A stretch of DNA of 64,000 nucleotides, taken from positions 29,325-93,324 of the forward strand of contig JBBPIM010000004.1 in assembly GCA_038040325.1 (NCBI GenBank). The letters are read 5' to 3'. The notes under the pieces are model-generated. The model was not told the DNA's origin. It made no database searches and saw only the letters and a program-made list of their open reading frames with translations. The stretch's first letter is position 1, and the number at the start of each line of letters is the position of its first letter. Of this stretch, positions 1 through 64,000 are shown piece after piece. The position numbers were made by a program, and so were the translations under genes. Origin of the DNA: Candidatus Mayfieldus profundus. GTDB taxonomy: Bacteria; Actinomycetota; Thermoleophilia; Solirubrobacterales; 70-9.

Positions 1-147
1 CGCGATGACGGCGTGCCCGGGGCGGTCCAGAACCAAGCTGGGCGCCGCGCGCGGGCGAAGCCGGTAGTGGTGACTACCGGCGAGACCGTGGGTGGCGATC
101 CAGCGCCGGTGCTGGATCGCACCGGGTGCGGCGCTTCATTGCGTTAG

Positions 148-1113
148 GTGCTCTTAGAATCCCCGCTGATGGCGACCAGCACGCTCGCCGAGCAGGCGAG
201 GCACAACGGCAGCGGCGACTCCGAGGCGGCCAAAGAGCGGCGAGACCTGCCGGGCGGGCCGCTCGGATCGCTTCTGGGCCGCGCTGCCGGGGCGATCGGC
301 GATGCGATCTCCAGCCGGCTCAACGCCGAGCTCGACGACCGCGACCCCGACTACATTCGCGAGAACCTGCCGCTGGTCTGGCTGCTGTCCAGCATCTGGT
401 TCCGCGGCTCGGTTCGAAACCTCGGCAACATCCCCGAGGACCGGCCGGTGCTGTTGGTCGGAAACCACTCGGGCGGCAACATCACCCCCGACACCCTGAT
501 CTTCACCCTTGCCTTCAGCACCTACTTCGGGGTCGAGCGCCGATTCTTCCAGCTCGCCCACAACCTCGTCCTCGCCTCCCCCTTCGGCCAGATTCTGCGC
601 AAATACGGGACCGTCACGGCTTCCCCCGAGAACGCCGAGAAGGCGCTTGACTCGGGCGCCGCGCTGCTCGTCTACCCGGGCGGCGACTGGGAGGCGCACC
701 GCTCCAGCCTCGAACGCAACCGGGTCGACTTCGGCGGCCGAAAGGGCTTCATCCGCCTGGCTCTGGAGCAAGACGTCCCGATCATTCCCGTGGTCTCGGT
801 GGGCGGCCAGGAGACGGCACTGTTCCTCAGCCGCGGCAACTGGCTGGCGCGGGCGCTCGGCGTGGACCGGCTGCTGCGCCTCAAGGTGATGCCGATCTCG
901 ATCGCCCCGCCGTGGGGACTCAACATCGGTGACTTCCTCGGCCACGTGCCGCTGCCAGCCAAGATCACGATCGAGGTGCTGCCGCCGATCGACCTGCGCG
1001 AGCAGTTCGGGCCCGAGCCCGACGTCGACGAGGTCTACGAGGAGATCACCGAGCAGATGCAGGAAACCCTCGACGCGCTCGCCGCCGAGCGCCGCTTTCC
1101 GGTGATCGGATGA
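148..1113 (+). CDS. acyltransferase, PlsC/lysophospholipid acyltransferase-like
   Basis: 321-aa ORF with an 'LLVGNHSGGNITPD' block resembling the NHxSxxD acyltransferase motif, plus 'LVYPGGDWE' and 'VPIIPVVSVGG' blocks. GTG at 148; the in-frame ATG at 169 is an alternative start. Its stop overlaps the next start (ATGA at 1110). Confidence 0.6.
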   Translation: MLLESPLMATSTLAEQARHNGSGDSEAAKERRDLPGGPLGSLLGRAAGAIGDAISSRLNAELDDRDPDYIRENLPLVWLLSSIWFRGSVRNLGNIPEDRPVLLVGNHSGGNITPDTLIFTLAFSTYFGVERRFFQLAHNLVLASPFGQILRKYGTVTASPENAEKALDSGAALLVYPGGDWEAHRSSLERNRVDFGGRKGFIRLALEQDVPIIPVVSVGGQETALFLSRGNWLARALGVDRLLRLKVMPISIAPPWGLNIGDFLGHVPLPAKITIEVLPPIDLREQFGPEPDVDEVYEEITEQMQETLDALAAERRFPVIG

Positions 1114-1604
1114 GGCTCAACGAGTCGGTTGTGATCTCGGCACCCGCCGAGGACATCTGGGACTACCTGGCGGACCCCGAGAACTACCTGCGCTTCATGT
1201 CCGGGGTGACCCGCTGGGAGGTCGCCGACGACAAGCCCAGCGGCCTCGGCGCCCGCTACCGGATGCTGATCCGGGTCGGCGCCGCGGAGGTAGGGGGCCT
1301 GATCGAATTCGTCGAGTGGACCGAGCCCCGCGACATGGCCTGGACGTCGGTCACCGGCGTCGACCAGCGCGGCCGCTGGCGTATCCGCGAGTTGGACGAC
1401 GGCCGCTGCCGGGTGGAGCTGCGCTTCGCCTACGGCGTGGCCGGGTCGGGCATCCCCGGCTGGTTCGCCGAGCTGGTCGCCGCACCGACGCTGGGGCGGC
1501 ATCTGCGCCGCACCCTGCACCAGCTCAAGCGCCAGGTCGAGCACGAGCGCCTGCGCGCCGAGGCCGAGCGACGCCGCGCGGCGCGCGAGGGCGCCACGGC
1601 CTAG
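1110..1604 (+). CDS. SRPBCC (polyketide cyclase/dehydrase-like) family protein
   Basis: 164 aa. The N-terminus 'MRLNESVVISAPAEDIWDYLADPENYLRFM' is the classic SRPBCC opening. Translationally coupled to the upstream gene. Confidence 0.7.
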   Translation: MRLNESVVISAPAEDIWDYLADPENYLRFMSGVTRWEVADDKPSGLGARYRMLIRVGAAEVGGLIEFVEWTEPRDMAWTSVTGVDQRGRWRIRELDDGRCRVELRFAYGVAGSGIPGWFAELVAAPTLGRHLRRTLHQLKRQVEHERLRAEAERRRAAREGATA

Positions 1605-1719
1605 ACGCGCGCCGCCGTGTCCAGTGCCGCCACGTAGCGGTCGCCGGTACACGGCCCTTGCCATCGCCGCCACAAAGGCGTAGGGTCGGTATGACCTACC
1701 CGCCAGCAAGGAGGCAAGC

Positions 1720-2151
1720 ATGTCCAGAGAGAACATCGAGGCATCGCGCCGGGTGATCGAGGAGGGATTCAGCGGGGGGAATCTCGATGTGGTCGACGAG
1801 GTCTGCAGCGACGACTTCACGAGCCATGACCCGATCGCCGGCGAGCAGGACGCCGAGGGCGTCAAGCAGAGCATGAGCGGTTACCGGGAGGCGTTTCCCG
1901 ATCTGGAGGTCACGATCGAGGACATCTTCGCCGCCGGTGACAAGGTGGTGATCCGCTGGACCGCCATCGGCACCTTCGAGAACGAGTTCATGGGCCAGCA
2001 GCCCACCGGCGAGAGGGGCAATCCCGTCGAGGGCATCGCCATCGACCGCTTCGAGGACGGCAAGATAGCCGAGACCTGGGCCCAGTGGGACACGCTGGGG
2101 TTCCTGAGGAACATCGGCGCCGTGCCCGACCAGGCCGCGACCGCCGGCTAG
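1720..2151 (+). CDS. SnoaL-like ester cyclase family protein
   Basis: 143 aa with the 'GGNLDVVDEVCSDDFTSHDP...YREAFPDLEVTIEDIFAAGDKVVIRWT' pattern typical of SnoaL-like/ester cyclase proteins. A good AAGGAGG Shine-Dalgarno sits at 1708-1714. Confidence 0.75.
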   Translation: MSRENIEASRRVIEEGFSGGNLDVVDEVCSDDFTSHDPIAGEQDAEGVKQSMSGYREAFPDLEVTIEDIFAAGDKVVIRWTAIGTFENEFMGQQPTGERGNPVEGIAIDRFEDGKIAETWAQWDTLGFLRNIGAVPDQAATAG

Positions 2152-2186
2152 GCGAACCGGCTGCAGAAAAACCGAGTGAGGCCGGA

Positions 2187-3377
2187 CTAGAAGGTCCGGA
2201 AGCTCTGCGACCCGCTGCGCGGCCGCTCGTCGGCGCCGTTTTCGCCGCCGCTTGAGTCGTCCTCGGACTCGTCCTCGTCCTCGCGCGCCCAGCGCGGGGC
2301 GCTCTCGGTCGCCGCCGCCATCGCCTCGCGGCGCGCGCGCTCGGCGGCAATCCGGATCTGCTCCTCGGCGGCGCTGCGGGCCAGCTCCGCGCGCTCGTCG
2401 GCCTCGCGGCGGATCCGGTCCGACTCCGCCCGCAGTCGGTCCTCGGCCTGGGCGCGAGCGGCCTGCTCGGCCTCCCGCCCCACCTTCTCGATCAGCTTGG
2501 TGACGCGCTCCTCGGCTTCCTTGCGAACGCTCTCGGTCCCCTCCATGATGCGGCGCTCGATCTGCCCCTCGATCTGGGCGATCCGCTCGCTCGACTTGCG
2601 CTCCAGCTCGACGACCCGCTCCTGAGCTTGGCGCTCGATCTCGGCCACCCGCTCGCGCGCCTTGACCAGCCGCTCCTCTGCCGCGCGCACCCGCTCCTCG
2701 GCCTGGCTCTCCGCCGCCTGGCGCGTCTCCTGCTCACGCTTCAGCGCCTCCGCCTCGGCGCGCTCGGCCGCCGCCGACGTCGCTGCCTCGGCGGCCTGCT
2801 TGGCGGCCGTGATGGCCTCCTGGTCGCGCTGGACCTGCTCCTTCAGCTCCGCGACCGCCTTCTCCGCCGCGATCCTGGCCTCCTCGACGTGCTCGGCAAC
2901 CAATTCCGCCTGGCGGGCTCGCGCCTCCGCCTCGGCCTTGGCGTTGTAGGCGGCGGCCATTCGCTCCCGCCCCTCGTCGCCCAGCTTGCGCAGCGTCTCC
3001 ATCGCCTTTTCCTTCAGCTCGGCGCGGATCTCCTCACAGGCGTCCTCTGCGCTGCTCATGGCCTGGGTGGCGCGCCGCTCGGCGGCCTCGGCGCGGGCCT
3101 CGGCCGCACGCGCGTGCTCCGCGGCCTCGCGGGCCAGCTCCAGCGCCCGCTGCTCGCCCTGGCGGGCCTCCAGCCCGGCCTTGCGGGCGCGCGCCTCGCG
3201 CGAGCGCCATTCCTCGACCAGGCGCTTGGCCTTCGCGTGGAATCTCTCGGTGGCCTCTCCGACCTGGCGCAGCTCGACCGGTCGCAGCGGCTGGGGCTCG
3301 GTCGGCTGCTCCGGCGGGCTTGCCCCCGGCGCCTCCCGCGCCGGCTCCGGCGTGGGAGCTGCCAGCGGTTCGCTCAT
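2187..3377 (-). CDS. Ala/Glu/Arg-rich coiled-coil protein with acidic C-terminal tail, function unknown
   Basis: 396-aa ORF. It has a Pro-rich N-terminus, about 300 aa of uninterrupted A/E/R/Q heptad-like sequence, and the tail 'EDEDESEDDSSGGENG'. The other ORFs across this span are low-complexity shadows. Confidence 0.55.
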   Translation of the reverse strand: MSEPLAAPTPEPAREAPGASPPEQPTEPQPLRPVELRQVGEATERFHAKAKRLVEEWRSREARARKAGLEARQGEQRALELAREAAEHARAAEARAEAAERRATQAMSSAEDACEEIRAELKEKAMETLRKLGDEGRERMAAAYNAKAEAEARARQAELVAEHVEEARIAAEKAVAELKEQVQRDQEAITAAKQAAEAATSAAAERAEAEALKREQETRQAAESQAEERVRAAEERLVKARERVAEIERQAQERVVELERKSSERIAQIEGQIERRIMEGTESVRKEAEERVTKLIEKVGREAEQAARAQAEDRLRAESDRIRREADERAELARSAAEEQIRIAAERARREAMAAATESAPRWAREDEDESEDDSSGGENGADERPRSGSQSFRTF

Positions 3378-3449
3378 CGTCGCGAGAAGTTACTACGCAC
3401 TGTGGTCGCTACGAGGTGCCGTTCGCCACAACATGCGCAAGCTGGGCGA

Positions 3450-3989
3450 TCAACGGCCACGCTCGCTGAGCAGGGCCACGGGTAGGCCGAGGCCGGCCTC
3501 GCGGCGAGCGGTCGCGATACGCCTGCCGGTCTGCACAGCGTCGCGGATCTCCCCCAGCCGCTCGCCGAGCAACTCGGCGGCGCGGTCGATGTCGGCGACA
3601 CGGAAGGTGATCCCCCAGAAACGGGGTGGGCCGTCCCCCAGCTCGGGTTGCTCGACCACCTCGATGATCACCTCCCCCGCCCGCACGAAGGCCTGGCGCA
3701 CGGGCGGCCCCGGCTCGGAGGGCTCGCGCAGCCGCCGCAGGTCCAGCCCCGCCGCCTGCAGCGCCGGCACCGTGCGCCGCAGCTCCGGCGTGAAGACCAC
3801 CAGGTGGTCGATCTTGGTCACCCCGTTGGGGTGCTCGGCCAGCTCGGGCGTCTCGGCCCTCGAAACGACGGTCGGCAGGCCGTCGAGCCGGTCCGAGGAG
3901 GCACCGCGCAGAGACCAGCGGGCCACGCCCGCGCCGTCGGGGGCGAAATCGAGCCGCACGCTCCCCACCACGCACGAGTCGCCCTCCAC
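3450..3989 (-). CDS. VOC/glyoxalase-like domain protein
   Basis: 179 aa. 'HPNGVTKIDHLVVFTPELRRTVPALQAAGL' and 'FWGITFRVADIDRAAELLG' resemble the glyoxalase/VOC beta-alpha-beta-beta-beta modules. GTG start. Confidence 0.5.
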   Translation of the reverse strand: MEGDSCVVGSVRLDFAPDGAGVARWSLRGASSDRLDGLPTVVSRAETPELAEHPNGVTKIDHLVVFTPELRRTVPALQAAGLDLRRLREPSEPGPPVRQAFVRAGEVIIEVVEQPELGDGPPRFWGITFRVADIDRAAELLGERLGEIRDAVQTGRRIATARREAGLGLPVALLSERGR

Positions 3990-4060
3990 CGCGAAGCCGA
4001 AGTCACGCCATGCCTCGGCGGGGGCGGCGATCCGCAGCTCGTCGATCTCGGCGGCAGGGC

Positions 4061-5734
4061 TCAGCTTCCGCCCGCGGTGGCCTCGCGGCCGCTGCGCTCC
4101 TGCTCGCGCTCGACCAGATCGCGCTTGAGGACCTTGCCGGTGGCGTTGCGCGGCAGCTCGTCGAGGAACTCGATCTCGCGCGGCACCTTGTAGCGGGCAA
4201 GGTTCTCCTTCACGTATCCCTTCAGCTCATCCTCGGAGGGATCCCCGTTCTGCACCACCACGAATGCCTTCAGCCGCTGGCCGAACTTGTCGTCCTCGAC
4301 CCCGATCACCGCCGCCTCGGCCACCGCCTCGTGGTCGGAGAGCAGGTCCTCGACCTCGCGCGGGAACACGTTCTCGCCGCCGGAGACGATCATCTCGTCG
4401 TCGCGGCCGTCGATGAACAGCCGACCCTCCTCGTCGAAGTGGCCGACGTCGCCGCTGGACAGCAGGCCCTCGATCACGTCCTTGCCACCGCCGCCGGTGT
4501 AGCCCTCGAATGCCATCTCGTTGCCGACGAAGATGCGGCCGGTCTCGCCCTGGGGGACCTCCTTGCCGTCCTCGTCGTAGATCTTCACCACGGTGTTGCG
4601 CGGCGGCCGCCCCGCGGTGCCGGGCGCCTCACGCAGCTCCTGCGGGGTGGCGATCGTCGCGTAGGCGACCTCGGTCGAGCCGTAGAGGTTGTAGAGGTTG
4701 TCGCCGAATGTGTCCATCCACTTGGTGGCCAGCTCGCCGGGCAGGGCCGAGCCGCTGGCGGAGGTGATGCGCAGCGAGCTGACGTCGTGCTTTTCGATCG
4801 TCTCCTGCGGAAGCTCGAGGATTCGCTGCATCATCACCGGCACCACCACCAGCACCTCGGCGTGGGTCTCGGCGATCGCGCGCAGGGTGTCCTCGGGATC
4901 GAAGCGGCGGCGCAGCACGATCGTCGCGGCGGTCGGGAGGCTGAGCACGAAGTGCGTGAAGCCCCAGGAGTGGAACAGCGGCGCGGCGATCATCATCGTC
5001 TGGCGGCTCTGGAATGGGATGCGGTCGATCAGCGCCGCGAACGAGCCGATCCCCTCGGGGTTGGAGCGCTGGGCGCCCTTCGGCGTGCCGGTGGTGCCGG
5101 AGGTGAGGATCACGAAGCGCGGCGAGTCGGCGGGGGGGCTGAGGTCGGAGCTGTCGCCGTCCTCGATCAGGCTCTCCAGCGACGGGTCGCCGGTCTTTCC
5201 CTCCTCCTCCCAGGCGACCAGCCTCTGCACGTCGCTGCCGACTCCCTCGAGCAGCCCCGCGAACTCCTCGTCGTAGATCAGCACCTTCGGGCCCTCCTGC
5301 TCCACCACGTCGGCGAGCTGGCGGGCGGCGAAGGCGGTATTGAGAAGGAGCGCGCTGGAGCCCAGCTTGGAGCTGGCCAAGGTCGCATCGACGAAGCCGC
5401 GGTGGTCGCGGCACATGATTCCGACCCCGTCGCCGGGCCCCACGCCCATCTCTGCGAGGGCGTGGGCGAGGGCGTTGGAGCGCTCGTGCACCTCGAGGAA
5501 GGTGAGCTCGCCGAGCTCGTCGACCACCGAGGTCTCGTCCGGGTATTGGATCGCGGTGACCGCGGCGCCGGTTGCGGGGGAGGCGCCCCAGCGAGCGAAG
5601 GTCCAGCCCATCCGCGCCAGCTTGTCCGGCCGCACCGGCTTCAGCAGGCCGCGCTGGGTAAGCACCTTCAGCTCGAAGGCGCCGTCGGCAATCTTTCCCA
5701 GGGGGTCGAAGGGGATGCGCCGGGCCGCACTCAT
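4061..5734 (-). CDS. acyl-CoA synthetase / AMP-dependent synthetase and ligase (FadD-like)
   Basis: 557 aa with the AMP-binding signature 'ILTSGTTGTPKGA', 'YGSTE', 'TGDVG..DEEGRLFIDGRDDEMIVSGGENVFP' and a terminal 'LPRNATGKVLKR'. Confidence 0.88.
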   Translation of the reverse strand: MSAARRIPFDPLGKIADGAFELKVLTQRGLLKPVRPDKLARMGWTFARWGASPATGAAVTAIQYPDETSVVDELGELTFLEVHERSNALAHALAEMGVGPGDGVGIMCRDHRGFVDATLASSKLGSSALLLNTAFAARQLADVVEQEGPKVLIYDEEFAGLLEGVGSDVQRLVAWEEEGKTGDPSLESLIEDGDSSDLSPPADSPRFVILTSGTTGTPKGAQRSNPEGIGSFAALIDRIPFQSRQTMMIAAPLFHSWGFTHFVLSLPTAATIVLRRRFDPEDTLRAIAETHAEVLVVVPVMMQRILELPQETIEKHDVSSLRITSASGSALPGELATKWMDTFGDNLYNLYGSTEVAYATIATPQELREAPGTAGRPPRNTVVKIYDEDGKEVPQGETGRIFVGNEMAFEGYTGGGGKDVIEGLLSSGDVGHFDEEGRLFIDGRDDEMIVSGGENVFPREVEDLLSDHEAVAEAAVIGVEDDKFGQRLKAFVVVQNGDPSEDELKGYVKENLARYKVPREIEFLDELPRNATGKVLKRDLVEREQERSGREATAGGS

Positions 5735-5747
5735 GCTTGTGAGGAGA

Positions 5748-6209
5748 TTATTCGCTCTCCAGCGCCGCCACGGCGATGCAAGTGATCCCCTCGCCGCGGC
5801 CGATCCATCCCATCCCCTCGTTGGTCGTGGCCTTGACGTTGACCCGCGCCGATAACGCCTCCGAGAGCAGCCGCTCCATCTCGGCGCGATGGGGCGCGAT
5901 CCGGGGCTGCTCGCAGATCAGCGTCGCGTCGACGTTGAGCACCCGGCCGGAAACCCGGCCCAGCACCGTGCGCAGCAGGTCGAGCGAGTCGGCGTCGCGC
6001 CAGCGGTCCTCGTCGTCGGGGAAGAGCCCGCCGATGTCGCCCATGCCGGCGGCGCCGAGCAGCGCGTCGATGATCGCGTGGATGAGGACGTCCCCGTCGG
6101 AGTGGCCGGCGAGCCCGCTCTCGTGCTCGATGTCGACGCCGCCCAGCACCAGGCGACCGCCCCGCACGAAGCGGTGGCTGTCGTAGCCGATCCCGACCGA
6201 CGCGCTCAT
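5748..6209 (-). CDS. ispF: 2-C-methyl-D-erythritol 2,4-cyclodiphosphate synthase
   Basis: The track ORF 5748..6839 is over-extended. From the ATG at 6209 the 153-aa product 'MSASVGIGYDSHRF...GHSDGDVLIHAIIDALLGAAGMGDIG..FP' is canonical IspF. The start overlaps the upstream stop (ATGA at 6206-6209). Confidence 0.92.
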   Translation of the reverse strand: MSASVGIGYDSHRFVRGGRLVLGGVDIEHESGLAGHSDGDVLIHAIIDALLGAAGMGDIGGLFPDDEDRWRDADSLDLLRTVLGRVSGRVLNVDATLICEQPRIAPHRAEMERLLSEALSARVNVKATTNEGMGWIGRGEGITCIAVAALESE

Positions 6210-7063
6210 TCCTGTTCCACATCCTCGCGTTTCGCGGCCCCGAGCGGCTCCAGCCGCCGCCGGCGCCGCTCGAACACGCAGATCTCCCCCACGTCGATTG
6301 CTCCCAGCAGCGCTTCGGCCTGGTCGTAGGCGTGGCCGACGTTCTCGGGCTCGTGGGCATCGGACGAGAGCGCGAAGACGGCCCCCGCCTCGGCACACAT
6401 CTCGGCGAACGCGGGGGCCGGGTAGATCTCGCCGGCCGGCTTGCGCAGGCCGGCGGTCGAGACCTCGACCGCTATTCCTGACTCCGCGATCGCCTCCACC
6501 ACCGGCTCGTAAAAGGAGCGCGAGTCCCCGGGCGGGTGCGGCCGGCCCCTCCCCCAGACCTTGACCAGGTCGGGGTGGGCGAGGATGTCGAACAGGCCGC
6601 TGCGCGCCGCCTCGGCAACGACCTCGAAATAGCGCCGCCAGACGTCCTCGGGGCCCGCAGCGCGTTCCCAGGCGTCGTAGCCTTCGTGGTCCACCGCCCG
6701 CTCGCCGATGAAGTGGACCGAGCCGACCACGTAGTCGAAGTCGCGGCCGGAGAGCAGATCCGCGATGCGCTGCTCGGCGCCGGGCACGAAGTCGGCCTCG
6801 ATGCCGAGCCGCAGCGGCGTCGTTCGCACGAACTCGCAATAGGCGTCGAGGTCGTCGGTCGCCTGCTGCTCCCAGAACGGGTGGCGCCAGACCTCCAGCG
6901 CCTGGCGGAAGCGGTAGACGTGCTCGGAAACGCCCAGCTCCTCGATCCCGGCGTCGCGGGCGGCATCGAGGTAGCGCTGCACGTTGGCCTCGGTGAACCA
7001 GCGCTCCTCGGGAGGCGTGGAGTCGGCGTCTGGACGCAGGTGCAGGTGGTAGTCGGTCAGCAC
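6206..7063 (-). CDS. PHP-family histidinol-phosphatase-like hydrolase (HisJ/HisK type)
   Basis: Shows 'LTDYHLHLRPD', 'GVSEHVYRF', 'GSVHFI', 'ILAHPDLVKVWG' and 'SSDAHEPENVG', the PHP metal-ligand motifs. The track start (7282) adds a non-protein-like extension, so I place the start at GTG 7063 (MLTDYHLH). The exact start is uncertain. Confidence 0.7.
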   Translation of the reverse strand: MLTDYHLHLRPDADSTPPEERWFTEANVQRYLDAARDAGIEELGVSEHVYRFRQALEVWRHPFWEQQATDDLDAYCEFVRTTPLRLGIEADFVPGAEQRIADLLSGRDFDYVVGSVHFIGERAVDHEGYDAWERAAGPEDVWRRYFEVVAEAARSGLFDILAHPDLVKVWGRGRPHPPGDSRSFYEPVVEAIAESGIAVEVSTAGLRKPAGEIYPAPAFAEMCAEAGAVFALSSDAHEPENVGHAYDQAEALLGAIDVGEICVFERRRRRLEPLGAAKREDVEQE

Positions 7064-7151
7064 CGCGAGCAGGCTAGTGGTCGCATCCGGGCAGGGTACG
7101 CTTGGCCGCGATGGTCCACCTGCGGATAGTCCTGTTGCCCAGCTACCAGGC

Positions 7152-7310
7152 ATGACCGCTCTCGGTCGCGAGTTAGGCCTGCTGACGGTCGCCTTCGCGG
7201 GGGGAGCGGCGCTCGCGGGTGCTCTCGGAGCAGTCAATCTCGGTACCGCGCTCGGCGTCGGGCAGCTCGCTTTCGCCGCCACGCTGGTCGGGCTGCTGCT
7301 GCGCGGCTAG
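7152..7310 (+). CDS. possible small two-helix membrane protein
   Basis: In-frame ATG inside track ORF 7077..7310. The 52-aa product 'MTALGRELGLLTVAFAGGAALAGALGAVNLGTALGVGQLAFAATLVGLLLRG' is hydrophobic. No other support. Confidence 0.25.
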   Translation: MTALGRELGLLTVAFAGGAALAGALGAVNLGTALGVGQLAFAATLVGLLLRG

Positions 7311-7327
7311 GTTGAACAGACTCCAGG

Positions 7328-8068
7328 CTAGGTCAGCGGCGCGTCGCGGACGTGCTCGACGGCTGCCGCGGCGCCCTCGGTCCACGGCTCGCCGTGGCCG
7401 GGCAGCACCAGCGGCGCGTCAAGCCTCTCGATCTTCGCCAGCGACTCGCGCGCGGTCGCCGTCGACACGTTGAGGCTGCGGGGCATCAGCTGCGGGCCGC
7501 GGTCGCCGGTCATCGGGTTCCACGTGCAGAGCGCGTCGCCGGCGAACACCGCGCCGTGCTCGGGGAAGTGGAAGGCGACGTGGCCCGGAGTGTGGCCGGG
7601 AGTCTCGATCACGTGCGGTCGACCCGGGACCTGAAGCGTGGCCCCCTCGACCAGCGGCGTTGTCTTCTCGATCTGCGGGGGTCGCGCCGCACCGTTGCGG
7701 ACAAAGTGCCAGAGCAGCCGGTAGGCGGTGACGTGGGTGAGCATCCCCAGCGCGCTGGCCTCGGTCTTCTTGCTCTCGCCATGGACCAGCTTCTCGTCTT
7801 CGGGGTGCAGGTGGACCTCGATGCCGTTCTCGGAGCGCAGCTTCTCCGCGACGCCCGTGTGGTCGGCGTCGCCGTGGGTGAGCAGCACGCACCGCACGTT
7901 GTCGATCGAGCGACCCAGCAGCTTCAGGCCCGGCTCGAGCTGCGGGCGATAGCCGGGAACCCCCGCGTCGACGATCGTGACTCCGCTCTCGTCGGCTACC
8001 AGGTACCAGTTGACGTAGGAGGTGCCGAGGCGGACGACGTTGTCGGCCAGAAGCCGCGGCTCGCTCAT
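7328..8068 (-). CDS. MBL-fold metallo-hydrolase
   Basis: 246 aa with 'VLLTHGDADHTG' (HxHxDH-type motif), 'TPGHTPGH', 'GDAL' and 'LPGHGEP'. Confidence 0.8.
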   Translation of the reverse strand: MSEPRLLADNVVRLGTSYVNWYLVADESGVTIVDAGVPGYRPQLEPGLKLLGRSIDNVRCVLLTHGDADHTGVAEKLRSENGIEVHLHPEDEKLVHGESKKTEASALGMLTHVTAYRLLWHFVRNGAARPPQIEKTTPLVEGATLQVPGRPHVIETPGHTPGHVAFHFPEHGAVFAGDALCTWNPMTGDRGPQLMPRSLNVSTATARESLAKIERLDAPLVLPGHGEPWTEGAAAAVEHVRDAPLT

Positions 8069-8143
8069 CGCGACCCAGCCTAGCGATCGGAGGGCTCGCC
8101 AATGGTGGGGCGAACCGCGCCAGCGAGGCGCCTTATTCGCGGT

Positions 8144-8971
8144 ATGCGAGAGGAACCTGCCTCACCCGACCGACTCGCCGCACGGATCGCGGCGCGCCAG
8201 TACGGCGTGATTTCCTCCTGCCAGCTCGCCGAGTTGGGAATCGGCAAGGACGGAATTCTGCGCCGACTACGGGCGGGAAGACTGCACCGGCTGTACCGCG
8301 GCGTTTATGCCGTCGGACACGTTCGATTGAGCCAGGAAGGCAGGTGGATGGCGGCGACGATTGCCTGCGAGGGCGCCGTCCTCAGCCACCGCAGCGCCGC
8401 CGAGCTCTGGCGCCTGCTACCTGCGGCGGGTGGCCCGGTCAGCGTCACCCTTCCCGGCATGGGCGGTCGCCGAAAGCGCCAAGGCATCCGCATCCACCGC
8501 TCCCGCACCCTGACGACGACGATGGTCACACGCCGCCAGAACATCCCCACAACGAGCCCCGCCCGAACTCTGTCTGACCTGCGTCGCTTGGTTTTAGCCG
8601 CCGACCTTCGCAGAGCGATCCGCCAGGCAGAAGTGCTCGGGCTCGATGTCGGTCGAGATCTCGAGACCGACCGTACTCGGAGCGAGCTCGAGCACCGGTT
8701 CCTGCGTCTCTGCCGTCGGCAACGCCTTCCCATCCCGGAAGTCAACGCCGAGGTGGGGCCGTTCGTCGTTGACTTCCTCTGGCGTGATCGGGCACTGGTC
8801 GTCGAAACGGACGGCTATCGCTACCACCGCGGCCGCGAAGCATTCGAGGACGACCGGGCGCGCGACCTGCAACTGCGCCTCCGCGGCTACCAGGTTCTGC
8901 GGTTCTCCTACGTGCAGGTTGTCGAAGAACCGCGCGGAATCGTCGCCGCGCTCCGCCCTCTATTGCGCTAG
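8144..8971 (+). CDS. DUF559 / Vsr-like endonuclease-domain protein with AbiEi-type N-terminal wHTH
   Basis: 'RQYGVISSCQLAELGIGKDGILRRLRAGRLHRLYRGVYAVGH' is the AbiEi_4-like N-terminus. 'VVDFLWRDRALVVETDGYRYHRGREAFEDDRARDLQLRLRGYQVLRFSY' is the DUF559 core. The start could be 8102 or 8144. Confidence 0.65.
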   Translation: MREEPASPDRLAARIAARQYGVISSCQLAELGIGKDGILRRLRAGRLHRLYRGVYAVGHVRLSQEGRWMAATIACEGAVLSHRSAAELWRLLPAAGGPVSVTLPGMGGRRKRQGIRIHRSRTLTTTMVTRRQNIPTTSPARTLSDLRRLVLAADLRRAIRQAEVLGLDVGRDLETDRTRSELEHRFLRLCRRQRLPIPEVNAEVGPFVVDFLWRDRALVVETDGYRYHRGREAFEDDRARDLQLRLRGYQVLRFSYVQVVEEPRGIVAALRPLLR

Positions 8972-9036
8972 CAGCAGCTCCGCCGCACGGAATCGTCGCC
9001 GCGCTCCGCCCTCTATTGCGATAGCAGCAGCTCCGC
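8935..9036. repeat. 49-bp direct repeat (two copies, 53-bp period, one mismatch) duplicating the 3' end of ispD
   Basis: Copy 1 at 8935-8983 is cggaatcgtcgccgcgctccgccctctattgcgCtagcagcagctccgc. Copy 2 at 8988-9036 is identical except for an A at the capitalised position. Copy 2 encodes the ispD C-terminus on the minus strand, and copy 1 encodes the DUF559 C-terminus on the plus strand. Confidence 0.9.
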
Positions 9037-9654
9037 GATCCGCAGGTCCAGCGGCGTCGTCACCTTGAGGTTCTCGGCCGGGGCCTCGTGCAACAGCACC
9101 CTGCCGCCGATCCGCTCCACCAGCATCGCGTCGTCGGTGGCCTGCGCGAGCAGCGCTGTCGAGGCCAGCGCCTCGCGCAGCTGCTCGGCGCGGAATGCCT
9201 GCGGGGTCTGCGCCGCCCAGAGGCTGGAGCGGTCCAGGGTGCGGTCCACCTCCATGCCACGCGCCACCTGCTTGATGGTGTCGGTGACCGGCGCCGCGGC
9301 GACCACCGCGCCGGCATCGGGGTCGTCGAGCAGGTCGGCCACGACCGCGTCGACCAGCTCCGCCGTGACCAGCGGGCGGGCGGCATCGTGGACGACCACC
9401 ACCTCCTCGCCGACCAGCTCCATCGCGGCCGCCACCGACTCCGAGCGGGTGCTGCCGCCGGCCACGACCTCCACCCCCTCGGCCTGAATCCGCTCCTGTT
9501 CGCCGGGCGGCGCGGCGATGATGATGGGGCCGACCGACGAGGCCGCCCGAAAGGCCTCCAGCGACCAGTCGAGCAGCGGCTTGCCCGCCAGCTCCACGAA
9601 GGCTTTCGGGCCGCCGGCTCCGAGCCTCTCGCCGGAGCCGGCGGCCGCGATCAC
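9013..9654 (-). CDS. ispD: 2-C-methyl-D-erythritol 4-phosphate cytidylyltransferase
   Basis: 'VIAAAGSGERLGAGGPKAFVELAGKPLL', 'VVVHDAARP' and 'VTDTIK' are IspD signatures. The track ORF (to 9990) runs through carD, so I place the start at GTG 9654 (213 aa). Confidence 0.85.
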   Translation of the reverse strand: MIAAAGSGERLGAGGPKAFVELAGKPLLDWSLEAFRAASSVGPIIIAAPPGEQERIQAEGVEVVAGGSTRSESVAAAMELVGEEVVVVHDAARPLVTAELVDAVVADLLDDPDAGAVVAAAPVTDTIKQVARGMEVDRTLDRSSLWAAQTPQAFRAEQLREALASTALLAQATDDAMLVERIGGRVLLHEAPAENLKVTTPLDLRIAELLLSQ

Positions 9655-9670
9655 TGCAGCGGCGTTGGAG

Positions 9671-10261
9671 CTAGGCGGTCGCCTCGGCGACGAAGCGCTC
9701 CTCCAGCAGCTCGTCCAGGTACCCCTCGGCGCCCTCCTCGTCCTTGTCGAGCGCGTACATGAACTCGGAGGCGAGGATCTTCTTGGCGCGGGTGTACATC
9801 TGCTTCTCGCCGGTCGAGAGGCCCTTCTCCATTTCACGGATGGCGAGGTTGCGAACCACCTCCGCGAGCTCGAAGACGTCTCCTGTCTTGATCTTCTCGC
9901 GGTTGTACTTGAAGCGCCGGTTCCAGTTCTTCGGCATCTCCGACACATCGTCGGTGAGGACGCCGGTGACCTTCTTGACCTCGTCCTCATCGATCACGCG
10001 TCGCAGTCCGGCCTTGCCGGCGTTCTCGCAGGGAACCATCACGGTCAGGGCGTTATGAAGGATCTGGATCGTCAGGTACTCGCGCTTTATCCCCATCAAA
10101 TCCTTCGTCTGCTTCTTCTGAACCAAGCCGGCCCCGTGGTGGGGGTAGACGACTTTGTCGCCCTCCTCGAAATCGCAGACGAATTCAATCTCGTCCTCGA
10201 GGCCGGCCTCGATCGCTTCCTCTAGCTCGGGAATCGGTTCCTCCTTGTCGGTGACGGTCAT
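9671..10261 (-). CDS. carD: CarD-family RNA polymerase-binding transcription regulator
   Basis: From the ATG at 10261 (196 aa): 'FEEGDKVVYPHHGAGLVQKKQTKDLMGIKREYLTI', '..NWNRRFKYNREKIKTGD' and 'EVVRNLAIRE', the canonical CarD_CdnL_TRCF domain. It carries an acidic N-terminal extension. Confidence 0.85.
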   Translation of the reverse strand: MTVTDKEEPIPELEEAIEAGLEDEIEFVCDFEEGDKVVYPHHGAGLVQKKQTKDLMGIKREYLTIQILHNALTVMVPCENAGKAGLRRVIDEDEVKKVTGVLTDDVSEMPKNWNRRFKYNREKIKTGDVFELAEVVRNLAIREMEKGLSTGEKQMYTRAKKILASEFMYALDKDEEGAEGYLDELLEERFVAEATA

Positions 10262-10271
10262 CGGCGCACCG

Positions 10272-11393
10272 TCAGCTCTGCAGATAACGGTCGACGAGGT
10301 CGACCTCTTGGAGTCGTCTCGAGCCCTCGCGGATGTCCTTGGCCCTTGTCTGGCCCACACCCTCGACGGCCTCGAGGTCGGCGTCGGAGGCCGCAAGGAC
10401 CTCCTCCAAACCACCGAACTCGTGGATGATCTTCTGGATTACAAGCCTTGGCAGGCGGGGGATCCGCCCAAGTACGCGGTAGCCGCGCGGCGCGACCGGG
10501 AAGTCGAGCGTGTTCATCTTTCGGTCGTAGCCGAGCATCTCGGCGAGGCGGCCGAAGTCGAGCACGTCCTGGTGGGGCAGGCGCGCCAGGGTGGAAAGCA
10601 CCGTGTCGAGGTTTCCCTCCGAGTCCTCGACGCTGTAGTCGCGCACCAGCGCGGACTTGTCGGCGGCGACGCCGTCCATCGTTTCCTCCAGCTGCATCTC
10701 GATCAGCCGCCCCTCGGTGCCGAGCTCGATGATGTAGCGCTCCACTTCGACCGCCATCCGGGTCACCAGCTCGGCGCGCTGCAACACCGCCAGCACGTCG
10801 TACAACACGCCACCGCCCTCGAACTCGAGGGCGGTGAGACGGGAGGAGACCTGGTCGAGGCGGGCCCGGTACTTGTCGAGGGTTGCGAGGCCCTGGTTGG
10901 CCTTGGCCAGCACCGCCGGGATGTCCTGGAGGATGTACTTGCTGCCCTCCGCGTAGAGCGAGACCACGTCGCGGCGCTGTGATATCGCGATCACCAGGGC
11001 GTCGGTCTGCTTGGAGACGCGCTCGGCGGTGCGGTGCCTGGTGCCGGTCTCTGTCGAGAGGATTGTCGGGTCCGGCATCAGCTGCACGTTGGCCCAGGCG
11101 ATCTTCGTCGCCTCGGGATTGAGCACGATCGCCCCGTCCATCTTCGCCACCTGGTAGAGCAGCCCCGGGGTGTAGTCGATGTCGAGCTTGATGCCACCCG
11201 AGAACAGGAACGAGATGTCCTCGGGCTCGCCGATCACGATCAAACCGCCGCTGCGCGAATGGACGATGTTGTCTATGCCCTCGCGGAGCGCACTGCCGGG
11301 CGCGACCATGTCGAGGGCCCGCAGTAGCCGGGGATCCTGCCTGTCAGAAAGCTCTTGAAGCTCATCCCCGGGCAAAGACGCCATGGAGGCCAT
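10272..11393 (-). CDS. disA: DNA integrity scanning protein DisA (diadenylate cyclase)
   Basis: DAC-domain motifs 'GGLIVIG', 'KMDGAIVL' and 'TGTRHRTAERVSKQTDALVIAISQRRDVVSLY', plus a C-terminal HhH region 'LEAVEGVGQTRAKDIREG'. Start at ATG 11393 or 11384. Confidence 0.88.
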   Translation of the reverse strand: MASMASLPGDELQELSDRQDPRLLRALDMVAPGSALREGIDNIVHSRSGGLIVIGEPEDISFLFSGGIKLDIDYTPGLLYQVAKMDGAIVLNPEATKIAWANVQLMPDPTILSTETGTRHRTAERVSKQTDALVIAISQRRDVVSLYAEGSKYILQDIPAVLAKANQGLATLDKYRARLDQVSSRLTALEFEGGGVLYDVLAVLQRAELVTRMAVEVERYIIELGTEGRLIEMQLEETMDGVAADKSALVRDYSVEDSEGNLDTVLSTLARLPHQDVLDFGRLAEMLGYDRKMNTLDFPVAPRGYRVLGRIPRLPRLVIQKIIHEFGGLEEVLAASDADLEAVEGVGQTRAKDIREGSRRLQEVDLVDRYLQS

Positions 11394-11477
11394 GGTGGCA
11401 AAGAGCCTGCATCGGTGCGGTGCGCCCAATTCCGTGTGGAAAGCTCGGAATGGGCCTTGTCAAGCCGGTCGGCGCAC

Positions 11478-12680
11478 CTACCCAGTTTTGAACCGGGCCG
11501 CCTCCTCGGATCCGCCGGTGGCGTCGCCGACGCTGTAGGAGTGGGCCCCGGTGCCGGCCAGCTTGCCCCCCTCGACGATCAGGTACTCGTCGCGGATCGG
11601 GCGCTCGTCGTAGAAGCACTCGAGGATCTCGCGTGTGCCCGCCGCGTAGCGGGCCTGGGCCGAGAGGCTCGTTCCCGACACGTGCGGGGTCATGCCGTGG
11701 TTGGGCATCGTGCGCCAGGGATGGTCCCGGGGGGCGGGCTGGGGAAACCAGACATCGCCGGCATAGCCGGCGAGCTGGCCCGACTCCAGCGCCCGCACGA
11801 TCGCGTCGCGGTCGCAGATCTTGCCGCGGGCGGTGTTGACAAGGTAGGCGCCGCGCTTCATGCGGCCGATCATCTCCTCGTCGAAGAGGTGCTCTGTCTC
11901 GGGGTGAAGCGGCGCGTTGATGGTCACCACGTCGCAGACCTCGACCATCGACTGGGGCGAGTCGTGGAAGGTGACCCCCAGCTCCTCCTCGACCTCGGCG
12001 GGGAGGCGATGGCGGTCGGTGTAGTGCAGCCCGACGTCGAACGGCTTCAGCCGCCGCAGCACCGCCGAGCCGATCCGGCCTGCCGCCACCGTGCCGACCT
12101 GCATCCCCTCCACGTCGTAGGACCGCGACACGCAGTCGGCGATGTTCCAGCCGCCGTCGACCACCGTCTGGTAGCTGGGGATGTAGTTGCGCACCAGCGC
12201 CAGGATCATCATCACCACGTGCTCGGAGACGCTGATGCTGTTGCAGTAGGTCACCTCGGCGACGGTGATGCCGCCCTCGATCGCCGCCTGCAGGTCGACA
12301 TGGTCGGAGCCGATGCCGGCGGTGATCGCCAGCTTCAACTCCGGAGCCTTGGCGATCCGCTCCGCGGTCAGGTAGGCGGGCCAAAAGGGCTGGGAGATCA
12401 CCACCTCGGCCTCGGGCAGCTCGCGCTCGAACTCGGAGTCGCGCCCGTCCTTGTCGGCGGTGACCACCAGGCGGTGGCCGCGGTCCTCCAGGAAGCTGCG
12501 CAGGCCAAGCTCGCCGGAGACGCTGCCCAGCAGCTCGCCCGGCTCGAAGTCGATGCCCTGCGGGGTCGGCGTCGTCTGCCCGTCGGGATAGCGCTCGATC
12601 TCGGGGATCCCGTCGCGCGGGTATGTGGGGGGATACCCGTCGGCGGGGTCGTCGTAGAGCACGCAGAGGATGGTCGCCAT
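11478..12680 (-). CDS. fdh: NAD+-dependent formate dehydrogenase
   Basis: From the ATG at 12680 (400 aa): 'MATILCVLYDDP..GYP', 'VISQPFWPAYLT', 'AITAGIGSDHVDL', 'GTVAAGRIGSAVLRRL', 'INAPLHPETEHLF', 'NTARGKICD' and 'GDVWFPQPAP..HPWR', the classic Pseudomonas sp. 101-type FDH pattern. Confidence 0.9.
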   Translation of the reverse strand: MATILCVLYDDPADGYPPTYPRDGIPEIERYPDGQTTPTPQGIDFEPGELLGSVSGELGLRSFLEDRGHRLVVTADKDGRDSEFERELPEAEVVISQPFWPAYLTAERIAKAPELKLAITAGIGSDHVDLQAAIEGGITVAEVTYCNSISVSEHVVMMILALVRNYIPSYQTVVDGGWNIADCVSRSYDVEGMQVGTVAAGRIGSAVLRRLKPFDVGLHYTDRHRLPAEVEEELGVTFHDSPQSMVEVCDVVTINAPLHPETEHLFDEEMIGRMKRGAYLVNTARGKICDRDAIVRALESGQLAGYAGDVWFPQPAPRDHPWRTMPNHGMTPHVSGTSLSAQARYAAGTREILECFYDERPIRDEYLIVEGGKLAGTGAHSYSVGDATGGSEEAARFKTG

Positions 12681-12717
12681 GTGGGGCCTCCGTGACGGTT
12701 GCTTGGCGACCCTGATC

Positions 12718-14184
12718 CTAAGCGGCTTCTCTGAGGGGGTCGGCCGCGCTCGCCTCGCGCGGCGGCAGCGCCGCCCCCAGCGCTGACCGCAGGGTGGAGT
12801 GCGCCGCAAGCCCCTCGATGCTCTCCCCCCCGGCCGGCCCCAGCACCGGGCCGAGACCGAACTTGCGGGCCTCGGCGACGCGGCGGTCGGGGTGGCCGAC
12901 GTAGCGCAGCTCGCCGGTCAGCCCCAGCTCCCCGAAGCAGGCGAGCGGAGCCCCGGACCCAGCCGCCCCCGGACGAATCCGAGCAGAGCTCGGATCACCG
13001 GTCGCTGTCGCTCCCTGGGAGGAGGCGGGCGGCGGTGTTGTGAGTGGTTCGCGGCGGTGCGCCGACGCGACAGCCATCGCCACCGCCAGGTCGGCGCCGG
13101 GCTCGTCGACCCGCACCCCGCCCGCCACGTTGACGAACACGTCCGCCCCGGACAGCCCCAGCCGCGCGTGGCGCGAGAGCACCGCCAGCACCAGGCTGAG
13201 GCGGTTGCGGTCGATCCCGTTGGCGACCCGCCGCGGCGCCTCCAGCTCGGAAGCGGCGACCAGCGCCTGCACCTCGACCAGCACCGGGCGGCTGCCCTCC
13301 ATCGCCGGCAGCACCACCGAGCCCGCCTCGCGGGTCGCCTCCTCGACGAAGCGCGCGGAGGGGTCGGCGACCTCGGTCAGCCCGCCGGAGCGCATCTCGA
13401 ACACGCCGACCTCGCTGGTCGCCCCGAAGCGGTTCTTCAGCGCCCGCAGGGTGCGGTAGGTGCGCTCGCGCTCGCCCTCGAACTGCAGCACGCAGTCGAC
13501 CAGGTGCTCGAGGACCCGCGGCCCGGCGAGGCTGCCGTCCTTGGTGACGTGGCCGACCAGGATCAGCGCGATGTCGCGTCGCTTCGCGACCTCGGCCAGC
13601 GCCGTGGCCGCCTCGCGCACCTGGCCGACCGAGCCCGGCGCGCCGGTCATGTCTCCGCAATGGAGTGTCTGGATCGAGTCGATCACGCAGGCCTGGGGGC
13701 GCTCGGCCTCCAGCGCCGCCAGCACCGGCTCCAGCGAGGTCTCGGCCAGGGCCGGAACCGACAGCGCCGCCTCTCCCAACCGCTCGGCGCGCAGCTTCAC
13801 CTGTGCCGCCGACTCCTCGCCCGACACATAGAGGACGCTGCTGCCGGCCGCGACGAGGTTGGCCAGCGCCATCCCGGTCAGAGTGCTCTTGCCGATCCCC
13901 GGCGAGCCGCCGAGCAGGACCAGCGAGCCGGGGACAAGGCCTCCGCCCAGCACCCGGTCGAGCTCGCCGATGCCGGTCGCCAGCCGCGCCTGGGCGGGCG
14001 CCTCCACGTCACGCAGCGGCGTCGGCTGCGGGGCCGCGCCCCCCGGCCGGCGCTTCGAGCCGCCCGAGCTCTGGCGCGCCTCGACCAGAGAGTTCCACTC
14101 TCCGCAGCCAGGGCACTTCCCGGTCCAGGTCAGAGAGACCTGGCCGCACTGCTGGCAGATGAAGCGGGCTTCCGAGCGGGCCAC
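12718..14184 (-). CDS. radA: DNA repair protein RadA (Sms)
   Basis: From GTG 14184: Zn-ribbon 'FICQQCGQVSLTWTGKCPGCGEWNS', Walker A 'GGSPGIGKST', 'KNRFG', and a Lon-like C-terminal domain. The track ORF (to 15969) is over-extended. There is a Pro/Ser/Gly-rich insertion near the C-terminus. Confidence 0.9.
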   Translation of the reverse strand: MARSEARFICQQCGQVSLTWTGKCPGCGEWNSLVEARQSSGGSKRRPGGAAPQPTPLRDVEAPAQARLATGIGELDRVLGGGLVPGSLVLLGGSPGIGKSTLTGMALANLVAAGSSVLYVSGEESAAQVKLRAERLGEAALSVPALAETSLEPVLAALEAERPQACVIDSIQTLHCGDMTGAPGSVGQVREAATALAEVAKRRDIALILVGHVTKDGSLAGPRVLEHLVDCVLQFEGERERTYRTLRALKNRFGATSEVGVFEMRSGGLTEVADPSARFVEEATREAGSVVLPAMEGSRPVLVEVQALVAASELEAPRRVANGIDRNRLSLVLAVLSRHARLGLSGADVFVNVAGGVRVDEPGADLAVAMAVASAHRREPLTTPPPASSQGATATGDPSSARIRPGAAGSGAPLACFGELGLTGELRYVGHPDRRVAEARKFGLGPVLGPAGGESIEGLAAHSTLRSALGAALPPREASAADPLREAA

Positions 14185-14274
14185 CCGCTGAATGTAAGGA
14201 GCGGCCCCGACGCCACTCGTCCCCCACCGCACCGAATCGCCGCCGGCCGTGCCGTGTTTCGTAGGATCACGGTG

Positions 14275-16647
14275 ATGACCTCGGTCGCCAGGAGGGCTGC
14301 CGCGCCCGTGTCCACGCTCGCAGTCGCGGCAGTCGCTCTGCTTCTCCCCGGTCCCGCGCGCGCGGACTCCGTGTCCAGCGTGCTCGGCATTCCCTGCACC
14401 ACGCAGGCCGACGGGGTGCAGGCCTGCATCGGCGATACCGGGCACCGGGTCAAGACCTGGGACGGCGTGCCGCTCGACGTCAACATCTGGCTGCCGCCCG
14501 CCAACCAGCAGGGGCCGTTCCCGCTGGTCGTCTACCACCACGGCTACGGCTTCAGCAAGGACTTCGCCTCCCCCAACCTCTCGCTCGCTCAGCGGGGATA
14601 CGCCGTGATGGCCTACACCGCGCGCGGCTTCGGCAACTCCTGCGGCGCGATCGCGTCCAGGCTCGCCGACCCGCAGGGGTGCGCGCAGGGATGGATCCAC
14701 CTCGACGACGTCCGCTTCGAGGCGCGTGACACCCAGCACCTCGCCGGCCTGCTCGCCGACCTGGGACTGGTGCGGCCGCGCAGGATCGGAGTCACCGGCA
14801 CGTCCTACGGCGGCGGCGTCTCGTTCCTGCTCGCGGCGCTGCGCCAACGCATGGTGCTGCCCGGCGGCCGCATCGTCCGCTGGCGCAGCCCGCAGGGCCG
14901 CAAGATGCGGATCGCCGCCGCGGCGCCGCTGTGGGGCTGGTCCGACCTCTCCTATGCGCTGATGCCCAACGGCCACACGCTCGACTACCTGGTCAAGAAC
15001 CCCTACGGGCCCAGGATCGGCGTCGCCAAGGAGTCCTACATGGGCCTGCTCTACACGCTCGGGGTGACAACCGGGTTCTACGCGCCGCCCGGCGCCGACC
15101 AGAACGCCGACATCACCAACTGGTTTGCGCGCCTCCAGCAGGGCGAGCCCTACGAGGACGCCAACGCCCACAACATCCTCTTTCAGATCCAGCGCTTCCA
15201 CTCCGCCTACTACCTGCAGGACGGGATCCGCAAGAAGCGGCGCCGCCGGCCCGCCCCGATCCTCGCCTACAACTCCTGGATCGACGACCTCTTCCCGGGC
15301 GACGAGCTGCTGCGCTACCGCAACTACGTGCTCGCCGCCTGGCCCGACGCCGAGTTCTCGCTGCTGCTCGCCGCCGGCGCGGGACATCCCCGCGCCACCA
15401 TCTTCGGCGAGACGCCGGGCCTCGAGGTGCAGCTGCAGAAGTTCTTCGACCGCCACCTGCGGGGCGCCAGGGGCAAGCCGCTCGGCGTCCAGACCTACAC
15501 GCAGCCGTGCGGGGGCCAGCCGCTTCGCGGCCCCTACACCACGCGCACCTGGGCCAAGCAGCATCCCGGCGAGGTGAGGCTGGTCTCGCCGGCGCCGCAT
15601 TCGTTCTCCGGCGGCGGCGGCGACCCCGCGATCGCCGGCGCGCTTGACCCGCTCAGCGCCGCCAGCCAGAACGGCTGCGTGACCACCGGCGGCGCCGAGG
15701 AGGCCAACAGCGCCACCTACGGGGTGGCGCCGGCGGGGGGCGGCGTCTACACGGAGGGCAGCGGCTACACGCTGATCGGCTCCCCGACCGTGATCGCCCG
15801 CGTCTTCACCACCGATCTCCAGGCGCAGGTCGTGGCGCGCCTCTGGGACCTCGGTCCCGACGGAAACCAGGTCTTCGTCACCCGCGGGGTTCTGCGACCA
15901 GACCTGGGCCGCGATGGCCGCCAGCCCTTCCAGCTCAATCCCAACGGCTGGTTCTTCGCCCCGGGACACGTCGCCAAGCTTGAGCTGCTGGGCCGCGACA
16001 GCCCCTACGCTCGCGCCTCCAACGGGAGCTTCGGCGTCAGCGTCTCCGACCTCGAGCTGCGGCTGCCGGTGCGAGAGAGGCCCAACGGCGGCCAGATCCT
16101 CGACCCGGCGGCGCCGGTGCGCCGCGACGGCCTCGCCTTCGGCCCCTGCACCAACCCGCGCACCGGCACCGACGCCGGCGAGCGCATCGTCGGAACCAAC
16201 GCCGGCGACCTTCAGTTCGGGTTGGGCGGCGAGGACACGCTGCTGGGGCGCCGCGGCATCGACTGCCAGCAGGGCGGCCCCGGCGGCGACCTGCTGCGCG
16301 GCGGGCCCAAGCTCGACGTGCTGCTGGGTGGCGGCGACAACGACACGATCGGCGGCGGCCAGGGGCCCGACGCGATGGCCGGCCTCGGCGGTCGCGACAC
16401 GATTCGTGGCGGCGCCGGAGCCGACCGCATCTTCTCCCGCGACGGCCGCCGCGACATCGTGCGCTGCGGAAAGGGCCGCGACGCGGTGGCGGTCGACGGG
16501 CTCGACGCCGTGTACGGGTGCGAGGCGGTGAGCTTCGTCCGCGCAACCGACCCGGCTCAGCGCTCGTCCGGTGGCGGCGAGCTCGGGCGCTTCTTCGGGC
16601 GCCGCTACGCGGCGCCGCTGGCCCAGATCGCGCTCTGGTCGCGCTAG
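14275..16647 (+). CDS. secreted CocE/NonD (S15 X-Pro dipeptidyl-peptidase-like) alpha/beta hydrolase with C-terminal RTX-like Ca-binding repeats
   Basis: From the ATG at 14275: signal peptide 'MTSVARRAAAPVSTLAVAAVALLLPGPARA', nucleophile elbow 'GVTGTSYGGG', and beta-sandwich region 'RLWDLGPDGNQVFVTRGVLRP'. Eight GGxGxDxxx nonapeptides lie at about 16189-16440. The 5' part of track ORF 12799..16647 is antisense to radA. Confidence 0.7.
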   Translation: MTSVARRAAAPVSTLAVAAVALLLPGPARADSVSSVLGIPCTTQADGVQACIGDTGHRVKTWDGVPLDVNIWLPPANQQGPFPLVVYHHGYGFSKDFASPNLSLAQRGYAVMAYTARGFGNSCGAIASRLADPQGCAQGWIHLDDVRFEARDTQHLAGLLADLGLVRPRRIGVTGTSYGGGVSFLLAALRQRMVLPGGRIVRWRSPQGRKMRIAAAAPLWGWSDLSYALMPNGHTLDYLVKNPYGPRIGVAKESYMGLLYTLGVTTGFYAPPGADQNADITNWFARLQQGEPYEDANAHNILFQIQRFHSAYYLQDGIRKKRRRRPAPILAYNSWIDDLFPGDELLRYRNYVLAAWPDAEFSLLLAAGAGHPRATIFGETPGLEVQLQKFFDRHLRGARGKPLGVQTYTQPCGGQPLRGPYTTRTWAKQHPGEVRLVSPAPHSFSGGGGDPAIAGALDPLSAASQNGCVTTGGAEEANSATYGVAPAGGGVYTEGSGYTLIGSPTVIARVFTTDLQAQVVARLWDLGPDGNQVFVTRGVLRPDLGRDGRQPFQLNPNGWFFAPGHVAKLELLGRDSPYARASNGSFGVSVSDLELRLPVRERPNGGQILDPAAPVRRDGLAFGPCTNPRTGTDAGERIVGTNAGDLQFGLGGEDTLLGRRGIDCQQGGPGGDLLRGGPKLDVLLGGGDNDTIGGGQGPDAMAGLGGRDTIRGGAGADRIFSRDGRRDIVRCGKGRDAVAVDGLDAVYGCEAVSFVRATDPAQRSSGGGELGRFFGRRYAAPLAQIALWSR

Positions 16648-16697
16648 CCGGCGAAACCGGCGCCGGGCAACCGCCCCTTCGCTACTGTCCCGGCGGG

Positions 16698-18626
16698 GTG
16701 TTGCGGAAAGCGATCTTCCTGGCCGGTGCGATCGCGGCGCTGCTGGCGTGGCCTGCGAGCGCTGCCGCCTGGGATCCCATCACCGAGGCGAAGAACTTCT
16801 CGAAGATCAACGAGCGCGAGATCTACGTCACCGGCCAGCCCGGATTCCAGCAGCTGCTGGTGCAACGCAATCTGGAGAACCAGGCCGAGTTCGTGCAGCT
16901 GCTGATCAACGACCCGGAGCGCAACCCGATCCCCAACATCTGCGCCAACCGCGGCAACGAGTGCGCGGGGGACGTCCGCTTCTACGACTTCGGCTCGGGC
17001 GGCTTCGGGATCAAGCAGCCGGTGCTTTTCACGGGACGCAGCGGCGCGACCCTGTCGGGCACCATATGGGCGACCAGCGCCGGCCCGCAGCAGCGTCCCG
17101 GGGTCGTGATCACGACCGGCTCGGTGCAGGCTCCCGAGACGCTCTACTGGGGCCTGGCGGCGACGCTTGCCAAGGCCGGCTACGTGGTGCTCACCTACGA
17201 CGTGCAGGGGCAGGGCCGCTCCGACACCTTCGGCGCGGATCCCGACGAGCAGGAGAGCGTGCCGGCCCAGGACGGCCAGCCCTTCTGGGACAGCACCGAG
17301 GACGCGCTCGACTTCCTGCTCTCGAACCCGAACAGCGTCTACGCGCCGCGGCCGAGCTGCAGCAGCGGCACCAGCCACGCCGCCAAGCAGGAACGCCGCG
17401 TCAACGAGGGATTCAACACCCGCTTCAACCCGCTGCACGGCGTGGTCGACCCGAGCCGGGTCGGGGTCGCCGGCCACTCGTTCGGCGCGGCCGGGATCTC
17501 GTACGTCGGCCAGAAGGATCCCCGCGTCGACGCGCTGGTCGCCTGGGACAACCTGAACGGGACCGGGACGACAGCCGAGACCTGCCCGTCGGCGCCGGCG
17601 ACGCGGACGCCGACGCCGCTGGCCAAGCCCGCCCTCGGCATGTCGGCCGACTACTTCCTCGTCCCGGAGCCCTACCCGGGGCCCACCGATCCTGCGCCGG
17701 ACACCAAGAACACCGGCTTCAACGCATACGACACGGCCAACGTCGATTCGATGCAGGTCAACATCCGCGGCGGCACCCACTACGAGTTCTCGTTCCTGCC
17801 CGGCAACACCTTCCCCTATCCGTTCGGGACCGCGACCTTCCGCGGCATCGACATGGTCGGCTGGTACACGATGGCCTGGCTCGACAAGTACGTGAACGGG
17901 GCGGACCCCACAGCGGACGCCCGGCTACTGACCGACCGCTGGTGCGACGACGCTCTCGAGGCGGCAGTGGATCCCGACGGCGACGGCAACATGTACAGCT
18001 TCTATTTCGATTCGCCGACCGAGTTCGACGGCAACTCGATCGCCGACCTGCGCGCCGAGTGCACCGCGCCCGGCTCCCAGCTCGCTCCCGACGGCGGTCC
18101 TGCCAACTTCAACCTCGTCGACTTCGCCCACACCCCCGACAGCCCCGGGCCGGGCATGGTGGACCCCAACGCGTTCGGGCAGGCTTCGCGGACACCCTGC
18201 GCAGGTGCGAAGACCAAGAAGGGCACCCGCCGCGACGACCGCCTCAAGGGGGGCAACAGCTCGAACCGGCTGCGCGGCCGGCGCGGCAACGACCGCCTGC
18301 GCGGGCGCGGCGGCAACGACTGCCTGTACGGCGGGAAGGGCGGCGACCGTGGCAGGGGAGGCGTCGGCAACGACTACGTCAACGGCCAGCGCGGTCCTGA
18401 CAACCTCCGTGGCGGCCGTGACCGCGACGTGGTGACGGGCATGGGCGGCCGCGACCGGATGCGGGGCGGCGCCGGCAACGACCTGATCTCCGGCGGCGCC
18501 GGCACCGACCACATCAACTCCCGCGACGGCGAACTCGACGTGGTCGACTGCGGAAGCGCCGAGGACCTCGCCGTGGTGGATGCCGCCGACCAGGTCAGCG
18601 GCTGCGAGACGGTAAGCGCTCGCTGA
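16698..18626 (+). CDS. secreted alpha/beta hydrolase (lipase/esterase-like) with C-terminal RTX-like Ca-binding repeats
   Basis: Start chosen at GTG 16698: signal peptide 'VLRKAIFLAGAIAALLAWPASAAA', 'VLTYDVQGQGRSD', nucleophile elbow 'VAGHSFGAAG', and GGxGxDxxx-type repeats at about 18229-18530. It shares an 'SRDG..D.V.CG...D.A.VD..D.V.GCE.VS' tail with the upstream gene. Confidence 0.65.
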   Translation: MLRKAIFLAGAIAALLAWPASAAAWDPITEAKNFSKINEREIYVTGQPGFQQLLVQRNLENQAEFVQLLINDPERNPIPNICANRGNECAGDVRFYDFGSGGFGIKQPVLFTGRSGATLSGTIWATSAGPQQRPGVVITTGSVQAPETLYWGLAATLAKAGYVVLTYDVQGQGRSDTFGADPDEQESVPAQDGQPFWDSTEDALDFLLSNPNSVYAPRPSCSSGTSHAAKQERRVNEGFNTRFNPLHGVVDPSRVGVAGHSFGAAGISYVGQKDPRVDALVAWDNLNGTGTTAETCPSAPATRTPTPLAKPALGMSADYFLVPEPYPGPTDPAPDTKNTGFNAYDTANVDSMQVNIRGGTHYEFSFLPGNTFPYPFGTATFRGIDMVGWYTMAWLDKYVNGADPTADARLLTDRWCDDALEAAVDPDGDGNMYSFYFDSPTEFDGNSIADLRAECTAPGSQLAPDGGPANFNLVDFAHTPDSPGPGMVDPNAFGQASRTPCAGAKTKKGTRRDDRLKGGNSSNRLRGRRGNDRLRGRGGNDCLYGGKGGDRGRGGVGNDYVNGQRGPDNLRGGRDRDVVTGMGGRDRMRGGAGNDLISGGAGTDHINSRDGELDVVDCGSAEDLAVVDAADQVSGCETVSAR

Positions 18627-19740
18627 GGTCGCGCTCGGGGTCGATCCCCCAGCGCTCGGCCGCCTCGGCCAGCTCGTCGCTGAGCGGCCAGCGGTCCGGC
18701 CGCTCCTCGCCCGAGTGGGCGGCGCTGGCGCCCTTCAGCGCCATGCAGCCTGCGTTGTCGCCGATCGCGCGGATCTCCGCAACGTCCTCATCGCTGAGCC
18801 GCTGATCCTCCGGCAGCGCCTCCAGCTCGGCGCGCTTGTCCTCGATCGGCCGCGCCCCCTCCCCCGCCTCCTGGATCAGCGTCGGCACCAAGCACTCGAC
18901 GGCCTCGTGGGCGAGGTTCCACTGGCAGGCCAGCTGGATCGGCGCCAGGCCCGCCCGAGCGGCGATCGGGCGCAGCCGCTCCAGCTTCTCCCGGCCGGCC
19001 TCGATCCAGCCCTCGGGACGGAAGGCGCGGTGATCGCCGGGGGCCAGCTCGGCGCCGGGCAGCAGGTCGTCCCAGAACAGCCCGCCGTAGTCGACCACGC
19101 GGGTGATCACCCGCACCCCGTTGCGCGCCGCCGCGTCGAGGCAGAGCTCGCCCGGCCAGGGCTCGAGCGGGTTGAGGATCACCATCGCCCAGTCGATGCG
19201 GTCGCCGAATCGCTCCAGGCAGCGGATCAGGTCCAGCGTGAAGCCGTTGGCCGGCCCGGGCGCGACGCCGATCGAGCCCGCCAGGCCCGCCTCGCGCAGC
19301 GCCGCCATCGCGTCCCACACGGCTTCCGACTCGTAGCCGGTGCGGTCGGGGTTGTGCAGTAGCAGCAGGTCGAACCGGTCGGTGCCGACCCGCTCGAGGC
19401 TGCGCTCGGTGGCCATCCGCAGGTAGTCCGCATAATCGTCGGGGCCGCGCAGGCCGGGGTCGGTGAAGCGCGGAAAGCCGCGCGGTCCCTCGCGCTCGCC
19501 CTTGTAGAAGTCGTGCCCGACCGAACCGACCAGGCAATAGGAATCGCGCGACTGCCCCTCCAGTGCCCGACCCAGCAGCCGGTCGGCCTCTCCCTCGCCG
19601 TAGACGTCGGCGCCGATCACCGTGTCGATCCCGTCCGGGCGAAGCAGCGCCGCCAGGCGCTCCTCTTCGATCGCCTCGCCGAAGCGCATGAAGCGGCCTC
19701 CGCTCCAGGTTCCGACCGCGGCTCTGCCGGGCTCGCTCAT
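18595..19740 (-). CDS. aldo/keto reductase family oxidoreductase
   Basis: 381 aa with AKR-like blocks 'IDTVIGADVYGEGEAD..LG', 'DLLLLHNPD', 'GVAPG' and 'LAHEAVECLVPTLI'. Its 3' end overlaps the convergent hydrolase gene by 32 bp. Confidence 0.75.
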   Translation of the reverse strand: MSEPGRAAVGTWSGGRFMRFGEAIEEERLAALLRPDGIDTVIGADVYGEGEADRLLGRALEGQSRDSYCLVGSVGHDFYKGEREGPRGFPRFTDPGLRGPDDYADYLRMATERSLERVGTDRFDLLLLHNPDRTGYESEAVWDAMAALREAGLAGSIGVAPGPANGFTLDLIRCLERFGDRIDWAMVILNPLEPWPGELCLDAAARNGVRVITRVVDYGGLFWDDLLPGAELAPGDHRAFRPEGWIEAGREKLERLRPIAARAGLAPIQLACQWNLAHEAVECLVPTLIQEAGEGARPIEDKRAELEALPEDQRLSDEDVAEIRAIGDNAGCMALKGASAAHSGEERPDRWPLSDELAEAAERWGIDPERDLSERLPSRSR

Positions 19741-19767
19741 CGGAGGAAACGGTAGCGGCGGGGAACC

Positions 19768-22491
19768 CTAGGGCTCGACCACCCGCCAGCGGCGCTTCGC
19801 CGGGGTGGGGTCGGTGTTGCCGGCGGCGTCAGTGGCCTTGACCCTGAACCTGTGCCTGCCGAGGTCGAGGTTTTTGAGCTTCTTCGGCGAGGTGCAGGGC
19901 TTGAACGCCCGCTTGTCGCGCTTGCACTTAAAGGTCGAGCCGGGCTCGTTGGAGCTGAACTTGAACTTCGCCCTGCGTTTGGTTGTCTTCCTGTTCGGGC
20001 CCTGGACGATCTTGGTTCGCGGCGCCGCCGTGTCCCCGCCGCCGAGAGGAATCAGCGTGAAGGTGGCGCTGACGTTGCGGTTGGCGGACATGGTCAGGTT
20101 GCAGGCGCCGACCCCCCCGCAGTCGACGCCCCAGCCGTTGAATGCCGAGCCGCTTCCGGCAGCCGCCGAGAGGCTCACAAGGGTGCCGTGGGCATAGGAC
20201 TCGGTGCAGTCCCCGGGGCAGTTGATCCCGGTGCCGGTCACGGTGCCCCCGCCGGTGCCCGCCGTCGACACCGTCAGCGTCTTGTTCGGTTCCGCGTTGA
20301 AGTTCGCCGTGACCGACTTGTCGGCGGTCATGTTCATCGTGCACTGGCTGCCGCTCGGGTTGTCGCAGGTCGTCCAGTTGGTGAAGCTGGAGCCGAGGCT
20401 GGGACTCGCGGTGAGAACCACGTTCGACCCGTCGGCGTACGTCTCCGTGCAGTCGCCCGGGCAGTTGATCCCCGTCCCGGTCACGGTCCCGCTGCCGGTG
20501 CCGGCCAGGTTTACGGTGAGCGTTCTCAGCGGGCCGGACGGCGGGGTGAGCATGAACAACTCCGCATCTCCACCGCCGGCGGCGCGGTTGTCGGTCCAGG
20601 CCGGGTAGTAGATCCCCTGGGCGACGTCGGAGCCCTCGTAATCCCCGTAGTCGAACCCGTCGCTGTTGGCGCCGCTGTAGTCCGACGCCGCTGTCGTGAA
20701 CTGCTGCATGGACCCGTAGCTGACACCGCCGTTGGTCGAGATCACGTAGTACTGATGCGTCGTCTCGCGAGTGGCATCGGCTTTGGTGCTGTAGAAGCTG
20801 GCCTCGATCGTTCCCGCCGCGGCCGAGGGGTCGGCGGCCAGCGTGGGGAAGAAATGGTCGTTGAGGGCGGTGGCGGTGTCGTCGGTGAGCCTCACGCCGG
20901 TGTTGGCGGCGGGGAAGGTGTTCGCGGCGCCCGCCGCGATGTAGCTGTCGAAGGTCCGGTCGGTCGCGCTCTCGGAGCAGCGAGTGGTGTTGTTGTTGCG
21001 CAACTCGCTCCAGACCACGTAAACGCGCCCGTCCGGGCCCACGTCCACGTAGGTGCTGGCGCTCACCCTGCCCCCTGGTGCGGAGATGATCGAGCAGAAG
21101 AAGGGCAGAGCCGACGCGCTGCCCGGGTCGAGGTCGGTGTCGACGTTCGACTCCTCGTTCCAGTTCGCCTCCACCGTGCAGTTCTCCCCTGCCAGGCATC
21201 GGTTGATCTCGATGTGATCCTGGTTGTAGTCCACCCAGGCCACGTAGACGTCGCCGTTCGGCGCCGCGGCCACCGAGGCGTAGATGTAGCCCCCCGCGGG
21301 ACCGGTGACGTCCACGGGCTCGCTCCAGTTGGTCGGGTTGTCGCAGTTCGACGCCGTGGTGCCGTCGCACTCCGAGATCACGATGTTCTGGCCGGGGTTC
21401 TCGGTCCACACGGCGTAGAGGCGGTAGCGCTTGGGGCTCGACGCCCAGGAGTCCACCCCGATCATGTTCTTGTCCTGCTGGCCGGTGGTGACGCGCCGGA
21501 TCGCGGTGTTCTGGGCGTTGAAGGTCGTGGCGCTGGGGCCCGCTGCCCGGTTGATGATGATGTGACTGCTCGACCCCGTGGTGAGCACCGAGTACCAGAG
21601 ATTTCCGCGGTCGTCGGCGGCGAGGGCCGGGTCGCAACAGAGGCTCAGGTTCTGCGTCCCACCCCCCTCGTCGGGCGGCATCAGCGTGGACGAGGGCAGC
21701 GCGTTGAGCACCTGGGTGCCGGGCTTCATCGAGTTGTTGGAGATCCAAGCCGGGGGGTTCCCGCTGGAGGGATTCGAGGCGGCGATCACGCGCTGCGAGT
21801 TGTCGAACTCGACGGCCGTGTAGACCTCTTGGTTGTCGCCGGAGTTGTTGCTGACGTTGTTGTTGGTCGATGGGCTGGGCAGCGCGCGTTCCCCGGTCGA
21901 GCCTGATGCCGCCGCTGACCCGGCACGCTCAGCGGCCGCCTGCGCTGCGTACTTATCGGGGGGCAGGCGGTTCTGGCCGTAGACGAGCAGCGAAGACCTC
22001 TCGATCACCCGACCCGTCCTGGGATCGACGAGGTCGAGCCGGTAGCGGCCTGGGGGCCGGTTGAGGTCGGAGAGAGTGAGCCTGCGGGACTCGGACCCGT
22101 CGAGTTCGAGCATGCGCGAGGCGAGTCCCACTCGCGTGATGTTGCGCCCGAACCGGGCGCTGTCCGGACGAGCAGGACGGTAGATCCGGACCCGGATCTT
22201 GCGGGTCAGCGCCCTGCTCGGGTCGACCGTGACCCTGACGTCCTGGTCGGGAGCACCGGCGACGATCGCGGTGGGGCTGACTCGCAGGGAACCGAACGGC
22301 AGGGAGTGGCGTGACCGCGGCGGGGGTGCGGTGACCACCGGCTGGATGGGACCGATGGCGCTCCCGGCCTCGGACGATGGCCGGACATCGCGGCCCCCGG
22401 GTTGGGCAGCCACGGCCGAGACGCCGAGCACCGATGCCCCCAGGCAGATCGCCAGGAACCCGCCCAGCCGGCGGCGAGAAATCCCGCTCAC
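19768..22491 (-). CDS. large secreted protein: sialidase/BNR-like beta-propeller region + 2 InlB-B-repeat-like domains + C-terminal Ig-like module
   Basis: 907 aa with signal peptide 'FLAICLGASVLGVSAVAAQP'. Repeated 'VYVAWVD/VYVVWSE/YYPAWTDNR' strands suggest a sialidase-like propeller. Two tandem 'LTV..AGTG.GTVTGTGINCPGDCTE.Y' domains follow, and the C-terminal 'F.FSS.E.GS.F.C..D....C.SP......G.H.F.V.A.D.AGN.DPTP' module is shared with the adjacent protease. Confidence 0.65.
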   Translation of the reverse strand: MSGISRRRLGGFLAICLGASVLGVSAVAAQPGGRDVRPSSEAGSAIGPIQPVVTAPPPRSRHSLPFGSLRVSPTAIVAGAPDQDVRVTVDPSRALTRKIRVRIYRPARPDSARFGRNITRVGLASRMLELDGSESRRLTLSDLNRPPGRYRLDLVDPRTGRVIERSSLLVYGQNRLPPDKYAAQAAAERAGSAAASGSTGERALPSPSTNNNVSNNSGDNQEVYTAVEFDNSQRVIAASNPSSGNPPAWISNNSMKPGTQVLNALPSSTLMPPDEGGGTQNLSLCCDPALAADDRGNLWYSVLTTGSSSHIIINRAAGPSATTFNAQNTAIRRVTTGQQDKNMIGVDSWASSPKRYRLYAVWTENPGQNIVISECDGTTASNCDNPTNWSEPVDVTGPAGGYIYASVAAAPNGDVYVAWVDYNQDHIEINRCLAGENCTVEANWNEESNVDTDLDPGSASALPFFCSIISAPGGRVSASTYVDVGPDGRVYVVWSELRNNNTTRCSESATDRTFDSYIAAGAANTFPAANTGVRLTDDTATALNDHFFPTLAADPSAAAGTIEASFYSTKADATRETTHQYYVISTNGGVSYGSMQQFTTAASDYSGANSDGFDYGDYEGSDVAQGIYYPAWTDNRAAGGGDAELFMLTPPSGPLRTLTVNLAGTGSGTVTGTGINCPGDCTETYADGSNVVLTASPSLGSSFTNWTTCDNPSGSQCTMNMTADKSVTANFNAEPNKTLTVSTAGTGGGTVTGTGINCPGDCTESYAHGTLVSLSAAAGSGSAFNGWGVDCGGVGACNLTMSANRNVSATFTLIPLGGGDTAAPRTKIVQGPNRKTTKRRAKFKFSSNEPGSTFKCKRDKRAFKPCTSPKKLKNLDLGRHRFRVKATDAAGNTDPTPAKRRWRVVEP

Positions 22492-22553
22492 GGTCCCGAG
22501 GTTACCCCTGGTCGTCGGCCGCCGTCAAGACGGGCTGCATACCATGTGTGGCC

Positions 22554-23897
22554 ATGGGGGCGAGGGCGAGACGGTTTGCCATTCTCGCGGCCGCGACAGG
22601 GATGCTGATCCTCACGCCCGCGGTTTCGCTCTCGGGCGCCGCGGCTGACGAGAACGCACGGGCGAACCGGGGGGCCGAGGTGGCGCCCGGCGTCTTCCTC
22701 GCCGGCGTCGAGGCTGCCTCGACACCCACCGGCGCGACCGCCCCGCCCCGGGCCCAAGGCACACGCACCCGCGAGCCGCGCATCGTGGGCGGGACCACGA
22801 CGACGATCGAGGAGTGGCCGTGGCAGGTTGCCGTCGCGGACAACCCCGCGCTGTACAGCGGCAACGGCTTCCAGCGGCAGTTCTGCGGCGGCTCGCTCGT
22901 CGCCCCCACGATCGTCATCACTGCCGCTCATTGCGCGTTTGACGTCTTCGACGGCGGCAACGACTTCGACGATCCGGAGAACTTCTCGGTGATCACGGGT
23001 CGCACGACGCTCTCCAGCAGCCAGGGGCAGGAGATCGACGTCGACAGCATCTGGTTTCCGGCCAACGGGATGGGTCAGCGGCTTTACAACCCCAACACCG
23101 ACGAATGGGACGCGATCGTGCTGGTGCTGGCTTCGCCTTCGAGCTCGGGCACGATCAAGATCGCGGGGGCCGACGAGACGGCGCTGTGGGCCGCGGACAG
23201 CGTGGCGTGGGCCACCGGCTGGGGCACGACATCCTCCGGCGGCTCTAGAAGCGACACCCTGCGCGAGGTCCAGTTCCACATGATCGCCGACTCGACCTGC
23301 GGCTCACCGACCGTCTACGGCTCGGAGTTCAAGGCGCAGACGATGGTCTGCGCCGGCGAGTTAACCGGCGGCAAGGACACCTGCCAGGGCGACAGCGGCG
23401 GGCCGCTCACGGTCCCGATGGCGGGTGGCGGGTTTCGCCTCGTCGGCGACACGAGCTGGGGCTTCGGATGCGCGCTTCCCAACAACCCCGGCGTCTACGG
23501 CCGCCTCGCCGCCGACCCGATGCGAACCGTCTTTCGCAACGCCATTCTCGGCCTGGCCGGCGTCGACGTGGTCGGCTCGGGGGGCACGCCGCCGGCTGTA
23601 CCCTCATCAACGGACACCGACTCCCCCGAGACGACGATCACCAAGCACCCCAAGAAGCACGTCGAAAGCAGCCAGCAGAAGGTCTCGGTCAGGTTCAAGT
23701 TCAGCTCCGACGAGGCGGGCTCGAGCTTCCAGTGCAGGCTCGACCAGCGCCCGCTGCGGTCCTGTTCGGGGCCGAGGGACTACCGGGTCGGGACCCCGGA
23801 CAACCCGCGCAAGCACCTGTTCAAGGTGTTTGCGACCGACCCGGCCGGGAACCGCGACCCGACCCCGGGGAAGTTCAGGTTCAGGGCCTCGAGTTGA
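22554..23897 (+). CDS. secreted trypsin-like serine protease (S1 family) with C-terminal Ig-like module
   Basis: From the ATG at 22554: signal peptide, 'IVGGTTTTIEEWPWQVAV', 'ITAAHC', 'DAIVLVL' and 'CQGDSGGPL' give the His/Asp/Ser triad. The C-terminal module is shared with the divergent 907-aa protein. Confidence 0.88.
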   Translation: MGARARRFAILAAATGMLILTPAVSLSGAAADENARANRGAEVAPGVFLAGVEAASTPTGATAPPRAQGTRTREPRIVGGTTTTIEEWPWQVAVADNPALYSGNGFQRQFCGGSLVAPTIVITAAHCAFDVFDGGNDFDDPENFSVITGRTTLSSSQGQEIDVDSIWFPANGMGQRLYNPNTDEWDAIVLVLASPSSSGTIKIAGADETALWAADSVAWATGWGTTSSGGSRSDTLREVQFHMIADSTCGSPTVYGSEFKAQTMVCAGELTGGKDTCQGDSGGPLTVPMAGGGFRLVGDTSWGFGCALPNNPGVYGRLAADPMRTVFRNAILGLAGVDVVGSGGTPPAVPSSTDTDSPETTITKHPKKHVESSQQKVSVRFKFSSDEAGSSFQCRLDQRPLRSCSGPRDYRVGTPDNPRKHLFKVFATDPAGNRDPTPGKFRFRASS

Positions 23898-25077
23898 CGA
23901 AGTCGGTCAGCTCGAAGCGCGGCTCCTCGTCGAACACGTCCCGCAACCGCTTGCGGAAGGCGTTGTAGCGGCGCTCGGCGTCACCGTGGCGACCCTGCTC
24001 GAGCAACAGCCCGATCAGGGCGTGGTGCAGCCGCTGGTCGAGCGGCCACAGGTCGATGCAGCGCTCGAGGTAGCTGCGGGCGGTCGCGGCGTCGTCGTTG
24101 GCGCGGCAGTGTTCGACCAGCACGCTCACAGCCTGATAGGCGAGGTTTCGGAACCTCTCGCGCTCCGGGAAGGCCCACTCGGCGTACGGCTCTTCCTCGA
24201 ACAGATCGCCCCTGTAGAGATCCAGTGCCTGCTTCAGGCTGGCCACCGCGTCCGGCCTCTTGTCGAGCGTCGTCGCGGGCACCTGCTCCGCGACCGCGGC
24301 CAATGTCTCGAAGTCGTCCAGGTCCACCGCCACGCGCGGGTCGAGCGCGTAGGTGCTGCTCGTGGATGTGATGAACGCCGACGGAGCCCTTGAGGCCCGC
24401 CCGGGCTCGAGCCGCTCGCGCAGGGCGTGGACGAAAAAGCGCACCGTGCTCCGCCCAGGTCGCTCCGCGCGGGGCCACAGGGCCTCGACGATCTCGTCCA
24501 CGTGCGCCGGGCGGCCGCGGCGGGAGACCAGGTACTTGAGCAGCTGTCCGGGGCGCTGCAGCAGCCAATCCCCCTCGACCGCGATCCCCTCCACCTCGAC
24601 CTCGGTCCTGCCGAGCGCCCGGATCTGAAGTTCCGGCTCCGAGTCCCAGTGGACCTTGGTGCGGCGGCGGCGGTCGTGCAGGGGCGCTGGGCGCAGGTGC
24701 ATCACCACCGTCGAGCCGTCCTCGGCGAGCCGGGCCGCCGTAATCCACGCGGCGTGTGTGGGCCGCTCGGCGGGCAGGCCGATCCGGAGCTCCGTCAGCG
24801 GCTCTTCCGATTCTGCGGCAAGCCTGGCGATGCAGTGCTGGTGGAGGGGCTCGTGACGGTGGCAGCCGAACAGCGAGCAGCAGGTCGCCTCATCCGGCCA
24901 GCTGCCGTGTGCCGCCGCCACGGTTCGCCGGGCCGTTTCGTTGGCATCGATGACGACGCCCTCGCCGTCGGTGACGAGGACGCCGAAGCGCAGCTCGTCG
25001 AGGATCCTGCCCGCGGCGGCAGCCGCCGGCCGATCCGAGTCGTCGGGTTTTCCAACTGCCGTGGTCGTTTTCAACAT
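23881..25077 (-). CDS. PAS-like sensor fused to SARP/AfsR-type regulator (OmpR-type wHTH + BTAD)
   Basis: 398 aa. The N-terminus 'RFGVLVTDGEGVVIDANETARR' is PAS-like. 'IRALGRTEVEVEG..L.RPGQLLKYL' and 'FFVHALRERLEP' indicate the wHTH. 'ALDLYRGDLFEEEPYAEWAFPERERF' and 'LIGLLLEQGRHGDAERRYNAFRKRL' indicate the BTAD. Confidence 0.7.
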   Translation of the reverse strand: MLKTTTAVGKPDDSDRPAAAAAGRILDELRFGVLVTDGEGVVIDANETARRTVAAAHGSWPDEATCCSLFGCHRHEPLHQHCIARLAAESEEPLTELRIGLPAERPTHAAWITAARLAEDGSTVVMHLRPAPLHDRRRRTKVHWDSEPELQIRALGRTEVEVEGIAVEGDWLLQRPGQLLKYLVSRRGRPAHVDEIVEALWPRAERPGRSTVRFFVHALRERLEPGRASRAPSAFITSTSSTYALDPRVAVDLDDFETLAAVAEQVPATTLDKRPDAVASLKQALDLYRGDLFEEEPYAEWAFPERERFRNLAYQAVSVLVEHCRANDDAATARSYLERCIDLWPLDQRLHHALIGLLLEQGRHGDAERRYNAFRKRLRDVFDEEPRFELTDFVNSRP

Positions 25078-25338
25078 CCGCTCAGGCGCCTCCCACTAAT
25101 TGAACCAAGTCGCCGCGCCCGCCGCGATCCCCGTCCGCACTTCTCACTGCCATCCCGTACTCGATATTTGCACTAACAGGGAACTAACGCCACCCAAACC
25201 GGCCTCAAACGGTCCGTGCGTATAAGTGGCTACGGCACGGAAACGGCGCGTTGACGGCCCTTTGCCAACATCGCGACCTGGCGTTCTTGAAGTGGACCTG
25301 GATGTCCGAGGGGGGAGCACCCAACGTCTTCAGATTTA

Positions 25339-27027
25339 ATGGAAGCTCAGTCCATTTCAAAAACCGACCAGTCTCTTGACCTCCCCGCTTCCGGGGAGGC
25401 GGTTCCCGCAAACCCGGCGACGTTCGAGTCGGGGCCTCTTGCCGCAGACCTGCCTGAGTCCCCGCAGCGTCAACGCCGGGGACTTGCCTTGCCCAGCGTC
25501 GCCGTCCCTCGCTGGGTGGGCATCGCGGTCGATTACTTCGCTGCCTCGGCCGGGCTGCTCGCGATCACGCTTCTGGGCGGAGGCTCTCTTTCGCCCACGG
25601 CGCTTCTCGCGCCCATGCTGCTGGTCTATTTCAACTGGGCGATCGGCCTCTACGGGCCCTCCCTGGCGGGACGCCAGACGACCGGGCGCCCCCGCACCCC
25701 CCTCGCACTGCTGCTCACCACAGGCATTTTCGCGTGGTGCGCGGGGGTCATCGAAAGCTCGTCCATCGGTGGAGGCAGTCTCGGCGCGGTCGACCAGCTG
25801 GTCCTCTGGGGCGGGGTGTTTGCCTCCGGACTCGCGAACCGAAGCACCGCGGCCGGCGCGGTCAAGCGCGCTGATCCTGAGCGCTGGCTCGTGGTGGGTG
25901 GGATCGGCGGCATCGAGCGGCTCGAGTACGCCCTTCGCGGGGATCGGGACCAAAATCTGGCACGGATCGTCGCTGCGCAGCCGATTCCGTCGAATGGGAC
26001 CGTGCCGCTGGAGCGTCGTTCGGAGGCAATGGCCGCCGTCGAGAGCAGTGACGTGGATCGCGTGGTGCTCGCGCTCGGGGCCGTCGATTCCGGCACCGCA
26101 CTCGAGCTCGTTCACACCTTCAAGGCGCTCGGTGTTCCGGTCAGCCTGCTCGAGCCGCCGCCGGATCTGACCGAAGGCCTGCCGCTCGCGGAGAGGCGGG
26201 TCGGACAGCTGCCGGTTGTCGACGTCGGACAGCTCACCCGTAACGGGCACGCCTCGCAGAACGGACACGCCGCCACCAACGGAAATGCCGCCATGAACGG
26301 ACACGCCGCCACCAACGGACACACCGCCACCAACTGGCACGCCGCTCGAAACGGCTGGAGGCCGCGCGTGAGCGTGATCATCCCGGCGCTCAACGAGGAG
26401 GAGAACCTGCCCCATGTCCTCGAGCGGCTCCCGGCACGCCTGCACGAAGTGATCCTGGTCGACGGCAGCTCCAACGACCAGACGGTGGAGGTCGCGATCA
26501 GGGAGCGACCCGGGATCCGTGTCCTCGCCCAGTCCGGACGCGGCAAGGGCGACGCCCTGCAGACGGGCTTCGCCGCGGTGACCGGAGACGTCATCGTCAC
26601 CCTCGACGCCGACGGGTCTGCCGACCCGGCGGAGATCCCGCGCTTCGTCGAAACCCTCATGGCCGGGTCGGACTTCGCCAAGGGGTCCCGTTTCGTGGGT
26701 GACGGGGGAAGCGACGACATCACAGCGATCCGCCAGCTGGGCAACTGGGCGCTGAACACGACCGCAAACGCGCTCTACGGAACCCGCCACAGCGACCTCT
26801 GCTACGGCTACAACGCCTTCTGGACCCGTTGCCTTCCCTACATCTCGCTCGACGTCACGGGATTCGAGGTCGAGACTCTGATGACCCTGCGATCCGCAAA
26901 GGCGGGACTGAAGGTCAGCGAGGTGCCGAGCTACGAGGCCAAGCGCCTGCACGGAAAGAGCAACCTGAAGATCTGGCGGGACGGCTTCCGGGTGCTGAGG
27001 ACGATCATCAGGGAGCGCCAAGCGTAG
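25339..27027 (+). CDS. membrane protein: phosphoglycosyltransferase-type N-terminal TM + Rossmann-like module fused to DPM1-like GT2 domain
   Basis: 562 aa. About 4 hydrophobic helices are followed by 'RWLVVGGIGGIERLEYAL....DRVVLAL....LGVPVSLL', which resembles a WbaP/EpsB N-terminal region. An (NGHAAT)n linker comes next, then the GT2 core 'VSVIIPALNEEENL..VILVDGSSNDQT', 'TLDADGS' and 'EVPSYEAKRLHGKSNL'. The start is uncertain because there is no good SD. Confidence 0.7.
   Translation: MEAQSISKTDQSLDLPASGEAVPANPATFESGPLAADLPESPQRQRRGLALPSVAVPRWVGIAVDYFAASAGLLAITLLGGGSLSPTALLAPMLLVYFNWAIGLYGPSLAGRQTTGRPRTPLALLLTTGIFAWCAGVIESSSIGGGSLGAVDQLVLWGGVFASGLANRSTAAGAVKRADPERWLVVGGIGGIERLEYALRGDRDQNLARIVAAQPIPSNGTVPLERRSEAMAAVESSDVDRVVLALGAVDSGTALELVHTFKALGVPVSLLEPPPDLTEGLPLAERRVGQLPVVDVGQLTRNGHASQNGHAATNGNAAMNGHAATNGHTATNWHAARNGWRPRVSVIIPALNEEENLPHVLERLPARLHEVILVDGSSNDQTVEVAIRERPGIRVLAQSGRGKGDALQTGFAAVTGDVIVTLDADGSADPAEIPRFVETLMAGSDFAKGSRFVGDGGSDDITAIRQLGNWALNTTANALYGTRHSDLCYGYNAFWTRCLPYISLDVTGFEVETLMTLRSAKAGLKVSEVPSYEAKRLHGKSNLKIWRDGFRVLRTIIRERQA
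26242..26349 (+). repeat. six tandem 18-bp units encoding (N-G-H-A-A/S-T/Q)n interdomain linker
   Basis: The units aacgggcacgcctcgcag / aacggacacgccgccacc / aacggaaatgccgccatg / aacggacacgccgccacc / aacggacacaccgccacc / aactggcacgccgctcga are read directly from the sequence. Confidence 0.9.
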
Positions 27028-27817
27028 CTTCGCCTCGCAGCTTTCGGATCACGCAGACGACCCAGCCAGCCCCTTCGTCTTTGTCGTTGGACTCCAACCT
27101 GCAGTGGGTCTCAGCCCGGCCGGCAAGCGTCTCGGTCAAGTCGGACTCGTATCCCGGTCGCCAGATCACGAACCGGCCGTCTCGCTCGTCGAAGTTCCAC
27201 TGGTGGAGCTGGACGTAGGCCTGGTTGACCGCCTCGTTGCGCACATGCCGCAGGACCACATACCCCTCCGGACGCACGACGCCGAGCATGTTTTCGATGA
27301 TCAGCACCGGATCAACGGCGTGATCGAGCGCATTTCGCGAGTAGGCGATGTCGAATCGGTCGGGCCCGAAGCGCTGCAACAGCCGCTCTCCCTCCGCCCG
27401 CTCTGTGCGGGCCGGGGGGTCGATGCCTCGTTTAGCCAGCAGGCGTCCGTACTGATCGGCCAGAGGATCCACCGGGGTCAGAGACAGCGTCTTGCCAGGG
27501 AACCGGTAGCCCACCCCTGACACCGGGCCCGCGCCGACGTCAAGGATCGAGACCTGCTTCTGCGCAAGGCTCGCCAGGACCTCGCAAAGGGCCGGGTCGG
27601 CAACCTCCGCGTTCGGGTCGAGGCGATAGCTGTAGTCGTTCGCCCACTTGCCACCCTGGTTCGACAGCCAATCCCGCCAGTAATCGACCTCTTCTCGTAG
27701 CGCACGCCTGCGGGCGCGGACTGGGTCGCTACGGGTCCGCCATCCCTGCTCACCCCGACGACCGAAGCCGCGAGCAAGGCGGCCGGCGATCGCACGAAAA
27801 TCCCGCATTCGACCCAC
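27008..27817 (-). CDS. class I SAM-dependent methyltransferase
   Basis: 269 aa with motif I 'ILDVGAGPVSGVG' and later 'FDIAYSRNALDH' and 'RPEGYVVLRH'. Its 3' end overlaps the upstream convergent gene by 20 bp. Confidence 0.7.
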   Translation of the reverse strand: MGRMRDFRAIAGRLARGFGRRGEQGWRTRSDPVRARRRALREEVDYWRDWLSNQGGKWANDYSYRLDPNAEVADPALCEVLASLAQKQVSILDVGAGPVSGVGYRFPGKTLSLTPVDPLADQYGRLLAKRGIDPPARTERAEGERLLQRFGPDRFDIAYSRNALDHAVDPVLIIENMLGVVRPEGYVVLRHVRNEAVNQAYVQLHQWNFDERDGRFVIWRPGYESDLTETLAGRAETHCRLESNDKDEGAGWVVCVIRKLRGEATLGAP

Positions 27818-27838
27818 CCTAGCCTTAACATCGCCGGC

Positions 27839-29716
27839 GTGACCGCGCTGATCGCCAGGGAGGTGGCCAGGGATACGGTCGCCTTGGAGGCAGACCGGTC
27901 GGCGCCCGGCTCGCGGATCGGCCAGGTTCCGCTGATCGCGTTTCTCGCGGGGATCGGCCTGCTGGTCTGCTCGGTTGCCGACGCCTTGGCGCGCGCCACG
28001 CTGGCGCCGTCACCGCTGATCTATTGGGCCGGCATTCTCATCATCGGCCTGCCGATCTTCTATCGGCTCCTCTCCAGGGAGGCATCCCCCGGTGAACGGC
28101 TCGCGCTCGTCTGCGTTCTCGCTATGGCCCTTTATGGGGTCAAGCTGGCGCAGGAGCCATTCCTGTTCACGTTCCCGGACGAGTTCACCCACAGCTACAA
28201 CGCCAACCAGATCGAGCTGCATCACCATCTCTTCCATCCCAATTCGCTGCTGGTGGTGAGCCCGTACTACCCAGGGCTCGAAGGAGCAACCTCGGCGTTG
28301 ATGATGTTGACAGGGATGTCCAGCTACGTTGCGGGAATCATCGTCGTCGGGGCCGCTCGGCTGACCCTCGTGATCGCGCTGTTCCTGCTGTTTGGGCGTA
28401 TCAGCGGCTCCGCCCGTATTGCGGGGATCGGCGTCGCGATATATGCCGGAAACCCCAATTTCATGTTCTTCGGCGCCCAGTACTCCTACGGTTCCCTTGC
28501 CCTTCCGCTGCTCGTGGTCCTCCTGATGGCCCTCGCCGAACGCGATGCCTTCCCTCGATCGTGGTCCTGGGCCTGGTCGGTGCCGATCGTGCTCGGAACG
28601 GCGGCCCTCGTGGTGACCCACCACCTGACCTCCTACGCACTAACAGGGATCTTGCTCACCCTGGCGCTCGCGCACGTGCTTGTCCACCGACGGGTGGAAT
28701 GGCGAAATCCATTGCCGTTCGCAATCCTGGCCGGAGGGTTGAGCGCGATCTGGCTCCTCGTGGTTGCCAGCGCAACCCTGAGCTACCTCGAGGCGCCGTT
28801 GGCAAGGGCGATCAGGGAGACCTGGAACACGATCACAGGTGATACAGGCACACGCGATTTGTTCCAGTCCGGGGGCTCCAGCTCCGGTACGAGGGTCCCG
28901 GTTTCCACCCCCGTGGTGGCCCAAATCTTCGCGTTTGCCTCCGTGGTCATCCTGCTCATCGGCCTTCCCCTCGGCCTCTGGCAGGTGTGGCGACGTCATC
29001 GAACCAAGGCTTTTGCCCTGATGTTCTCGCTGGCGGCCATCGGGTTCTTCGGCGTGCTCGGACTCCGGTTCGCCCCGGCTGCGTGGGAGGCCGGCAACCG
29101 CGCGGCCGAATACCTGTTCCTCGGGCTCGCGTTCGTAGTCGCGCTGGCGATCGTATCCGTGTATTCACTCCTGGAGGGCCGGAGGGTCCGGCTCGGCCGC
29201 GGGCTGCTCACGGCGTGCCTAGGGGTCTTGCTGACGGGGGGAGCGATCAGCGGCTGGCCCTGGGATCAGCATCTCGCTCAGCCGATCACCGCCACCTCAG
29301 ATGGGCGCCGCTTCGAGTCCGAGCCGCTCGGAATGGCTCGTTGGGCGCGAGGCCACTTCCCCGGTCAGAAGTTCGCGGCTACCGAGATCGACGCTCGTCT
29401 TCTCATCGATCCCGGGGGAGCCAGGGTGTATTCCGGGTATACCCTCGAAGTCCAGGACATCCTGGACGCGACCAAGCTCGAGCCGTGGCACACGGCGGAC
29501 CTACGGCGCAACAAGACCCGCTACGTGGTCGCCGATCGCCGGCGGACAAGCAGGGATCTCATCAGGGGTTACTTCCTCTCGCTGCTGCCGCCGGCAGGAA
29601 AGCGGTACCGCCCGCTGCCGAGGGGAACGACGGCCAAGTTCGAGCAGATCCCCACTGCGGCCCGCATGTTCGACAGCGGCAACATCGTCGTCTTCGACAT
29701 CGAGGCCGGCCGATGA
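27839..29716 (+). CDS. large polytopic membrane protein, GT-C-like / candidate glycan polymerase or transferase (uncharacterised)
   Basis: 625 aa with a GTG start and at least 10 hydrophobic helices. An early loop reads 'FTFPDEFTHSYNANQI' (acidic DE motif), and a soluble C-terminal domain of about 170 aa follows. The family is not identified. Confidence 0.55.
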   Translation: MTALIAREVARDTVALEADRSAPGSRIGQVPLIAFLAGIGLLVCSVADALARATLAPSPLIYWAGILIIGLPIFYRLLSREASPGERLALVCVLAMALYGVKLAQEPFLFTFPDEFTHSYNANQIELHHHLFHPNSLLVVSPYYPGLEGATSALMMLTGMSSYVAGIIVVGAARLTLVIALFLLFGRISGSARIAGIGVAIYAGNPNFMFFGAQYSYGSLALPLLVVLLMALAERDAFPRSWSWAWSVPIVLGTAALVVTHHLTSYALTGILLTLALAHVLVHRRVEWRNPLPFAILAGGLSAIWLLVVASATLSYLEAPLARAIRETWNTITGDTGTRDLFQSGGSSSGTRVPVSTPVVAQIFAFASVVILLIGLPLGLWQVWRRHRTKAFALMFSLAAIGFFGVLGLRFAPAAWEAGNRAAEYLFLGLAFVVALAIVSVYSLLEGRRVRLGRGLLTACLGVLLTGGAISGWPWDQHLAQPITATSDGRRFESEPLGMARWARGHFPGQKFAATEIDARLLIDPGGARVYSGYTLEVQDILDATKLEPWHTADLRRNKTRYVVADRRRTSRDLIRGYFLSLLPPAGKRYRPLPRGTTAKFEQIPTAARMFDSGNIVVFDIEAGR

Positions 29717-30498
29717 GGGGTCACCAGGATCTCGCTGTGGCGGCGGCGGCGGCCGTCACCTGCGCGCTGTTTGCGCTCTTGGTCCCGTTCGAGTTGGTCC
29801 GGTTGGCCGTCGCAGTGCCTCTGGCCCTTCTCTTGCCTGGGTATGCCATCTCCGCTGCCGCGTTCGGGCCACGGCCACCCGGGCCGGTGCGGCTGCTGGC
29901 GCTGAGCCTCGGTTTGAGCCTGATAACGCTTGTGCTCGGCACCCTGGTGTTGAACTACGCGCCCGGGGGTTTGCGCGCCGGAAGCTGGGCAGCGCTGCTC
30001 GTCCTGGTCGTGCTCGTCGGCTGCGTGGTGGCGGCGGTGCGGCGGGGAGAGGCCCCGAGTGGTCGATTCCGTTGGCCGCGGCCCCGGCTAACTCGCTCGG
30101 AGGGGGGGCTGCTGCTGGGAGCAGCACTCGCCTTCGCCGCGGCCGGGGTGATCTCCTCGACGGCGCTGCCAGCAAAGAATGCGGAGGGGTACACACGACT
30201 CTGGATGTTGCCGGCCAGCGGTGCCGAGGCGTCAGGCGTACGCGTCGGTGTCATCAACCAGGAGCACGACACCGTGGCTTATAGGCTCGAGGTGCAGCTG
30301 GGCCACCGCCGCAATCCCGTTGTGAGGCGTTTTTTCCTACAGCCCGGCCAGAAGCGAAGGGTGCAGATACCGGTCGGGGGCCTACCCACGCCGGCCAAGC
30401 CCGTCCCCGTCACGGCGTTGCTCTTCCGGCGCGCCGATCCCGATACGGCATACCGGCGGGTGACGGGCTGGACTCGGGGAGCCCGCGCGACCCCATGA
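29713..30498 (+). CDS. DUF1616-like membrane protein
   Basis: From the ATG at 29713 (ATGA overlap with the upstream stop), 261 aa. The N-terminal helices carry 'PLALLLPGYAISAAAF' and 'ALSLGLSLITLVLGTLVLNY'. The C-terminal beta-rich 'YTRLWMLP...VRVGVINQEHDTVAYRLEVQL' matches my recollection of the mainly archaeal DUF1616 family. Confidence 0.5.
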   Translation: MRGHQDLAVAAAAAVTCALFALLVPFELVRLAVAVPLALLLPGYAISAAAFGPRPPGPVRLLALSLGLSLITLVLGTLVLNYAPGGLRAGSWAALLVLVVLVGCVVAAVRRGEAPSGRFRWPRPRLTRSEGGLLLGAALAFAAAGVISSTALPAKNAEGYTRLWMLPASGAEASGVRVGVINQEHDTVAYRLEVQLGHRRNPVVRRFFLQPGQKRRVQIPVGGLPTPAKPVPVTALLFRRADPDTAYRRVTGWTRGARATP

Positions 30499-31601
30499 GC
30501 CCGCGGCGCGGTTCCGACCTTGCGGTTGACATCGTGATCAGCAACTACAACTACGGGTCCTTTTTGATCGATGCCGTCGAGAGCGCCTGCCGGCAGACCT
30601 ACCCCAACGTCAACGTGGTCGTCGTCGACGACGGCTCGACCGACGATTCGCGCGAAAGGTTGCGCGACTACGAGGACCGGGTTGAGATCGTGTCGAAGGA
30701 GAACGGAGGGCAAGCCTCCGCGCTCAACGCCGGGCTAGCGCGATGTCACGGCGATCTGGTGATGTTCCTCGATGCCGACGACGTGCTGCGTCCGTGGGCC
30801 GCGGGACGTGTCGCCGAAGAGTTCTCGACCGACCCCAACCTGGCGAGGGTTCAGTTCCGAATGGCCTTCGTCGACGCGACGGGGCATCCAACGGGGCAGA
30901 CCGAACCGAGCGAGCATCAACGCGCGCCGACCGGCGATCTGCGCCATGCCGAGTTGGCCTTTCCCTTCGACCTCCCCTGGATCGCGGGGGGAGGCACCGC
31001 GTTTCGCACCGAGCCTCTGCGAACGATCTTCCCAATCCCCGAGCGAGACTATCCCCGCTGCGGAGCCGATTGGTACGTTGTTCACTTGATGGCACTGCTC
31101 GGCGAGGCGGGATATGTCGACGAGGTGTGCGCCGATTACCGCCTTCACGGGCGCAACGGGTACGCGCGGCAGGACCAACAGCTCGACCTCCAGCAGGTCC
31201 GCCACAGCATCGCCTACTCAGCCCCTACGAAGGCAGCGCTGGCACGGCTTGCGGATCAGGTCGGTCTCGAGCGTCCCGAGCGAATACTCTCGATGTCGGA
31301 CCTCGCAAATCGCCTAATTTCGCTCAGGCTCGAGCCTCAAACCCATCCGATCCGCGACGACAACGTCTTCGGCCTGCTCGCCGATTCGGTGCGCGCTGCC
31401 CGGCGCCGTTTCGACGTCTCCTGGCCAATGAAGGTGGTGTTCGTGGGCTGGTTCGTGGCAGTGGCGGTCTCCCCGCGCCCGCTCGTCCGCCGGCTCGGCG
31501 AGCTGCTCTGGTTCCCCACCGCGCGGCGCGGATGGATCAACCGGCTGCTGGGGCGGCTTCGCCGCGAGAGCGTCGGCAGAGCCCCGGCAAGGAGTGCTTG
31601 A
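30495..31601 (+). CDS. glycosyltransferase family 2
   Basis: 368 aa with 'DIVISNYNYGSFLIDAVESACRQTYPNVNVVVVDDGSTDDS', 'GGQASALNAG' and 'FLDADD'. ATGA overlap with the upstream gene. Confidence 0.8.
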   Translation: MSPRRGSDLAVDIVISNYNYGSFLIDAVESACRQTYPNVNVVVVDDGSTDDSRERLRDYEDRVEIVSKENGGQASALNAGLARCHGDLVMFLDADDVLRPWAAGRVAEEFSTDPNLARVQFRMAFVDATGHPTGQTEPSEHQRAPTGDLRHAELAFPFDLPWIAGGGTAFRTEPLRTIFPIPERDYPRCGADWYVVHLMALLGEAGYVDEVCADYRLHGRNGYARQDQQLDLQQVRHSIAYSAPTKAALARLADQVGLERPERILSMSDLANRLISLRLEPQTHPIRDDNVFGLLADSVRAARRRFDVSWPMKVVFVGWFVAVAVSPRPLVRRLGELLWFPTARRGWINRLLGRLRRESVGRAPARSA

Positions 31602-32896
31602 CCTTGCGCCTACTGCTTGCCACCGATCACTATCCCCCCTTCATCGGCGGCGGACACAGGCAGTCGCTGCTGGTCGCGAGGGGCATGGCGAGCCGCGGTC
31701 ATGAAGTGGCTGTGGTCGCGCCTTGGAGCCGCGGCCTTCCGATGGTGGAGGTCGAAGACCGGGTCACAGTGCACCGCGTGCGCCAGATTCGGACCCTTCC
31801 AGGGCTCGCCCGCGATCGCCGCCAGCACTACCCGCCACCATTCCCCGACCCTGTCACGATCAGGAGCCTGCGCCGCGTGATCGCAAAGGTGCAGCCCGAC
31901 ATAATCGACAGCCACGGCTGGATCGGCTACTCGGTGGCGGCAGCGCTTGTCGGCAAGCGAATTCCGCTCGTGCTCACCGCGCGGGACTACGGCTACTTCT
32001 GCGCGACGCGGTCGCTGCTGCATAAGGGAAGCCTCTGCAGCGGTCCGGCACCAGTCAAGTGTCTTAATTGCGCCGGCGGCTGGTACGGCCGGCCGAAGGG
32101 CTGGCTCGCGGCGCTGGGGGTATGGCTCGGCCGGCCTCTGCTGGCCCGCAAGATGGCCGGACTTCATGGCGTCAGCTCCTTCGTGACCGACGTCAACGGC
32201 CGCCACCTGAAGAGCGCGACCCCCCGGGGGCACGACTTCATCGAGCTCGCGCGTCCGGACATCCTCGCCGAAAGCGCCTCCGAGTCCCAGAACAACCTTG
32301 CCCCTTCGGGCATCAGCGACGGCGACTCGGACGTTTCCTCCTATCTGGAGCGCTTGCCCGAAGAGCCATTCGTCATGTTTGTCGGCGCCTTCCGCAAGGT
32401 CAAGGGGGTGGAAACCCTGTTCGACGCGTACCGCCTCCTCCCCTCACCCCCGCCGCTCGTGATGATGGGGACGGTTGAGAGCGATACGCCAAGTGAGTTT
32501 CCGCCGCGGACGACGGTGTTGACCGACGTTCCCAATGCTGCTGTCATTGCCGCTTGGGGTCGTGCGATGTTCGGCGTCATGCCCTCGCTCTGGCCGGAGC
32601 CGCGCGGAGGCACCGTGGCGGAGGCGATGCTCTGCGGGAAGCCGGTCATCGCAACGCTAAGCGGCGGATCTGTCGACATGGTGGACGAGTCCACGGGCAT
32701 TCTCGTGCCGCCGGGGGACGCCGCTGCGCTCGCAAAGGCGATGTTGGAGCTGATCGGAGACCCCGCGCGACGGGAAGCGTGCGGCCGAGCTGCCGCGGAG
32801 CGTGCCAGGGAATGGACATCTCGCTCCCTGCTGCCCACCTACGAGCAGGCGTACCGGGATGTGATCTCAGCCGCGGAGGGCGAATCGGCTGGTTGA
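31598..32896 (+). CDS. glycosyltransferase family 4 (GT-B)
   Basis: 'LRLLLATDHYPPFIGGGHRQSLLVARGMASRGHEVAVV' is a GT4 N-terminus, and 'E..GGTVAEAMLCGKPVIAT..GG..DMV' is the EX7E region. There is no ATG, so I place the start at TTG 31598 or 31604. Confidence 0.72.
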   Translation: MTLRLLLATDHYPPFIGGGHRQSLLVARGMASRGHEVAVVAPWSRGLPMVEVEDRVTVHRVRQIRTLPGLARDRRQHYPPPFPDPVTIRSLRRVIAKVQPDIIDSHGWIGYSVAAALVGKRIPLVLTARDYGYFCATRSLLHKGSLCSGPAPVKCLNCAGGWYGRPKGWLAALGVWLGRPLLARKMAGLHGVSSFVTDVNGRHLKSATPRGHDFIELARPDILAESASESQNNLAPSGISDGDSDVSSYLERLPEEPFVMFVGAFRKVKGVETLFDAYRLLPSPPPLVMMGTVESDTPSEFPPRTTVLTDVPNAAVIAAWGRAMFGVMPSLWPEPRGGTVAEAMLCGKPVIATLSGGSVDMVDESTGILVPPGDAAALAKAMLELIGDPARREACGRAAAERAREWTSRSLLPTYEQAYRDVISAAEGESAG

Positions 32897-33220
32897 GAGC
32901 AAGCGACCCCGGCTGGGTCAGCGGGGGACGAGCACAAACTGCCAGGCTCATGGCAGGCCGCCCATCGCGGCGTCGCGACGGAGGTGCCGCGGGGTGACCC
33001 TGAAGAAATCATGCTCCCAGTCGACCGGGGCAATTTCCAGTACGCCTTCTGAGCGCGTAGGGGCAGCCACCCCATAAAGGGGAAGCCGGCTGGGACCACA
33101 GGAAGCCCGAGCCGCGTGGCTCGCTCATCGCAGGACCGCAGCTTGGGTGGTGTGTTCCGAGATGTCATCGCGGACGACGATACCTCTAGTCGACCACCAT
33201 GCCAGGCAGAATTGGTCCGC

Positions 33221-34453
33221 ATGAGGATCCTGCTCGTTGCGCCGATGGTGCCGCAGGAAGATGGTGCCGGGGCGATACCGGTCCTGCTCTACGCCGAGCT
33301 GGTCGGTCTGCGCGAACGGCACGACGTGTCCCTCGTGACCGCGGTCGGCGACGAGCCGGGGGAAGAACAGGCGGTCGCCCGGCTCGCGCGCGAGGGCGTG
33401 GATGTCCACCTAGCCGATCGGCGGCAACCGCCGCCAGGGCTTCGCCGCTGGCGGCGCCGCTGGCAGCTGGCGGCGGCCTGGATGCGCCGAGGATGGCCGT
33501 GGCGCACCGTCTGGTTCGCAGCACCGGCAGTCCAGGCGGTCCTGGACCGGCTCGCGGCCACACGGACGTTCGACGTGGTGGCGGTCGAGGATGACGCGAT
33601 GTCCGTGTTCCGCCTACCCGCCGGGGTGCCCGCCGTCCTCACAGAGCACGAGGTGCTGCGGCCCCGGGCGATCGACTGGCGGCCGGGTACCCCGCCCGGG
33701 TGGCCTCGCTGGGCGCTGCGCGAGCTTGACTGGCGGCGCTGGGAAAACTTCCAGCGAGCGGCGTGGAGCCGTTTTGACCGCGTGCAGGTGTTCAGCCAGC
33801 GCGACGCCGAGGCGATCGCGGAGTTGGCGCCGGATGTCGGGTCGCGTGTGCGCGTGAACCCGTTCGGCCTCGTGCTCCCTCCCGCCGCCGATCCCGACCG
33901 AGAGGTGCCGGGCAGCCTGCTTTTCGTGGGCAACTTCACCCACCCTCCCAACTGCGACGCGGCCGTGTGGCTGGCGCGCGAGATCATGCCCGGCGTGAAG
34001 GCCCGGCATGCAGCGGCACGCCTGCGCATAGTCGGAACAGCCCCGCCGCGCGAGGTGCGGGAGCTCGCCGGCTCGGACGTCGAGGTGATCGCGGATGTCC
34101 CGAGCGTCCGGCCCCACCTCGAAGCTGCATGCGTCGTCCTCGCGCCCGTGCGCAGCGGCGGCGGGATGCGGATGAAGGTTCTGCACGCAATCGCGAGCGG
34201 CAAGGCGGTGGTCACGACGACGCGGGGCGCGGAGGGATACGGGGACGACCCGCCCTTCGCCGTCGCCGACGACACCGAGGGCATCGCCGAGCGTGCGGCA
34301 CGGCTGCTGGGGGACGAGCGCGCGCGCCGCGAGCTCGGAGAGCGGGCGCGAGCCTTCGCTGAGAAGCACCACAGCCCGGCGGCCTGGGCCGCGCGGCTCG
34401 AGGCCATCTACGAGGAGGCTCACAGTGAGCAGTCGGAGGTGGCGCATGGCTGA
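33221..34453 (+). CDS. glycosyltransferase family 4 (GT-B)
   Basis: From the ATG at 33221: 'MRILLVAPMVPQEDGAGAIPVLLYAELVGL'. The C-terminal 'GGGMRMKVLHAIASGKAVVTTTRGAEG' is the nucleotide-sugar binding region. Confidence 0.78.
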   Translation: MRILLVAPMVPQEDGAGAIPVLLYAELVGLRERHDVSLVTAVGDEPGEEQAVARLAREGVDVHLADRRQPPPGLRRWRRRWQLAAAWMRRGWPWRTVWFAAPAVQAVLDRLAATRTFDVVAVEDDAMSVFRLPAGVPAVLTEHEVLRPRAIDWRPGTPPGWPRWALRELDWRRWENFQRAAWSRFDRVQVFSQRDAEAIAELAPDVGSRVRVNPFGLVLPPAADPDREVPGSLLFVGNFTHPPNCDAAVWLAREIMPGVKARHAAARLRIVGTAPPREVRELAGSDVEVIADVPSVRPHLEAACVVLAPVRSGGGMRMKVLHAIASGKAVVTTTRGAEGYGDDPPFAVADDTEGIAERAARLLGDERARRELGERARAFAEKHHSPAAWAARLEAIYEEAHSEQSEVAHG

Positions 34454-35474
34454 CGCCCCCCGGATGAGCGTGATCATCCCCACCTACCAGCGCCGCGCTG
34501 CGCTGCGCCGGGCGCTGCTGTCGCTCTCCCGGCAGACCGTGGCCGCCGATTCCTACGAGGTGATCGTGTCGGTCGACGGCTCGACGGACGGCACGTCGGA
34601 GATGCTGGCCGACTTCGACGCGCCCTACGCCCTGCGCACGATCGCCGGAGCAAAACGCGGTCGGGCGGCCGCCTGCAACGCGGCAATCGCGCTCGCCCAC
34701 GGGGAGGTCCTGATCGTGCTCGACGACGACATGCAGGTGGTGCCCGATTTCGTCGAGCGCCATCGCCGCCACCATCCGCGCGGATCGCGGTTGTGCGTGC
34801 TCGGCGCTGTCCCCGTTGAGCTGAACGGCTCGAGCCCGCGCGCGGCGCGCTACGTGCAGGCGAAGTTCGACACCCACCTGGCGAGGCTCGCGCAGCCGGA
34901 TCATCTGAACCTGCCGCGCTCCTTCTACACCGGCAATGCGTCGCTGGGCGCCGACCTGCTGCGCGAGATCGGCGGGTTCGATGAGTCGTTCACCTCCTAC
35001 GGCAACGAGGACGTGGAGCTGGCGCTGCGGCTGCGCGCCGCGGGGGTAACGCTGCGGTACGACCCCGAGGCGCTTGCTCGCCAGGAGTACGGCAAGGACC
35101 TGCGTGGGCTCGCGCGCGACACACTCGCAAAAGGAGGTACCACCGTGCTGCTGGCGCGGGCGCATCCCGAGGTCTTCGGAGCCCTGCGGCTCGCTGCACC
35201 ACGCGACAATTCACGCCCGTGGCTTGCGGCGCGCGCGATACTCCTCTGGCTCACCCGCCGCTGGGGTGGCGTGGCCGCTGCAGTCTTTGCGCTGGCGGCG
35301 CTGGCCGAGGGCCTCGGGCTCTGGCGCCAGCCGCTCTTCTACCGGGCTGTACTCGACTACGCCTTCTGGGCGGGCGTGGACAACGAAATCCGCGACTCCA
35401 CCGACGAGGGCGAGCTCGCCCGGCTCGCCGCAGAGCTGCACCGTGGCCCAATCGATCTTCTTCTACACGGATAG
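34446..35474 (+). CDS. glycosyltransferase family 2
   Basis: 'MSVIIPTYQRRAALRRALLSLSRQT...YEVIVSVDGSTDGT', 'GRAAACNAA', 'LDDDM' and 'GNEDVELALRL'. The start overlaps the upstream stop. Confidence 0.8.
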   Translation: MADAPRMSVIIPTYQRRAALRRALLSLSRQTVAADSYEVIVSVDGSTDGTSEMLADFDAPYALRTIAGAKRGRAAACNAAIALAHGEVLIVLDDDMQVVPDFVERHRRHHPRGSRLCVLGAVPVELNGSSPRAARYVQAKFDTHLARLAQPDHLNLPRSFYTGNASLGADLLREIGGFDESFTSYGNEDVELALRLRAAGVTLRYDPEALARQEYGKDLRGLARDTLAKGGTTVLLARAHPEVFGALRLAAPRDNSRPWLAARAILLWLTRRWGGVAAAVFALAALAEGLGLWRQPLFYRAVLDYAFWAGVDNEIRDSTDEGELARLAAELHRGPIDLLLHG

Positions 35475-36576
35475 CCGGGGGCTCGGCGGCGCGGAGCATG
35501 CGCTGCTGATGCTGATCGAGGCGCTCGACCCGGCGGCCTGGCGGCCGACCCTGCTGCTCGACGGGGCGACGGGCACCGAGCCGATCGCCGAGCGGGCGGG
35601 CGCGCTCGACGTTCCCGTGCGATTGGTTCCCCCGATGCCGCTCGGCCTCACCGGAGCCCGCCGGGTGCCGGGCCTCGTGCGACTGCTGCGGGCGGAGCGG
35701 CCCGCCGTCTTCCACGCACACCTGAGCTGGCCCCTCGCGGCGAAGTACGGGCTGGCTGCGGCAGTCGTCGCGCGCGTGCCGGCGGTCGTGGCGACCGTGC
35801 AGCTGATCCCGAAGTTCGAGCTCGATCGCTCCAGCCTCTTGCAGCTTCGGGCGCTGTCGGCCGGGGTTGGGCGCTATATCGCCGTCTCGCGCGACATCGC
35901 GATGGAGCTCGTCGAGCGCTTTCGCTGGCCCGCCGACAAAATCGAAGTGGTCTACAACGCGGTGCAAGTCGAGCGCTTCGACACCCCCGAGTCGCCTGCA
36001 CTGCGCACGGAGCTGACCGGCGGGCGGGACCGCCCGGTCGTGCTCACCTGCGCCCGGCTCGACGAGCAGAAGGGACACTCCGTATTGCTCCGCGCGGCGA
36101 CCGAGGAACCGGACGCGGTGTTCGCACTCGCCGGAGAGGGCCCGGAGCGGGCGCCGTTGGAAGCGCAGGCCGCCGAGCTCGGGGTCGCCGACCGCGTTCT
36201 CTTCCTCGGCCAGCGCACCGACATCCCCGAGCTGCTGGCCGCCAGCGACGTGTTCGCCCTGCCGTCCCTCTACGAGGGCTCCTCGCTGGCCGTGCTGGAG
36301 GCGATGGCGGCACGGCGCGCGGTGGTGAGCTCGGCGATTGGCGGCACCGACGAGCTGATCGACGACGGCGAGAGCGGCCTGCTCGTCCCGCCCGGCGACG
36401 CCGGAGCGCTGGCCGCCGCATTGCGACGCCTGCTCTCCGACAGTGCCCTGCGCGCTTCGCTGGCCCGCCGCGCCCACGAGCGGGTCGAGCGCGACTTCAC
36501 GCGCGACGCGATGGCGCGCCGCGTTGAGCGCATCTACGAGGAGCTCCTGGCCGATGGCCCGCATGGCCGCGCCTGA
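35443..36576 (+). CDS. glycosyltransferase family 4 (GT-B)
   Basis: GTG start 'VAQSIFFYTDSRGLGGAEHALLMLIEAL'. 'LPSLYEGSSLAVLEAMAARRAVVSSAIGGTDELI' is the EX7E motif. Overlaps the upstream gene by 32 nt. Confidence 0.8.
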   Translation: MAQSIFFYTDSRGLGGAEHALLMLIEALDPAAWRPTLLLDGATGTEPIAERAGALDVPVRLVPPMPLGLTGARRVPGLVRLLRAERPAVFHAHLSWPLAAKYGLAAAVVARVPAVVATVQLIPKFELDRSSLLQLRALSAGVGRYIAVSRDIAMELVERFRWPADKIEVVYNAVQVERFDTPESPALRTELTGGRDRPVVLTCARLDEQKGHSVLLRAATEEPDAVFALAGEGPERAPLEAQAAELGVADRVLFLGQRTDIPELLAASDVFALPSLYEGSSLAVLEAMAARRAVVSSAIGGTDELIDDGESGLLVPPGDAGALAAALRRLLSDSALRASLARRAHERVERDFTRDAMARRVERIYEELLADGPHGRA

Positions 36577-38071
36577 GCCACTGCCCGAGGCGCAGCGCAA
36601 CGCGCTGCTGCGGTGGGTCGACTGGCGCTTCCTACTGCGCCAACAGGACGTTCCGCGCACACTGGACCTGACCTCGGGCCGCACCTCGCGGGCCGTGCAG
36701 CTGGTGACGGATACCGCGCCGGTGGCGCCCGGCACCGCCGACCTCGTCGTGCTCGGGCGTCCGACGCGCGCAGCGCTGGACACTGCGCGGAAGGCCCTGC
36801 GTCCAGGTGGCGAGGTGGTCTGCCTCTCGCGGGTGCCCATGCCCGCTGGTGTACGGCGGGTGCGCGGCCGGCTCGAGCGAGCCGGCTTCACCGACGTGCG
36901 CCTGCATTGGCCCGGCCCGCTGCCGCACCGGCCACCGCAGTTCTGGCTTACGCTCGACTCGCGGGCCCCCGTGGAGCGCGTCCTAGCGATGCGGCCGGCG
37001 CAGTCGCGAGCGATGGCGGCCCTACGGCCGCTGTGGCGCGCCGCCGCCCGCGCAGGCCTGCTCGCACCCCTCTGCGCGGTGGCACGTGCTCCCGGCGCAC
37101 CTGGGGACGCCACGGATTCGCGGGACGAGATCGACGCGCTGCTGCCGGGGTCCCAGTCCTGGGTGCTGCTCACGGGCGGAAAGCGCAGCATCAACAAGGT
37201 CGTCGGACTGCCCTTCGCCGAGGGGGAGTCCGAGCCACCCGTGGTGGTCAAGTTCGCCCGGGTGCCCGAGGTCGAGGCCGCGCTCGACCGCGAGGCGGAG
37301 GTGCTGCGGCTGCTGGAGGATGAGCGTCCCGAGGTACCCGGCATCCCGCGCCTGCGCGCGCGGGGCCGACGCGCAGGCCGGCTCGCGCTGGTCGAGAGCG
37401 CCATCGACGGGCGACCGCTGCTCTCCGCGCTCACGCCGGCGACGTTCGGCGACCTCGCGCTGCGCGTGACGCGGTGGCTCGTCGAACTCGCCGGCAGCGG
37501 CACGCCGCAGCCGGTCGCGGGATGGTGGTCACGCCTCGTCGAGGGACCATTGGGCGAGTTCGAGCGCAGCTTCGGGAGCGTCCTTGACCCGGGCACCGCC
37601 GAGCGTGCCCGCCGGCTGATCGAGGGCTTGGGCGACCTGCCGCAAACCCCCGAGCACCGCGACTGCTCGCCATGGAACGTGTTGCTGACCGGCACCGGTG
37701 CGCCCGCGCTTCTCGACTGGGAGTCCGCCGAGCCGTGCGGGCTGCCGGCGCTCGACCTCACCTACTTCCTCGCCAATGCCGCGTTCGTATTGGACGGGGC
37801 GCTCGAGGCGGGCCGCACCCGAGAGACCTACGCGCGCCTGCTCGACCCCACGACTCCGTACGGCCGCGTGGCCGCGGCCTGTCTCGACGAGTACTCGGGT
37901 CGGCTCGGCCTCGATCAGGACGCCCTGCCCAGGCTGCGGCTCCTCTGCTGGATCGTCCACTGCCGGTCGGAGTACCGCCATGCCGAAATGGAGATTGCCG
38001 CCACGCCCGACACCCAGGCACTGCGGGGAGGCGTGTTCCTCGGTCTCGTGGAGGAGGAGCTGCGCCGGTGA
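36554..38071 (+). CDS. protein-kinase-like (APH/choline-kinase fold) phosphotransferase with N-terminal degenerate methyltransferase-like region
   Basis: 'HRDCSPWNVLLTGTGAPALLDWESAE' is the HxDxxxxN...D catalytic-loop pattern of APH/ChoK-like kinases. The N-terminal 'ADLVVLG..TRAALDTARKALRPGGEVV' is Rossmann/MTase-like. Overlaps the upstream gene by 23 nt. Confidence 0.6.
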   Translation: MARMAAPEPLPEAQRNALLRWVDWRFLLRQQDVPRTLDLTSGRTSRAVQLVTDTAPVAPGTADLVVLGRPTRAALDTARKALRPGGEVVCLSRVPMPAGVRRVRGRLERAGFTDVRLHWPGPLPHRPPQFWLTLDSRAPVERVLAMRPAQSRAMAALRPLWRAAARAGLLAPLCAVARAPGAPGDATDSRDEIDALLPGSQSWVLLTGGKRSINKVVGLPFAEGESEPPVVVKFARVPEVEAALDREAEVLRLLEDERPEVPGIPRLRARGRRAGRLALVESAIDGRPLLSALTPATFGDLALRVTRWLVELAGSGTPQPVAGWWSRLVEGPLGEFERSFGSVLDPGTAERARRLIEGLGDLPQTPEHRDCSPWNVLLTGTGAPALLDWESAEPCGLPALDLTYFLANAAFVLDGALEAGRTRETYARLLDPTTPYGRVAAACLDEYSGRLGLDQDALPRLRLLCWIVHCRSEYRHAEMEIAATPDTQALRGGVFLGLVEEELRR

Positions 38072-38835
38072 GTTCCACAGGCCAAACAGGCCTTGGCGCC
38101 AAGCTGGCGGCGCTGATCGAGGAGCGGCTCGCGCTGATGGCGCCGGCGCGGCGCCTGCGCCTGGCCCTTGCGGACGACATCGTGACGCGCTACGCCGGCG
38201 AGCGCCCGATCCGCGTGCTGGATGCAGGAGCCGGCGACGGCTTGCTCTCCCTGGCGATCGCCAAACGGCACCCGCGCTGGAGCGTGCTCGGCGTCGACCT
38301 CCGCGCGGACCTGCTCGACGGCGCACGCGCCCGGGCGCGATCGCGATCACTGCACAACGCCAGTTTCGAGCCGGCGGACCTCACCGAGCCGCTACCGGCG
38401 TCCGGGTTCGATGTGGTACTCGCCCTCGAATGCCTATCGGAGATCCCCGATGACGAGCAGGCGCTGCAGATGATGGCGGCGGCACTCGCACCGGGTGGAC
38501 TGTTGGTGGTCCAGGTCCCCGACCGGGAGTGGAGGCCCCTCCTGTCGGGTAGCGCGGCGACATGGCGCGAGCAAGTGCGCCAGGGCTACAGCGCCGAACA
38601 GATCGCTGCGGCGCTACGGCGTTCGGGGCTCGAACGCGTGGATGTCCAACCGACTTTCCGCACGACCGCCGCGTTGGCGCAGGAGATCCGCGATCGGATC
38701 AAGGACTCGAACCTCGCGATCCGCGCAGCCGCGTTCCCTGTGCTGGCGGCGGCGGTGCGCCTCGAGCGCTGGGGAATCACCGGCGGGCGGCCGAACGCCC
38801 TGCTCGCCGTCGCGCGGCGGCCGGACGGGACCTGA
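38068..38835 (+). CDS. class I SAM-dependent methyltransferase
   Basis: GTG start overlapping the upstream stop (GTGA). Motif I 'RVLDAGAGDGLLSLAIA', 'VLGVDL', 'FDVVLALECLSEIPDD' and 'LAPGGLLVVQVP'. Confidence 0.75.
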   Translation: MSSTGQTGLGAKLAALIEERLALMAPARRLRLALADDIVTRYAGERPIRVLDAGAGDGLLSLAIAKRHPRWSVLGVDLRADLLDGARARARSRSLHNASFEPADLTEPLPASGFDVVLALECLSEIPDDEQALQMMAAALAPGGLLVVQVPDREWRPLLSGSAATWREQVRQGYSAEQIAAALRRSGLERVDVQPTFRTTAALAQEIRDRIKDSNLAIRAAAFPVLAAAVRLERWGITGGRPNALLAVARRPDGT

Positions 38836-38843
38836 GCCGGCGC

Positions 38844-39668
38844 TCACCTGACGTACCGCCGTAGCGCCTCCTCCCACGCGCGCTCGGAGTCGTCAGCGGC
38901 GACGGCGCCGTCGAGCGTCGGTTCCGCCGTTGCGCGGAATCGGGTCGCATAGAAGTTGTGGTAGACGAGGTCGCCGAAAACCGTGCCGACGTCGCCCGGA
39001 CCGCGCTGGCTGGTGACTTCGAAGAAGTGGAGGTGCGGAGCCTCGCGTGCGGACATCACCTCGCCGACGTCCCCCGACGCGTCACGCCCGGGCTCGCGCG
39101 GCCGGTAATAGGAGCGGAACGAGTGGGCCTGCTCGACGAAACGCGCGGTTCGCATCGCCCAGCAACACGGGTGCACGTACTCACGGTTCAGCCGCGCCCC
39201 GGAGATCCGCGCGCCGCGGTTCAAAGGCGCGAGCAGCTCGTCGAGCCAGCGGTCGTGCAAGGGGAAGGCATCGACGTCGAGCGCGACGCCGTACTCGGTG
39301 TCGCACAGCAAGATCCCGAGGTCGAGCGCGAGCTCGTGCCCCACGTTGACTGGAAGCAGCACCGCGGACGCCTGCGGATGCGCACTGAGACGATCGCGCG
39401 ACTCGTCCCCAGACCCGTTGTCCACCACGAGAATCTCGGTCTCGGGAGGACTTCGGCGCCTGACCACGTCGATGAGAACCGCGAGGTGGTCCCACGAGTT
39501 CCAGTTCACGGTGACGACTGTGACGCCGCCGGGCCGCAGCGCGCCCATGCGTCGGCGGGCGCGGGCGCGCAGCAACGGAAGCGCGACGCGCCATCCGACG
39601 ATCTGCGCCAGCCGTTGCAGACGGGAACGCGTCGTCACGGGGATGTGGCGCACGGCAAACGGGATCAC
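38844..39668 (-). CDS. glycosyltransferase family 2
   Basis: 274 aa with 'VTVVTVNWNSWDHLAVLIDVVRRRSPPETEILVVDNGSGDES' and 'LDVDAFP'. Confidence 0.7.
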   Translation of the reverse strand: MIPFAVRHIPVTTRSRLQRLAQIVGWRVALPLLRARARRRMGALRPGGVTVVTVNWNSWDHLAVLIDVVRRRSPPETEILVVDNGSGDESRDRLSAHPQASAVLLPVNVGHELALDLGILLCDTEYGVALDVDAFPLHDRWLDELLAPLNRGARISGARLNREYVHPCCWAMRTARFVEQAHSFRSYYRPREPGRDASGDVGEVMSAREAPHLHFFEVTSQRGPGDVGTVFGDLVYHNFYATRFRATAEPTLDGAVAADDSERAWEEALRRYVR

Positions 39669-39712
39669 GTCACTGGTTTCCGTCCCGGATAGGACTCTAT
39701 GGTCTGCGATCT

Positions 39713-41350
39713 ATGGAGTTGAGCGTCGTCATCGCAAGCCACAATCGCCGCGAGCCCCTGCGCAGATGCATCGAAGCGCTCCGCCAGCAGACGCAGGATC
39801 CCAGGAGCTTCGAGGTCATTGTTGCCGACGACGGCTCAACGGACGGGACGGCGGAGATGCTCGAGCGGCTCGATACACCCTTCCGCCTGCGGGCTCTGCG
39901 GCTGGAAGAGGTCGGCCCGTCCGCCGCGCGGAACGCCGCCATTCAAGCCTCCCGCGGGACCCTGTGCCTCCTTCTCGGCGATGACGTCGTCGCCGAGCCG
40001 GAGCTCCTCGCCGCGCACCTCGCGGCCCACACGGACACTGAGCGGCTCCTCGCTATCGGCAGACTCACGCAGGAGCCTCCGACGGGCCGCTATTGGTACG
40101 CGCACGCCTTCGCCCAGGCGTGGAACCGACACTACGAGGGATTGGCAGACAAGCGTCCCCGCTGGACCGACTGTTACGGCGGCAACCTCTCGGTCGCGCG
40201 GGCGGCGCTAATCGAGGTCGGCGGATTCTCGGCGGAGCTCCCGGCCGCGAGCGCAACGCTGGACATCGAGCTCGCCTTCCGCCTGCACCGAAAGGGCTAC
40301 CTGCCGAAGTATCTGCCGCTCGCGCATGGCGTGCGCAGCGATCAGAAGCGGCGCGGTCGGCTGCTCGAGGATTCCCGGCGCCAGGGCGCTGGTCACGTGG
40401 AGCTCGCCCAGCGCCACCCGACCACGATGCCGCAGCTGCTCGGCTGGTTTGGCGCAACCACTCCTCGGGAGATCGTCCTGCGCCGGGTGCTGCTCGCGCT
40501 GCGCATGCCTGCGGCTGCGCTTGCCGTCATGGGTCGGCTCGTCCCGGGCCGGAATCGGCAGGAAGTCTGGTTCGAGTTCGTTTCGCGGTATGCGTACTGG
40601 CGCGGGGTCCGGCGAAGCATGAGTCGCGGCCGATGGCTGCAGGTAACCCGCGGCGTCCCGGTCCTCATGTATCACGCGTTCAGTGAGGCCGACGAGTCAG
40701 ATCGATTCGTCGTCACCAGGCGAGCCTTCGCACGCCAGATGAGGGTGCTCCGGGGGTTGCGCTATCGCGTCATCGCCTTCGACGACCTGGTCCGCACACT
40801 GCGAGAAGGCCAACTCCCGCCGCGCCGGGCAGCGGTGATCACGATTGACGACGGTTACGTGGACAACTTCGAGATCGCGCATCCGATCCTGCGGCGGCAC
40901 GGCTTTCCGTGGACGATCTTCCTTGTCAGCGAGCGGCTCGGCGGCAGGAATGACTGGACCGATGACGGGACGCTCAGCGGTCGTCCGCTGCTCTCGCTGG
41001 ATCAGATCTCGCGATTGCGCACCAACGATGTCCGACTGGGTGCCCACACGCGCACCCACTGCTATCTGCCCGAGGTTGCAGACGACGTGGTGTCACAGGA
41101 GATAGAGGGTTCGCGTGAGGATCTCGAGCTTCGTCTCGGGATTCCTGTTCCGACGTTTGCCTATCCGTTCGGTGGCTACGACGACCGCGCGGTCTCGGCG
41201 GTCAGCCAGACCGGTTTCACCGGCGCCTGCACGACTGAGCCGCGCCTGGTCCGTCTCGACGACGATCCTCTGGTGATTCCGCGGATCGAGGTCAAGAACT
41301 CCGATTCGCTGCTGCGATTCCTTCTCAAGCTCTCTTTCGGCGGCTATTGA
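39713..41350 (+). CDS. bifunctional GT2 glycosyltransferase / polysaccharide deacetylase (CE4 NodB-homology)
   Basis: 545 aa. N-terminal 'LSVVIASHNRREPLRRCIEALRQQT..FEVIVADDGSTDGT'. The C-terminal CE4 motifs are 'ITIDDGYVDN', 'GAHTRTH' and 'FAYPFGGYD'. Confidence 0.8.
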   Translation: MELSVVIASHNRREPLRRCIEALRQQTQDPRSFEVIVADDGSTDGTAEMLERLDTPFRLRALRLEEVGPSAARNAAIQASRGTLCLLLGDDVVAEPELLAAHLAAHTDTERLLAIGRLTQEPPTGRYWYAHAFAQAWNRHYEGLADKRPRWTDCYGGNLSVARAALIEVGGFSAELPAASATLDIELAFRLHRKGYLPKYLPLAHGVRSDQKRRGRLLEDSRRQGAGHVELAQRHPTTMPQLLGWFGATTPREIVLRRVLLALRMPAAALAVMGRLVPGRNRQEVWFEFVSRYAYWRGVRRSMSRGRWLQVTRGVPVLMYHAFSEADESDRFVVTRRAFARQMRVLRGLRYRVIAFDDLVRTLREGQLPPRRAAVITIDDGYVDNFEIAHPILRRHGFPWTIFLVSERLGGRNDWTDDGTLSGRPLLSLDQISRLRTNDVRLGAHTRTHCYLPEVADDVVSQEIEGSREDLELRLGIPVPTFAYPFGGYDDRAVSAVSQTGFTGACTTEPRLVRLDDDPLVIPRIEVKNSDSLLRFLLKLSFGGY

Positions 41351-41363
41351 GACGGGAACCGGC

Positions 41364-43064
41364 CTATGGCCGTGTCCCGAGCATCCGGAGCAGCCTCCGC
41401 CGCCAGCGATCCGACCAGCGCGCCGTGGCGAGCTTGACGCGCAGGGCGCGCAGCGTGTCGCTGGCGAGGATCTCGATGCGCGGCAGCGCATAGCGATCGG
41501 CGCCGAGCTCCACTATGCCCGGGCGCACCGTGAACGCCGCCGCGTAGCCGGCGCTGCGCGCGCCCGCCGCCACCTCGGCCGACCACTCGCCGTAGGGGTA
41601 GGCGAGCACCCGCGGGCGGGGAAGCCCCAGCGCCTCCAGCGCGCCAGCCGAGCCGCGCAGCTCGCCGTCGAGCTCCTCGGGGGGCACGCTCGGCAGCGAG
41701 CGGTGCGTCATCGCGTGGGAGCCGACCTCGACACCGTGCGTCGCGACGGCGCGAAGCCTTTCGGCGTCCAGCAGCGCCAGCTCGCCGGCGCCGGGGTGGC
41801 GGCGCCACTCGTTCGTTCCCCCCACGTGACCGGCGACGGCGAACACCACCGCCGGGATCCCGCGCTCGGCCAACACTGGGCATCCCTCGTCGAGCAGGTT
41901 GGCGTAGGCGTCGTCGAAGGTGACGAGCATCGCGCGCGGCGGCAGGGGCCTCTCGCCCGCAAGCGCAGCCAGCAACGAGTCAAGGTCGATGAAAGTCCAG
42001 CCCTGGCGGGCGAGCGCGTCCAGCTGCCCGGCGAGGCGCTCGGCGGGGACGCCGTACTCGCGCAAGGCGTCGTCGTGGCGCAGGTCGGCAATCGCGTGGT
42101 ATGCGAGCACGACGGCCTGCCCGGTCGACCGCGCCCGCCGGAAATGCCGTGCGCCGCGCTGGTACTCGAGCGTGCGCAGCGCGAAGAGCAGCTTGCGCAG
42201 GCGCTCTCCGCGGTGGCCGCTGCGCACCAGCGCCACGACGAGCGCCCGCAGCGGCCAGCTCATCGCTCGGGGTGCCGCGACGAGCGGGCCCAAGGTCCAG
42301 CGGCTGCGCCGCGTGTGGAAATCCGGGCCGTGCCCGAGCCGCTCCGCCTGCTCGGGGTGCTTGAGAATCAGCGCCTGGTCCGAGCGCCCCGCGTCGCAGG
42401 AGCGGCGCAGGAAGTCGGCCGGGTCCACGTCGTAGTACTGGTAGCTGATCGCGGCGGGGTTGAACGCGACCCGGAGGCCCATCTTCATGACGCGGTAGCC
42501 GAAGTCGATGTCCGCTCCAGGGGACAGGCCGTCGCGGGTGAAGCTTGCGTCGAAGCCGCCCGTGCGCTCGTAGGCCGCGCGGGAGATGGACATCTGGCCG
42601 GTCAGCAGGTCCTCGAGCCCAATTTCTGCCCCATCGGCGCTCAGCCGCTCCCGCCGCGCATTGGCCCAGAAGCCCACGCCCCAGCTGAGCAAGTTGGGGG
42701 GGGAGTCGGGGTGCAGCGGCAGGTCGCCGAGCACGAGGTCCGCGCCATCCCGCTGGGAGCTGTCGTGCTCTGCCAGCAGTGCGGGATCGGCCTCCATGTC
42801 GTCGTCGAGGAACAGCAGGACCTCGCCGCCGGCCGCTGCCGCGCCGGCGTTGCGGGCCGCCACGTTGCCCCGGTTGGGCTGCTCGAGGACCTGCAGGGGG
42901 AAGGCTACGTCGAGGGCGCGGAGCGCCGCCGCCGTGCCGTCGGTCGAGCCGTCAACGACCACGACCACCTCGAAGTCGCGGTACTGCTGGCGGTCCAGTG
43001 CAGCGACGATCCGCGCGACCAGGTCACGCCGTTGAAAGGTGGGGATGACGATGCTGAACCGCAC
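41364..43064 (-). CDS. bifunctional GT2 glycosyltransferase / polysaccharide deacetylase (CE4 NodB-homology), paralog
   Basis: 566 aa. N-terminal 'MRFSIVIPTFQRRDLVARIVAALDRQQYRDFEVVVVVDGSTDGT' and 'FLDDDM'. The C-terminal CE4 motifs are 'VTFDDAYANL', 'GSHAMTH' and 'LAYPYGEW'. Confidence 0.8.
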   Translation of the reverse strand: MRFSIVIPTFQRRDLVARIVAALDRQQYRDFEVVVVVDGSTDGTAAALRALDVAFPLQVLEQPNRGNVAARNAGAAAAGGEVLLFLDDDMEADPALLAEHDSSQRDGADLVLGDLPLHPDSPPNLLSWGVGFWANARRERLSADGAEIGLEDLLTGQMSISRAAYERTGGFDASFTRDGLSPGADIDFGYRVMKMGLRVAFNPAAISYQYYDVDPADFLRRSCDAGRSDQALILKHPEQAERLGHGPDFHTRRSRWTLGPLVAAPRAMSWPLRALVVALVRSGHRGERLRKLLFALRTLEYQRGARHFRRARSTGQAVVLAYHAIADLRHDDALREYGVPAERLAGQLDALARQGWTFIDLDSLLAALAGERPLPPRAMLVTFDDAYANLLDEGCPVLAERGIPAVVFAVAGHVGGTNEWRRHPGAGELALLDAERLRAVATHGVEVGSHAMTHRSLPSVPPEELDGELRGSAGALEALGLPRPRVLAYPYGEWSAEVAAGARSAGYAAAFTVRPGIVELGADRYALPRIEILASDTLRALRVKLATARWSDRWRRRLLRMLGTRP

Positions 43065-43076
43065 TGCCTGCTCAGG

Positions 43077-44036
43077 CTAATCCTTCGGGACAAGCCGCCT
43101 CGCCAGAGGCGGTGCGGCCAGCGCCAGAGCGGCAATCATTCGTGCTCGCGCCTCGATGCCCCTGGAGGTGGCGAATCCGAGCAGCCGGTTTCGAGGGCCG
43201 GAGTCGAACAGCGCAGCCTGCGTCTCCGCAAGCACTGCCCTGGTGCGGTGCATGCGAAGCGAACGCATCAGAACCGGGCGCTCTGCGGGCTCGAGCGCCG
43301 GATTGAGCTTCACCTTCTCGAGCAGGCGAACGCGGTACCACAAGCTCGACACTCTGCTGGCTGTGAGGCTGCCCGAGTGCAGTCGATAGTCGTAGTAGGG
43401 CTCGTCGACGAGCCCCACCTGAGCGCCTCCGAGGATGAAGCGCGCCCAACAGTCCCAGTCGTATGCAATCGGAAAGCTCTCGTCGAAGCCACCGATCGTC
43501 CGCAGGCGGGCCAGCCGCATCGCGGGCCAGCCGCCGACGAAGCAGCTCTGGAGTATCGCCGTCCGTTGGTCCTCGAGCGGAAACGGGTTGGAGGCAACGA
43601 AACTGCCCACTCCCTTGCCTTTCACCACAAACCGGGCATCAGTCGTGACCAGGTCCAGGTCAGGGCGGGAGACAGCCAGATTCGCTAGAGCTTCGAGGCG
43701 CCGCGGGTGATAGGCGTCGTCGGCGTCGAGAATCACCATGAACTCCCCTGACGCTGCGGTTGCTCCCGCATTCAGAGCGGACGCTCCGCCTCCATTCTCC
43801 TTCCTGATCAGCGTGACGCGATCGTCAAACGGGGCGAGCGCGCGTTCGAGGTCGTCTGTCGACCCGTCATCGACGACGATGATCTCGCGCGGCTGATGCA
43901 CCTGGCCAAGCGCCGAACGGATCCCGTCACCGATTGTCGCTGCCGCCTGATAGGCGGGAATGACGATCGAGAAGGTGGGCGGTGCAGCGAGCGGTTCAAC
44001 CGGTTCTCGTGGCGGAGGAGCGAGCACACGGCTCAT
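43077..44036 (-). CDS. glycosyltransferase family 2
   Basis: From the ATG at 44036: 'TFSIVIPAYQAAATIGDGIRSALGQVHQPREIIVVDDGSTDD', 'GGGASALNAG' and 'ILDADD'. The upstream part of the track ORF does not look protein-like. Confidence 0.75.
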   Translation of the reverse strand: MSRVLAPPPREPVEPLAAPPTFSIVIPAYQAAATIGDGIRSALGQVHQPREIIVVDDGSTDDLERALAPFDDRVTLIRKENGGGASALNAGATAASGEFMVILDADDAYHPRRLEALANLAVSRPDLDLVTTDARFVVKGKGVGSFVASNPFPLEDQRTAILQSCFVGGWPAMRLARLRTIGGFDESFPIAYDWDCWARFILGGAQVGLVDEPYYDYRLHSGSLTASRVSSLWYRVRLLEKVKLNPALEPAERPVLMRSLRMHRTRAVLAETQAALFDSGPRNRLLGFATSRGIEARARMIAALALAAPPLARRLVPKD

Positions 44037-44123
44037 GGAACTGATCCTAGTCTCGGAAGGCGCTGGCATCGTGCGCGCGGAGGCGCGGCTCAGGGCATCT
44101 TGACCGCTCGCAATACTTGGCTC

Positions 44124-45035
44124 GTGGTGAGTCTGGTCATGCCTGTATGGCAGCCGAATCATGCATGGCTGCGGCAAGCGGTGCACAGCGCGCTCGAGCA
44201 GCGAGATTGCTCGATCGAGCTGATCGTCGTCGACGACGGGAATCCCGAACCCGTCGCCGGACCGTTGAGGGAGTTCGACGATCCCCGCCTCGTGGTCGTT
44301 CGCGTTCCGCATGGTGGTGTCAGCCGGGCGCGAAACGCAGGGATCGCTCGGGCCAGCGGAGACGCGATCCGGTTCATCGACGCCGACGACGTCTTGGAGC
44401 CCGACAGCACCGCACGCCTCCTGCGCCTCAGCGGCTCGGATGGGGCGATCGCCTATGGGAGCACGCTCGTCTGCGATCCCCAGCTACGGCCAGAAAAGGT
44501 GATCGAGTCGACGGAACAGGGAGATTCCCTGGTCGGATGCCTGATGGGCCGGTTCACGGTCAGCATCGTCTCGATGCTCTTTCCGCGCCAGGTCGTGTCG
44601 GCGGTCGGCGAGTTCGACCCGGAGCTCGAGGTGAAAGAGGACTACGACTACGTGCTGCGCGCGCTCGAGCACGCGCCGGTTCGCGGTGAGCGTGCGATCG
44701 CCACGCGGTATCGGCGGCATGAGGCGTCGACAACCGCCGCCACCCAGCCGGAGGATCAGAGCGGCATGTACGCGTTCGAGAAGCTGTTCGACCGACGTCC
44801 GGACCTGCGCGGCACCGAGCTCGAGCGAGCGGCCCGCGCCCACATGCACGTAGTCGCGGCAGAGCGACTCATGCTCGGCGGGCGCTACGGTGGATTCGCG
44901 CGCGAGCTGGCGTCAGCGATGCGCCAGAACCCGAGAGGAGCGGCACCCGAGGTGGGCAGGGTGGTCGCCAGATTCCCGCGCGCAGCGACGAGGAGGGCTC
45001 TCAGCTCAGTTGCGGCACGAGTCGGGCGCCGTTGA
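44124..45035 (+). CDS. glycosyltransferase family 2
   Basis: Start at GTG 44124 (alternatively ATG 44139): 'VSLVMPVWQPNHAWLRQAVHSALEQRDCSIELIVVDDGNPEP', 'GVSRARNAG' and 'FIDADD'. Confidence 0.7.
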   Translation: MVSLVMPVWQPNHAWLRQAVHSALEQRDCSIELIVVDDGNPEPVAGPLREFDDPRLVVVRVPHGGVSRARNAGIARASGDAIRFIDADDVLEPDSTARLLRLSGSDGAIAYGSTLVCDPQLRPEKVIESTEQGDSLVGCLMGRFTVSIVSMLFPRQVVSAVGEFDPELEVKEDYDYVLRALEHAPVRGERAIATRYRRHEASTTAATQPEDQSGMYAFEKLFDRRPDLRGTELERAARAHMHVVAAERLMLGGRYGGFARELASAMRQNPRGAAPEVGRVVARFPRAATRRALSSVAARVGRR

Positions 45036-45045
45036 GAAGTCCCGC

Positions 45046-46302
45046 TCACCCCGGCAGCCGCCAGTTATGCGGCAGGACGACGTCGCCGTCCGAGCCGCTG
45101 GCCGGCATCGGGCGGTCGGCCATTACCCCGGGCTCGACATCGAAGAACGCGGCCGCCTGCAGGCCGTCTTGGACCCTCCTGTTGGCCTTCAGCAGGACAT
45201 CGATGCGGTATCGGCCGGGCAGGAGCGGCAGGGATGCGATGTCGCATTCGATGCAGGGCCCGAGCTCGCCGTCGCGGATGTCGGTCGGAGCCGACACCTC
45301 GCTGTCGAGCGTCATGATCGGCTGCCCCAGGTTGTTACAGATGGTGAGCCGGCACTCCATCATCGGCACGACCTCGGTGACGTGCACGACGATCGTCACC
45401 GGGCGGCCCCCGACGACCACATCGGGGGTGCCCCCGCTTGCGTCGCGGATCTCCAGCCGCCGCACGAGGCTCTCCTCATAGCCGCGGCTGTCGCGATCCG
45501 TTCGCTCGAGCAGGTCGTTGGAGGCGGCACGCTCGAGGGTTCGCAGGTAGCGGTCGATCGTCTCCATCACAGGCGCGTCGGCCACCGCCTCGCCGCGCTC
45601 GAGCAACACGCCGCGGTGGCAGAGCGCCTGGATGATGGCGAGGTTGTGCGAGACGAAAATGACGGTCCTTCCCTCCTTTGCCACCTCACCCATCTTGCCG
45701 AGCGACTTACGCTGGAAGGCGGCGTCGCCCACAGCCAGGACCTCGTCGACGAGCAGGATCTCCGGCTCGAGGTGAGCCGCCACAGCGAACGCAAGCCGCA
45801 CCGCCTCGCCGCTGGAGTACCGCTTGACCGGCGTGTCGAGGAAGCGCTCCATTTCGGCGAACGCGACGATCTCGTCGAATCGGCGCCGGATCTCGGCGCG
45901 CCTCATGCCCAGAATGGCGCCGTTGAGGAAGATGTTCTCGCGTCCGGTGAGCTCGGGATGAAAGCCGGTCCCGACCTCGAGCAGCGAGCCGACCCGCCCG
46001 GTCACGTCGGCGTATCCGGAGGTCGGCTCGGTGATCCGCGAGAGGATCTTCAGCAGCGTGGTCTTGCCGGCGCCGTTGTGACCGATCAGGCCGACGACCT
46101 CGCCGGTGCGAACCGTGAGCGAGAGGTCGTGGAGTGCCCAGAGAGTGTTCCTCGATGGCCGTGAGGGGCGCCGCCCGACCCTCCGCAGCGCCCCGCGGGC
46201 GGCCTGCACCATCGCCTCGCGCAGGGTGTCGTAGCCGTGGCCGTGTAGGCCGAGGGTGTAGCGCTTGCCCAGCTCGTGTGTCGTTATCACGACGTCGCTC
46301 AT
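45046..46302 (-). CDS. wzt: polysaccharide ABC exporter ATP-binding protein with C-terminal Wzt_C-like beta-sandwich domain
   Basis: From the ATG at 46302 (418 aa): Walker A 'GHNGAGKTTLLK', the TagH/Wzt-type 'LLEVGTGFHPELTGRENI', signature 'YSSGE' and Walker B 'LLVDEVL'. About 170 extra C-terminal residues include 'LPLLPGRYRIDVLL' and 'FFDVEPG'. Confidence 0.85.
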   Translation of the reverse strand: MSDVVITTHELGKRYTLGLHGHGYDTLREAMVQAARGALRRVGRRPSRPSRNTLWALHDLSLTVRTGEVVGLIGHNGAGKTTLLKILSRITEPTSGYADVTGRVGSLLEVGTGFHPELTGRENIFLNGAILGMRRAEIRRRFDEIVAFAEMERFLDTPVKRYSSGEAVRLAFAVAAHLEPEILLVDEVLAVGDAAFQRKSLGKMGEVAKEGRTVIFVSHNLAIIQALCHRGVLLERGEAVADAPVMETIDRYLRTLERAASNDLLERTDRDSRGYEESLVRRLEIRDASGGTPDVVVGGRPVTIVVHVTEVVPMMECRLTICNNLGQPIMTLDSEVSAPTDIRDGELGPCIECDIASLPLLPGRYRIDVLLKANRRVQDGLQAAAFFDVEPGVMADRPMPASGSDGDVVLPHNWRLPG

Positions 46303-46307
46303 GGGGT

Positions 46308-47195
46308 TCAGACGAGGTCCGCGAAGCCTCGCTCGACACGGTCGAAGTACGCGAGCCCGGCCAACAGAAGGATCACCGCCGATGCCGCCGAGATGGCGAT
46401 CAGGGCCAAAGGCGCTGTCGCCGTGTCGAGCGTCGCCCACCGGAAGCCCTCCACGACGCCCACCATCGGGTTGATGGCGGAAAGCGTCCGCCACGGCTCG
46501 TCGAGAAGAGTGCTCGAATATGCCACTGGGGTCGCGAACAGCCACATCTGGATCGCGAACGGCACGACGTAGCGCACGTCCCGGTAGCGGACGTTGATCG
46601 CCGACAGCGCGGCGCTGACGCCGAGAGCGGCCGCCACGGCGATCGCTATCAGCAGCGGCAGCGTCAGCACGGCCGCGGAAGGCACCACTCCCCAGGCGAG
46701 CACGATGACGAACAGGATGACGAGCGAGACGCCGATGTCGACGAGGCCCGCGGCGACCACGCCGGCGGGCAGGAAGATGCGCGGAAAGTAGATCTTGGAG
46801 ACCAGCGCGGCGTTGGCCACGAGGCTGTCCGATCCGAGCAGCAGCGCGTTGGCGAAGAACGTCCACGGGACGAGAGCCGCGAGGCTGAACAGCGGATACG
46901 GCAGGCCCTCGGATGACAGTCCCGCCAGGTTGCCGAAGATGACCGAGAAGACGACCATGAACCCCACCGGCTGCAGCACGACCCAGAGTGCCCCGAGCGC
47001 GGTCTGGCGGTAGCGCACGGTGACATCGCGCGCGGCGATCTGCAGCGCGAGGTCGCGGTAGCGCCACAGCTCCCGCGGGGACAGCACACGGCTGAAGCCG
47101 CGCGTCGGCTGCAGCCGGATCGTCTCAGGGGTCGCCGGTGCCTCTGCTGCGGCCGCGCCGGCGGCCTCAGGGCCGGATTGGGTCAGCTGCTCCAC
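46308..47195 (-). CDS. wzm: polysaccharide ABC exporter permease (ABC-2 type)
   Basis: 'RELWRYRDLALQIAARDVTVRYRQTALGALWVVLQP', 'KIYFPR' and 'RYRDVRYVVPFAIQMWLFATPVAY' are ABC-2/Wzm signatures. Start placed at GTG 47195, 22 nt after the upstream stop. Confidence 0.8.
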   Translation of the reverse strand: MEQLTQSGPEAAGAAAAEAPATPETIRLQPTRGFSRVLSPRELWRYRDLALQIAARDVTVRYRQTALGALWVVLQPVGFMVVFSVIFGNLAGLSSEGLPYPLFSLAALVPWTFFANALLLGSDSLVANAALVSKIYFPRIFLPAGVVAAGLVDIGVSLVILFVIVLAWGVVPSAAVLTLPLLIAIAVAAALGVSAALSAINVRYRDVRYVVPFAIQMWLFATPVAYSSTLLDEPWRTLSAINPMVGVVEGFRWATLDTATAPLALIAISAASAVILLLAGLAYFDRVERGFADLV

Positions 47196-47217
47196 GATCT
47201 GGAGGATAGGTCGTGCG

Positions 47218-48888
47218 TCAGAACCTGCCGGCGCGCCACAGCACCTGGTCTCGCCCGCGCGCGCTCCACAGCTCCACGGTGCCCGTCTCGGGGTGTTCGC
47301 GCGGCCAGGAGCGCCCACTCAGGAAGTACCGGGACGGCGGGGGTTCGTGCGCACCCCGGAACAAGCGCACCGACGTTTGCGGCAGGAACCACTGATAGGC
47401 ATAAAGGCCGATCGCGTCGTAGTGGTCAGTGTCATAGCCCAGCGAACGTATGCCGTGGGCCTCGGCCACGGGCTCGGGGCTCGTCCACCCGCTGGGATAG
47501 ACGTCCCGTTCGGAGCGCAGGACCGGATTCCAGGCGCCGTACACGACGACCGGGAGGAACAGGGCGAGCGCGACCGCCCCGAGGTATCGAGGCGCGCGGA
47601 CCGACGCGACGCTGATCAGCCACACGCCTGCGCCGGCCACGAGCGCGGCGCCGATCAGGATCGCGGAACCCAGCTGGGCCGTGACGAAGGGCAGGCCGGA
47701 TATGTTGAATCGGTTGGGATCGCCCGAGTCGGAAGCAGTGACGCCGATGAGCACGATTGCGGCGCTGAACAGGGCGAGCGCGAGCAGCGGCCGAAAGATT
47801 CTCAGGGGAAACTTTCGCCCCGCCAGCATCGCCAATCCGAGGGCTACAAGCACGGGGGTCACCACCTCGACGTAGCGGCCGTAGATGAGCATGTCCGGCC
47901 GGGTGCGGACCGGGAACGACCCGGCCGAGACGAGTAGCAGCAGCACGGTGAGCACGACGAGGATCGGGGTCACCGGGGGCAGCTGCTCCCGATCTTCCTC
48001 CGCGCCGAGACCGCCCGCACGCGCGACCACCCTGGCGAACACCACCGCGGCCAATCCGAAAGTCGAGACGACGAGGTACCAGGCCTGTCCGAGGAGGTTC
48101 GCCGCGGCAGTCAGCGGGCCGTGGCCGCCCCAGAACGAGCTCAGCCGATCATTGGCTTCGTTCGGGGCTGAGCCGCCGTAGTTGTGATCGATCAGGTACG
48201 TGTTGAGCAGATGCGTGCCCAATATGCCCGCGGCGAGCACGACCAGCACCGCGGCGACCGCCGCGGGCGGCAGGCGGCGGCGCACCCCGAGCCACGCGAC
48301 CAGCACAGCGGTGAGGACGACCGCCGTCACCATCCGGCCGTGCACTGTCCAGAGCGCGGCGGTGGACGCCCCGAGTCCCATCCCCCAAAGCAGGCTGCCC
48401 CGTGGATCGCGGGCGGCGAGCAGCCCGCCGAATGCGATCAGCCAGACACAGGCGAGCGGGAACAGCGCGTTCTCGGACATCGCCACCTGCGACAGAACGG
48501 TCACCGCGGGATACGCGGCGCCGGCCAGCGCCGCCCATAACGCAGTACGGGCCTCGACGCCGGCATAGCGAGTCAGCAGCACGTACAGCAGCGGGAACAC
48601 CGAAGCAGCGAGGGCCGCGTTGAGAACCAGCACGAGGTGGTAGACCAGGCTCGGGTCCGAGCTCAGGTCGAGGAAGGGCGAGAACAGCAGCGAGTAGCCG
48701 CCCCTGTAGAACGGCGCGTTCTGGAGCTGGCCCTCGAGCCCGCCGGTCAGCACGCGAGCGTTGGTCAGGTATCCGATCTCGTCCGCGACGAGAAGCGGAC
48801 CGGATCGAGCCACGGAGAGAATCAGCCGCGCAGCGAACAGGGCGAGCGTTCCCGCGATCAGTCGATTGCGCACCCATCCCTGAGCCAA
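47218..48888 (-). CDS. GT-C-fold-like polytopic membrane glycosyltransferase (ArnT/PMT-like architecture)
   Basis: 556 aa with at least 12 hydrophobic helices. The first-loop motif 'LLVADEIGYLTNARVL' is the acidic DE motif typical of GT-C enzymes, and a soluble tail of about 110 aa follows. The subfamily is not assignable by eye. Confidence 0.6.
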   Translation of the reverse strand: MAQGWVRNRLIAGTLALFAARLILSVARSGPLLVADEIGYLTNARVLTGGLEGQLQNAPFYRGGYSLLFSPFLDLSSDPSLVYHLVLVLNAALAASVFPLLYVLLTRYAGVEARTALWAALAGAAYPAVTVLSQVAMSENALFPLACVWLIAFGGLLAARDPRGSLLWGMGLGASTAALWTVHGRMVTAVVLTAVLVAWLGVRRRLPPAAVAAVLVVLAAGILGTHLLNTYLIDHNYGGSAPNEANDRLSSFWGGHGPLTAAANLLGQAWYLVVSTFGLAAVVFARVVARAGGLGAEEDREQLPPVTPILVVLTVLLLLVSAGSFPVRTRPDMLIYGRYVEVVTPVLVALGLAMLAGRKFPLRIFRPLLALALFSAAIVLIGVTASDSGDPNRFNISGLPFVTAQLGSAILIGAALVAGAGVWLISVASVRAPRYLGAVALALFLPVVVYGAWNPVLRSERDVYPSGWTSPEPVAEAHGIRSLGYDTDHYDAIGLYAYQWFLPQTSVRLFRGAHEPPPSRYFLSGRSWPREHPETGTVELWSARGRDQVLWRAGRF

Positions 48889-48897
48889 GGCGCTCCC

Positions 48898-50133
48898 CTA
48901 CCGCGCAGAGCGCCGTCGCGTGCGCGCCTCGATTGCGATCCGGTAGGCCTCCTCGAACTGGGGGACCACGGTCTCGGAACCGAACGACCCCGCGCGCCGC
49001 GCGGCAGCTTCTCCCATCCGCCCCCGCAGATCTGCGTCCGCGATCAATCGCTGCAGCGCCGCCTGGAGCTCGGCTCGATCACCGGGCGGCACCAGCAACC
49101 CGGTCTCGCCGTCGGCGACGATGTCCTTCAGGCCTCCGATGTCCGAGGCCACGACGGGCTTGCCGGCCGCGGCAGCCTCCAGGGCCGCCAGGCCGAACGG
49201 CTCCGGCAAGAGCGACGGCACGACCGTGAACAGGCAGCGGCGCACCGCCTCGATCACCAGCTCGTGAGGCAAGAGTCCAAGCGCGGTAACCCCCGCGTGA
49301 TCGGGGGGCTCGTCGAGCATCCAGCGCCCGATCAGCACCAGAGGCGGCGGGCTTTCCAGCGTCCTGTAGACCTCGACCAGGTGCCGGCCCCCCTTGTCTT
49401 CGGTCACATCGCCGAAGTAGAGGATGAACGGTTCGTCAGGGAGCTGAGCGAGGCGGGAGTCGTCGGGGTGTTGCACTTGAGGCAGCTCGCGGATGAAGTT
49501 CGGAACGACGCGGTAGGTGTCATGCGCGGTGAGCCGGCAGCGGTCCTTCACCGCCGAGCTGACTGGCAGGAAGACGTCGACGTGGCGGCGCACAAGGGAC
49601 TCGCGCGTCCGGGTGCCGAGCGCGATGAGGGGGCCCTTCACGCGGCCGTAGTGGATCCCTGCGCATCGCATGCATTTCACCGGACCGGGACCAATGCACG
49701 GTGCACCTCGGTATAGGAGCCGTTTCGTCGCGCAGAACAGCCCGTAATCGTGGAGGGAGAGAACCAGCGCCGCGTCGCTGCGCCGGTCCAGTGGGATGTA
49801 GGAGTGGACGAGCCTGTTGTGCGCATGGACGATCTCAGGATTCTCCTGGCGCACGACACGCCGGAGATCGATGACGGTCTCCGGGTCAGGCGCGGGAGGC
49901 GCGTGCCGCCGCTCGGTGTCACTAACGACCGCTTGCACGCGATACATCGAGCTCCGAAGCGTGTGGACGCGGATGCCGTCGCCAGCGTCCGGCGGCCCGC
50001 TGCCCGGTTGGCGGAGCGTGGCGACCGCCACGTCGTGGCCGCGGCGGACCAACTCCACGCTCAGGTCCTCCACGGTTCGCTCCACCCCCCCAACGATGGG
50101 GGCGTATGACTCCGTGAGCATCAGGATGCGCAC
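48898..50133 (-). CDS. glycosyltransferase family 4 (GT-B)
   Basis: GTG start 'VRILMLTESYAPIVGGVERTVEDLSVELVRRGHDVAV'. 'PSLLPEPFGLAALEAAAAGKPVVASDIGGLKDIV' is the EX7E motif. Confidence 0.8.
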   Translation of the reverse strand: MRILMLTESYAPIVGGVERTVEDLSVELVRRGHDVAVATLRQPGSGPPDAGDGIRVHTLRSSMYRVQAVVSDTERRHAPPAPDPETVIDLRRVVRQENPEIVHAHNRLVHSYIPLDRRSDAALVLSLHDYGLFCATKRLLYRGAPCIGPGPVKCMRCAGIHYGRVKGPLIALGTRTRESLVRRHVDVFLPVSSAVKDRCRLTAHDTYRVVPNFIRELPQVQHPDDSRLAQLPDEPFILYFGDVTEDKGGRHLVEVYRTLESPPPLVLIGRWMLDEPPDHAGVTALGLLPHELVIEAVRRCLFTVVPSLLPEPFGLAALEAAAAGKPVVASDIGGLKDIVADGETGLLVPPGDRAELQAALQRLIADADLRGRMGEAAARRAGSFGSETVVPQFEEAYRIAIEARTRRRSAR

Positions 50134-52276
50134 CGGGCGACCGATCGTACCGATCGACCCGTGCCAGAATCAGCGCGTGCCGACCGGCGCCGACCATCAG
50201 CGCGATCTCGCCCCGCCCGCCGCCTCGGTGGTGATCTGCGCCTACACGCCTGAGCGGCTTGAGGCACTGAGCGAGGCGATCGACTCCCTCCGCGCGCAGA
50301 CCCTGCACGCCCACGAGATCGTGCTGGTCATCGACCATTCGCCAGATCTGCTGGCGGAGAGCCGCGCGCGCTGGCCCGACATCAACGTGGTGCCCAATCA
50401 GAAGGCCCAGGGTGCAGCCGCGGCTCGCAACAGCAGCCTTGCCGAAACCACCGGAGACGTGGTCGCCTTCCTCGACGACGACGCAATCCCCGACCCCGAC
50501 TGGCTGGAGCGATTGGCAGCAACCTACGCCGATCGCCGCGTCCTCGCGGTGGGCGGCACCGTCCGGCCGCGATGGCTCCAAGGTCGGCCCGCCTGGTTTC
50601 CCGCCGAGTTCGACTGGGTGGTGGGCTGCACGCACTCCGGCATGCCCCGACAGCGCTCCGCGGTACGCAATCTGGTTGGCGCCAACATGTCGTTCAGGCG
50701 TGACGTCCTGATCGAGCTCGGCGGCTTCCGCGAAGAGTTGGGCCGGGTAAAAAAGGTCCCCGTAGGTTGTGAGGAGACGGACCTTTGCATCCGGGTCACT
50801 GAACGCTGGCCGGACTCAATAGTCGTCTATGACCCGGCGATTTCGGTGGACCACGTGGTGCCGCCAGCTCGAGGCCGACTACGGTACTTCGTGGCGCGCT
50901 GCGCCGACGAGGGGCGCTCGAAGGCGTTGCTCGCGCGCTTGGTCGGGAGCAAGTCCGGCCTCTCCGACGAACGCTCGTACGTGCGTCGGACTTTGCCGCT
51001 CGGGCTTGTGCGTGGGATCCGAGAAGCAATGCACGGGGACCTGACGGGCGCGGCACGCGCGGCAATGCTCGGTGTCGGGCTGCTGACCACAACGGCGGGA
51101 TACGCCGCCGGCCGCGGCCTGGGCAGGCGTCCCCGCGAATCTCGCTCCAGCGACGAGCGACGAGTGACGGGTGACGAGGATGCGCGGATGCGCATCCTCA
51201 TGGTGACCCCTCGCAGCCCGCTACGCCAGGGTGGCGTTGAGCGCCACGTGATGGAGGTGAGCCGCCGGGCGGTTGCGGCCGGAGCCAGGGTCGAGGTCCT
51301 CTGCACCGAGCCGGGAGGTCCGGCCCTCGCCGCGGAACGGCGTGACGGCGTGCTCATCCGCTCGGTGCGGTCCTGGCCGGCAAAGCGTGACTACTACCTG
51401 GCGCCGCGCATCTGGCGCGAGATGGCGCGCAAGCCCTGGGACCTCGTTCACGTGCAGTCCTACCACACGCTGGTTGCACCCCTCGCGATGTTGCGGGCGC
51501 TCACGCTCGGCCTCCCGTATGTGGTCACCTTCCACGGGGGCGGGCATTCCTCCGGGCTGCGACACCGGCTGCGGCGTGCGCAGCGCCGGGCAATGCGCCC
51601 CCTGCTGGCGCGCGCCGAGCGCCTCGTCGCGGTGGCGCGCTTCGAGATCGACCTCTACGGCGGGGAGCTGGGACTTCCCCCCGAGAAGTTCGTGCTGATC
51701 CCTAACGGCACGGACCTCGCGCTCACGGACGCCGCCGGCCGCGACCGCCCGGGAGAGCCGGGATTGCTGGCGTCGATTGGCCGGCTCGAGCGCTACAAGG
51801 GTCATCACCGGGTCATCGCGGCGCTCCCGCACGTACTGGAGCGGCAACCGGAGGCGAAACTGCTCGTCGTCGGGACCGGGGAATACGAGTCGAATCTGCG
51901 CCGGCAGGCCGCCGAGCTCGGTGTCGAGGAGCAGGTCGAGTTCACCAGCGTTCCCGCCGACGACCCCGGCGCCATGGCGCAGCTCCTGCAGCGGGTCTCG
52001 CTGGTGGTCCTGCTCAGCGACTTCGAGACACATCCGCTCGTCGCGCTGGAGGCAGCTGCCGCCGGCCGTCGCCTGCTCGTTGCCGATCGCGGCGGGCTGG
52101 CCGAGCTGGCGGAGGACGGCCTGGCGCGTGCCATATCGCCCGACGAGACCCCGCAGGTTGTCGCAGGCGCGATCCTCGAGGAACTCGTGCGCCCCCCCCA
52201 GACGCGTGCGCCAGAGCTGACCTCGTGGGATGCGTGCGCCGCCGCCTTGCTGGAGCTGTACGGCTCGCTCGCCTGA
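50126..52276 (+). CDS. single-ORF fusion of GT2 and GT4 glycosyltransferase domains
   Basis: GT2 part: 'ASVVICAYTPERLEALSEAIDSLRAQT..EIVLVIDHS', 'GAAAARN' and 'FLDDDA'. A hydrophobic segment 'MLGVGLLTTTAGYAAG' follows. The GT4 part begins 'MRILMVTPRSPLRQGGVERHV' (internal ATG 51188) and continues '...ETHPLVALEAAAAGRRLLVADRGG'. No stop separates them. The start is ATG 50126 or GTG 50177. Confidence 0.7.
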   Translation: MRTGRPIVPIDPCQNQRVPTGADHQRDLAPPAASVVICAYTPERLEALSEAIDSLRAQTLHAHEIVLVIDHSPDLLAESRARWPDINVVPNQKAQGAAAARNSSLAETTGDVVAFLDDDAIPDPDWLERLAATYADRRVLAVGGTVRPRWLQGRPAWFPAEFDWVVGCTHSGMPRQRSAVRNLVGANMSFRRDVLIELGGFREELGRVKKVPVGCEETDLCIRVTERWPDSIVVYDPAISVDHVVPPARGRLRYFVARCADEGRSKALLARLVGSKSGLSDERSYVRRTLPLGLVRGIREAMHGDLTGAARAAMLGVGLLTTTAGYAAGRGLGRRPRESRSSDERRVTGDEDARMRILMVTPRSPLRQGGVERHVMEVSRRAVAAGARVEVLCTEPGGPALAAERRDGVLIRSVRSWPAKRDYYLAPRIWREMARKPWDLVHVQSYHTLVAPLAMLRALTLGLPYVVTFHGGGHSSGLRHRLRRAQRRAMRPLLARAERLVAVARFEIDLYGGELGLPPEKFVLIPNGTDLALTDAAGRDRPGEPGLLASIGRLERYKGHHRVIAALPHVLERQPEAKLLVVGTGEYESNLRRQAAELGVEEQVEFTSVPADDPGAMAQLLQRVSLVVLLSDFETHPLVALEAAAAGRRLLVADRGGLAELAEDGLARAISPDETPQVVAGAILEELVRPPQTRAPELTSWDACAAALLELYGSLA

Positions 52277-52342
52277 CTAGGTCAAACGTCCACTACCCCT
52301 CTGTCCGTTTGAGCAAGGTGCAGGGCCGCCGATGACGGCGGC

Positions 52343-53737
52343 ATGGCCAGGCGTACACGTCTTTCCCTATCACCCGCTCAATTTCTGATCGCCGCCGCGA
52401 TCGCCCTCGCGCTTTTTGCCTGGTGCGCGGCGGCGAGCCACGCGCGCGGAGGCGCCGCACACCGTCATGCAGGCGCACACGCCAGTGCGTTGCCGAAGAC
52501 GAAAGCGCCCAACAACGGCCAGACGGTCTCGGGCCGGATTATGTGGCGGGTGAAAATCCGCGGTACCCGGCCGAAGCGCGTCCACTTCGCGGTTGACGGC
52601 CGCGTCAAGACCCGCAAGGCTCGCCCGCGGCGCAGGGTGACGGCGACCATCGACACCACGAAGCTCTCCAACGGCCGGCACACGCTGACCGCAATTGCCT
52701 ACCGGTCCGGACGCCGCCGTCCGGAGAAGACCAAGGTCAAGGTGCGCGTCGCGAACCCTGCCAATGGCCCGGGTTCGGTGTACTGGGGCGCGCACATCGG
52801 CTCTCATCTGACCGGCACCGAGGCGCCCTGGGACATGAATGCGGCCGCCCAGTTCGAGGAGATGGCGGGCAGGCAGCTCTCGATCCTGCACTTCTACTCG
52901 CCGTTCTCGAACTGTTCCTCCCTGCCGTGCTCGTATTACGACTTCCCGAGCTCGCTGATGGAGACAGTCCGCCAGCACGGGTCTATCCCGATGCTCTCCT
53001 GGGCATCGAACTCGTTGCCGGGCGGCCTTAACCAGCCGGACCTCCAACTCTCCGACGTGATCGCCGGCAACTATGACTCCTACATCCGTAGCTTCGCTGA
53101 GCGCGCGAAGAGCTGGGGCCACCCATTCTTCCTGCGCTTCAACTTCGAGATGAACGGCGACTGGTTTGCCTGGTCGGAAAGCGTGAACGGAAACGGGCCC
53201 GGCCAGTCCGTCGCCGCTTGGCGCCACGTCCACGACATCTTCACATCGGTCGGCGCGACCAATGCCACCTGGGTCTGGTGCCCCAACGCCGATCCCAACA
53301 ACACGCTGCAGGATCTCGGCTCGCTCTACCCCGGCGACGGCTACGTGGACTGGACCTGCATGGATGGCTACAACTGGGGCATGAACCCGAGCCGACCCGG
53401 GGGCTGGGAGACCTTCGCCCAGGTCTTCAACGCCAGCTATCACCGGATCGCCGACACGATCGCCCCCAGCAAGCCGATGATGATCGCCGAGACGGGATCA
53501 ACCGAGTACGGCGGGTCCAAGGCTGATTGGACCCGGGACGCCCTGACCATGGCCCCCAGCTACCCGAAGATTCGCGCCCTGGTCTGGTACGAGAACTACG
53601 CGGACGGCATGGACTGGCCGATCGAGACATCGCAGGGCTCCACCGGCGCCTTCGCAAGCGGGATCCAGAACTCGGCCTACACCACCAACAGCTTCGGCGA
53701 CCTTGGCGACGGTCCGATCCCGCCGCCGGGGGCATAG
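52343..53737 (+). CDS. secreted GH26-like glycoside hydrolase (mannanase-type fold) with N-terminal Ig-like domain
   Basis: 464 aa with a signal/anchor 'FLIAAAIALALFAWCAAASHA' and an Ig-like 'HFAVDGRV...TIDTTKLSNGRHTLTAIAY'. The catalytic region shows 'FFLRFNFEMNGDWFAWSE', 'WVWCPN', 'YPGDGYVDWTCMDGYNWG' and 'MIAETGS'. Confidence 0.68.
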   Translation: MARRTRLSLSPAQFLIAAAIALALFAWCAAASHARGGAAHRHAGAHASALPKTKAPNNGQTVSGRIMWRVKIRGTRPKRVHFAVDGRVKTRKARPRRRVTATIDTTKLSNGRHTLTAIAYRSGRRRPEKTKVKVRVANPANGPGSVYWGAHIGSHLTGTEAPWDMNAAAQFEEMAGRQLSILHFYSPFSNCSSLPCSYYDFPSSLMETVRQHGSIPMLSWASNSLPGGLNQPDLQLSDVIAGNYDSYIRSFAERAKSWGHPFFLRFNFEMNGDWFAWSESVNGNGPGQSVAAWRHVHDIFTSVGATNATWVWCPNADPNNTLQDLGSLYPGDGYVDWTCMDGYNWGMNPSRPGGWETFAQVFNASYHRIADTIAPSKPMMIAETGSTEYGGSKADWTRDALTMAPSYPKIRALVWYENYADGMDWPIETSQGSTGAFASGIQNSAYTTNSFGDLGDGPIPPPGA

Positions 53738-53809
53738 CGCCCGCGAGTGGTGCACTGACCGACGCGGCCGGCCGGCATTTACGCCGACCCGTCGCAATAC
53801 GCTTCGGCG

Positions 53810-54868
53810 GTGGCCGAGACCTCCCCTGTTGTTCGACTCGAACATCCAGACGGGTCGGTGTTGGTGACAGAGCCACGCCCGGGCCGGCGGCGGGTCAGCG
53901 TCAACGCCGCCAGGAAATCGACGTTCATGCCAGTCTCGGAGTGCGAGACGTCATACCCCCTCGCGTTGATCGAGTTGATCTTGCGCCTCAAAGGTGTGAG
54001 CGCCCTATGTGACGAGCTCGAGCGGGAGGAGCAACCGGGCTACCTGCAGCACGTCCTCTGGTGGACGATCCGCGCCCACGTGGACGTGGAGGAGGTTGGA
54101 AACGGTCGTGTCCTCGACTTCGGTTGCGGCAGTGGCGGCTCCACGATGATCCTGTCACGCATGTTTCCGGGCGCTGAGATCGTCGGCGTGGACATGGACG
54201 CAGAGGCATTGGAGATAGCGGAGGCGCGGCGCCGGCACTACCGCGTTGAGCAGATCAGCTTCAAGCTCTCGCCCAGGCCGACCGAACTGCCGCCGGATCT
54301 GGGTGAGTTCGACTTCATCGTCTTCAGTGCGGTGCTCGAGCACCTTCTGCCCGAGGAGCGGGGAGTCGTCATCCCACTGGTCTGGGACCGGCTGCGTGAG
54401 GGTGGCCTCGTGTTCGTGGGCGAGACGCCGCACCGGTTCACGCCGGTCGAAGTCCATACCACCGGCGGCCTTCCGCTTGTGAATTACCTTCCCGCGCCAC
54501 TTGCGCTTCGCGCGGCCCGTCGCCTGTCAAAGCAAGTCGATCCGGAAGTGGACTGGCCGGATCTGCTCCGCATGGGGATGCGCGGGGGCACAGAGCGGCA
54601 GTTTCTTCGGATTCTCCACGAAGCCGGCCACACCGACGCGGTGATTCGCAGGCCAACCAAACAGGGACTTCGCGACGAATTCGACCTCTGGTACAGAATC
54701 TCGTCTGCCTATGAGCTGCCCGGCTTCAAAGCCCGCTTGCAGTCCGTCTTTCGTGCGCTGCATCGCCTGACGAGCATCTCCTTCACACCCTATCTTGCCT
54801 TCGCGGTGGAGAAGCGGTCCGGCGCTGCGCGCCCCGCGCAAAGGAACCGGATGATCCCCGGGCGCTGA
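53810..54868 (+). CDS. class I SAM-dependent methyltransferase
   Basis: 352 aa with a GTG start. Motif I 'VLDFGCGSGGSTMILS', 'IVGVDMD', 'FDFIVFSAVLEHL' and 'LREGGLVFVGE'. The start is uncertain. Confidence 0.65.
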   Translation: MAETSPVVRLEHPDGSVLVTEPRPGRRRVSVNAARKSTFMPVSECETSYPLALIELILRLKGVSALCDELEREEQPGYLQHVLWWTIRAHVDVEEVGNGRVLDFGCGSGGSTMILSRMFPGAEIVGVDMDAEALEIAEARRRHYRVEQISFKLSPRPTELPPDLGEFDFIVFSAVLEHLLPEERGVVIPLVWDRLREGGLVFVGETPHRFTPVEVHTTGGLPLVNYLPAPLALRAARRLSKQVDPEVDWPDLLRMGMRGGTERQFLRILHEAGHTDAVIRRPTKQGLRDEFDLWYRISSAYELPGFKARLQSVFRALHRLTSISFTPYLAFAVEKRSGAARPAQRNRMIPGR

Positions 54869-54891
54869 GTTCACCGCGGAGTGCTTGCCAA

Positions 54892-55845
54892 ATGTCACGC
54901 CCGTTCTTCACCGTCCTCGTCACAACCTACGACCGCGCCCAGATCGTGCGGCGCTGTGTTGACAGCTGCCTCGGCCAGACCTTCTCCGACTACGAGGTCG
55001 TCGTAGTCGATGACGGTTCGACCGACGACACCTTCTCGATCCTGGAGCGCATCGATGATCCTCGCCTGCGTGTCGTCGCCCATGAGTCAAACCGCGGAAT
55101 CGACCCCTCGCGGCACACCGGTGTCGCCAACTCGCGCGGGGAGTGGATAGTCCACATCGACAGCGACGACGAGTTGTTCCCCTACACGCTCGAGCGCCTG
55201 CGCGAGTTCATCGATGCTCTCCCGGATGGTGTGCGGGTCCTGCGTACCCGGCTGCTCTGGGACGACGGTCGCATCACCCCTGCTTTCGTCCCAACGGGAC
55301 CGATCGATTACGAAGGTCGACTCCGAGCCTGGGAGGCGGACCGGTCGGATGCCGGGAACTGCTGGCATCGTTCCGTATTCGACCTCAATCCGTATTTCAG
55401 GGATCGCCGCGGCGCGATGGAAGCGCTGCGGGAGTTGAACATGTCGAGAGTCGAGACCACCATGTACGTCCCGGACGTTCTCGCCAAGGTGCACACCGAC
55501 GCTCCAAACAGCTGGGCGCGCGGCGCCGACGCGTCCGAGGTCATCCCGCGGCTGTTGCGCGAGGCGCCCGACATGCTGTGGATGATGGAGACGACGATCG
55601 ACGAGCACGGTGCCGCGCTGGCTCAACATGCCCCCCGGACATATCGGCTCTTCCTGCGTGGGGCGTCAACGCAGGCGTTTCTGCTCGGCGACCGCAGGAA
55701 GGGATTCCGCTACGGACTTGCGGCCTTGCGGCTCGGCAGGCTCGATGCATTGGCCTGGGGAACCCTTGCGCTGGGGTTGCTTGGCCCGTGGGCGGTGGTT
55801 CGGGGCACGGTGGCGCACCGCCGGCTGAATCGCTTGAGGCCCTAG
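54892..55845 (+). CDS. glycosyltransferase family 2 (module A)
   Basis: 317 aa with 'FFTVLVTTYDRAQIVRRCVDSCLGQTFSDYEVVVVDDGSTDDT' and 'HIDSDDELFP'. Close paralog of 58039..59001. Confidence 0.8.
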   Translation: MSRPFFTVLVTTYDRAQIVRRCVDSCLGQTFSDYEVVVVDDGSTDDTFSILERIDDPRLRVVAHESNRGIDPSRHTGVANSRGEWIVHIDSDDELFPYTLERLREFIDALPDGVRVLRTRLLWDDGRITPAFVPTGPIDYEGRLRAWEADRSDAGNCWHRSVFDLNPYFRDRRGAMEALRELNMSRVETTMYVPDVLAKVHTDAPNSWARGADASEVIPRLLREAPDMLWMMETTIDEHGAALAQHAPRTYRLFLRGASTQAFLLGDRRKGFRYGLAALRLGRLDALAWGTLALGLLGPWAVVRGTVAHRRLNRLRP

Positions 55846-57161
55846 CCGAGGCTAGGTTCCCGGCGGCCGGCGTTGCCAGCCCAGCGCTGCGGAAGCAGCA
55901 GCGGGCGCAGGATGGTGCCAAGAAGAGCCAGGGCAATGACGGTCTGGCTCACGGTCCAGGCGACGCCAACACCGGTGATGCCCATTGGCGGCAGCAGGAT
56001 CGCGCTCAAGCCGATCACGAGCACAGCGAGACTGCCCTCTACAACGGCCATGGCGCGGCCACGGTGCTGGATCCGAGCAACGCTGACACCCAACGCGACG
56101 ATCACGTTCGGAATCATGCCCGCCGCGAGGAGCCGCAGGAGCGACGCCCCGGCGTCGGCGTAGGCTTGGCCGAAGGCAATCAGCATCCAGGGCGCCGCGA
56201 TTGCTGTCAGCGCCGCGAGCGGGACGACAAGCCGCATTGAGGTAGCGAGTGCGCGACGTGTGAGCTGCCGCAGCTGCGCCATGTCGACCGCCGCTTCGAC
56301 GGTGAGCGAGATCATGATGTTCACCGCAACGAGTTGCAGCGCCAGACAGATCGTCCAGGGAATGAAGAAATATGCCGTTTCAACTGCGCTGCTGAGGTTC
56401 GCGACGAGGATCGGGAGATAGAGGGTCGCTGCGAGACCGAACAACCATCCCGCGAGATTGCCCGTCGCCATCCCGATCAGCTTGCGGCGATCGAGCGAGT
56501 GATGGGATGGGTGCGCTGGGATCAGGCGCCGGAAGACGAGCAGGTTGATCAGGAGAATCGCGGCGGGCAATGGCGCATTCCACGCTATGAACAGACCCGA
56601 CCCCGGGACCCCCACGAGGGCAAGCAGGACCGCCAGCTTGGCGAGGGAATACAGCGAGTTCTCGAGTGGAATCCACCTCGCGGACCGCAGGCCGGTGAGG
56701 ACACCGTCCTGCAGAGTAAAGACGGTTGTCGCCGCCGTGGCCAGCGTGAAGCCGATCAACCAGCCATCGCTGTCCAGGAAGCCGAGCTTTGAAGACCAAG
56801 CGGAGCTCGTGAGGGCGGCTGCGGCGCCCAAGACGAGAGACAGAACCACAGTGACCAGATAGCTGCGCACAACGAACGTGCGGGTCGACGCGCCGGCCAC
56901 AGGCAGGTAGCGGACCAGGACGGTGCTGAGGCCGAGTGTGCACACACCCGAGACGAGGGTCAGAGCCGAAATCGCGGCCGAGTTGAGACCCACCACGCGC
57001 GCAGGATACGTCTGCGCTGCGAGTACCCAGAAGGCGATCCCGAGCAAGCCCGTGACGCCGGTTCCCAGGATCAGGAAATAGCCGGTCTGATACAGCGGGT
57101 CGCTGAGATGCTCGCGTAACCGATCTCGGCCGGATTGGGCTGGTGGGGGCGCCGTGGCCAT
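55842..57161 (-). CDS. polysaccharide flippase, Wzx/MOP-superfamily-like (module A)
   Basis: From the ATG at 57161 (439 aa, a start that aligns with the paralog's N-terminus). About 12-14 helices with a typical oligosaccharide-flippase layout. A 4-nt convergent overlap with the GT2 stop. Confidence 0.65.
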   Translation of the reverse strand: MATAPPPAQSGRDRLREHLSDPLYQTGYFLILGTGVTGLLGIAFWVLAAQTYPARVVGLNSAAISALTLVSGVCTLGLSTVLVRYLPVAGASTRTFVVRSYLVTVVLSLVLGAAAALTSSAWSSKLGFLDSDGWLIGFTLATAATTVFTLQDGVLTGLRSARWIPLENSLYSLAKLAVLLALVGVPGSGLFIAWNAPLPAAILLINLLVFRRLIPAHPSHHSLDRRKLIGMATGNLAGWLFGLAATLYLPILVANLSSAVETAYFFIPWTICLALQLVAVNIMISLTVEAAVDMAQLRQLTRRALATSMRLVVPLAALTAIAAPWMLIAFGQAYADAGASLLRLLAAGMIPNVIVALGVSVARIQHRGRAMAVVEGSLAVLVIGLSAILLPPMGITGVGVAWTVSQTVIALALLGTILRPLLLPQRWAGNAGRREPSLG

Positions 57162-57238
57162 TCCGCTATCGCCCGCGCTGTGGAAGATCAGGCCCCACCG
57201 GCTCGACTTCGACCCGCGCCAAGGGTTTCCTCTGCCAC

Positions 57239-57895
57239 TCAGCCCGGGGCTGTTTTCCTCCACAGACGCCTGCGTCGCATGTACACCAGCCGGCCCCAGA
57301 GTTCCCTGCGACCGGCCTTGGAATAGAGCTCGTCCAGGGGCGCCTTGCCAACAAGAGGATGCAGGTGCTCGACAATCGAATCAGATGCGTGAGCGAAAGC
57401 GTTGCGGGAGATCGCTGTCTGCACGAACTCGTCATCGACGAACTCGTGCATATAGCGCTCGTGTAGCAGCCGCGTTGGATCGTCGATGGTGCCCAGCTCG
57501 GCATAGTCCCTCGTAACCAGCGAGTGGGTGGAATGCTGGCCGGCCATCACACGATCTGAACACAGATCGTTGGTACCGACCACGCCGATTCCCTCGGTCA
57601 GCTGTGCCTTCGCTGCCTCAAGCCAGCCCGGATGAAAGCGAAGGTCATCAGCCGCCAAGAACAACAGGGGCTCGCTCGTCTCCTGAACCGCGTGGTTGAT
57701 CTTCTTCGCGTAGTTGCCCCGTACGATCAGCATCTCCGCGCCCTCGGCCTCGATCGCGCGTTGCTCAGCCTCATCGCCAGGGTCGCAGACGAACAGGACG
57801 CGGGCCCCTGGGGTGGTTCGCCGGATCGACGTGAGCAGGGGCCGCACGTTGTGTGGGCGGCCCAACACGGGCACGATGATCACCAGCTCAGCCAC
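57239..57895 (-). CDS. small GT-A-like glycosyltransferase-like protein
   Basis: 218 aa with a GTG start. 'LVIIVPVLGRPHNVRPLLTSIRRTT.GARVLFVCDPGD' and 'FLAADDLRFHPGWL' resemble a GT-A Rossmann core with a DD(x) motif. The family is not identified. Confidence 0.45.
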   Translation of the reverse strand: MAELVIIVPVLGRPHNVRPLLTSIRRTTPGARVLFVCDPGDEAEQRAIEAEGAEMLIVRGNYAKKINHAVQETSEPLLFLAADDLRFHPGWLEAAKAQLTEGIGVVGTNDLCSDRVMAGQHSTHSLVTRDYAELGTIDDPTRLLHERYMHEFVDDEFVQTAISRNAFAHASDSIVEHLHPLVGKAPLDELYSKAGRRELWGRLVYMRRRRLWRKTAPG

Positions 57896-58038
57896 CGACT
57901 AAAGCCTCCAAACTGACCTGTCGCGAGCCAGTCAGCCCCCGACGACTCGGCGCCGACAAGAAGCTGACCGCCCAAGAACCACGGAAAGGCATCGTAGCCT
58001 GTCGGAGCGTTCTCGAGCCGAATTGAGAGCCCCGCGAG

Positions 58039-59001
58039 ATGTCACAGCCTTTCTTCAGCGTTGTCGTCACGACCTATGACCGCGCCCGGATCGTGCGGCG
58101 CTGCGTCGACAGCTGCCTGGCGCAGTCGTTCTCCGATTTCGAGGTGGTCGTAGTCGACGACGCCTCGACCGACGACACCGTCCAGGTTCTGAACGGCATC
58201 GATGATCCGCGCCTTGGCGTGGTCGTTCACGAATCCAACCGCGGCATCAATCCCTCGCGCCACACCGGCGTCAACAACTCGCGGGGGGAGTGGATAGTCG
58301 TCGTCGACAGCGACTGGGAGCTGTTCCCCTATACGCTCGAGCGCCTGCGTACGATCATCCAAGACCTCCCGGAGGGCGTGCGGATCGTGCGAGGCCGACT
58401 GCTCTGGGACGACGGTCGAGTCTCGCCGGCGTCCGTACCCACGGGACCGATCGGCTACGAAGGCCACATCCGGCGCATGGAGCAGGACTGGTCGGACGAC
58501 GTCTCGTGCATGCATCGCTCGGTGTTCGAGCGCACCCCATACTTCAGCGATCGCCGTGGCGTGATCGAGGCGCTGTACGAGCTGAACCTGGCAAGGGTGG
58601 AGACGGGCATCTTCGTCGATGACGTTCTGGGCAAGGAGCACACCGACGCTCCGAACAGCTGGTGGCGCAGCGTCGACGCGTCCGAGGTCATACCGCGGCT
58701 CCTTCGCGAGGCGCCGGACATGCTTTGGATGGTGGAGACCACCCTTGACGAGCATGGAGCTGCGCTCGTGCAGCATGCCCCCAACTCGTACCGGGAGTTC
58801 CTGCGCATGGCGTCGACGCAGGCGTTCCTGGTCGGCGACAGGCGGAAGGGAAGACGCTACGCCTTGGCGGCGTTGCGGCGCAAGAAGCTCGATCCCCTGG
58901 CCTGGGTGACCCTGGCGCTCGGGTTGCTGGGTCCGCATGCAGTGGCGCGCGGATCACTGGCACAGCGCCGGTTGAATCGCTGGCGTAGCCGCGTCGCTTA
59001 G
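58039..59001 (+). CDS. glycosyltransferase family 2 (module B)
   Basis: 320 aa with 'FFSVVVTTYDRARIVRRCVDSCLAQSFSDFEVVVVDDASTDDT' and 'VVDSDWELFP'. Collinear paralog of 54892..55845. Confidence 0.8.
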   Translation: MSQPFFSVVVTTYDRARIVRRCVDSCLAQSFSDFEVVVVDDASTDDTVQVLNGIDDPRLGVVVHESNRGINPSRHTGVNNSRGEWIVVVDSDWELFPYTLERLRTIIQDLPEGVRIVRGRLLWDDGRVSPASVPTGPIGYEGHIRRMEQDWSDDVSCMHRSVFERTPYFSDRRGVIEALYELNLARVETGIFVDDVLGKEHTDAPNSWWRSVDASEVIPRLLREAPDMLWMVETTLDEHGAALVQHAPNSYREFLRMASTQAFLVGDRRKGRRYALAALRRKKLDPLAWVTLALGLLGPHAVARGSLAQRRLNRWRSRVA

Positions 59002-60338
59002 CGCAGTCTCGGCTCACCGAGTCCGACTTCACCAGCCCAGCGCCGGGGGAGCAGCAGCGGCCGCAGGATGCCTGCGAACAGAACAAGGGCGATCGCAGTC
59101 TGGGTAGCAAGCCATGCAACCCCGACGGCCTCGATACCCATACCGGGGATCAGTATCGCGCTCAAGCCGATTACCAGCACTGCCTGCACGGCCTGCACAG
59201 CCAGCACCACCCCGCCGCGGTGCTCGATGCGGGCCACGCTAATCCCCAGCACGACGATCACGCTCGGGATCTGGCCGGCCGCGAGTATCCGCAGCAGCGG
59301 CGCACCGGCGTCCGAGTAGGACTCGCCGAATGCGAGCAGCAGCCAGGGCGCCGCGATTGCGGTGACGGCCGCGACAGGGCATACGAGCAGCATCGTCTGC
59401 CTGAAAGCACGTCGGGCAAGCTGCCGAAGCCGCGGCATGTCGATCGCCGCCTCCACAGTAAGCGAAGACATCATGCTCAGCGCGACCAGCTCCAGCGCCA
59501 CGGAAAGCGTCCACGGCACGAAAAAATAGGCCGCTTCCTCTGCGCTGACTAGATTTGCGACGAGGATCGGCACGTAGAAAGTCGCCGCGAGGTCGAAGAG
59601 CAGCCCAGCGTAGTTCCCCCTCGCCATCCCCAAGAACTGGCGGCGATCGAGAGATCCCTCGGTATGACGGGCCGGTATCAACCGCCGGAAGACCAACAGG
59701 CTGACCAACACGATGGCGGCGGGTAGAGGAGCGCTCCAGGCGACGAACAGGCCGGATTGCGGGATCGCCCCGGCGAGCGCCAGCAGAAGCACGAGCTTGG
59801 CGACCGAGTAGAGCGAGTTCTCGAGTGGGATCCACTTCGCCGCCTGCAACCCGGTGAGGACGCTGTCCTGAAGGGTGAAGATGGTCATCGTCGCGGTGGC
59901 GAGCGTGAAGCCGATCAGCCAGCCCGGCTCGGTGAGGAAATCGAGCTTCGGCGACCACAGCTGGCTGGTCAGCGCGGCCGCCGCGCCCAACGCGAGCGAG
60001 AGCGCCACGGTCGCCGCGTAGCTGCCGACCACCAGCCTGCGGGTCGAACGGCCGGCCACGGGCAGGTACCGCACCAGGACGGCGTTGAGTCCGAGCGTGC
60101 AGGCGCCAGAGACGAGCGCCATCGCCGAGATCACCGCCGCGTTGAGACCCACCTCCCGCGCCGGGTACGCCTGAGCCGCGACCCCCCAGAAGACCACACC
60201 GAGCAGGCCGGTGATACCGGTTCCGAGAATCAGGTAGTAGCCCGTCTGGTACAGCGGGTCGCTGAGATGCGCCGCCAGCCGGCTTCGGGTGGATGGGGTC
60301 GATTTCTGGGAAGAGGCGGATGGCGGGGATTTGGCCAT
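58998..60338 (-). CDS. polysaccharide flippase, Wzx/MOP-superfamily-like (module B)
   Basis: 446 aa. 'HLSDPLYQTGYYLILGTGITGLLG...' is collinear with the module A flippase. The 4-nt convergent overlap with its GT2 is the same as in module A. Confidence 0.65.
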   Translation of the reverse strand: MAKSPPSASSQKSTPSTRSRLAAHLSDPLYQTGYYLILGTGITGLLGVVFWGVAAQAYPAREVGLNAAVISAMALVSGACTLGLNAVLVRYLPVAGRSTRRLVVGSYAATVALSLALGAAAALTSQLWSPKLDFLTEPGWLIGFTLATATMTIFTLQDSVLTGLQAAKWIPLENSLYSVAKLVLLLALAGAIPQSGLFVAWSAPLPAAIVLVSLLVFRRLIPARHTEGSLDRRQFLGMARGNYAGLLFDLAATFYVPILVANLVSAEEAAYFFVPWTLSVALELVALSMMSSLTVEAAIDMPRLRQLARRAFRQTMLLVCPVAAVTAIAAPWLLLAFGESYSDAGAPLLRILAAGQIPSVIVVLGISVARIEHRGGVVLAVQAVQAVLVIGLSAILIPGMGIEAVGVAWLATQTAIALVLFAGILRPLLLPRRWAGEVGLGEPRLR

Positions 60339-60500
60339 CGACTGCCGCCATGTTGATCCGGCTTGCGGCGGACACCGTACTCTTATTCGTCCTCCGCGCC
60401 AGGCAGAATCTTGAGAATCGAGTAACGAATGCCGAACGAGACCGGTAGGAAGCTCGAATCGATGTGTTCATCGTCTAGCGGCAAGAAGGGGGGCCCACGC

Positions 60501-61583
60501 ATGACATCCCGGATCCGACATTCGACTGCGGCGCGAGCGGCCGTCCTGGCTGTATTCGCGCTCGCATCGGCCTGCCTTGCCATGCCCTCGACGGCCCTCG
60601 CGGCAAAGCCCCGCAAGCTGTACTGGGGTGCGCACATCGGCGATCAGCTGACGGGCACGGCGGCGCCATATGACATGGGGGCGGTCTCGAAGTTCGCGGC
60701 GATCGCGGGCAAAGGGCTCTCCATGGTGGGGGTTAGTGCCGCCTTCGCGGATTGCTCATCGTCGCCGTGCACCTTCTACGGCTTCCCGACGACATTGATG
60801 GAGGACGTGCGCCAGTACGGGGCGATTCCGTTCTTCACATGGGCCTCGCAGGCGACCCCCCCGGGCGGCCTAAGCCAGCCGAATTTCCAGCTCTCCGACG
60901 TGATCAGCGGCAAACACGACGCCTATATCCGCAGCTTTGCTGCGGGCGCGAAGAGCTGGGGGCACCCGTTCTTTCTGCGCTTCAACCCGGAGATGAACGG
61001 GAACTGGTTCTCCTGGTCGGAAAGACGGAACGGCAACCGGCGCGGCGAGTCGGTCGCCGCCTGGCGTCACGTGCACGACATCTTCACCTCCGTCGGCGCG
61101 ACCAACGCCACCTGGGTCTGGTGCCCCAACGTCAACATCAGCGACGACAGCGCGCTCCAGCACAACCTCCGCGCGCTCTACCCCGGCCGCAAGTACGTCG
61201 ACTGGACATGCCTGGATGGCTTCAACTGGGGCCTCCGGGCCGGCTCCCCCGGTTGGCTGAGCTTCAAGCAGATCTTCCGCAGGACCTACCGTCGGGTCAT
61301 CAAGATCGCTCCGACCAAGCCGATGGTCCTCGGCGAGGTCGCCTCCAGCGATAGCGGCGGCTCCAAGGCCGCCTGGATCCGCAACATGCTCCGCACGATT
61401 CCCAACAAGTACCGCAAGATCCGCGGCATAATTTGGAACGACGTGCACGACCGCGACACGAACTGGCCGATCGAGACCTCGCGCTCCGCCACCAGGGCCT
61501 TCCGCCGCGGCATCGGCCGGCGCGTTTACCAACCCAGCAGGTTCGCCAATCTCGCCGCCTCCCCGATCCGACCGCCGCATTGA
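60501..61583 (+). CDS. secreted GH26-like glycoside hydrolase, paralog 2
   Basis: From the ATG at 60501, with a GGGGGG SD about 8 nt upstream. Signal peptide 'AAVLAVFALASACLAMPSTALA', then 'FFLRFNPEMNGNWFSWSE', 'WVWCPN', 'YPGRKYVDWTCLDGFNWG' and 'VLGEVAS'. Confidence 0.7.
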   Translation: MTSRIRHSTAARAAVLAVFALASACLAMPSTALAAKPRKLYWGAHIGDQLTGTAAPYDMGAVSKFAAIAGKGLSMVGVSAAFADCSSSPCTFYGFPTTLMEDVRQYGAIPFFTWASQATPPGGLSQPNFQLSDVISGKHDAYIRSFAAGAKSWGHPFFLRFNPEMNGNWFSWSERRNGNRRGESVAAWRHVHDIFTSVGATNATWVWCPNVNISDDSALQHNLRALYPGRKYVDWTCLDGFNWGLRAGSPGWLSFKQIFRRTYRRVIKIAPTKPMVLGEVASSDSGGSKAAWIRNMLRTIPNKYRKIRGIIWNDVHDRDTNWPIETSRSATRAFRRGIGRRVYQPSRFANLAASPIRPPH

Positions 61584-61672
61584 TCCCGGCCTGGCCATAG
61601 AATGCGAGCTCGAGCTACCGGCAACGGCTCTGAGGGGGTATCGGTGGAGAACACAGGCGAAGGGCTAAACGC

Positions 61673-62767
61673 ATGACATCCTCACTCCGACGGTCGACCG
61701 CGGCCAGGGCAGCGGCCATCCTGGGCGTTCTGGCGCTGGCAATGACGTGCCTCGCGCTCGTCTCGGATGACTCCGCGGCCAAGAAGCGCAAGCCGCCGCC
61801 GCTGTACTGGGGCGCCTGGATCGGCTGGCAGCTGACCGGCACCGAAGCGCCCTACGACATGAACGCCGTCTCCAAGTTCCAGTCACTGGTGGGCAAGGGA
61901 CTCTCCCTGGTCGAGTGGTCCCAGGCATTTTCGGACTGCCGATCCTCGCCCTGCCAATTCTTCGATTTCCCGGCCGCCGACCTGCAGAACGTGCGCCAGT
62001 ACGGGGCGATCCCGGTCCTCAGCTGGGCCTCGTCGTCAATCCCGAACTACGTCAACCAGCCGGACTTCCAGCTTTCCGACGTGATCGCCGGCCGGTATGA
62101 CGGCCACATCCGCAGCTGGGCAAGCGCGGCCAGGGCGTGGGGGCACCCCTTTTTCCTGCGCTTCAACTGGGAGATGAACGGTGACTGGTTCCCCTGGGGA
62201 GAGGCCACGAACGGCAACCAGCCCGGCCAGTCCGTCGCCGCCTGGCGCCACGTGCACGACATCTTCACCTCCGTTGGCGCGACCAACGCGACCTGGGTGT
62301 GGTGCCCGCTTGCCGAGATAAAGAAGAACACGGTCCGGGGCCTACGCGCGGTCTACCCCGGCGACGGCTATGTGGACTGGACCTGCCTGGACGGCTACAA
62401 CTGGGGTACCACGCCGGAAAACCCGCATCCCTGGAGGAGCTTCAACAAGATCTTCAGAAAGGACTATCTCTCGATCACCACGAAGATCGCCCGCAAGAAG
62501 CCGATGATGCTCGGCGAGATCGGCTCCCACAGCGGCGGCGGCAACAAGACCGCCTGGATCCGGGCCATGTTCCGCAAAGTCCGCACCGACTACAGAAAGG
62601 TCCGCGCGCTGATCTGGTTCAACGCGTTCGATCGCACCATCAACTGGCCGGTCGAGACTTCCCCTTCGACCCTGGCAGCCTTCCGCAGGGGCGTCGGAAA
62701 GCCCAACTACAAGCCCAATATCTACGGCAATATCAGCGCCAGACCGATTCCCCGGCCTCGACGCTGA
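61673..62767 (+). CDS. secreted GH26-like glycoside hydrolase, paralog 3
   Basis: 364 aa with a signal peptide, then 'FFLRFNWEMNGDWFPWGE', 'WVWCP', 'YPGDGYVDWTCLDGYNWG' and 'MLGEIGS'. Confidence 0.7.
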   Translation: MTSSLRRSTAARAAAILGVLALAMTCLALVSDDSAAKKRKPPPLYWGAWIGWQLTGTEAPYDMNAVSKFQSLVGKGLSLVEWSQAFSDCRSSPCQFFDFPAADLQNVRQYGAIPVLSWASSSIPNYVNQPDFQLSDVIAGRYDGHIRSWASAARAWGHPFFLRFNWEMNGDWFPWGEATNGNQPGQSVAAWRHVHDIFTSVGATNATWVWCPLAEIKKNTVRGLRAVYPGDGYVDWTCLDGYNWGTTPENPHPWRSFNKIFRKDYLSITTKIARKKPMMLGEIGSHSGGGNKTAWIRAMFRKVRTDYRKVRALIWFNAFDRTINWPVETSPSTLAAFRRGVGKPNYKPNIYGNISARPIPRPRR

Positions 62768-62783
62768 CAGCGGCGACCGAACG

Positions 62784-63382
62784 TCACTCGCCGGCGGCAA
62801 GCGGCGCCGGCTCGCCTGAGGCCGAGGCCGGCGGCGCGGCCCGAGTGGCGGCGCGCATAAAGACGACCGCCGCCGCGAGCAACAGCGCGACCGCGAAGGC
62901 CGCGTAGGGCAGCTTCACCGGCGCGTCGGTGAGCGGCCACAGCGGCGCGATGCCGGGGCCGGTGGCCAGGTCGCGGGCCAGATGGGCGCAGACGCCGAAG
63001 ACGGCGCCGAACGCGACCTGGCGCGCCCGGCCTCCCGCGACCGCCCCCACCAGCAGCAGCGCCAGCGGCGTGACGAAGCCGTGGGTGTAGGGGCGGGGCA
63101 CTCCCCCCTCGAGCCCGTGCCAGCCGAGGTAGCCGGGGATGTGGTCGAGGTCGATGACGACGCTTGCGACCAGCGCACCGACGGCGAAGGGCAGCGACGG
63201 TGGGGCCGCACCACCGCCACGAATGCGAGCAGGAACAGCAGCGCCGTGGCGAGGTGGGCGGGCTCGTCGACCAGCCCGAACTCCGAGCTCACCGTCGATG
63301 ACGAGACCAGGGCCCAGAGCAGGTCGACGCCGAGCACGAACCCGAGCAGCACGACCGAGACCTTGCGGGCTTCCTCGCTCAT
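62784..63382 (-). pseudogene. DUF457/YdjM-like membrane-bound metal-dependent hydrolase, apparently frameshifted
   Basis: The N-terminal half ('MSEEARKVSVVLLGFVLGVDLL...DEPAHLATALLFLLAFVAVV') lies in the frame of ORF 62915..63382. The C-terminal half ('SLPFAVGALVASVVIDLDHIPGYL...THGF...CAHLARD') lies in the frame of ORF 62784..63428. The junction is near 63200-63215, in a G/C run. Confidence 0.5.
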
Positions 63383-63454
63383 AGCCGGGGAACGGTAGCG
63401 GCGCAGGCGCCGAACCGCCTCGGCTCAACCTCCCGCGCCTATCCTTGTGCGCCC

Positions 63455-64000
63455 ATGCGGCGGCCTTCCCTCGCCCTGATCCTCACCGGAGCCGCGCTGC
63501 TTTGCCTCGTCGCGCCTGCGTCGGGCGCGAAGCTCAAGGCCGGCGCCGGCCGCGCCGACATCCAGCCGCCGACCGGCTATTACATGATGGGCTGGGTCCG
63601 CTCGGACTCGAAGACGATCGGCCAGCACACCCGTCTGTTCGCCCGCGCGCTGGTGCTGAAGCGCGGCAAGCGCAAGGTGGCGCTGGTCGCAGAGGACCTC
63701 AACGCGATTCCCGGCGGGATGGTCCAGGACGCGACGGAGCTGCTGCATGACCGCGGCTTCTCGCCGCGCAACGTGATCGTTTCGGCCTCGCACACCCACG
63801 CCGGGCCGACCGGCTACTTCAACTACGGCACCTACAACACCGTCTTCCCCACCCTCTTCACGCCGGCCGACTTCAACATCGCCAATACGGCAGCCGACCC
63901 GCAGCTCTATGGCTTCATGGTCCGCCAGCTCGCGGCTGCGATCCGCCGCGCCGACGACGACCTGGCGCCGGCAACCGCAGGCTGGGGCGCGGCGCGGATC
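63455..64000 (+). CDS. neutral/alkaline ceramidase-like hydrolase, N-terminal part (runs off window)
   Basis: Not in the ORF track because there is no stop inside the window. From the ATG at 63455 I translated 182 codons without a stop. They show a signal peptide 'MRRPSLALILTGAALLCLVAPASGA', then 'AGAGRADIQPPTGYYMMGW', 'HTRLFARALVL' and 'VIVSASHTHAGPTGY', the neutral ceramidase N-terminal signature. Confidence 0.65.
   Translation, partial: MRRPSLALILTGAALLCLVAPASGAKLKAGAGRADIQPPTGYYMMGWVRSDSKTIGQHTRLFARALVLKRGKRKVALVAEDLNAIPGGMVQDATELLHDRGFSPRNVIVSASHTHAGPTGYFNYGTYNTVFPTLFTPADFNIANTAADPQLYGFMVRQLAAAIRRADDDLAPATAGWGAARI

Follow-up and report, generated by a model that had tools for sequence, protein, structure and literature searches.

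Does the run of genes between positions 25339 and 62767 of the 64,000-nucleotide window (the whole stretch of DNA analysed) build one surface glycan, or is it a mosaic of stitched sub-pathways, as a preliminary description had proposed? Genes were called by codon-usage scoring, with independent Logan gene calls as support. These calls bore out the claimed 30 genes in a row over ∼37 kb, together with the claims of at least 12 changes in transcription direction (12 strand flips were counted) and of very short gene junctions (many of 5-44 bp). The left flank carries a BTAD regulator, a trypsin-like protease and RTX hydrolases, and the right flank YdjM and a ceramidase; none of these is glycan-related, and the limits proposed for the island are therefore correct. 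Annotation of the open reading frames with Pfam HMMs upheld the glycan-related inventory, in which nearly every item holds and the methyltransferase count is the one that fails. This region of an uncultured soil actinobacterium is indeed a very densely packed cluster whose genes serve to make a cell-surface sugar polymer and to export it, and domain content and relatives support the claim that glycans are assembled here by an actinobacterium of Solirubrobacterales type. Its parts belong to known kinds, and the locus as a whole has not yet been characterised by anyone: as had been supposed, no literature on it was found, and no NCBIfam equivalog reached its cutoff.

Pfam recovered the 11 GT2 domains counted before (genes 25339, 30495, 34446, 38844, 39713, 41364, 43077, 43896/44139, 50096, 54892 and 58039, named by left-hand coordinate), the 5 GT4 domains (31604, 33116/33221, 35443, 48898 and the C-terminal half of 50096) and the 2 CE4 domains, both fused to GT2 (39713 and 41364). 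It supported three of the four SAM-methyltransferases claimed (27008, 38068 and 53810), the one kinase-like protein (an APH kinase at 36554) and the Wzm/Wzt pair (ABC2_membrane in 46308, ABC_tran and Wzt_C in 45046). The single small GT-A-like protein (57239), the two Wzx-like flippases (55842 and 58998, by way of homologues) and the three secreted GH26-like hydrolases (52343, 60429 and 61673, catalytic residues intact) also stood. Four polytopic proteins (27839, 47218, 55842 and 58998) gave no Pfam match of their own; the GT-C-like assignments among them come from predicted fold for 27839 and from weaker evidence for 47218. Nucleotide-sugar genes were absent from the set of window genes that was scanned. 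The same scan turned up neither a priming phosphoglycosyltransferase (catalytic domain of WecA or WbaP) nor a ligase of the LCP or WaaL type, so that initiation and final attachment are unaccounted for by the locus.

The locus opens with a membrane-anchored GT2, a candidate polyprenyl-phosphate hexose synthase (25339..27027, plus strand; start codon at 25339 or 25516). N-terminal TM segments and a Rossmann-like region, with a weak NCBIfam likeness to the WbaP-type N-terminal region, are followed by an (NGHAAT)n linker and a DPM/AglJ-like GT2 domain (Pfam GT2, residues 345-492). Its best NCBIfam matches are all polyprenyl-P-utilising GT2s (AglJ at 143.8 bits, Dol-P-hexose transferase and ArnC); of the remaining GT2s scanned, only 43077 matched AglJ at E ≤ 1e-5, with 26 bits. 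A putative SAM-methyltransferase follows on the minus strand (27008..27817; weak match, Methyltransf_11 24.8 bits, cutoff 21.2). The large membrane protein at 27839..29716 (plus strand) had been left without an assigned function; it indeed lacks a Pfam match, but by predicted fold it is a GT-C_A glycosyltransferase, related to DUF6541, which some of its homologues match. It has ∼11-13 TM helices and then a C-terminal extracytoplasmic domain of ∼140 aa, an invariant D114-E115-x-x-H118 in the first loop and a G-W-P-W-D motif at residues 472-476. Foldseek with its AF2 model (pLDDT 76.8, pTM 0.79) returned STT3, AftA, AglB, AftD, PglB and ArnT at E 1e-6 to 1e-3. The adjoining DUF1616 membrane protein (29713..30498, plus strand; Pfam 62 bits, cutoff 31.6) has 5 predicted TM helices and a C-terminal domain, and its start and stop codons overlap the adjacent genes at both ends. 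Its gene always comes after the GT-C gene in relatives, three of which (L002, L014 and L015) keep the 25339-type GT2 upstream. A GT2 kept in all relatives (30495..31601, plus strand; Pfam 103.5 bits) and a GT4 (31604..32896, plus strand; Pfam; 37% identity to 48898) come next.

The middle of the locus begins on the plus strand with a GT4 (33221..34453; Pfam; start per Logan gene call), an EpsD-like GT2 (34446..35474; Pfam; NCBIfam EPS_EpsD 196.9 bits, below cutoff), another GT4 (35443..36576; Pfam 136.5 bits) and a protein joining a Rossmann-like alpha/beta domain (residues 1-180) to an APH-type kinase (36554..38071; Pfam APH 47.6 bits). The kinase catalytic residues (K233, E247, H368-R369-D370, N375 and D388) are intact and invariant across 40 homologues, and Foldseek with the AF2 model (pLDDT 88.5) returned APH(3'), YihE, homoserine kinase and choline kinase. 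Its N-terminal domain, the sole candidate for the fourth methyltransferase, matched no methyltransferase model. Nor is a WbdD-like identity demonstrable for the kinase: besides that N-terminal result, PDB sequences gave no match and the 50 listed Foldseek matches do not include WbdD; nothing lies C-terminal to the kinase domain, so the WbdD-type C-terminal extension is absent as well. A SAM-methyltransferase whose start overlaps the kinase stop codon (38068..38835, plus strand; Methyltransf_23 73.8 bits) and a GT2 (38844..39668, minus strand; Pfam 52 bits) precede two GT2-CE4 fusions, one on the plus strand (39713..41350; Pfam GT2 and Polysacc_deac_1; TIDD and HTRTH motifs) and one on the minus strand (41364..43064; Pfam; TFDD and HAMTH motifs; 31% identity to 39713). 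CE4 metal-binding motifs are present in both. TM prediction gave no signal peptide or N-terminal TM segment for 39713, which points to a cytoplasmic glycosyltransferase and de-N-acetylase. Two further GT2s, both with starts per Logan gene call, complete this part (43077..44036, minus strand, Pfam 104.2 bits; 44139..45035, plus strand, Pfam 77.8 bits).

The ABC exporter is encoded on the minus strand. Wzt (45046..46302) combines the nucleotide-binding subunit (ABC_tran) with a C-terminal carbohydrate-binding domain (Wzt_C 37.4 bits, Pfam cutoff 30.4); its best PDB match over query residues 48-371 is full-length Aquifex Wzt (8dku, E 5e-61), which includes that domain. The domain is conserved among relatives, and well conserved even in L015, which lacks the kinase, so that the feature recognised by Wzt is probably independent of the kinase. 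The best NCBIfam match of Wzm, an ABC-2 permease (46308..47195; ABC2_membrane 58.1 bits), is a galactan ABC permease, under its cutoff. In the same-strand run, between a GT4 kept in relatives (48898..50133, minus strand; Pfam) upstream and Wzm/Wzt downstream, lies a 12-TM protein (47218..48888, minus strand) with an invariant D36-E37 after TM1. PMT_2 and GT87 were each matched by 1 of its 32 homologues (PMT_2 at E 9e-7), and hhalign aligned its family with that of 27839 at E 1e-3, DE motifs included; this weak homology suggests a GT-C-like protein. On the plus strand follows a GT2-GT4 fusion, a candidate bifunctional polymerase (50096..52276; Pfam GT2, Glyco_transf_4 and Glycos_transf_1), whose N-terminal GT2 is AglG-like in NCBIfam (227.6 bits, below cutoff) and whose counterparts in relatives adjoin GH26 arrays.

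The right-hand part starts with a secreted or anchored GH26 protein with an N-terminal Ig-like region (52343..53737, plus strand; Pfam GH26 39.1 bits), best matched in the PDB by CtLic26A (2vi0, E 2.7e-41). Two secreted paralogues with conserved catalytic residues lie at the far end on the same strand (60429..61583, Pfam GH26 28.0 bits, cutoff 20.2; 61673..62767, 39.1 bits), and both catalytic Glu, acid/base and nucleophile, are invariant in 11 GH26 paralogues and orthologues. Between them are a SAM-methyltransferase (53810..54868, plus strand; Methyltransf_25 54.2 bits) and a duplicated module of a plus-strand GT2 (54892..55845, Pfam 104.8 bits; 58039..59001, 97.6 bits; paralogues with 74% identity) and a minus-strand MOP/Wzx-like protein (55842..57161 and 58998..60338; 69% identity). 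Polysacc_synt was matched by 5 of 21 members of the 55842 family and PelG by 1 of 21, and its homologues go by the JGI name 'O-antigen/teichoic acid export membrane protein'; as with 47218, weak homology suggests the assignment. The copies flank the small GT-A-like protein (57239..57895, minus strand), which falls below the Pfam GT2 cutoff (22.0 versus 23.3 bits) and matches TIGR04440 at E 3e-5.

The DNA belongs to an NCBI MAG; its relatives, all Solirubrobacterales MAGs, carry the locus too and repeat its gene order at 50-75% protein identity, with a constant head (GT2, GT-C, DUF1616, GT2, GT4) and tail (Wzm/Wzt, CE4, GT2, Wzx, GT4, GT2-GT4, 4-5 GH26) and a middle that differs between them, a layout like that of an O-antigen or capsule locus. 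This synteny speaks against the idea of stitched sub-pathways. A mosaic island put together recently from unrelated sub-pathways, each gained by horizontal transfer, is largely refuted by it and extremely improbable: strand flips are frequent, the middle is variable and G+C drops to 0.64-0.66 in the right-hand 52-62 kb against 0.69-0.74 over 32-40 kb, but species-level MAGs have the head and tail order in common, no tRNA, Rfam RNA element, integrase, transposase or other mobile-element signature was found in the region, and the duplicated genes share 55-74% identity, which marks the duplications as old. The comparison argues for a locus conserved lineage-wide, not a recent mosaic. We regard it as unlikely that the locus makes at least two separate glycans through merely co-localised pathways, an ABC-dependent polymer from the core glycosyltransferases and Wzm/Wzt and a Wzx-dependent lipid-linked oligosaccharide built by the GT2 that each Wzx-like protein is paired with and passed on by a GT-C. 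Each Wzx-like gene has a GT2 paralogue of its own as back-to-back neighbour and could serve another pathway, the pair was duplicated as a unit and is kept in relatives, and the 12 strand flips imply many transcription units. However, Pfam detected neither a Wzy-type polymerase nor a chain-length regulator nor the domain of a priming phosphoglycosyltransferase, and in every relative seen the pair lies between Wzm/Wzt and GT4 / GT2-GT4, embedded among conserved genes, so that one integrated pathway fits better. MOP-family flippases for polyprenyl-P-sugar donors moreover occur in three-component systems (PMC11127046).

An archaeal Agl-like protein glycosylation, with OST-type en bloc transfer to envelope proteins, is very doubtful. 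An AglJ-like GT2 would prime a polyprenyl-monophosphate carrier, AglG-like and other glycosyltransferases would extend it, and 27839, as an STT3/AglB-like GT-C, would transfer the exported glycan with DUF1616. STT3 oligosaccharyltransferase subunits do top the Foldseek list for 27839, and AglB and PglB also match, but AftA, AftD and ArnT come close behind, all TM-scores being 0.45-0.55, and the fold therefore cannot tell these enzymes apart; Pfam STT3 is unmatched even at E ≤ 10, and the family profile found no OST among PDB sequences. Immediately behind its last TM helix 27839 has its conserved G-W-P-W-D (W in 38/38 homologues, P in 36/38, W in 35/38, D in 31/38), at the place taken by WWDYG in OSTs; against this, D476 is substituted in 7/38, inspection found no DK/MI-type motif at the invariant C-terminal positions, and the C-terminal domain is small. 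The AglJ-like 25339 (144 bits), the AglG-like half of 50096 (228 bits), the fact that the searched literature knows DUF1616 solely as a membrane glycoprotein of Haloferax and the lack of a phosphoglycosyltransferase and LCP/WaaL ligase would fit, yet every Agl match is far under its equivalog cutoff, and the carbohydrate-binding domain of Wzt suggests that the polymer is long. Nothing favours the protein glycosylation raised earlier as an alternative, which is of low probability.

We consider it fairly probable that the cluster is the form taken here by a locus shared across the order Solirubrobacterales, for a modified surface heteropolysaccharide that is made by an ABC-transporter-dependent route and then decorated and trimmed extracellularly. 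In the step order, donors, acceptor and sugar composition that we infer, GT2 and GT4 enzymes, either soluble or peripheral, would assemble the chain on the cytoplasmic side of the membrane, linked to a polyprenol carrier, with the 50096 fusion as the likeliest polymerase. In the cytoplasm, the CE4 halves of the two fusions would de-N-acetylate HexNAc, up to three SAM-methyltransferases would methylate and the APH-type kinase would phosphorylate, modifications that had been predicted and that the domain content supports. The finished lipid-linked chain would be recognised by the Wzt C-terminal domain and exported by Wzm/Wzt; chain capping and recognition by the Wzt carbohydrate-binding module are known (PMC3482155). 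Outside the membrane, 27839 and probably also 47218 would attach residues from polyprenyl-phosphate sugars made by 25339 and carried across by the MOP/Wzx-like proteins and/or DUF1616, and the secreted GH26 enzymes may cleave or remodel the polymer.

ABC-dependent and flippase-dependent export in one locus had been thought unusual for an actinobacterium; an ABC exporter, a flippase and GT-C enzymes together are instead the known three-component logic of post-export glycosylation, which is used also on ABC-exported O antigens (PMC11127046). New here, at the level of variants, are the coupling of a DUF6541-related GT-C to DUF1616, the Rossmann-like-plus-kinase protein, the putatively cytoplasmic GT2-CE4 fusions and the GH26 genes in tandem arrays. 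The same three-component post-export logic underlies the arabinogalactan cluster of mycobacteria and the Gac locus of streptococci. An ABC exporter with flippase-like proteins and GT-C enzymes matches two known schemes in succession, ABC-dependent synthesis of a polymer and then its three-component glycosylation outside the membrane, as in mycobacterial arabinogalactan, the streptococcal rhamnose polysaccharides and Klebsiella O antigens.

The window has a G+C content of ∼69%, and because of this shadow ORFs crowd the raw ORF lists. Genes were called with a codon-usage log-odds score, and the result was compared with independent gene calls for a Logan assembly contig; this contig encodes an identical protein and corresponds to window 29713-45768. 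Results showed 30 genes occupying 25339-62767, with 12 strand flips and many junctions of 5-44 bp. NCBI MAG entries identical to proteins of the window are labelled Actinomycetota bacterium and bear locus tags AABM29_02185 to AABM29_02310 on a 100-kb contig. A Pfam scan reproduced almost exactly the domain inventory of the preliminary description: 11 GT2 domains, 5 GT4 domains, two GT2-CE4 fusions, one APH-type kinase, one DUF1616 protein, three GH26 proteins, and a Wzm together with a Wzt bearing a Wzt_C domain, plus a small GT-A protein (57239) that stayed below threshold (22.0 bits; cutoff 23.3). Three of the four SAM-methyltransferases originally counted were supported (27008, 38068 and 53810); the fourth was not found. 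None of the scanned proteins reached an NCBIfam equivalog cutoff, so sugar specificities are not assignable.

The locus is flanked on the left by a BTAD regulator, a trypsin-like protease, an InlB-repeat protein and RTX hydrolases, and on the right by YdjM and a ceramidase. Since these flanks bear no relation to glycans, the boundaries proposed at 25339 and 62767 proved right. On the left side, two adjacent proteins of 1196 and 642 aa (13057-18626) combine alpha/beta-hydrolase or peptidase S15-like domains with RTX calcium-binding repeats; such proteins are uncommon in Actinomycetota and these two have no relation to the glycan locus. Window 19768-25077 encodes three proteins: one of 907 aa whose InlB B-repeats are divergent, a trypsin-like serine protease of 506 aa, and a PAS/BTAD/TPR SARP-like regulator (23881-25077) whose gene points away from the first glycan gene. 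This regulator was rejected as a conserved member of the locus; in relatives its place is taken by an HpcH/HpaI aldolase gene. On the right, the window stops within the gene of a neutral/alkaline ceramidase-like protein, and 63455-64000 encodes its N-terminal portion. A housekeeping cluster at 5748-11459, with ispF (5748-6209), ispD (9013-9654) and disA (10272-11459), fits a chromosomal, non-mobile setting, and a 400-aa ORF on the minus strand (2187-3389) has a strong coding signal and no Pfam match.

When one genome of each GTDB species was scanned with the kinase protein, 10 loci were obtained, every one of them in a Solirubrobacterales MAG; synteny was analyzed by tBLASTn plus four further loci. 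The head of the locus is constant (25339-like GT2, GT-C, DUF1616, GT2 and GT4), as is the tail (Wzt/Wzm, CE4, GT2, Wzx-like, GT4, GT2-GT4 fusion and 4-5 tandem GH26 genes). The middle varies: one related locus (L015) lacks the kinase and three (L002-L004) lack the 38068 methyltransferase. The middle of another, L014, holds a DegT-type aminotransferase and a GMC oxidoreductase (18893-21740), and that of L015 an amine-oxidase-like flavoprotein and a GH5 cellulase-family gene (17641-20093), which suggests differing sugar chemistries on a common scaffold. Specific to the window are a duplicated GT2 and Wzx pair, a second, putative GT-C (47218) and extra GT2s. The frequent strand flips had earlier been read as several sub-pathways stitched together; the recurrence of the same head and tail order in Solirubrobacterales MAGs contradicts this, and a recent mosaic is essentially refuted by the synteny. 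The architecture is that of a lineage-conserved, serotype-like glycan locus. A mobile-element or HGT island was rejected as well, with no tRNA or Rfam features and, by Pfam, no integrase or transposase. In the literature searched we found nothing relevant on DUF6541 or on Solirubrobacterales/Thermoleophilia glycan loci, no description of Solirubrobacterales envelope glycans and, for DUF1616, solely a Haloferax glycoprotein. The locus is thus uncharacterised, as the preliminary description had supposed.

The ABC exporter comprises Wzm (46308; ABC2_membrane, 58.1 bits) and Wzt (45046; ABC_tran, 81.9 bits) in Pfam. The PDB matches of the latter were Wzt, TagH and RfbE (E 1e-61 to 1e-40), the best being Aquifex Wzt, and the two proteins are predicted with confidence to be the Wzm and Wzt pair of an ABC-dependent glycan pathway. 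Wzt also bears a Wzt_C domain (37.4 bits; cutoff 30.4), its alignment to full-length Aquifex Wzt reaches query residue 371, and the carbohydrate-binding domain is kept in 7 orthologues. These features place it, as judged from sequence, in the sub-class whose C-terminal carbohydrate-binding domain recognises capped chains. Among the genes scanned with Pfam in the 64-kb window there was no priming enzyme (WecA/TagO-type or PGT) and no ligase to the final acceptor. Both may sit elsewhere in the genome, and the window genes leave priming, nucleotide-sugar supply and the final ligase unexplained.

Two further membrane proteins, 55842 and 58998, are paralogues (69% identical) without a Pfam match. 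Their homologues are named 'O-antigen/teichoic acid export membrane protein' by JGI; in the family, 5 of 21 members match Polysacc_synt (PF01943; best E 7e-7) and 1 of 21 matches PelG, and the 55842 family profile found no match in the PDB. By these family matches both are tentatively classed as MOP/Wzx-like. Since no GtrA- or SMR-type flippase was found in the locus, the candidate flippases for lipid-linked donors are these two proteins and the DUF1616 protein. The back-to-back GT2 and Wzx-like pair is duplicated at 54892-57263 and 58039-60338, with 74% and 69% protein identity. The relatives examined carry one copy, and the segmental duplication is old.

The GT2 protein 25339 stands apart from the other GT2s in that its best NCBIfam matches are all polyprenyl-phosphate-utilising enzymes (AglJ, 143.8 bits, then Dol-P-hexose transferase and ArnC, all below equivalog cutoffs). 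A GtrB/DPM-like test leaves it as a candidate polyprenyl-phosphate sugar synthase. At the N-terminus the protein has a membrane/Rossmann module with weak similarity to the WbaP N-terminus, and the linker that joins this module to the GT2 domain (residues ∼315-350, window ∼26280-26400) consists of low-complexity NGHA(A/S)T-type repeats, (NGHAAT)n. The gene lies 811 bp upstream of the GT-C gene 27839, with only an antisense methyltransferase gene between, and a small polytopic membrane protein, DUF1616 (29713), comes directly after the GT-C. The GT2 half of the 50096 GT2-GT4 fusion is AglG-like (228 bits in NCBIfam, below the equivalog cutoff).

The protein 27839 (625 aa) has no Pfam match. Of its ∼800 database homologues the named ones are all 'hypothetical', a few match DUF6541, and those with a taxonomic label are from Solirubrobacterales MAGs. 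Sequence-profile searches of the PDB with the 27839, 47218 and 55842 families gave nothing useful; information came from the fold search alone, and for 27839 alone. An AlphaFold2 model built with 38 sequences (pLDDT 76.8, pTM 0.79) had confident Foldseek matches only to GT-C_A enzymes, namely STT3 (E 1e-6), AftA (7e-6), AglB (1e-4), AftD and PglB (6e-4) and ArnT (1e-3), with TM-scores of 0.45-0.55 throughout and probability 1.00. The model firmly predicts a GT-C transferase fold. In the first extracytoplasmic loop D114-E115-x-x-H118-x-x-N121 is invariant, and G-W-P-W-D (residues 472-476) directly follows the last TM helix, W473 being invariant and D476 present in 31 of 38 homologues. In oligosaccharyltransferases (OSTs) the C-terminal domain starts with the motif WWDYG; G-W-P-W-D is similar to this canonical motif and differs from it. 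A DK/MI motif was looked for by eye: D566, Y578 and K600, which are invariant in the C-terminal part, make no DxxK pattern. There was no match to Pfam STT3 even at E ≤ 10, the family profile found no OST among PDB sequences, and no CAZy-defined family was matched. The second polytopic protein, 47218 (556 aa, 12 predicted TM, no Pfam match), belongs to a broad family of 1868 representatives in which D36-E37 after TM1 is invariant. Among its homologues 1 of 32 matches PMT_2 and 1 of 32 matches GT87, and hhalign to the 27839 family was weak (E 1e-3, 22% probability) and aligned the DE motifs of both. 47218 appears GT-C-like, less securely than 27839.

The predicted tailoring enzymes include 36554, whose N-terminal Rossmann-like alpha/beta domain (residues 1-180) had no family or methyltransferase match (Pfam and domain profile). 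The kinase residues K233, E247, HRD 368-370, N375 and D388 are invariant in 40 homologues. Its model is confident (pLDDT 88.5), and the kinase domain matched APH(3'), YihE, homoserine kinase and choline kinase in Foldseek. The protein ends with this domain and so has no C-terminal extension. Comparison with PDB sequences gave no match to the chain terminator WbdD, which was also absent from the 50 Foldseek matches listed. A WbdD-like terminator role for 36554/38068 was not supported: the Foldseek matches listed were APH-family kinases, there was no PDB sequence match and no methyltransferase match of the N-terminal domain, and the kinase-less relative retains the same Wzt carbohydrate-binding domain. 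WbdD is kept solely as a possible analogy. Because that domain is conserved where the kinase is missing, the kinase may act on internal residues instead. The two CE4 domains (Polysacc_deac_1, 68 and 82 bits) carry the metal-binding Asp and His-x-x-x-His as TIDD with HTRTH and TFDD with HAMTH, and by these motifs both qualify as predicted NodB-type domains. Neither GT2-CE4 fusion has an N-terminal hydrophobic segment, so both should act in the cytoplasm.

The three GH26 proteins (52343, 60429 and 61673) scored 39.1, 28.0 and 39.1 bits in Pfam (cutoff 20.2). Their best solved structure is CtLic26A (E 2.7e-41, ∼280 residues aligned), and they are much closer to this Clostridium thermocellum enzyme than to mannanases (1e-6). 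All 11 sequences compared keep the catalytic glutamates E269 (in EMNG) and E383, which argues for GH26 membership with acid/base and nucleophile glutamates. N-terminal hydrophobic segments are present. In every relative with the tail seen, 3-5 tandem secreted Lic26A-like paralogues with intact catalytic residues close the locus, an unusually high copy number for a biosynthetic locus; the substrate is presumably the endogenous polymer. The arrays lie at 52343-53737 and 60429-62767 in the window, at 1291-6560 in L012 and at 1-6005 in L013.

The best-supported model is ABC export combined with extracytoplasmic glycosylation, in five steps. The chain would be assembled on a polyprenol carrier in the cytoplasm by GT2 and GT4 enzymes, and there de-N-acetylated, methylated and phosphorylated. 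Wzm/Wzt would export it after recognition by the Wzt carbohydrate-binding domain. GT-C enzymes would then glycosylate the exported chain, using polyprenyl-P-sugars that 25339 may provide and that the MOP-like proteins and/or DUF1616 may flip, and the secreted GH26 enzymes would finally cleave or remodel the polymer. We consider it unlikely that a separate Wzx-dependent product is made alongside the ABC-exported polymer. The joint occurrence of an ABC exporter and flippases, earlier called unusual, matches, together with the GT-C enzymes, the three-component logic of Gtr systems and of ABC-exported O antigens (PMC11127046).

Agl-like, OST-type protein glycosylation seems to us quite improbable. 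STT3 is the top fold match of 27839, which also has the WPWD motif, the window encodes AglJ- and AglG-like GTs plus DUF1616, and the locus has no ligase; however, the STT3 sequence signature is missing, and AftA, AftD and ArnT match 27839 almost equally. It is correspondingly a remote prospect that the constant head, with its AglJ-like polyprenyl-P GT2, its STT3/AglB-like GT-C bearing WPWD and its DUF1616 protein, represents a bacterial version of the lipid-linked glycosylation core of archaea and eukaryotes, the GT-C being the oligo- or polysaccharyl-transferase, and we give little credence to en bloc attachment of the Wzm/Wzt-exported glycan to envelope proteins or another wall acceptor. If true, this reading would give Actinomycetota (Thermoleophilia) a new family of OST-like enzymes and would account for the absent LCP/WaaL ligase and PGT in the locus. 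All in all, the observation in the preliminary description is confirmed and its interpretation partly supported.

Solirubrobacterales are abundant soil actinobacteria. The GT-C and kinase families have ∼750-800 protein-database matches each, the named ones from Solirubrobacterales MAGs. It is thus likely that surface chemistry in the lineage is determined mainly by this locus, with phage receptors, desiccation tolerance and soil aggregation at stake. A middle that varies between constant ends points to diversification of a serotype-like kind. The locus moreover places three uncharacterised families in a functional context (the DUF6541-related GT-C, bacterial DUF1616 and the Rossmann-like-plus-APH kinase), and its pairing of biosynthetic genes with 3-5 tandem, catalytically intact GH26 enzymes is unusual.

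The E. coli O9a/O8 and Aquifex aeolicus O-polysaccharide systems share with the window Wzm, a Wzt with C-terminal Wzt_C, multi-domain GT fusions and a kinase encoded side by side with a methyltransferase. With this gene pair and its Wzt carbohydrate-binding domain, the locus may by analogy recall WbdD/Wzt of E. coli O9a (PMC3482155). [quoted passage not shown] Unlike these O-polysaccharide systems, the window has additional GT-C, Wzx-like, CE4 and GH26 components, and the host is presumed monoderm and so offers no LPS acceptor. Three-component glycosylation is documented in Gtr systems and on the ABC-exported O antigens of Klebsiella and Citrobacter (PMC11127046). As in such systems (GtrA/B/C; streptococcal GacI/J/K/L), a synthase-like GT2 lies near a GT-C with a polytopic partner next to it, and MOP-family flippase candidates are present. 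In contrast to them, there is no GtrA/SMR-type flippase, the small membrane partner being DUF1616, the relationship of the GT-C is to DUF6541, an uncharacterised family, and the 25339 synthase candidate bears a WbaP-like N-terminal membrane/Rossmann module.

The streptococcal Gac locus follows the same three-component logic, and so does mycobacterial arabinogalactan, whose biosynthetic cluster comprises GlfT1/2, Wzm/Wzt (Rv3781/Rv3783), AftA/B, EmbABC and Rv3789. Both this cluster and the window locus are actinobacterial and combine, in the window by prediction, GT2 polymerases, Wzm/Wzt, several GT-Cs using polyprenyl-P-sugars and a flippase; AftA and AftD are among the top fold matches of 27839, and the galactan exporter models are the best NCBIfam models for Wzt and Wzm, although at scores far under the equivalog cutoffs (181.7 against 400 bits and 57.5 against 380). 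The window locus differs in lacking Glf and a UbiA/DprE-type donor pathway, and the arabinogalactan cluster is not known to have CE4, kinase or GH26 components. Haloferax volcanii Agl N-glycosylation relies on AglJ, AglG, AglP, AglR, AglS and AglB. It has in common with the window AglJ-like and AglG-like GT2s, SAM-methyltransferases, Wzx-like flippases, GT-Cs and a DUF1616 protein of the kind recorded in Haloferax, whereas the Agl matches are below equivalog cutoffs, the Pfam STT3 signature is absent, the window shows no sign of protein acceptors and its pathway includes a Wzm/Wzt polymer exporter. Lic26A, a GH26 beta-1,3-1,4-glucanase, is the best structure match of the hydrolases and shares their catalytic Glu pair, but the window enzymes are members of sets of 3-5 tandem paralogues within a biosynthetic locus and have signal or anchor sequences and no cellulosomal modules. 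The locus is made of known kinds of parts, its principles of organisation are known as well, and several of its features are new at the level of variants; current models are not overturned, and the ABC-dependent and three-component schemes are extended to a new lineage with new parts.

Follow-up and report, generated by a model that had tools for sequence, protein, structure and literature searches.

A GT-C-fold membrane protein family linked to a DUF1616 membrane/Ig-like protein in Solirubrobacterales: a probable two-part enzyme of the cell envelope

Two overlapping genes, here called ORF A and ORF B, probably encode one two-part enzyme, since in all relatives examined the two genes are linked, and in some they are fused. 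They lie in a window of 64,000 nucleotides, i.e. the whole stretch of Candidatus Mayfieldus profundus DNA that was analysed. We consider it fairly likely that the two products make up a two-subunit extracytoplasmic glycosyltransferase module, in which A would be the catalytic GT-C subunit and B its non-catalytic partner. GT-C enzymes make or modify arabinogalactan, LAM, lipid A and glycosylated protein outside the membrane, and the bacterial ones are mostly regarded as single-subunit. The Solirubrobacterales are abundant, barely cultured soil Actinomycetota. What we describe is a large uncharacterised GT-C family that is genetically, and in some lineages covalently, tied to a DUF1616 membrane/Ig-like protein. 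The features of the window that are used below are the following.

25339..27027, plus strand: candidate donor synthase, a polyprenyl-phosphate-sugar synthase-like GT2 (Pfam GT2, residues 345-492)
27839..29716, plus strand: ORF A, predicted catalytic subunit, a GT-C-fold membrane protein of 625 aa with a GTG start
29713..30498, plus strand: ORF B, predicted non-catalytic partner, a DUF1616 protein of 261 aa with an ATG start
30495..31601, plus strand: Leloir-type GT2 glycosyltransferase, third gene of the conserved block (Pfam GT2, E = 1.5e-29)
45046-46302, minus strand: Wzt (Pfam ABC_tran and Wzt_C)
46308-47318, minus strand: Wzm (Pfam ABC2_membrane)

An earlier note, made from the sequence alone, had pointed to an overlapping pair of 625 and 261 aa. 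The ORF coordinates, the ATGA at 29713-29716, the motif FPDEFTH (residues 112-118 of ORF A) and both motifs of ORF B, i.e. LLLPGYAISAAAF (residues 39-51) and VGVINQEHDTVAYRLEV (residues 178-194), were borne out. The third-codon-position GC in the genes' own frames is 0.82 for ORF A and 0.79 for ORF B, as against 0.50-0.73 in the other frames, an excess that is expected for genes in this window of 69% GC. The start of ORF A is ambiguous within 27839-27884, where GTG, GTG or TTG could serve. The public annotation of ORF A (P0001, 576 aa, TTG start at 27986) is probably too short, because it removes the conserved first transmembrane (TM) helix.

ORF A has no Pfam, NCBIfam or PDB sequence match, and the PDB search was negative with the single sequence as well as with the family profile. 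In other words, it has no sequence-detectable kinship to any characterised GT-C enzyme, and the earlier statement that it cannot be placed in a known family still holds, apart from a weak resemblance of some relatives to DUF6541 (PF20176). Eight of 70 diverse A-family relatives match this model at E <= 0.01 over model positions ~40-545, and the homologues P0009 and P0061 pass its gathering threshold of 29 bits (35.6 and 39.9 bits, respectively); the matches of some other relatives fall under the gathering score. ORF A itself gives no DUF6541 match even at E <= 10. Since relatives match and ORF A does not, ORF A appears, on sequence grounds, to be a distantly related sister or outlier of DUF6541, a family on which no literature was found. 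Other Pfam matches among the 70 relatives are PMT_2 in two proteins and Mannosyl_trans4 in one. The A family is large, with 2510 representatives at 50% identity in metagenomes.

The AF2 model of ORF A (pLDDT 75.5, pTM 0.72) has 13 TM helices and a C-terminal alpha/beta domain at residues 480-625, which agrees with the many-helix layout and C-terminal soluble domain noticed before. When the model was compared with the PDB using Foldseek, ranks 1-19 were all GT-C proteins (STT3, AftA, PglB, AglB, AftD, ArnT, ALG9), with E values of 4e-6 to 4e-2 and TM-scores up to 0.51; the TM-scores of non-GT-C matches are ~0.1. We note that TM-scores of 0.4-0.5 for a predicted model indicate a common fold class and no close match. 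The catalytic-loop region (residues 107-146) has a pLDDT below 50. The topology model likewise gives 13 TM helices with the N-terminus inside and the loop 106-161 predicted outside, and the model obeys the positive-inside rule (K+R 12 inside vs 5 outside). D114, which sits in the FPDEFTH loop, is thus on the extracytoplasmic side, and the GT-C-like layout suggested in the earlier note is upheld. Two GT-C traits are accordingly present, i.e. a polytopic domain of 7-13 TM helices that resembles solved GT-C enzymes, and a conserved acidic residue (D114) where a long extracytoplasmic loop begins.

The conservation pattern was calculated from 70-91 sequences of 30-40% identity. D114, H261, H262, W305, R410 and R421 are invariant across the A family, and E115 and H118 are conserved to 90% or more. 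All polar residues conserved family-wide lie in extracytoplasmic loops, in the outer membrane half or in the C-terminal domain, a small alpha/beta unit with invariant residues of its own (D566, R568, K600, D612).

With the solved GT-C enzymes STT3/PglB/AglB (GT66), AftA (GT85), AftD and ArnT (GT83), A has in common the predicted fold, a set of about 13 TM helices with a cytoplasmic N terminus, a conserved acidic residue that opens a long external loop with two short helices, conserved Arg, His and Tyr residues near the outer leaflet at the expected lipid-phosphate site, and an extra C-terminal extracytoplasmic domain. The differences are also clear. There is no similarity at the sequence level, and the catalytic loop of A follows the third and not the first TM helix, as A has two extra N-terminal helices. 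Moreover, A has an obligate link to a membrane protein encoded by a gene of its own, whereas we know of no dedicated partner for the bacterial and archaeal STT3/PglB/AglB, AftA, AftD and ArnT enzymes. A also lacks the WWDYG motif of STT3/PglB/AglB. A GWPWD sequence (residues 472-476) does occur after the last TM helix, at the place expected for WWDYG; it is conserved in the close subfamily only, and it was ruled out as a WWDYG motif since the wider A family reads GWPPxxRLP. The STT3 model (PF02516) matches neither ORF A nor any of the 70 relatives. The arrangement of 13 TM helices and a C-terminal extracytoplasmic domain is that of STT3/PglB/AglB, and it is common to other GT-C enzymes, i.e. 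it does not discriminate between them.

The suggestion that the 261-aa protein belongs to DUF1616 proved correct: ORF B matches PF07760 with 62 bits (E = 7e-17, residues 9-200; gathering cut-off 31.6 bits), as do all 60 aligned relatives. The AF2 model of ORF B (pLDDT 88.9) has five TM helices with the N-terminus inside and an extracytoplasmic, seven-strand Ig-like sandwich at residues 161-254. This corresponds to the membrane bundle and extracellular Ig-like domain in the description of arCOG02884 (PMC5898192). Foldseek returned only sandwich-level matches for ORF B, namely to Ig/FnIII-like accessory domains of GH2, GH3 and dextranase, and no OST subunit. An outward-facing sandwich is supported by the Haloferax protein HVO_2173, which is N-glycosylated at four sites, among them one in the equivalent, conserved sandwich strand (PMC8241124), and the topology of the fusion proteins described below agrees with this.

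The stop codon of ORF A overlaps the start of ORF B (ATGA, 29713-29716), which indicates translational coupling, and a Shine-Dalgarno-like GAGG lies 8-11 nt upstream of the overlap. ORF B is found directly downstream of an ORF A homologue in 81 of 81 related loci, and the 4-nt overlap (A/G/T-TGA) is present in all 72 loci where it could be scored, i.e. where B aligns from its first residues. These counts come mostly from Solirubrobacterales, a single order, and are inflated by shared ancestry: 80 of the 81 A-anchored loci belong to Solirubrobacterales or other Actinomycetota MAGs, and all data are metagenomic. Nevertheless, each of five distant B-type DUF1616 loci (33-39% identity to ORF B, locus GC 52-68%, different neighbours) has an A-family gene within ~1 kb. 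In one of these, L089, the A-family gene is on the strand opposite to the B-type gene, so the linkage outlasts rearrangement. Comparison of the loci thus supports a co-occurrence of A and B that exceeds inherited gene order, and the conserved co-occurrence on which the earlier proposal depended is seen in the 81 related loci, in the five distant ones and in six fusions.

These six proteins are fusions of A with DUF1616. In five of them the first TM helix of B is deleted, and in the sixth two extra TM helices are inserted at the junction; the linkers are 30-50 aa long. Such changes are exactly those needed to join the external C terminus of A to B without inversion, i.e. the membrane topology is kept. 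Since the junctions have either lost TM1 or gained two TM helices, the fusions are argued to be genuine, and frameshift artefacts are disfavoured. We infer from the genetics and the fusions that A and B are in contact. Further fusions of the A family (GT2-A, GT4-A and GT2-GT4-A) tie A to glycan assembly.

The pair is part of a cell-envelope glycan locus that covers ~25-63 kb of the window and holds more than 15 GT genes together with the Wzm/Wzt ABC exporter; a Wzt_C ABC ATPase is also encoded in the related locus L001. Another overlap of this kind (ATGA, 30495-30498), absent from the earlier note, couples ORF B to the downstream GT2, whose best PDB matches are chondroitin synthase and GalT1 and which has a homologue downstream of B in 69 of the 81 loci. 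The product of the upstream gene at 25339..27027 consists of two halves. N-terminally it has a membrane region that resembles the N terminus of WbaP (TIGR03025 positions 33-247 match residues 87-298), and C-terminally a catalytic domain of the DPMS/ArnC/GtrB type. The NCBIfam matches of this protein, the best being AglJ (E = 7e-42) and Dol-P-hexose transferase, are all under the equivalog cut-offs; the best PDB sequence matches are to the Dol-P-Man synthase 5mlz (E = 6e-18), ArnC (about 1e-12) and GtrB 5ekp. Of the 81 related loci, only 46 have an orthologue of the synthase within 10 kb. A polyprenyl-P-sugar synthase gene near a GT-C gene is a trait of three-component systems, and it is present in the window. 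This DPMS/ArnC-like synthase, together with the outward position of the conserved residues, points indirectly to a lipid-phosphate-linked sugar, used at the extracytoplasmic face, as the candidate donor of ORF A.

Eukaryotic OST subunits and TfpW/TfpX of P. aeruginosa are cases in which a GT-C enzyme is accompanied by a membrane-anchored accessory protein with a beta-rich external domain. The OST ribophorins, OST48/Wbp1 and TfpW/TfpX are similar to A and B in concept only, as no homology was detected. With the GtrA/B/C, ArnC/E-F/T, CsbB/GtcA/YfhO and GT136 systems the window shares the presence of synthase and GT-C genes together, with the polymer exported separately. The third conserved component is DUF1616 here and a GtrA, SMR or MATE flippase in the three-component systems, and the present synthase is unusual in its WbaP-like membrane module at the N terminus. 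[quoted passage not shown] 2024, PMC11127046). This domain is fused in GT136 and Emb, whereas here the beta-sandwich resides on a separate five-TM protein and is fused only in some lineages.

The earlier note had called DUF1616 a mainly archaeal family. The membership stands, and the archaeal context turned out to be a different one. In an hhalign comparison the ORF B family matches a Haloferax-like DUF1616 member (415 bits to the model) with E = 1.8e-22. Both have a TM bundle with a PLxxxLPGYA helix, an external Ig-like sandwich and a GV.N.E strand; the archaeal protein is longer (335 aa), whereas the bacterial B-type proteins form a short clade (about 255-265 aa) tied to the A family. Archaeal DUF1616 genes adjoin MoxR/vWA/DUF58/DUF4129 genes and no GT-C gene, a setting for which a system of secretion or membrane remodelling has been predicted (PMC5898192). 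The sole Haloferax-like locus read, L087, has DUF58 and DUF4129 and no A-like gene beside DUF1616, so the pairing with A is not general to DUF1616, and the family as such has no intrinsic link to GT-C enzymes. The neighbourhood of the putative archaeal secretion system associated with arCOG01314 (MoxR, vWA/DUF58, DUF4350) is absent from the window and from all related bacterial loci, which have glycosyltransferase neighbourhoods instead.

In the two-subunit module that we favour, the active site of A would be formed by the loop after the third TM helix (D114/E115/H118), H261/H262, R410/E417/R421 and the C-terminal domain, and would face outward. A would take a sugar from a donor linked to polyprenyl phosphate and attach it to an already exported glycan or another acceptor. 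The most probable donor is a polyprenyl-P-hexose supplied by the upstream DPMS/ArnC-like GT2. Export of the acceptor would here probably be carried out by Wzm/Wzt, which would bring a lipid-linked polymer to the outer face for A. B would bind A in the membrane via its helical bundle and display the Ig-like sandwich outside the cell. The sandwich would most plausibly hold or position the acceptor polymer, as do the carbohydrate-binding modules that are fused to Emb, AftD and GT136 enzymes; alternatively, it may stabilise A. The part of B would then be the handling of the acceptor or, as considered below, the flipping of the donor. Two options had been offered in the earlier note, of which a transferase with an accessory protein is now the better supported. 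A polymerase/co-polymerase pair is less so, since A is unlike Wzy/WaaL and B is unlike Wzz (no Wzy_C or Wzz Pfam match was found for ORF A or ORF B).

A possible, though doubtful, alternative is a three-component system in which the upstream GT2 makes the polyprenyl-P-sugar inside, B flips it and A transfers the sugar outside. With a synthase and a GT-C enzyme present, the established scheme calls for a third component that does the flipping (PMC11127046), and the role held elsewhere by GtrA, ArnE/F, Rv3789 or a MATE protein would otherwise be vacant here. No dedicated donor flippase was seen in the window, nor any small multi-TM ORF like GtrA or SMR; apart from ORF B the window has no small multi-TM ORF at all, and the conserved block encodes no other small polytopic protein. 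Two unassigned polytopic proteins, of 473 and 446 aa, are encoded further downstream. The most conserved residues of ORF B, moreover, include the intramembrane P36, P42, G43, Y44, S69 and W92. Against this, no charged residue is conserved within the helices, Pfam shows no resemblance of ORF B to the GtrA, SMR/EamA or MATE families even at E <= 1, TM1 is dispensable in the fusions, and flipping has no use for the conserved external Ig-like domain. The archaeal homologues are found in non-glycosylation neighbourhoods (PMC5898192). Finally, two of the distant loci have a Wzx/Polysacc_synt flippase directly downstream of B.

The same two loci, in which A and B are paired with a Wzx-type flippase and no recognisable Wzy polymerase is present, would fit A as an en-bloc transferase (OST- or ligase-like) or a polymerase (Emb/MptA-like) for a polyprenyl-PP-linked chain that is handled by B. 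We judge improbable this reading, which takes up the polymerase/co-polymerase option of the earlier note and in which the chain would be moved to, or extended on, protein, lipid or a growing polymer. It is favoured by the fact that the best structural matches of A are catalytic STT3 subunits of the same 13-TM and C-terminal-domain layout, and non-catalytic subunits of eukaryotic OST carry luminal beta-sandwich domains. However, no STT3 signal was obtained from Pfam or PDB sequences, GWPWD is no WWDYG motif, Foldseek did not return WaaL, RodA or Wzy-type folds, and B, with five TM helices and a beta sandwich, does not resemble Wzz, a two-TM protein with a coiled coil in the periplasm. Also, the pathway of the window is ABC-transporter dependent, which places polymerisation in the cytoplasm, and the conserved neighbour is a monosaccharide-lipid synthase. 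That A instead has B as its protein substrate, a glycoprotein dedicated to it like the pilins beside GT-C glycosylases, seems to us very improbable. Genes for enzyme and substrate are frequently adjacent, e.g. TfpW with PilA, and the glycosylation of HVO_2173 would fit; but a topology-preserving covalent fusion is not expected of an enzyme-substrate pair, the 1:1 translational coupling seen in all 72 scored loci hints at assembly in fixed stoichiometry, and the ORF B family has no conserved sequon (its members have S or N at the N position of VINQE, with no S/T after it). We give just as little credence to the absence of any functional link, i.e. to adjacency as the inherited gene order of one clade and fusions as assembly or gene-calling artefacts. 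The narrow taxonomic range of the A-anchored loci and the metagenomic origin of the data speak for it, and a single indel could turn a 4-nt overlap into a fusion. Yet the linkage is kept in the five distant loci despite their divergence, other GC and other neighbours, one of them being inverted, and the lost or gained TM helices with linkers of 30-50 aa are beyond the reach of an indel.

If A and B do form a complex, a bacterial GT-C enzyme would clearly have an obligate accessory subunit, bacterial DUF1616 would gain a testable role, and it would be seen how an Ig-like membrane protein of the kind known from the envelope systems of archaea has been re-used. It would also offer a way into the envelope glycobiology of the Solirubrobacterales. 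More tentatively, B-type DUF1616 might be an integral, non-catalytic subunit of an unrecognised, widespread heteromeric family of bacterial GT-C enzymes, the Ig-like membrane protein having been recruited from an archaeal-type envelope or secretion module that came first. Such a family, if real, would be the bacterial counterpart of the multi-subunit OST of eukaryotes, and would provide the first function for DUF1616 as well as a new CAZy-level GT-C family. The natural A-DUF1616 fusions are ready-made constructs for structural work.

The two reading frames that the earlier note had proposed as a pair, ORF A and ORF B, were found in the window sequence exactly at the coordinates it gave, and the three peptide strings it quoted are all present in the translated products.

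27839..29716, + strand: ORF A, GTG start, 625 aa
29713..30498, + strand: ORF B, ATG start, 261 aa
30495..31601, + strand: Leloir-type GT2 gene, 3' of ORF B

The claimed overlap between the stop of A and the start of B is also there, as an ATGA at 29713-29716. A second ATGA (30495-30498) couples B to the GT2 gene, so that the three genes are translationally chained. The GC content at third positions, read in the own frames of the genes, reaches 0.82 in A and 0.79 in B, which is what is expected of real genes in a window of 69% GC. In the public record A starts at TTG 27986, giving a protein of 576 aa. This start cuts off the conserved first transmembrane helix, including G40 which is invariant among 49 homologues, so the true start should lie between 27839 and 27884.

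The product of ORF A, which the earlier note could not place in a known family, has no match in Pfam or NCBIfam, nor any sequence match among the PDB chains, whether the search used the single sequence or a profile. The family is nevertheless large, i.e. at 50% identity it comprises 2510 representatives with E <=1e-3 and 1453 with E <=1e-30. Weak matches to known models were seen among 70 diverse members (DUF6541 in eight, PMT_2 in two, Mannosyl_trans4 and DUF2206 in one each). In the AlphaFold model (pLDDT 75.5, pTM 0.72), 13 membrane helices precede an alpha/beta domain at the C terminus (residues 480-625). When this model was compared with the PDB using Foldseek, ranks 1-19 were occupied exclusively by GT-C glycosyltransferases (E 4e-6 to 4e-2, TM-score up to 0.51), namely AftA, PglB, AglB, AftD, ArnT, ALG9 and chains of OST entries that we take to be STT3 from the chain length and the entry; the matches past rank 19 are noise with TM-scores of about 0.1. 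The GT-C-type layout suggested for the 625-aa protein is thus borne out by the model.

The conservation of A was scored in alignments at 30-40% identity. D114, H261, H262, W305, R410, R421 and G614 are invariant, and the near-invariant residues include E115, H118, N135, P145-G146, R174, Y202, Y217, S219, E417, D566, R568, K600 and D612. The positive-inside rule is obeyed (12 vs 5) by a topology of 13 transmembrane helices whose N terminus is on the inside, and in this model all of the listed residues fall within external loops, the outer half of the membrane or the C-terminal domain. This distribution suggests that the 'FPDEFTH' motif, singled out in the earlier note, marks the canonical GT-C catalytic loop; owing to two additional N-terminal helices in A, this loop is found behind the third helix. 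By its predicted fold and active-site geometry, A is a GT-C enzyme outside every characterised family. An STT3-type enzyme was rejected since there is no PF02516 signal and no WWDYG motif; the 'GWPWD' string after the last helix does not qualify as the latter, as it is not kept in the wider family. A Wzy/Wzz identity of A and B was rejected on fold grounds.

ORF B is a member of DUF1616, as the earlier note had proposed (Pfam PF07760, 62 bits vs a cut-off of 31.6, E = 7e-17), and the cut-off was also passed by all of its 60 aligned relatives. No relatives of solved structure were found by single sequence or profile. The AlphaFold model, built on an alignment of 60 sequences (pLDDT 88.9), consists of five transmembrane helices (5-23, 27-51, 58-82, 89-111 and 128-149) and, C-terminal to them, a beta sandwich of seven strands (residues 161-254). 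Foldseek detected no solved protein with this architecture; similarity is confined to the sandwich and reaches the level of the Ig/FnIII-like domains that accompany GH2, GH3 and dextranase enzymes (TM-score <=0.28 over about 105-145 columns). The sandwich must be on the outer side of the membrane: the positive-inside rule is consistent with that orientation, natural A-DUF1616 fusions require it, and the Haloferax homologue HVO_2173 is N-glycosylated (PMC8241124) in the equivalent 'GVGNQE' strand.

A and B are not homologous to each other and their profiles have no mutual similarity. We note that in 7 of the 60 B-type proteins (relatives include P0156, P0176 and P0211) the TM2-TM5 region, B residues 37-150 or window positions of about 29821-30162, gives sub-threshold matches of 22-27 bits to DUF6541. 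They fall on model positions 2-115, and those of A-family proteins on positions of about 40-545. The B-type matches are either hydrophobic-composition noise or DUF6541 proteins have a DUF1616-like N-terminal bundle. No paper on DUF6541 was found in the literature search.

The linkage of the two genes was investigated by scanning a genome collection with A. The best 80 of 151 relatives were examined; all are from metagenome-assembled genomes (MAGs), labelled Solirubrobacterales or other Actinomycetota with the exception of one labelled Syntrophothermus. The window itself matches a contig of an Actinomycetota MAG at 100% identity, and its closest relatives are Solirubrobacterales MAGs. In these 80 loci and one further locus, L001, a DUF1616 gene lies immediately 3' of A (81 out of 81 occurrences), and a GT2 gene is also present in 69. 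Wherever B could be aligned from its first residues, which is the case in 72 loci, its start overlaps the stop of A by 4 nt. We also read the contigs of five of the most distant DUF1616 matches (33-39% identical to B, in loci of 52-68% GC). An A-family gene (hmmsearch E 1e-96 to 1e-163; hhalign E 1e-72 to 1e-119) was found within about 1 kb in all five, directly upstream of DUF1616 in four; in the fifth, L089, the two genes are on opposite strands and separated by a methyltransferase gene. These distant clusters differ in content, having sulfotransferases and a Wzx flippase in place of Wzm/Wzt.

Among the 150 best A-family representatives there are six A-DUF1616 fusions. In five of them a linker of 30-50 aa connects the C terminus of A directly to the 'PLxxxLPG[YF]' helix, i.e. 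the second transmembrane helix of B, the first one being missing (hhalign columns 30-262, E = 1.8e-24). In the sixth, two additional helices are inserted. Losing one helix or gaining two is what topology demands when the external C terminus of A is joined to B, whose N terminus is inside; the junctions therefore indicate that the fusions are genuine and independently confirm the orientation of B. Fusions of the types GT2-A, GT4-A and GT2-GT4-A were found as well. Adjacency, the 4-nt overlap, the distant loci and the fusions are four independent lines of sequence evidence which support a functional link between A and B. A subgroup of A homologues (P0330, P0343, P0350, P0361, P0364, P0374 and L082 7527-9971) carries C-terminal extensions of about 130-170 aa that differ from DUF1616; for those of P0330 and P0361, about 165 aa long, a reading as cryptic DUF1616 domains was rejected.

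The pairing with A characterises the bacterial B-type clade rather than DUF1616 overall. For the archaea, the comparison is based on a single neighbourhood and the literature: metagenome contigs were searched with a back-translated degenerate pattern of an HVO_2173 peptide, which retrieved two short Haloferax-like loci (L087 1229-6214 and L086 11-1689). The DUF1616 protein of one of them, an HVO_2173 orthologue of 335 aa, matches the Pfam model with 415 bits and is a homologue of B (E = 1.8e-22). The gene order is a DUF58 protein, a 746-aa DUF4129 secreted protein, DUF1616 and, downstream, RdfA (rod-determining factor A). This neighbourhood involves no glycosyltransferase, there is no A-like gene in the available 7 kb, and it agrees with the published MoxR/vWA-type context of archaeal DUF1616 (PMC5898192). 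The literature on DUF1616 consists of archaeal comparative-genomics predictions and a glycoproteomics entry, and an association with a GT-C enzyme is absent from the searchable literature. Systems in which an extracytoplasmic GT-C uses a lipid-linked donor are well known; what is new here is the A family, together with the DUF1616 protein as its obligate partner.

The part of the window between about 25 kb and at least 63 kb forms a single glycan locus. Besides A, B and the Leloir-type GT2 gene, it contains a SARP/BTAD regulator, an APH-like kinase, Wzt, Wzm and many more genes of the GT2 and GT4 types, of which two are fusions with deacetylase domains. It also includes the following genes.

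25339..27027, + strand: candidate donor synthase (GT2), catalytic half closest to Dol-P-Man synthase 5mlz (E = 6e-18), ArnC and GtrB
27008-27817, - strand: methyltransferase gene, between the synthase and A
47218-48888, - strand: unassigned polytopic protein, 556 aa
55842-57263, - strand: unassigned polytopic protein, 473 aa
58998-60338, - strand: unassigned polytopic protein, 446 aa
52343-53737, + strand: GH26 (mannanase-type) paralogue
60429-61583, + strand: GH26 (mannanase-type) paralogue
61673-62767, + strand: GH26 (mannanase-type) paralogue

The product of 25339..27027 is, judged by its sequence, a candidate polyprenyl-phosphate-sugar synthase. The three-component paradigm of extracytoplasmic glycosylation combines a synthase with a flippase and a GT-C (PMC11127046). 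A system of this type, with A as transferase and B as non-catalytic subunit, is the best supported reading and in our judgement a rather probable one. The polymer would be built in the cytoplasm and then exported, and the upstream GT2 would load polyprenyl phosphate with a sugar. We infer that A, with its active site outside, would move this lipid-linked sugar onto the exported acceptor, while B would be packed against A through its helices and would use its Ig-like domain to hold the acceptor. B is most simply a non-catalytic subunit given its stoichiometric co-production with A and its fusion to A in some lineages. In function, the proposed acceptor holder resembles the carbohydrate-binding modules of the Emb, AftD and GT136 enzymes, but there the module is fused whereas here it is supplied on a separate protein.

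The main rival to this subunit role is that B is itself the flippase. In its favour, no other small membrane protein of the window is a flippase candidate, and GtrA- or SMR-like ORFs were not found there. However, B is unrelated to known flippase families, its helices are without any conserved charged residue, TM1 is dispensable in the fusions, the conserved external domain does not suit such a role and the archaeal homologues are in a non-glycan context, so we consider a flippase unlikely. Somewhat less probable still is an OST-like, ligase-like or polymerase enzyme, which is compatible with the fold of A but is at odds with the missing motifs and with the conserved monosaccharide-lipid synthase. 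That B is a substrate of A, or that the two genes are together by pure inherited synteny, fits the remodelled fusions poorly, and we regard both as very improbable.

The synthase is an unusual fusion of an N-terminal membrane region, like the N terminus of WbaP-type phosphoglycosyl transferases (TIGR03025 positions 33-247), and the DPMS/ArnC/GtrB-like GT2 domain, joined by a His/Asn-rich near-repeat linker 'NGHA..NGHAATNGNAAMNGHAATNGHTATN' at about residues 300-335. The methyltransferase gene, which leaves just 21-66 nt in front of the start of A, has no homologue at that position in any of the 81 related loci and thus looks like a lineage-specific insertion. The three polytopic proteins (11-12 hydrophobic segments) have no Pfam match and no homology to A, and in the 556-aa one a GT-C-like 'VADEIGYL' motif follows the first helix; all three may be extra GT-C, Wzy-like or flippase parts of the locus. 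The three GH26 genes, together with one in the related locus L090, hint at a mannan-like polymer.

Two further genes have a common C-terminal module of about 65 aa, 'KFKFSS..GS.F.C..D....C..P.....G.H.F.V.A.D.AGN.DPTP', which may serve in both for sorting or anchoring.

19768-22491, - strand: 907-aa secreted protein with InlB B-repeat domains
22377-23897, + strand: trypsin-like protease
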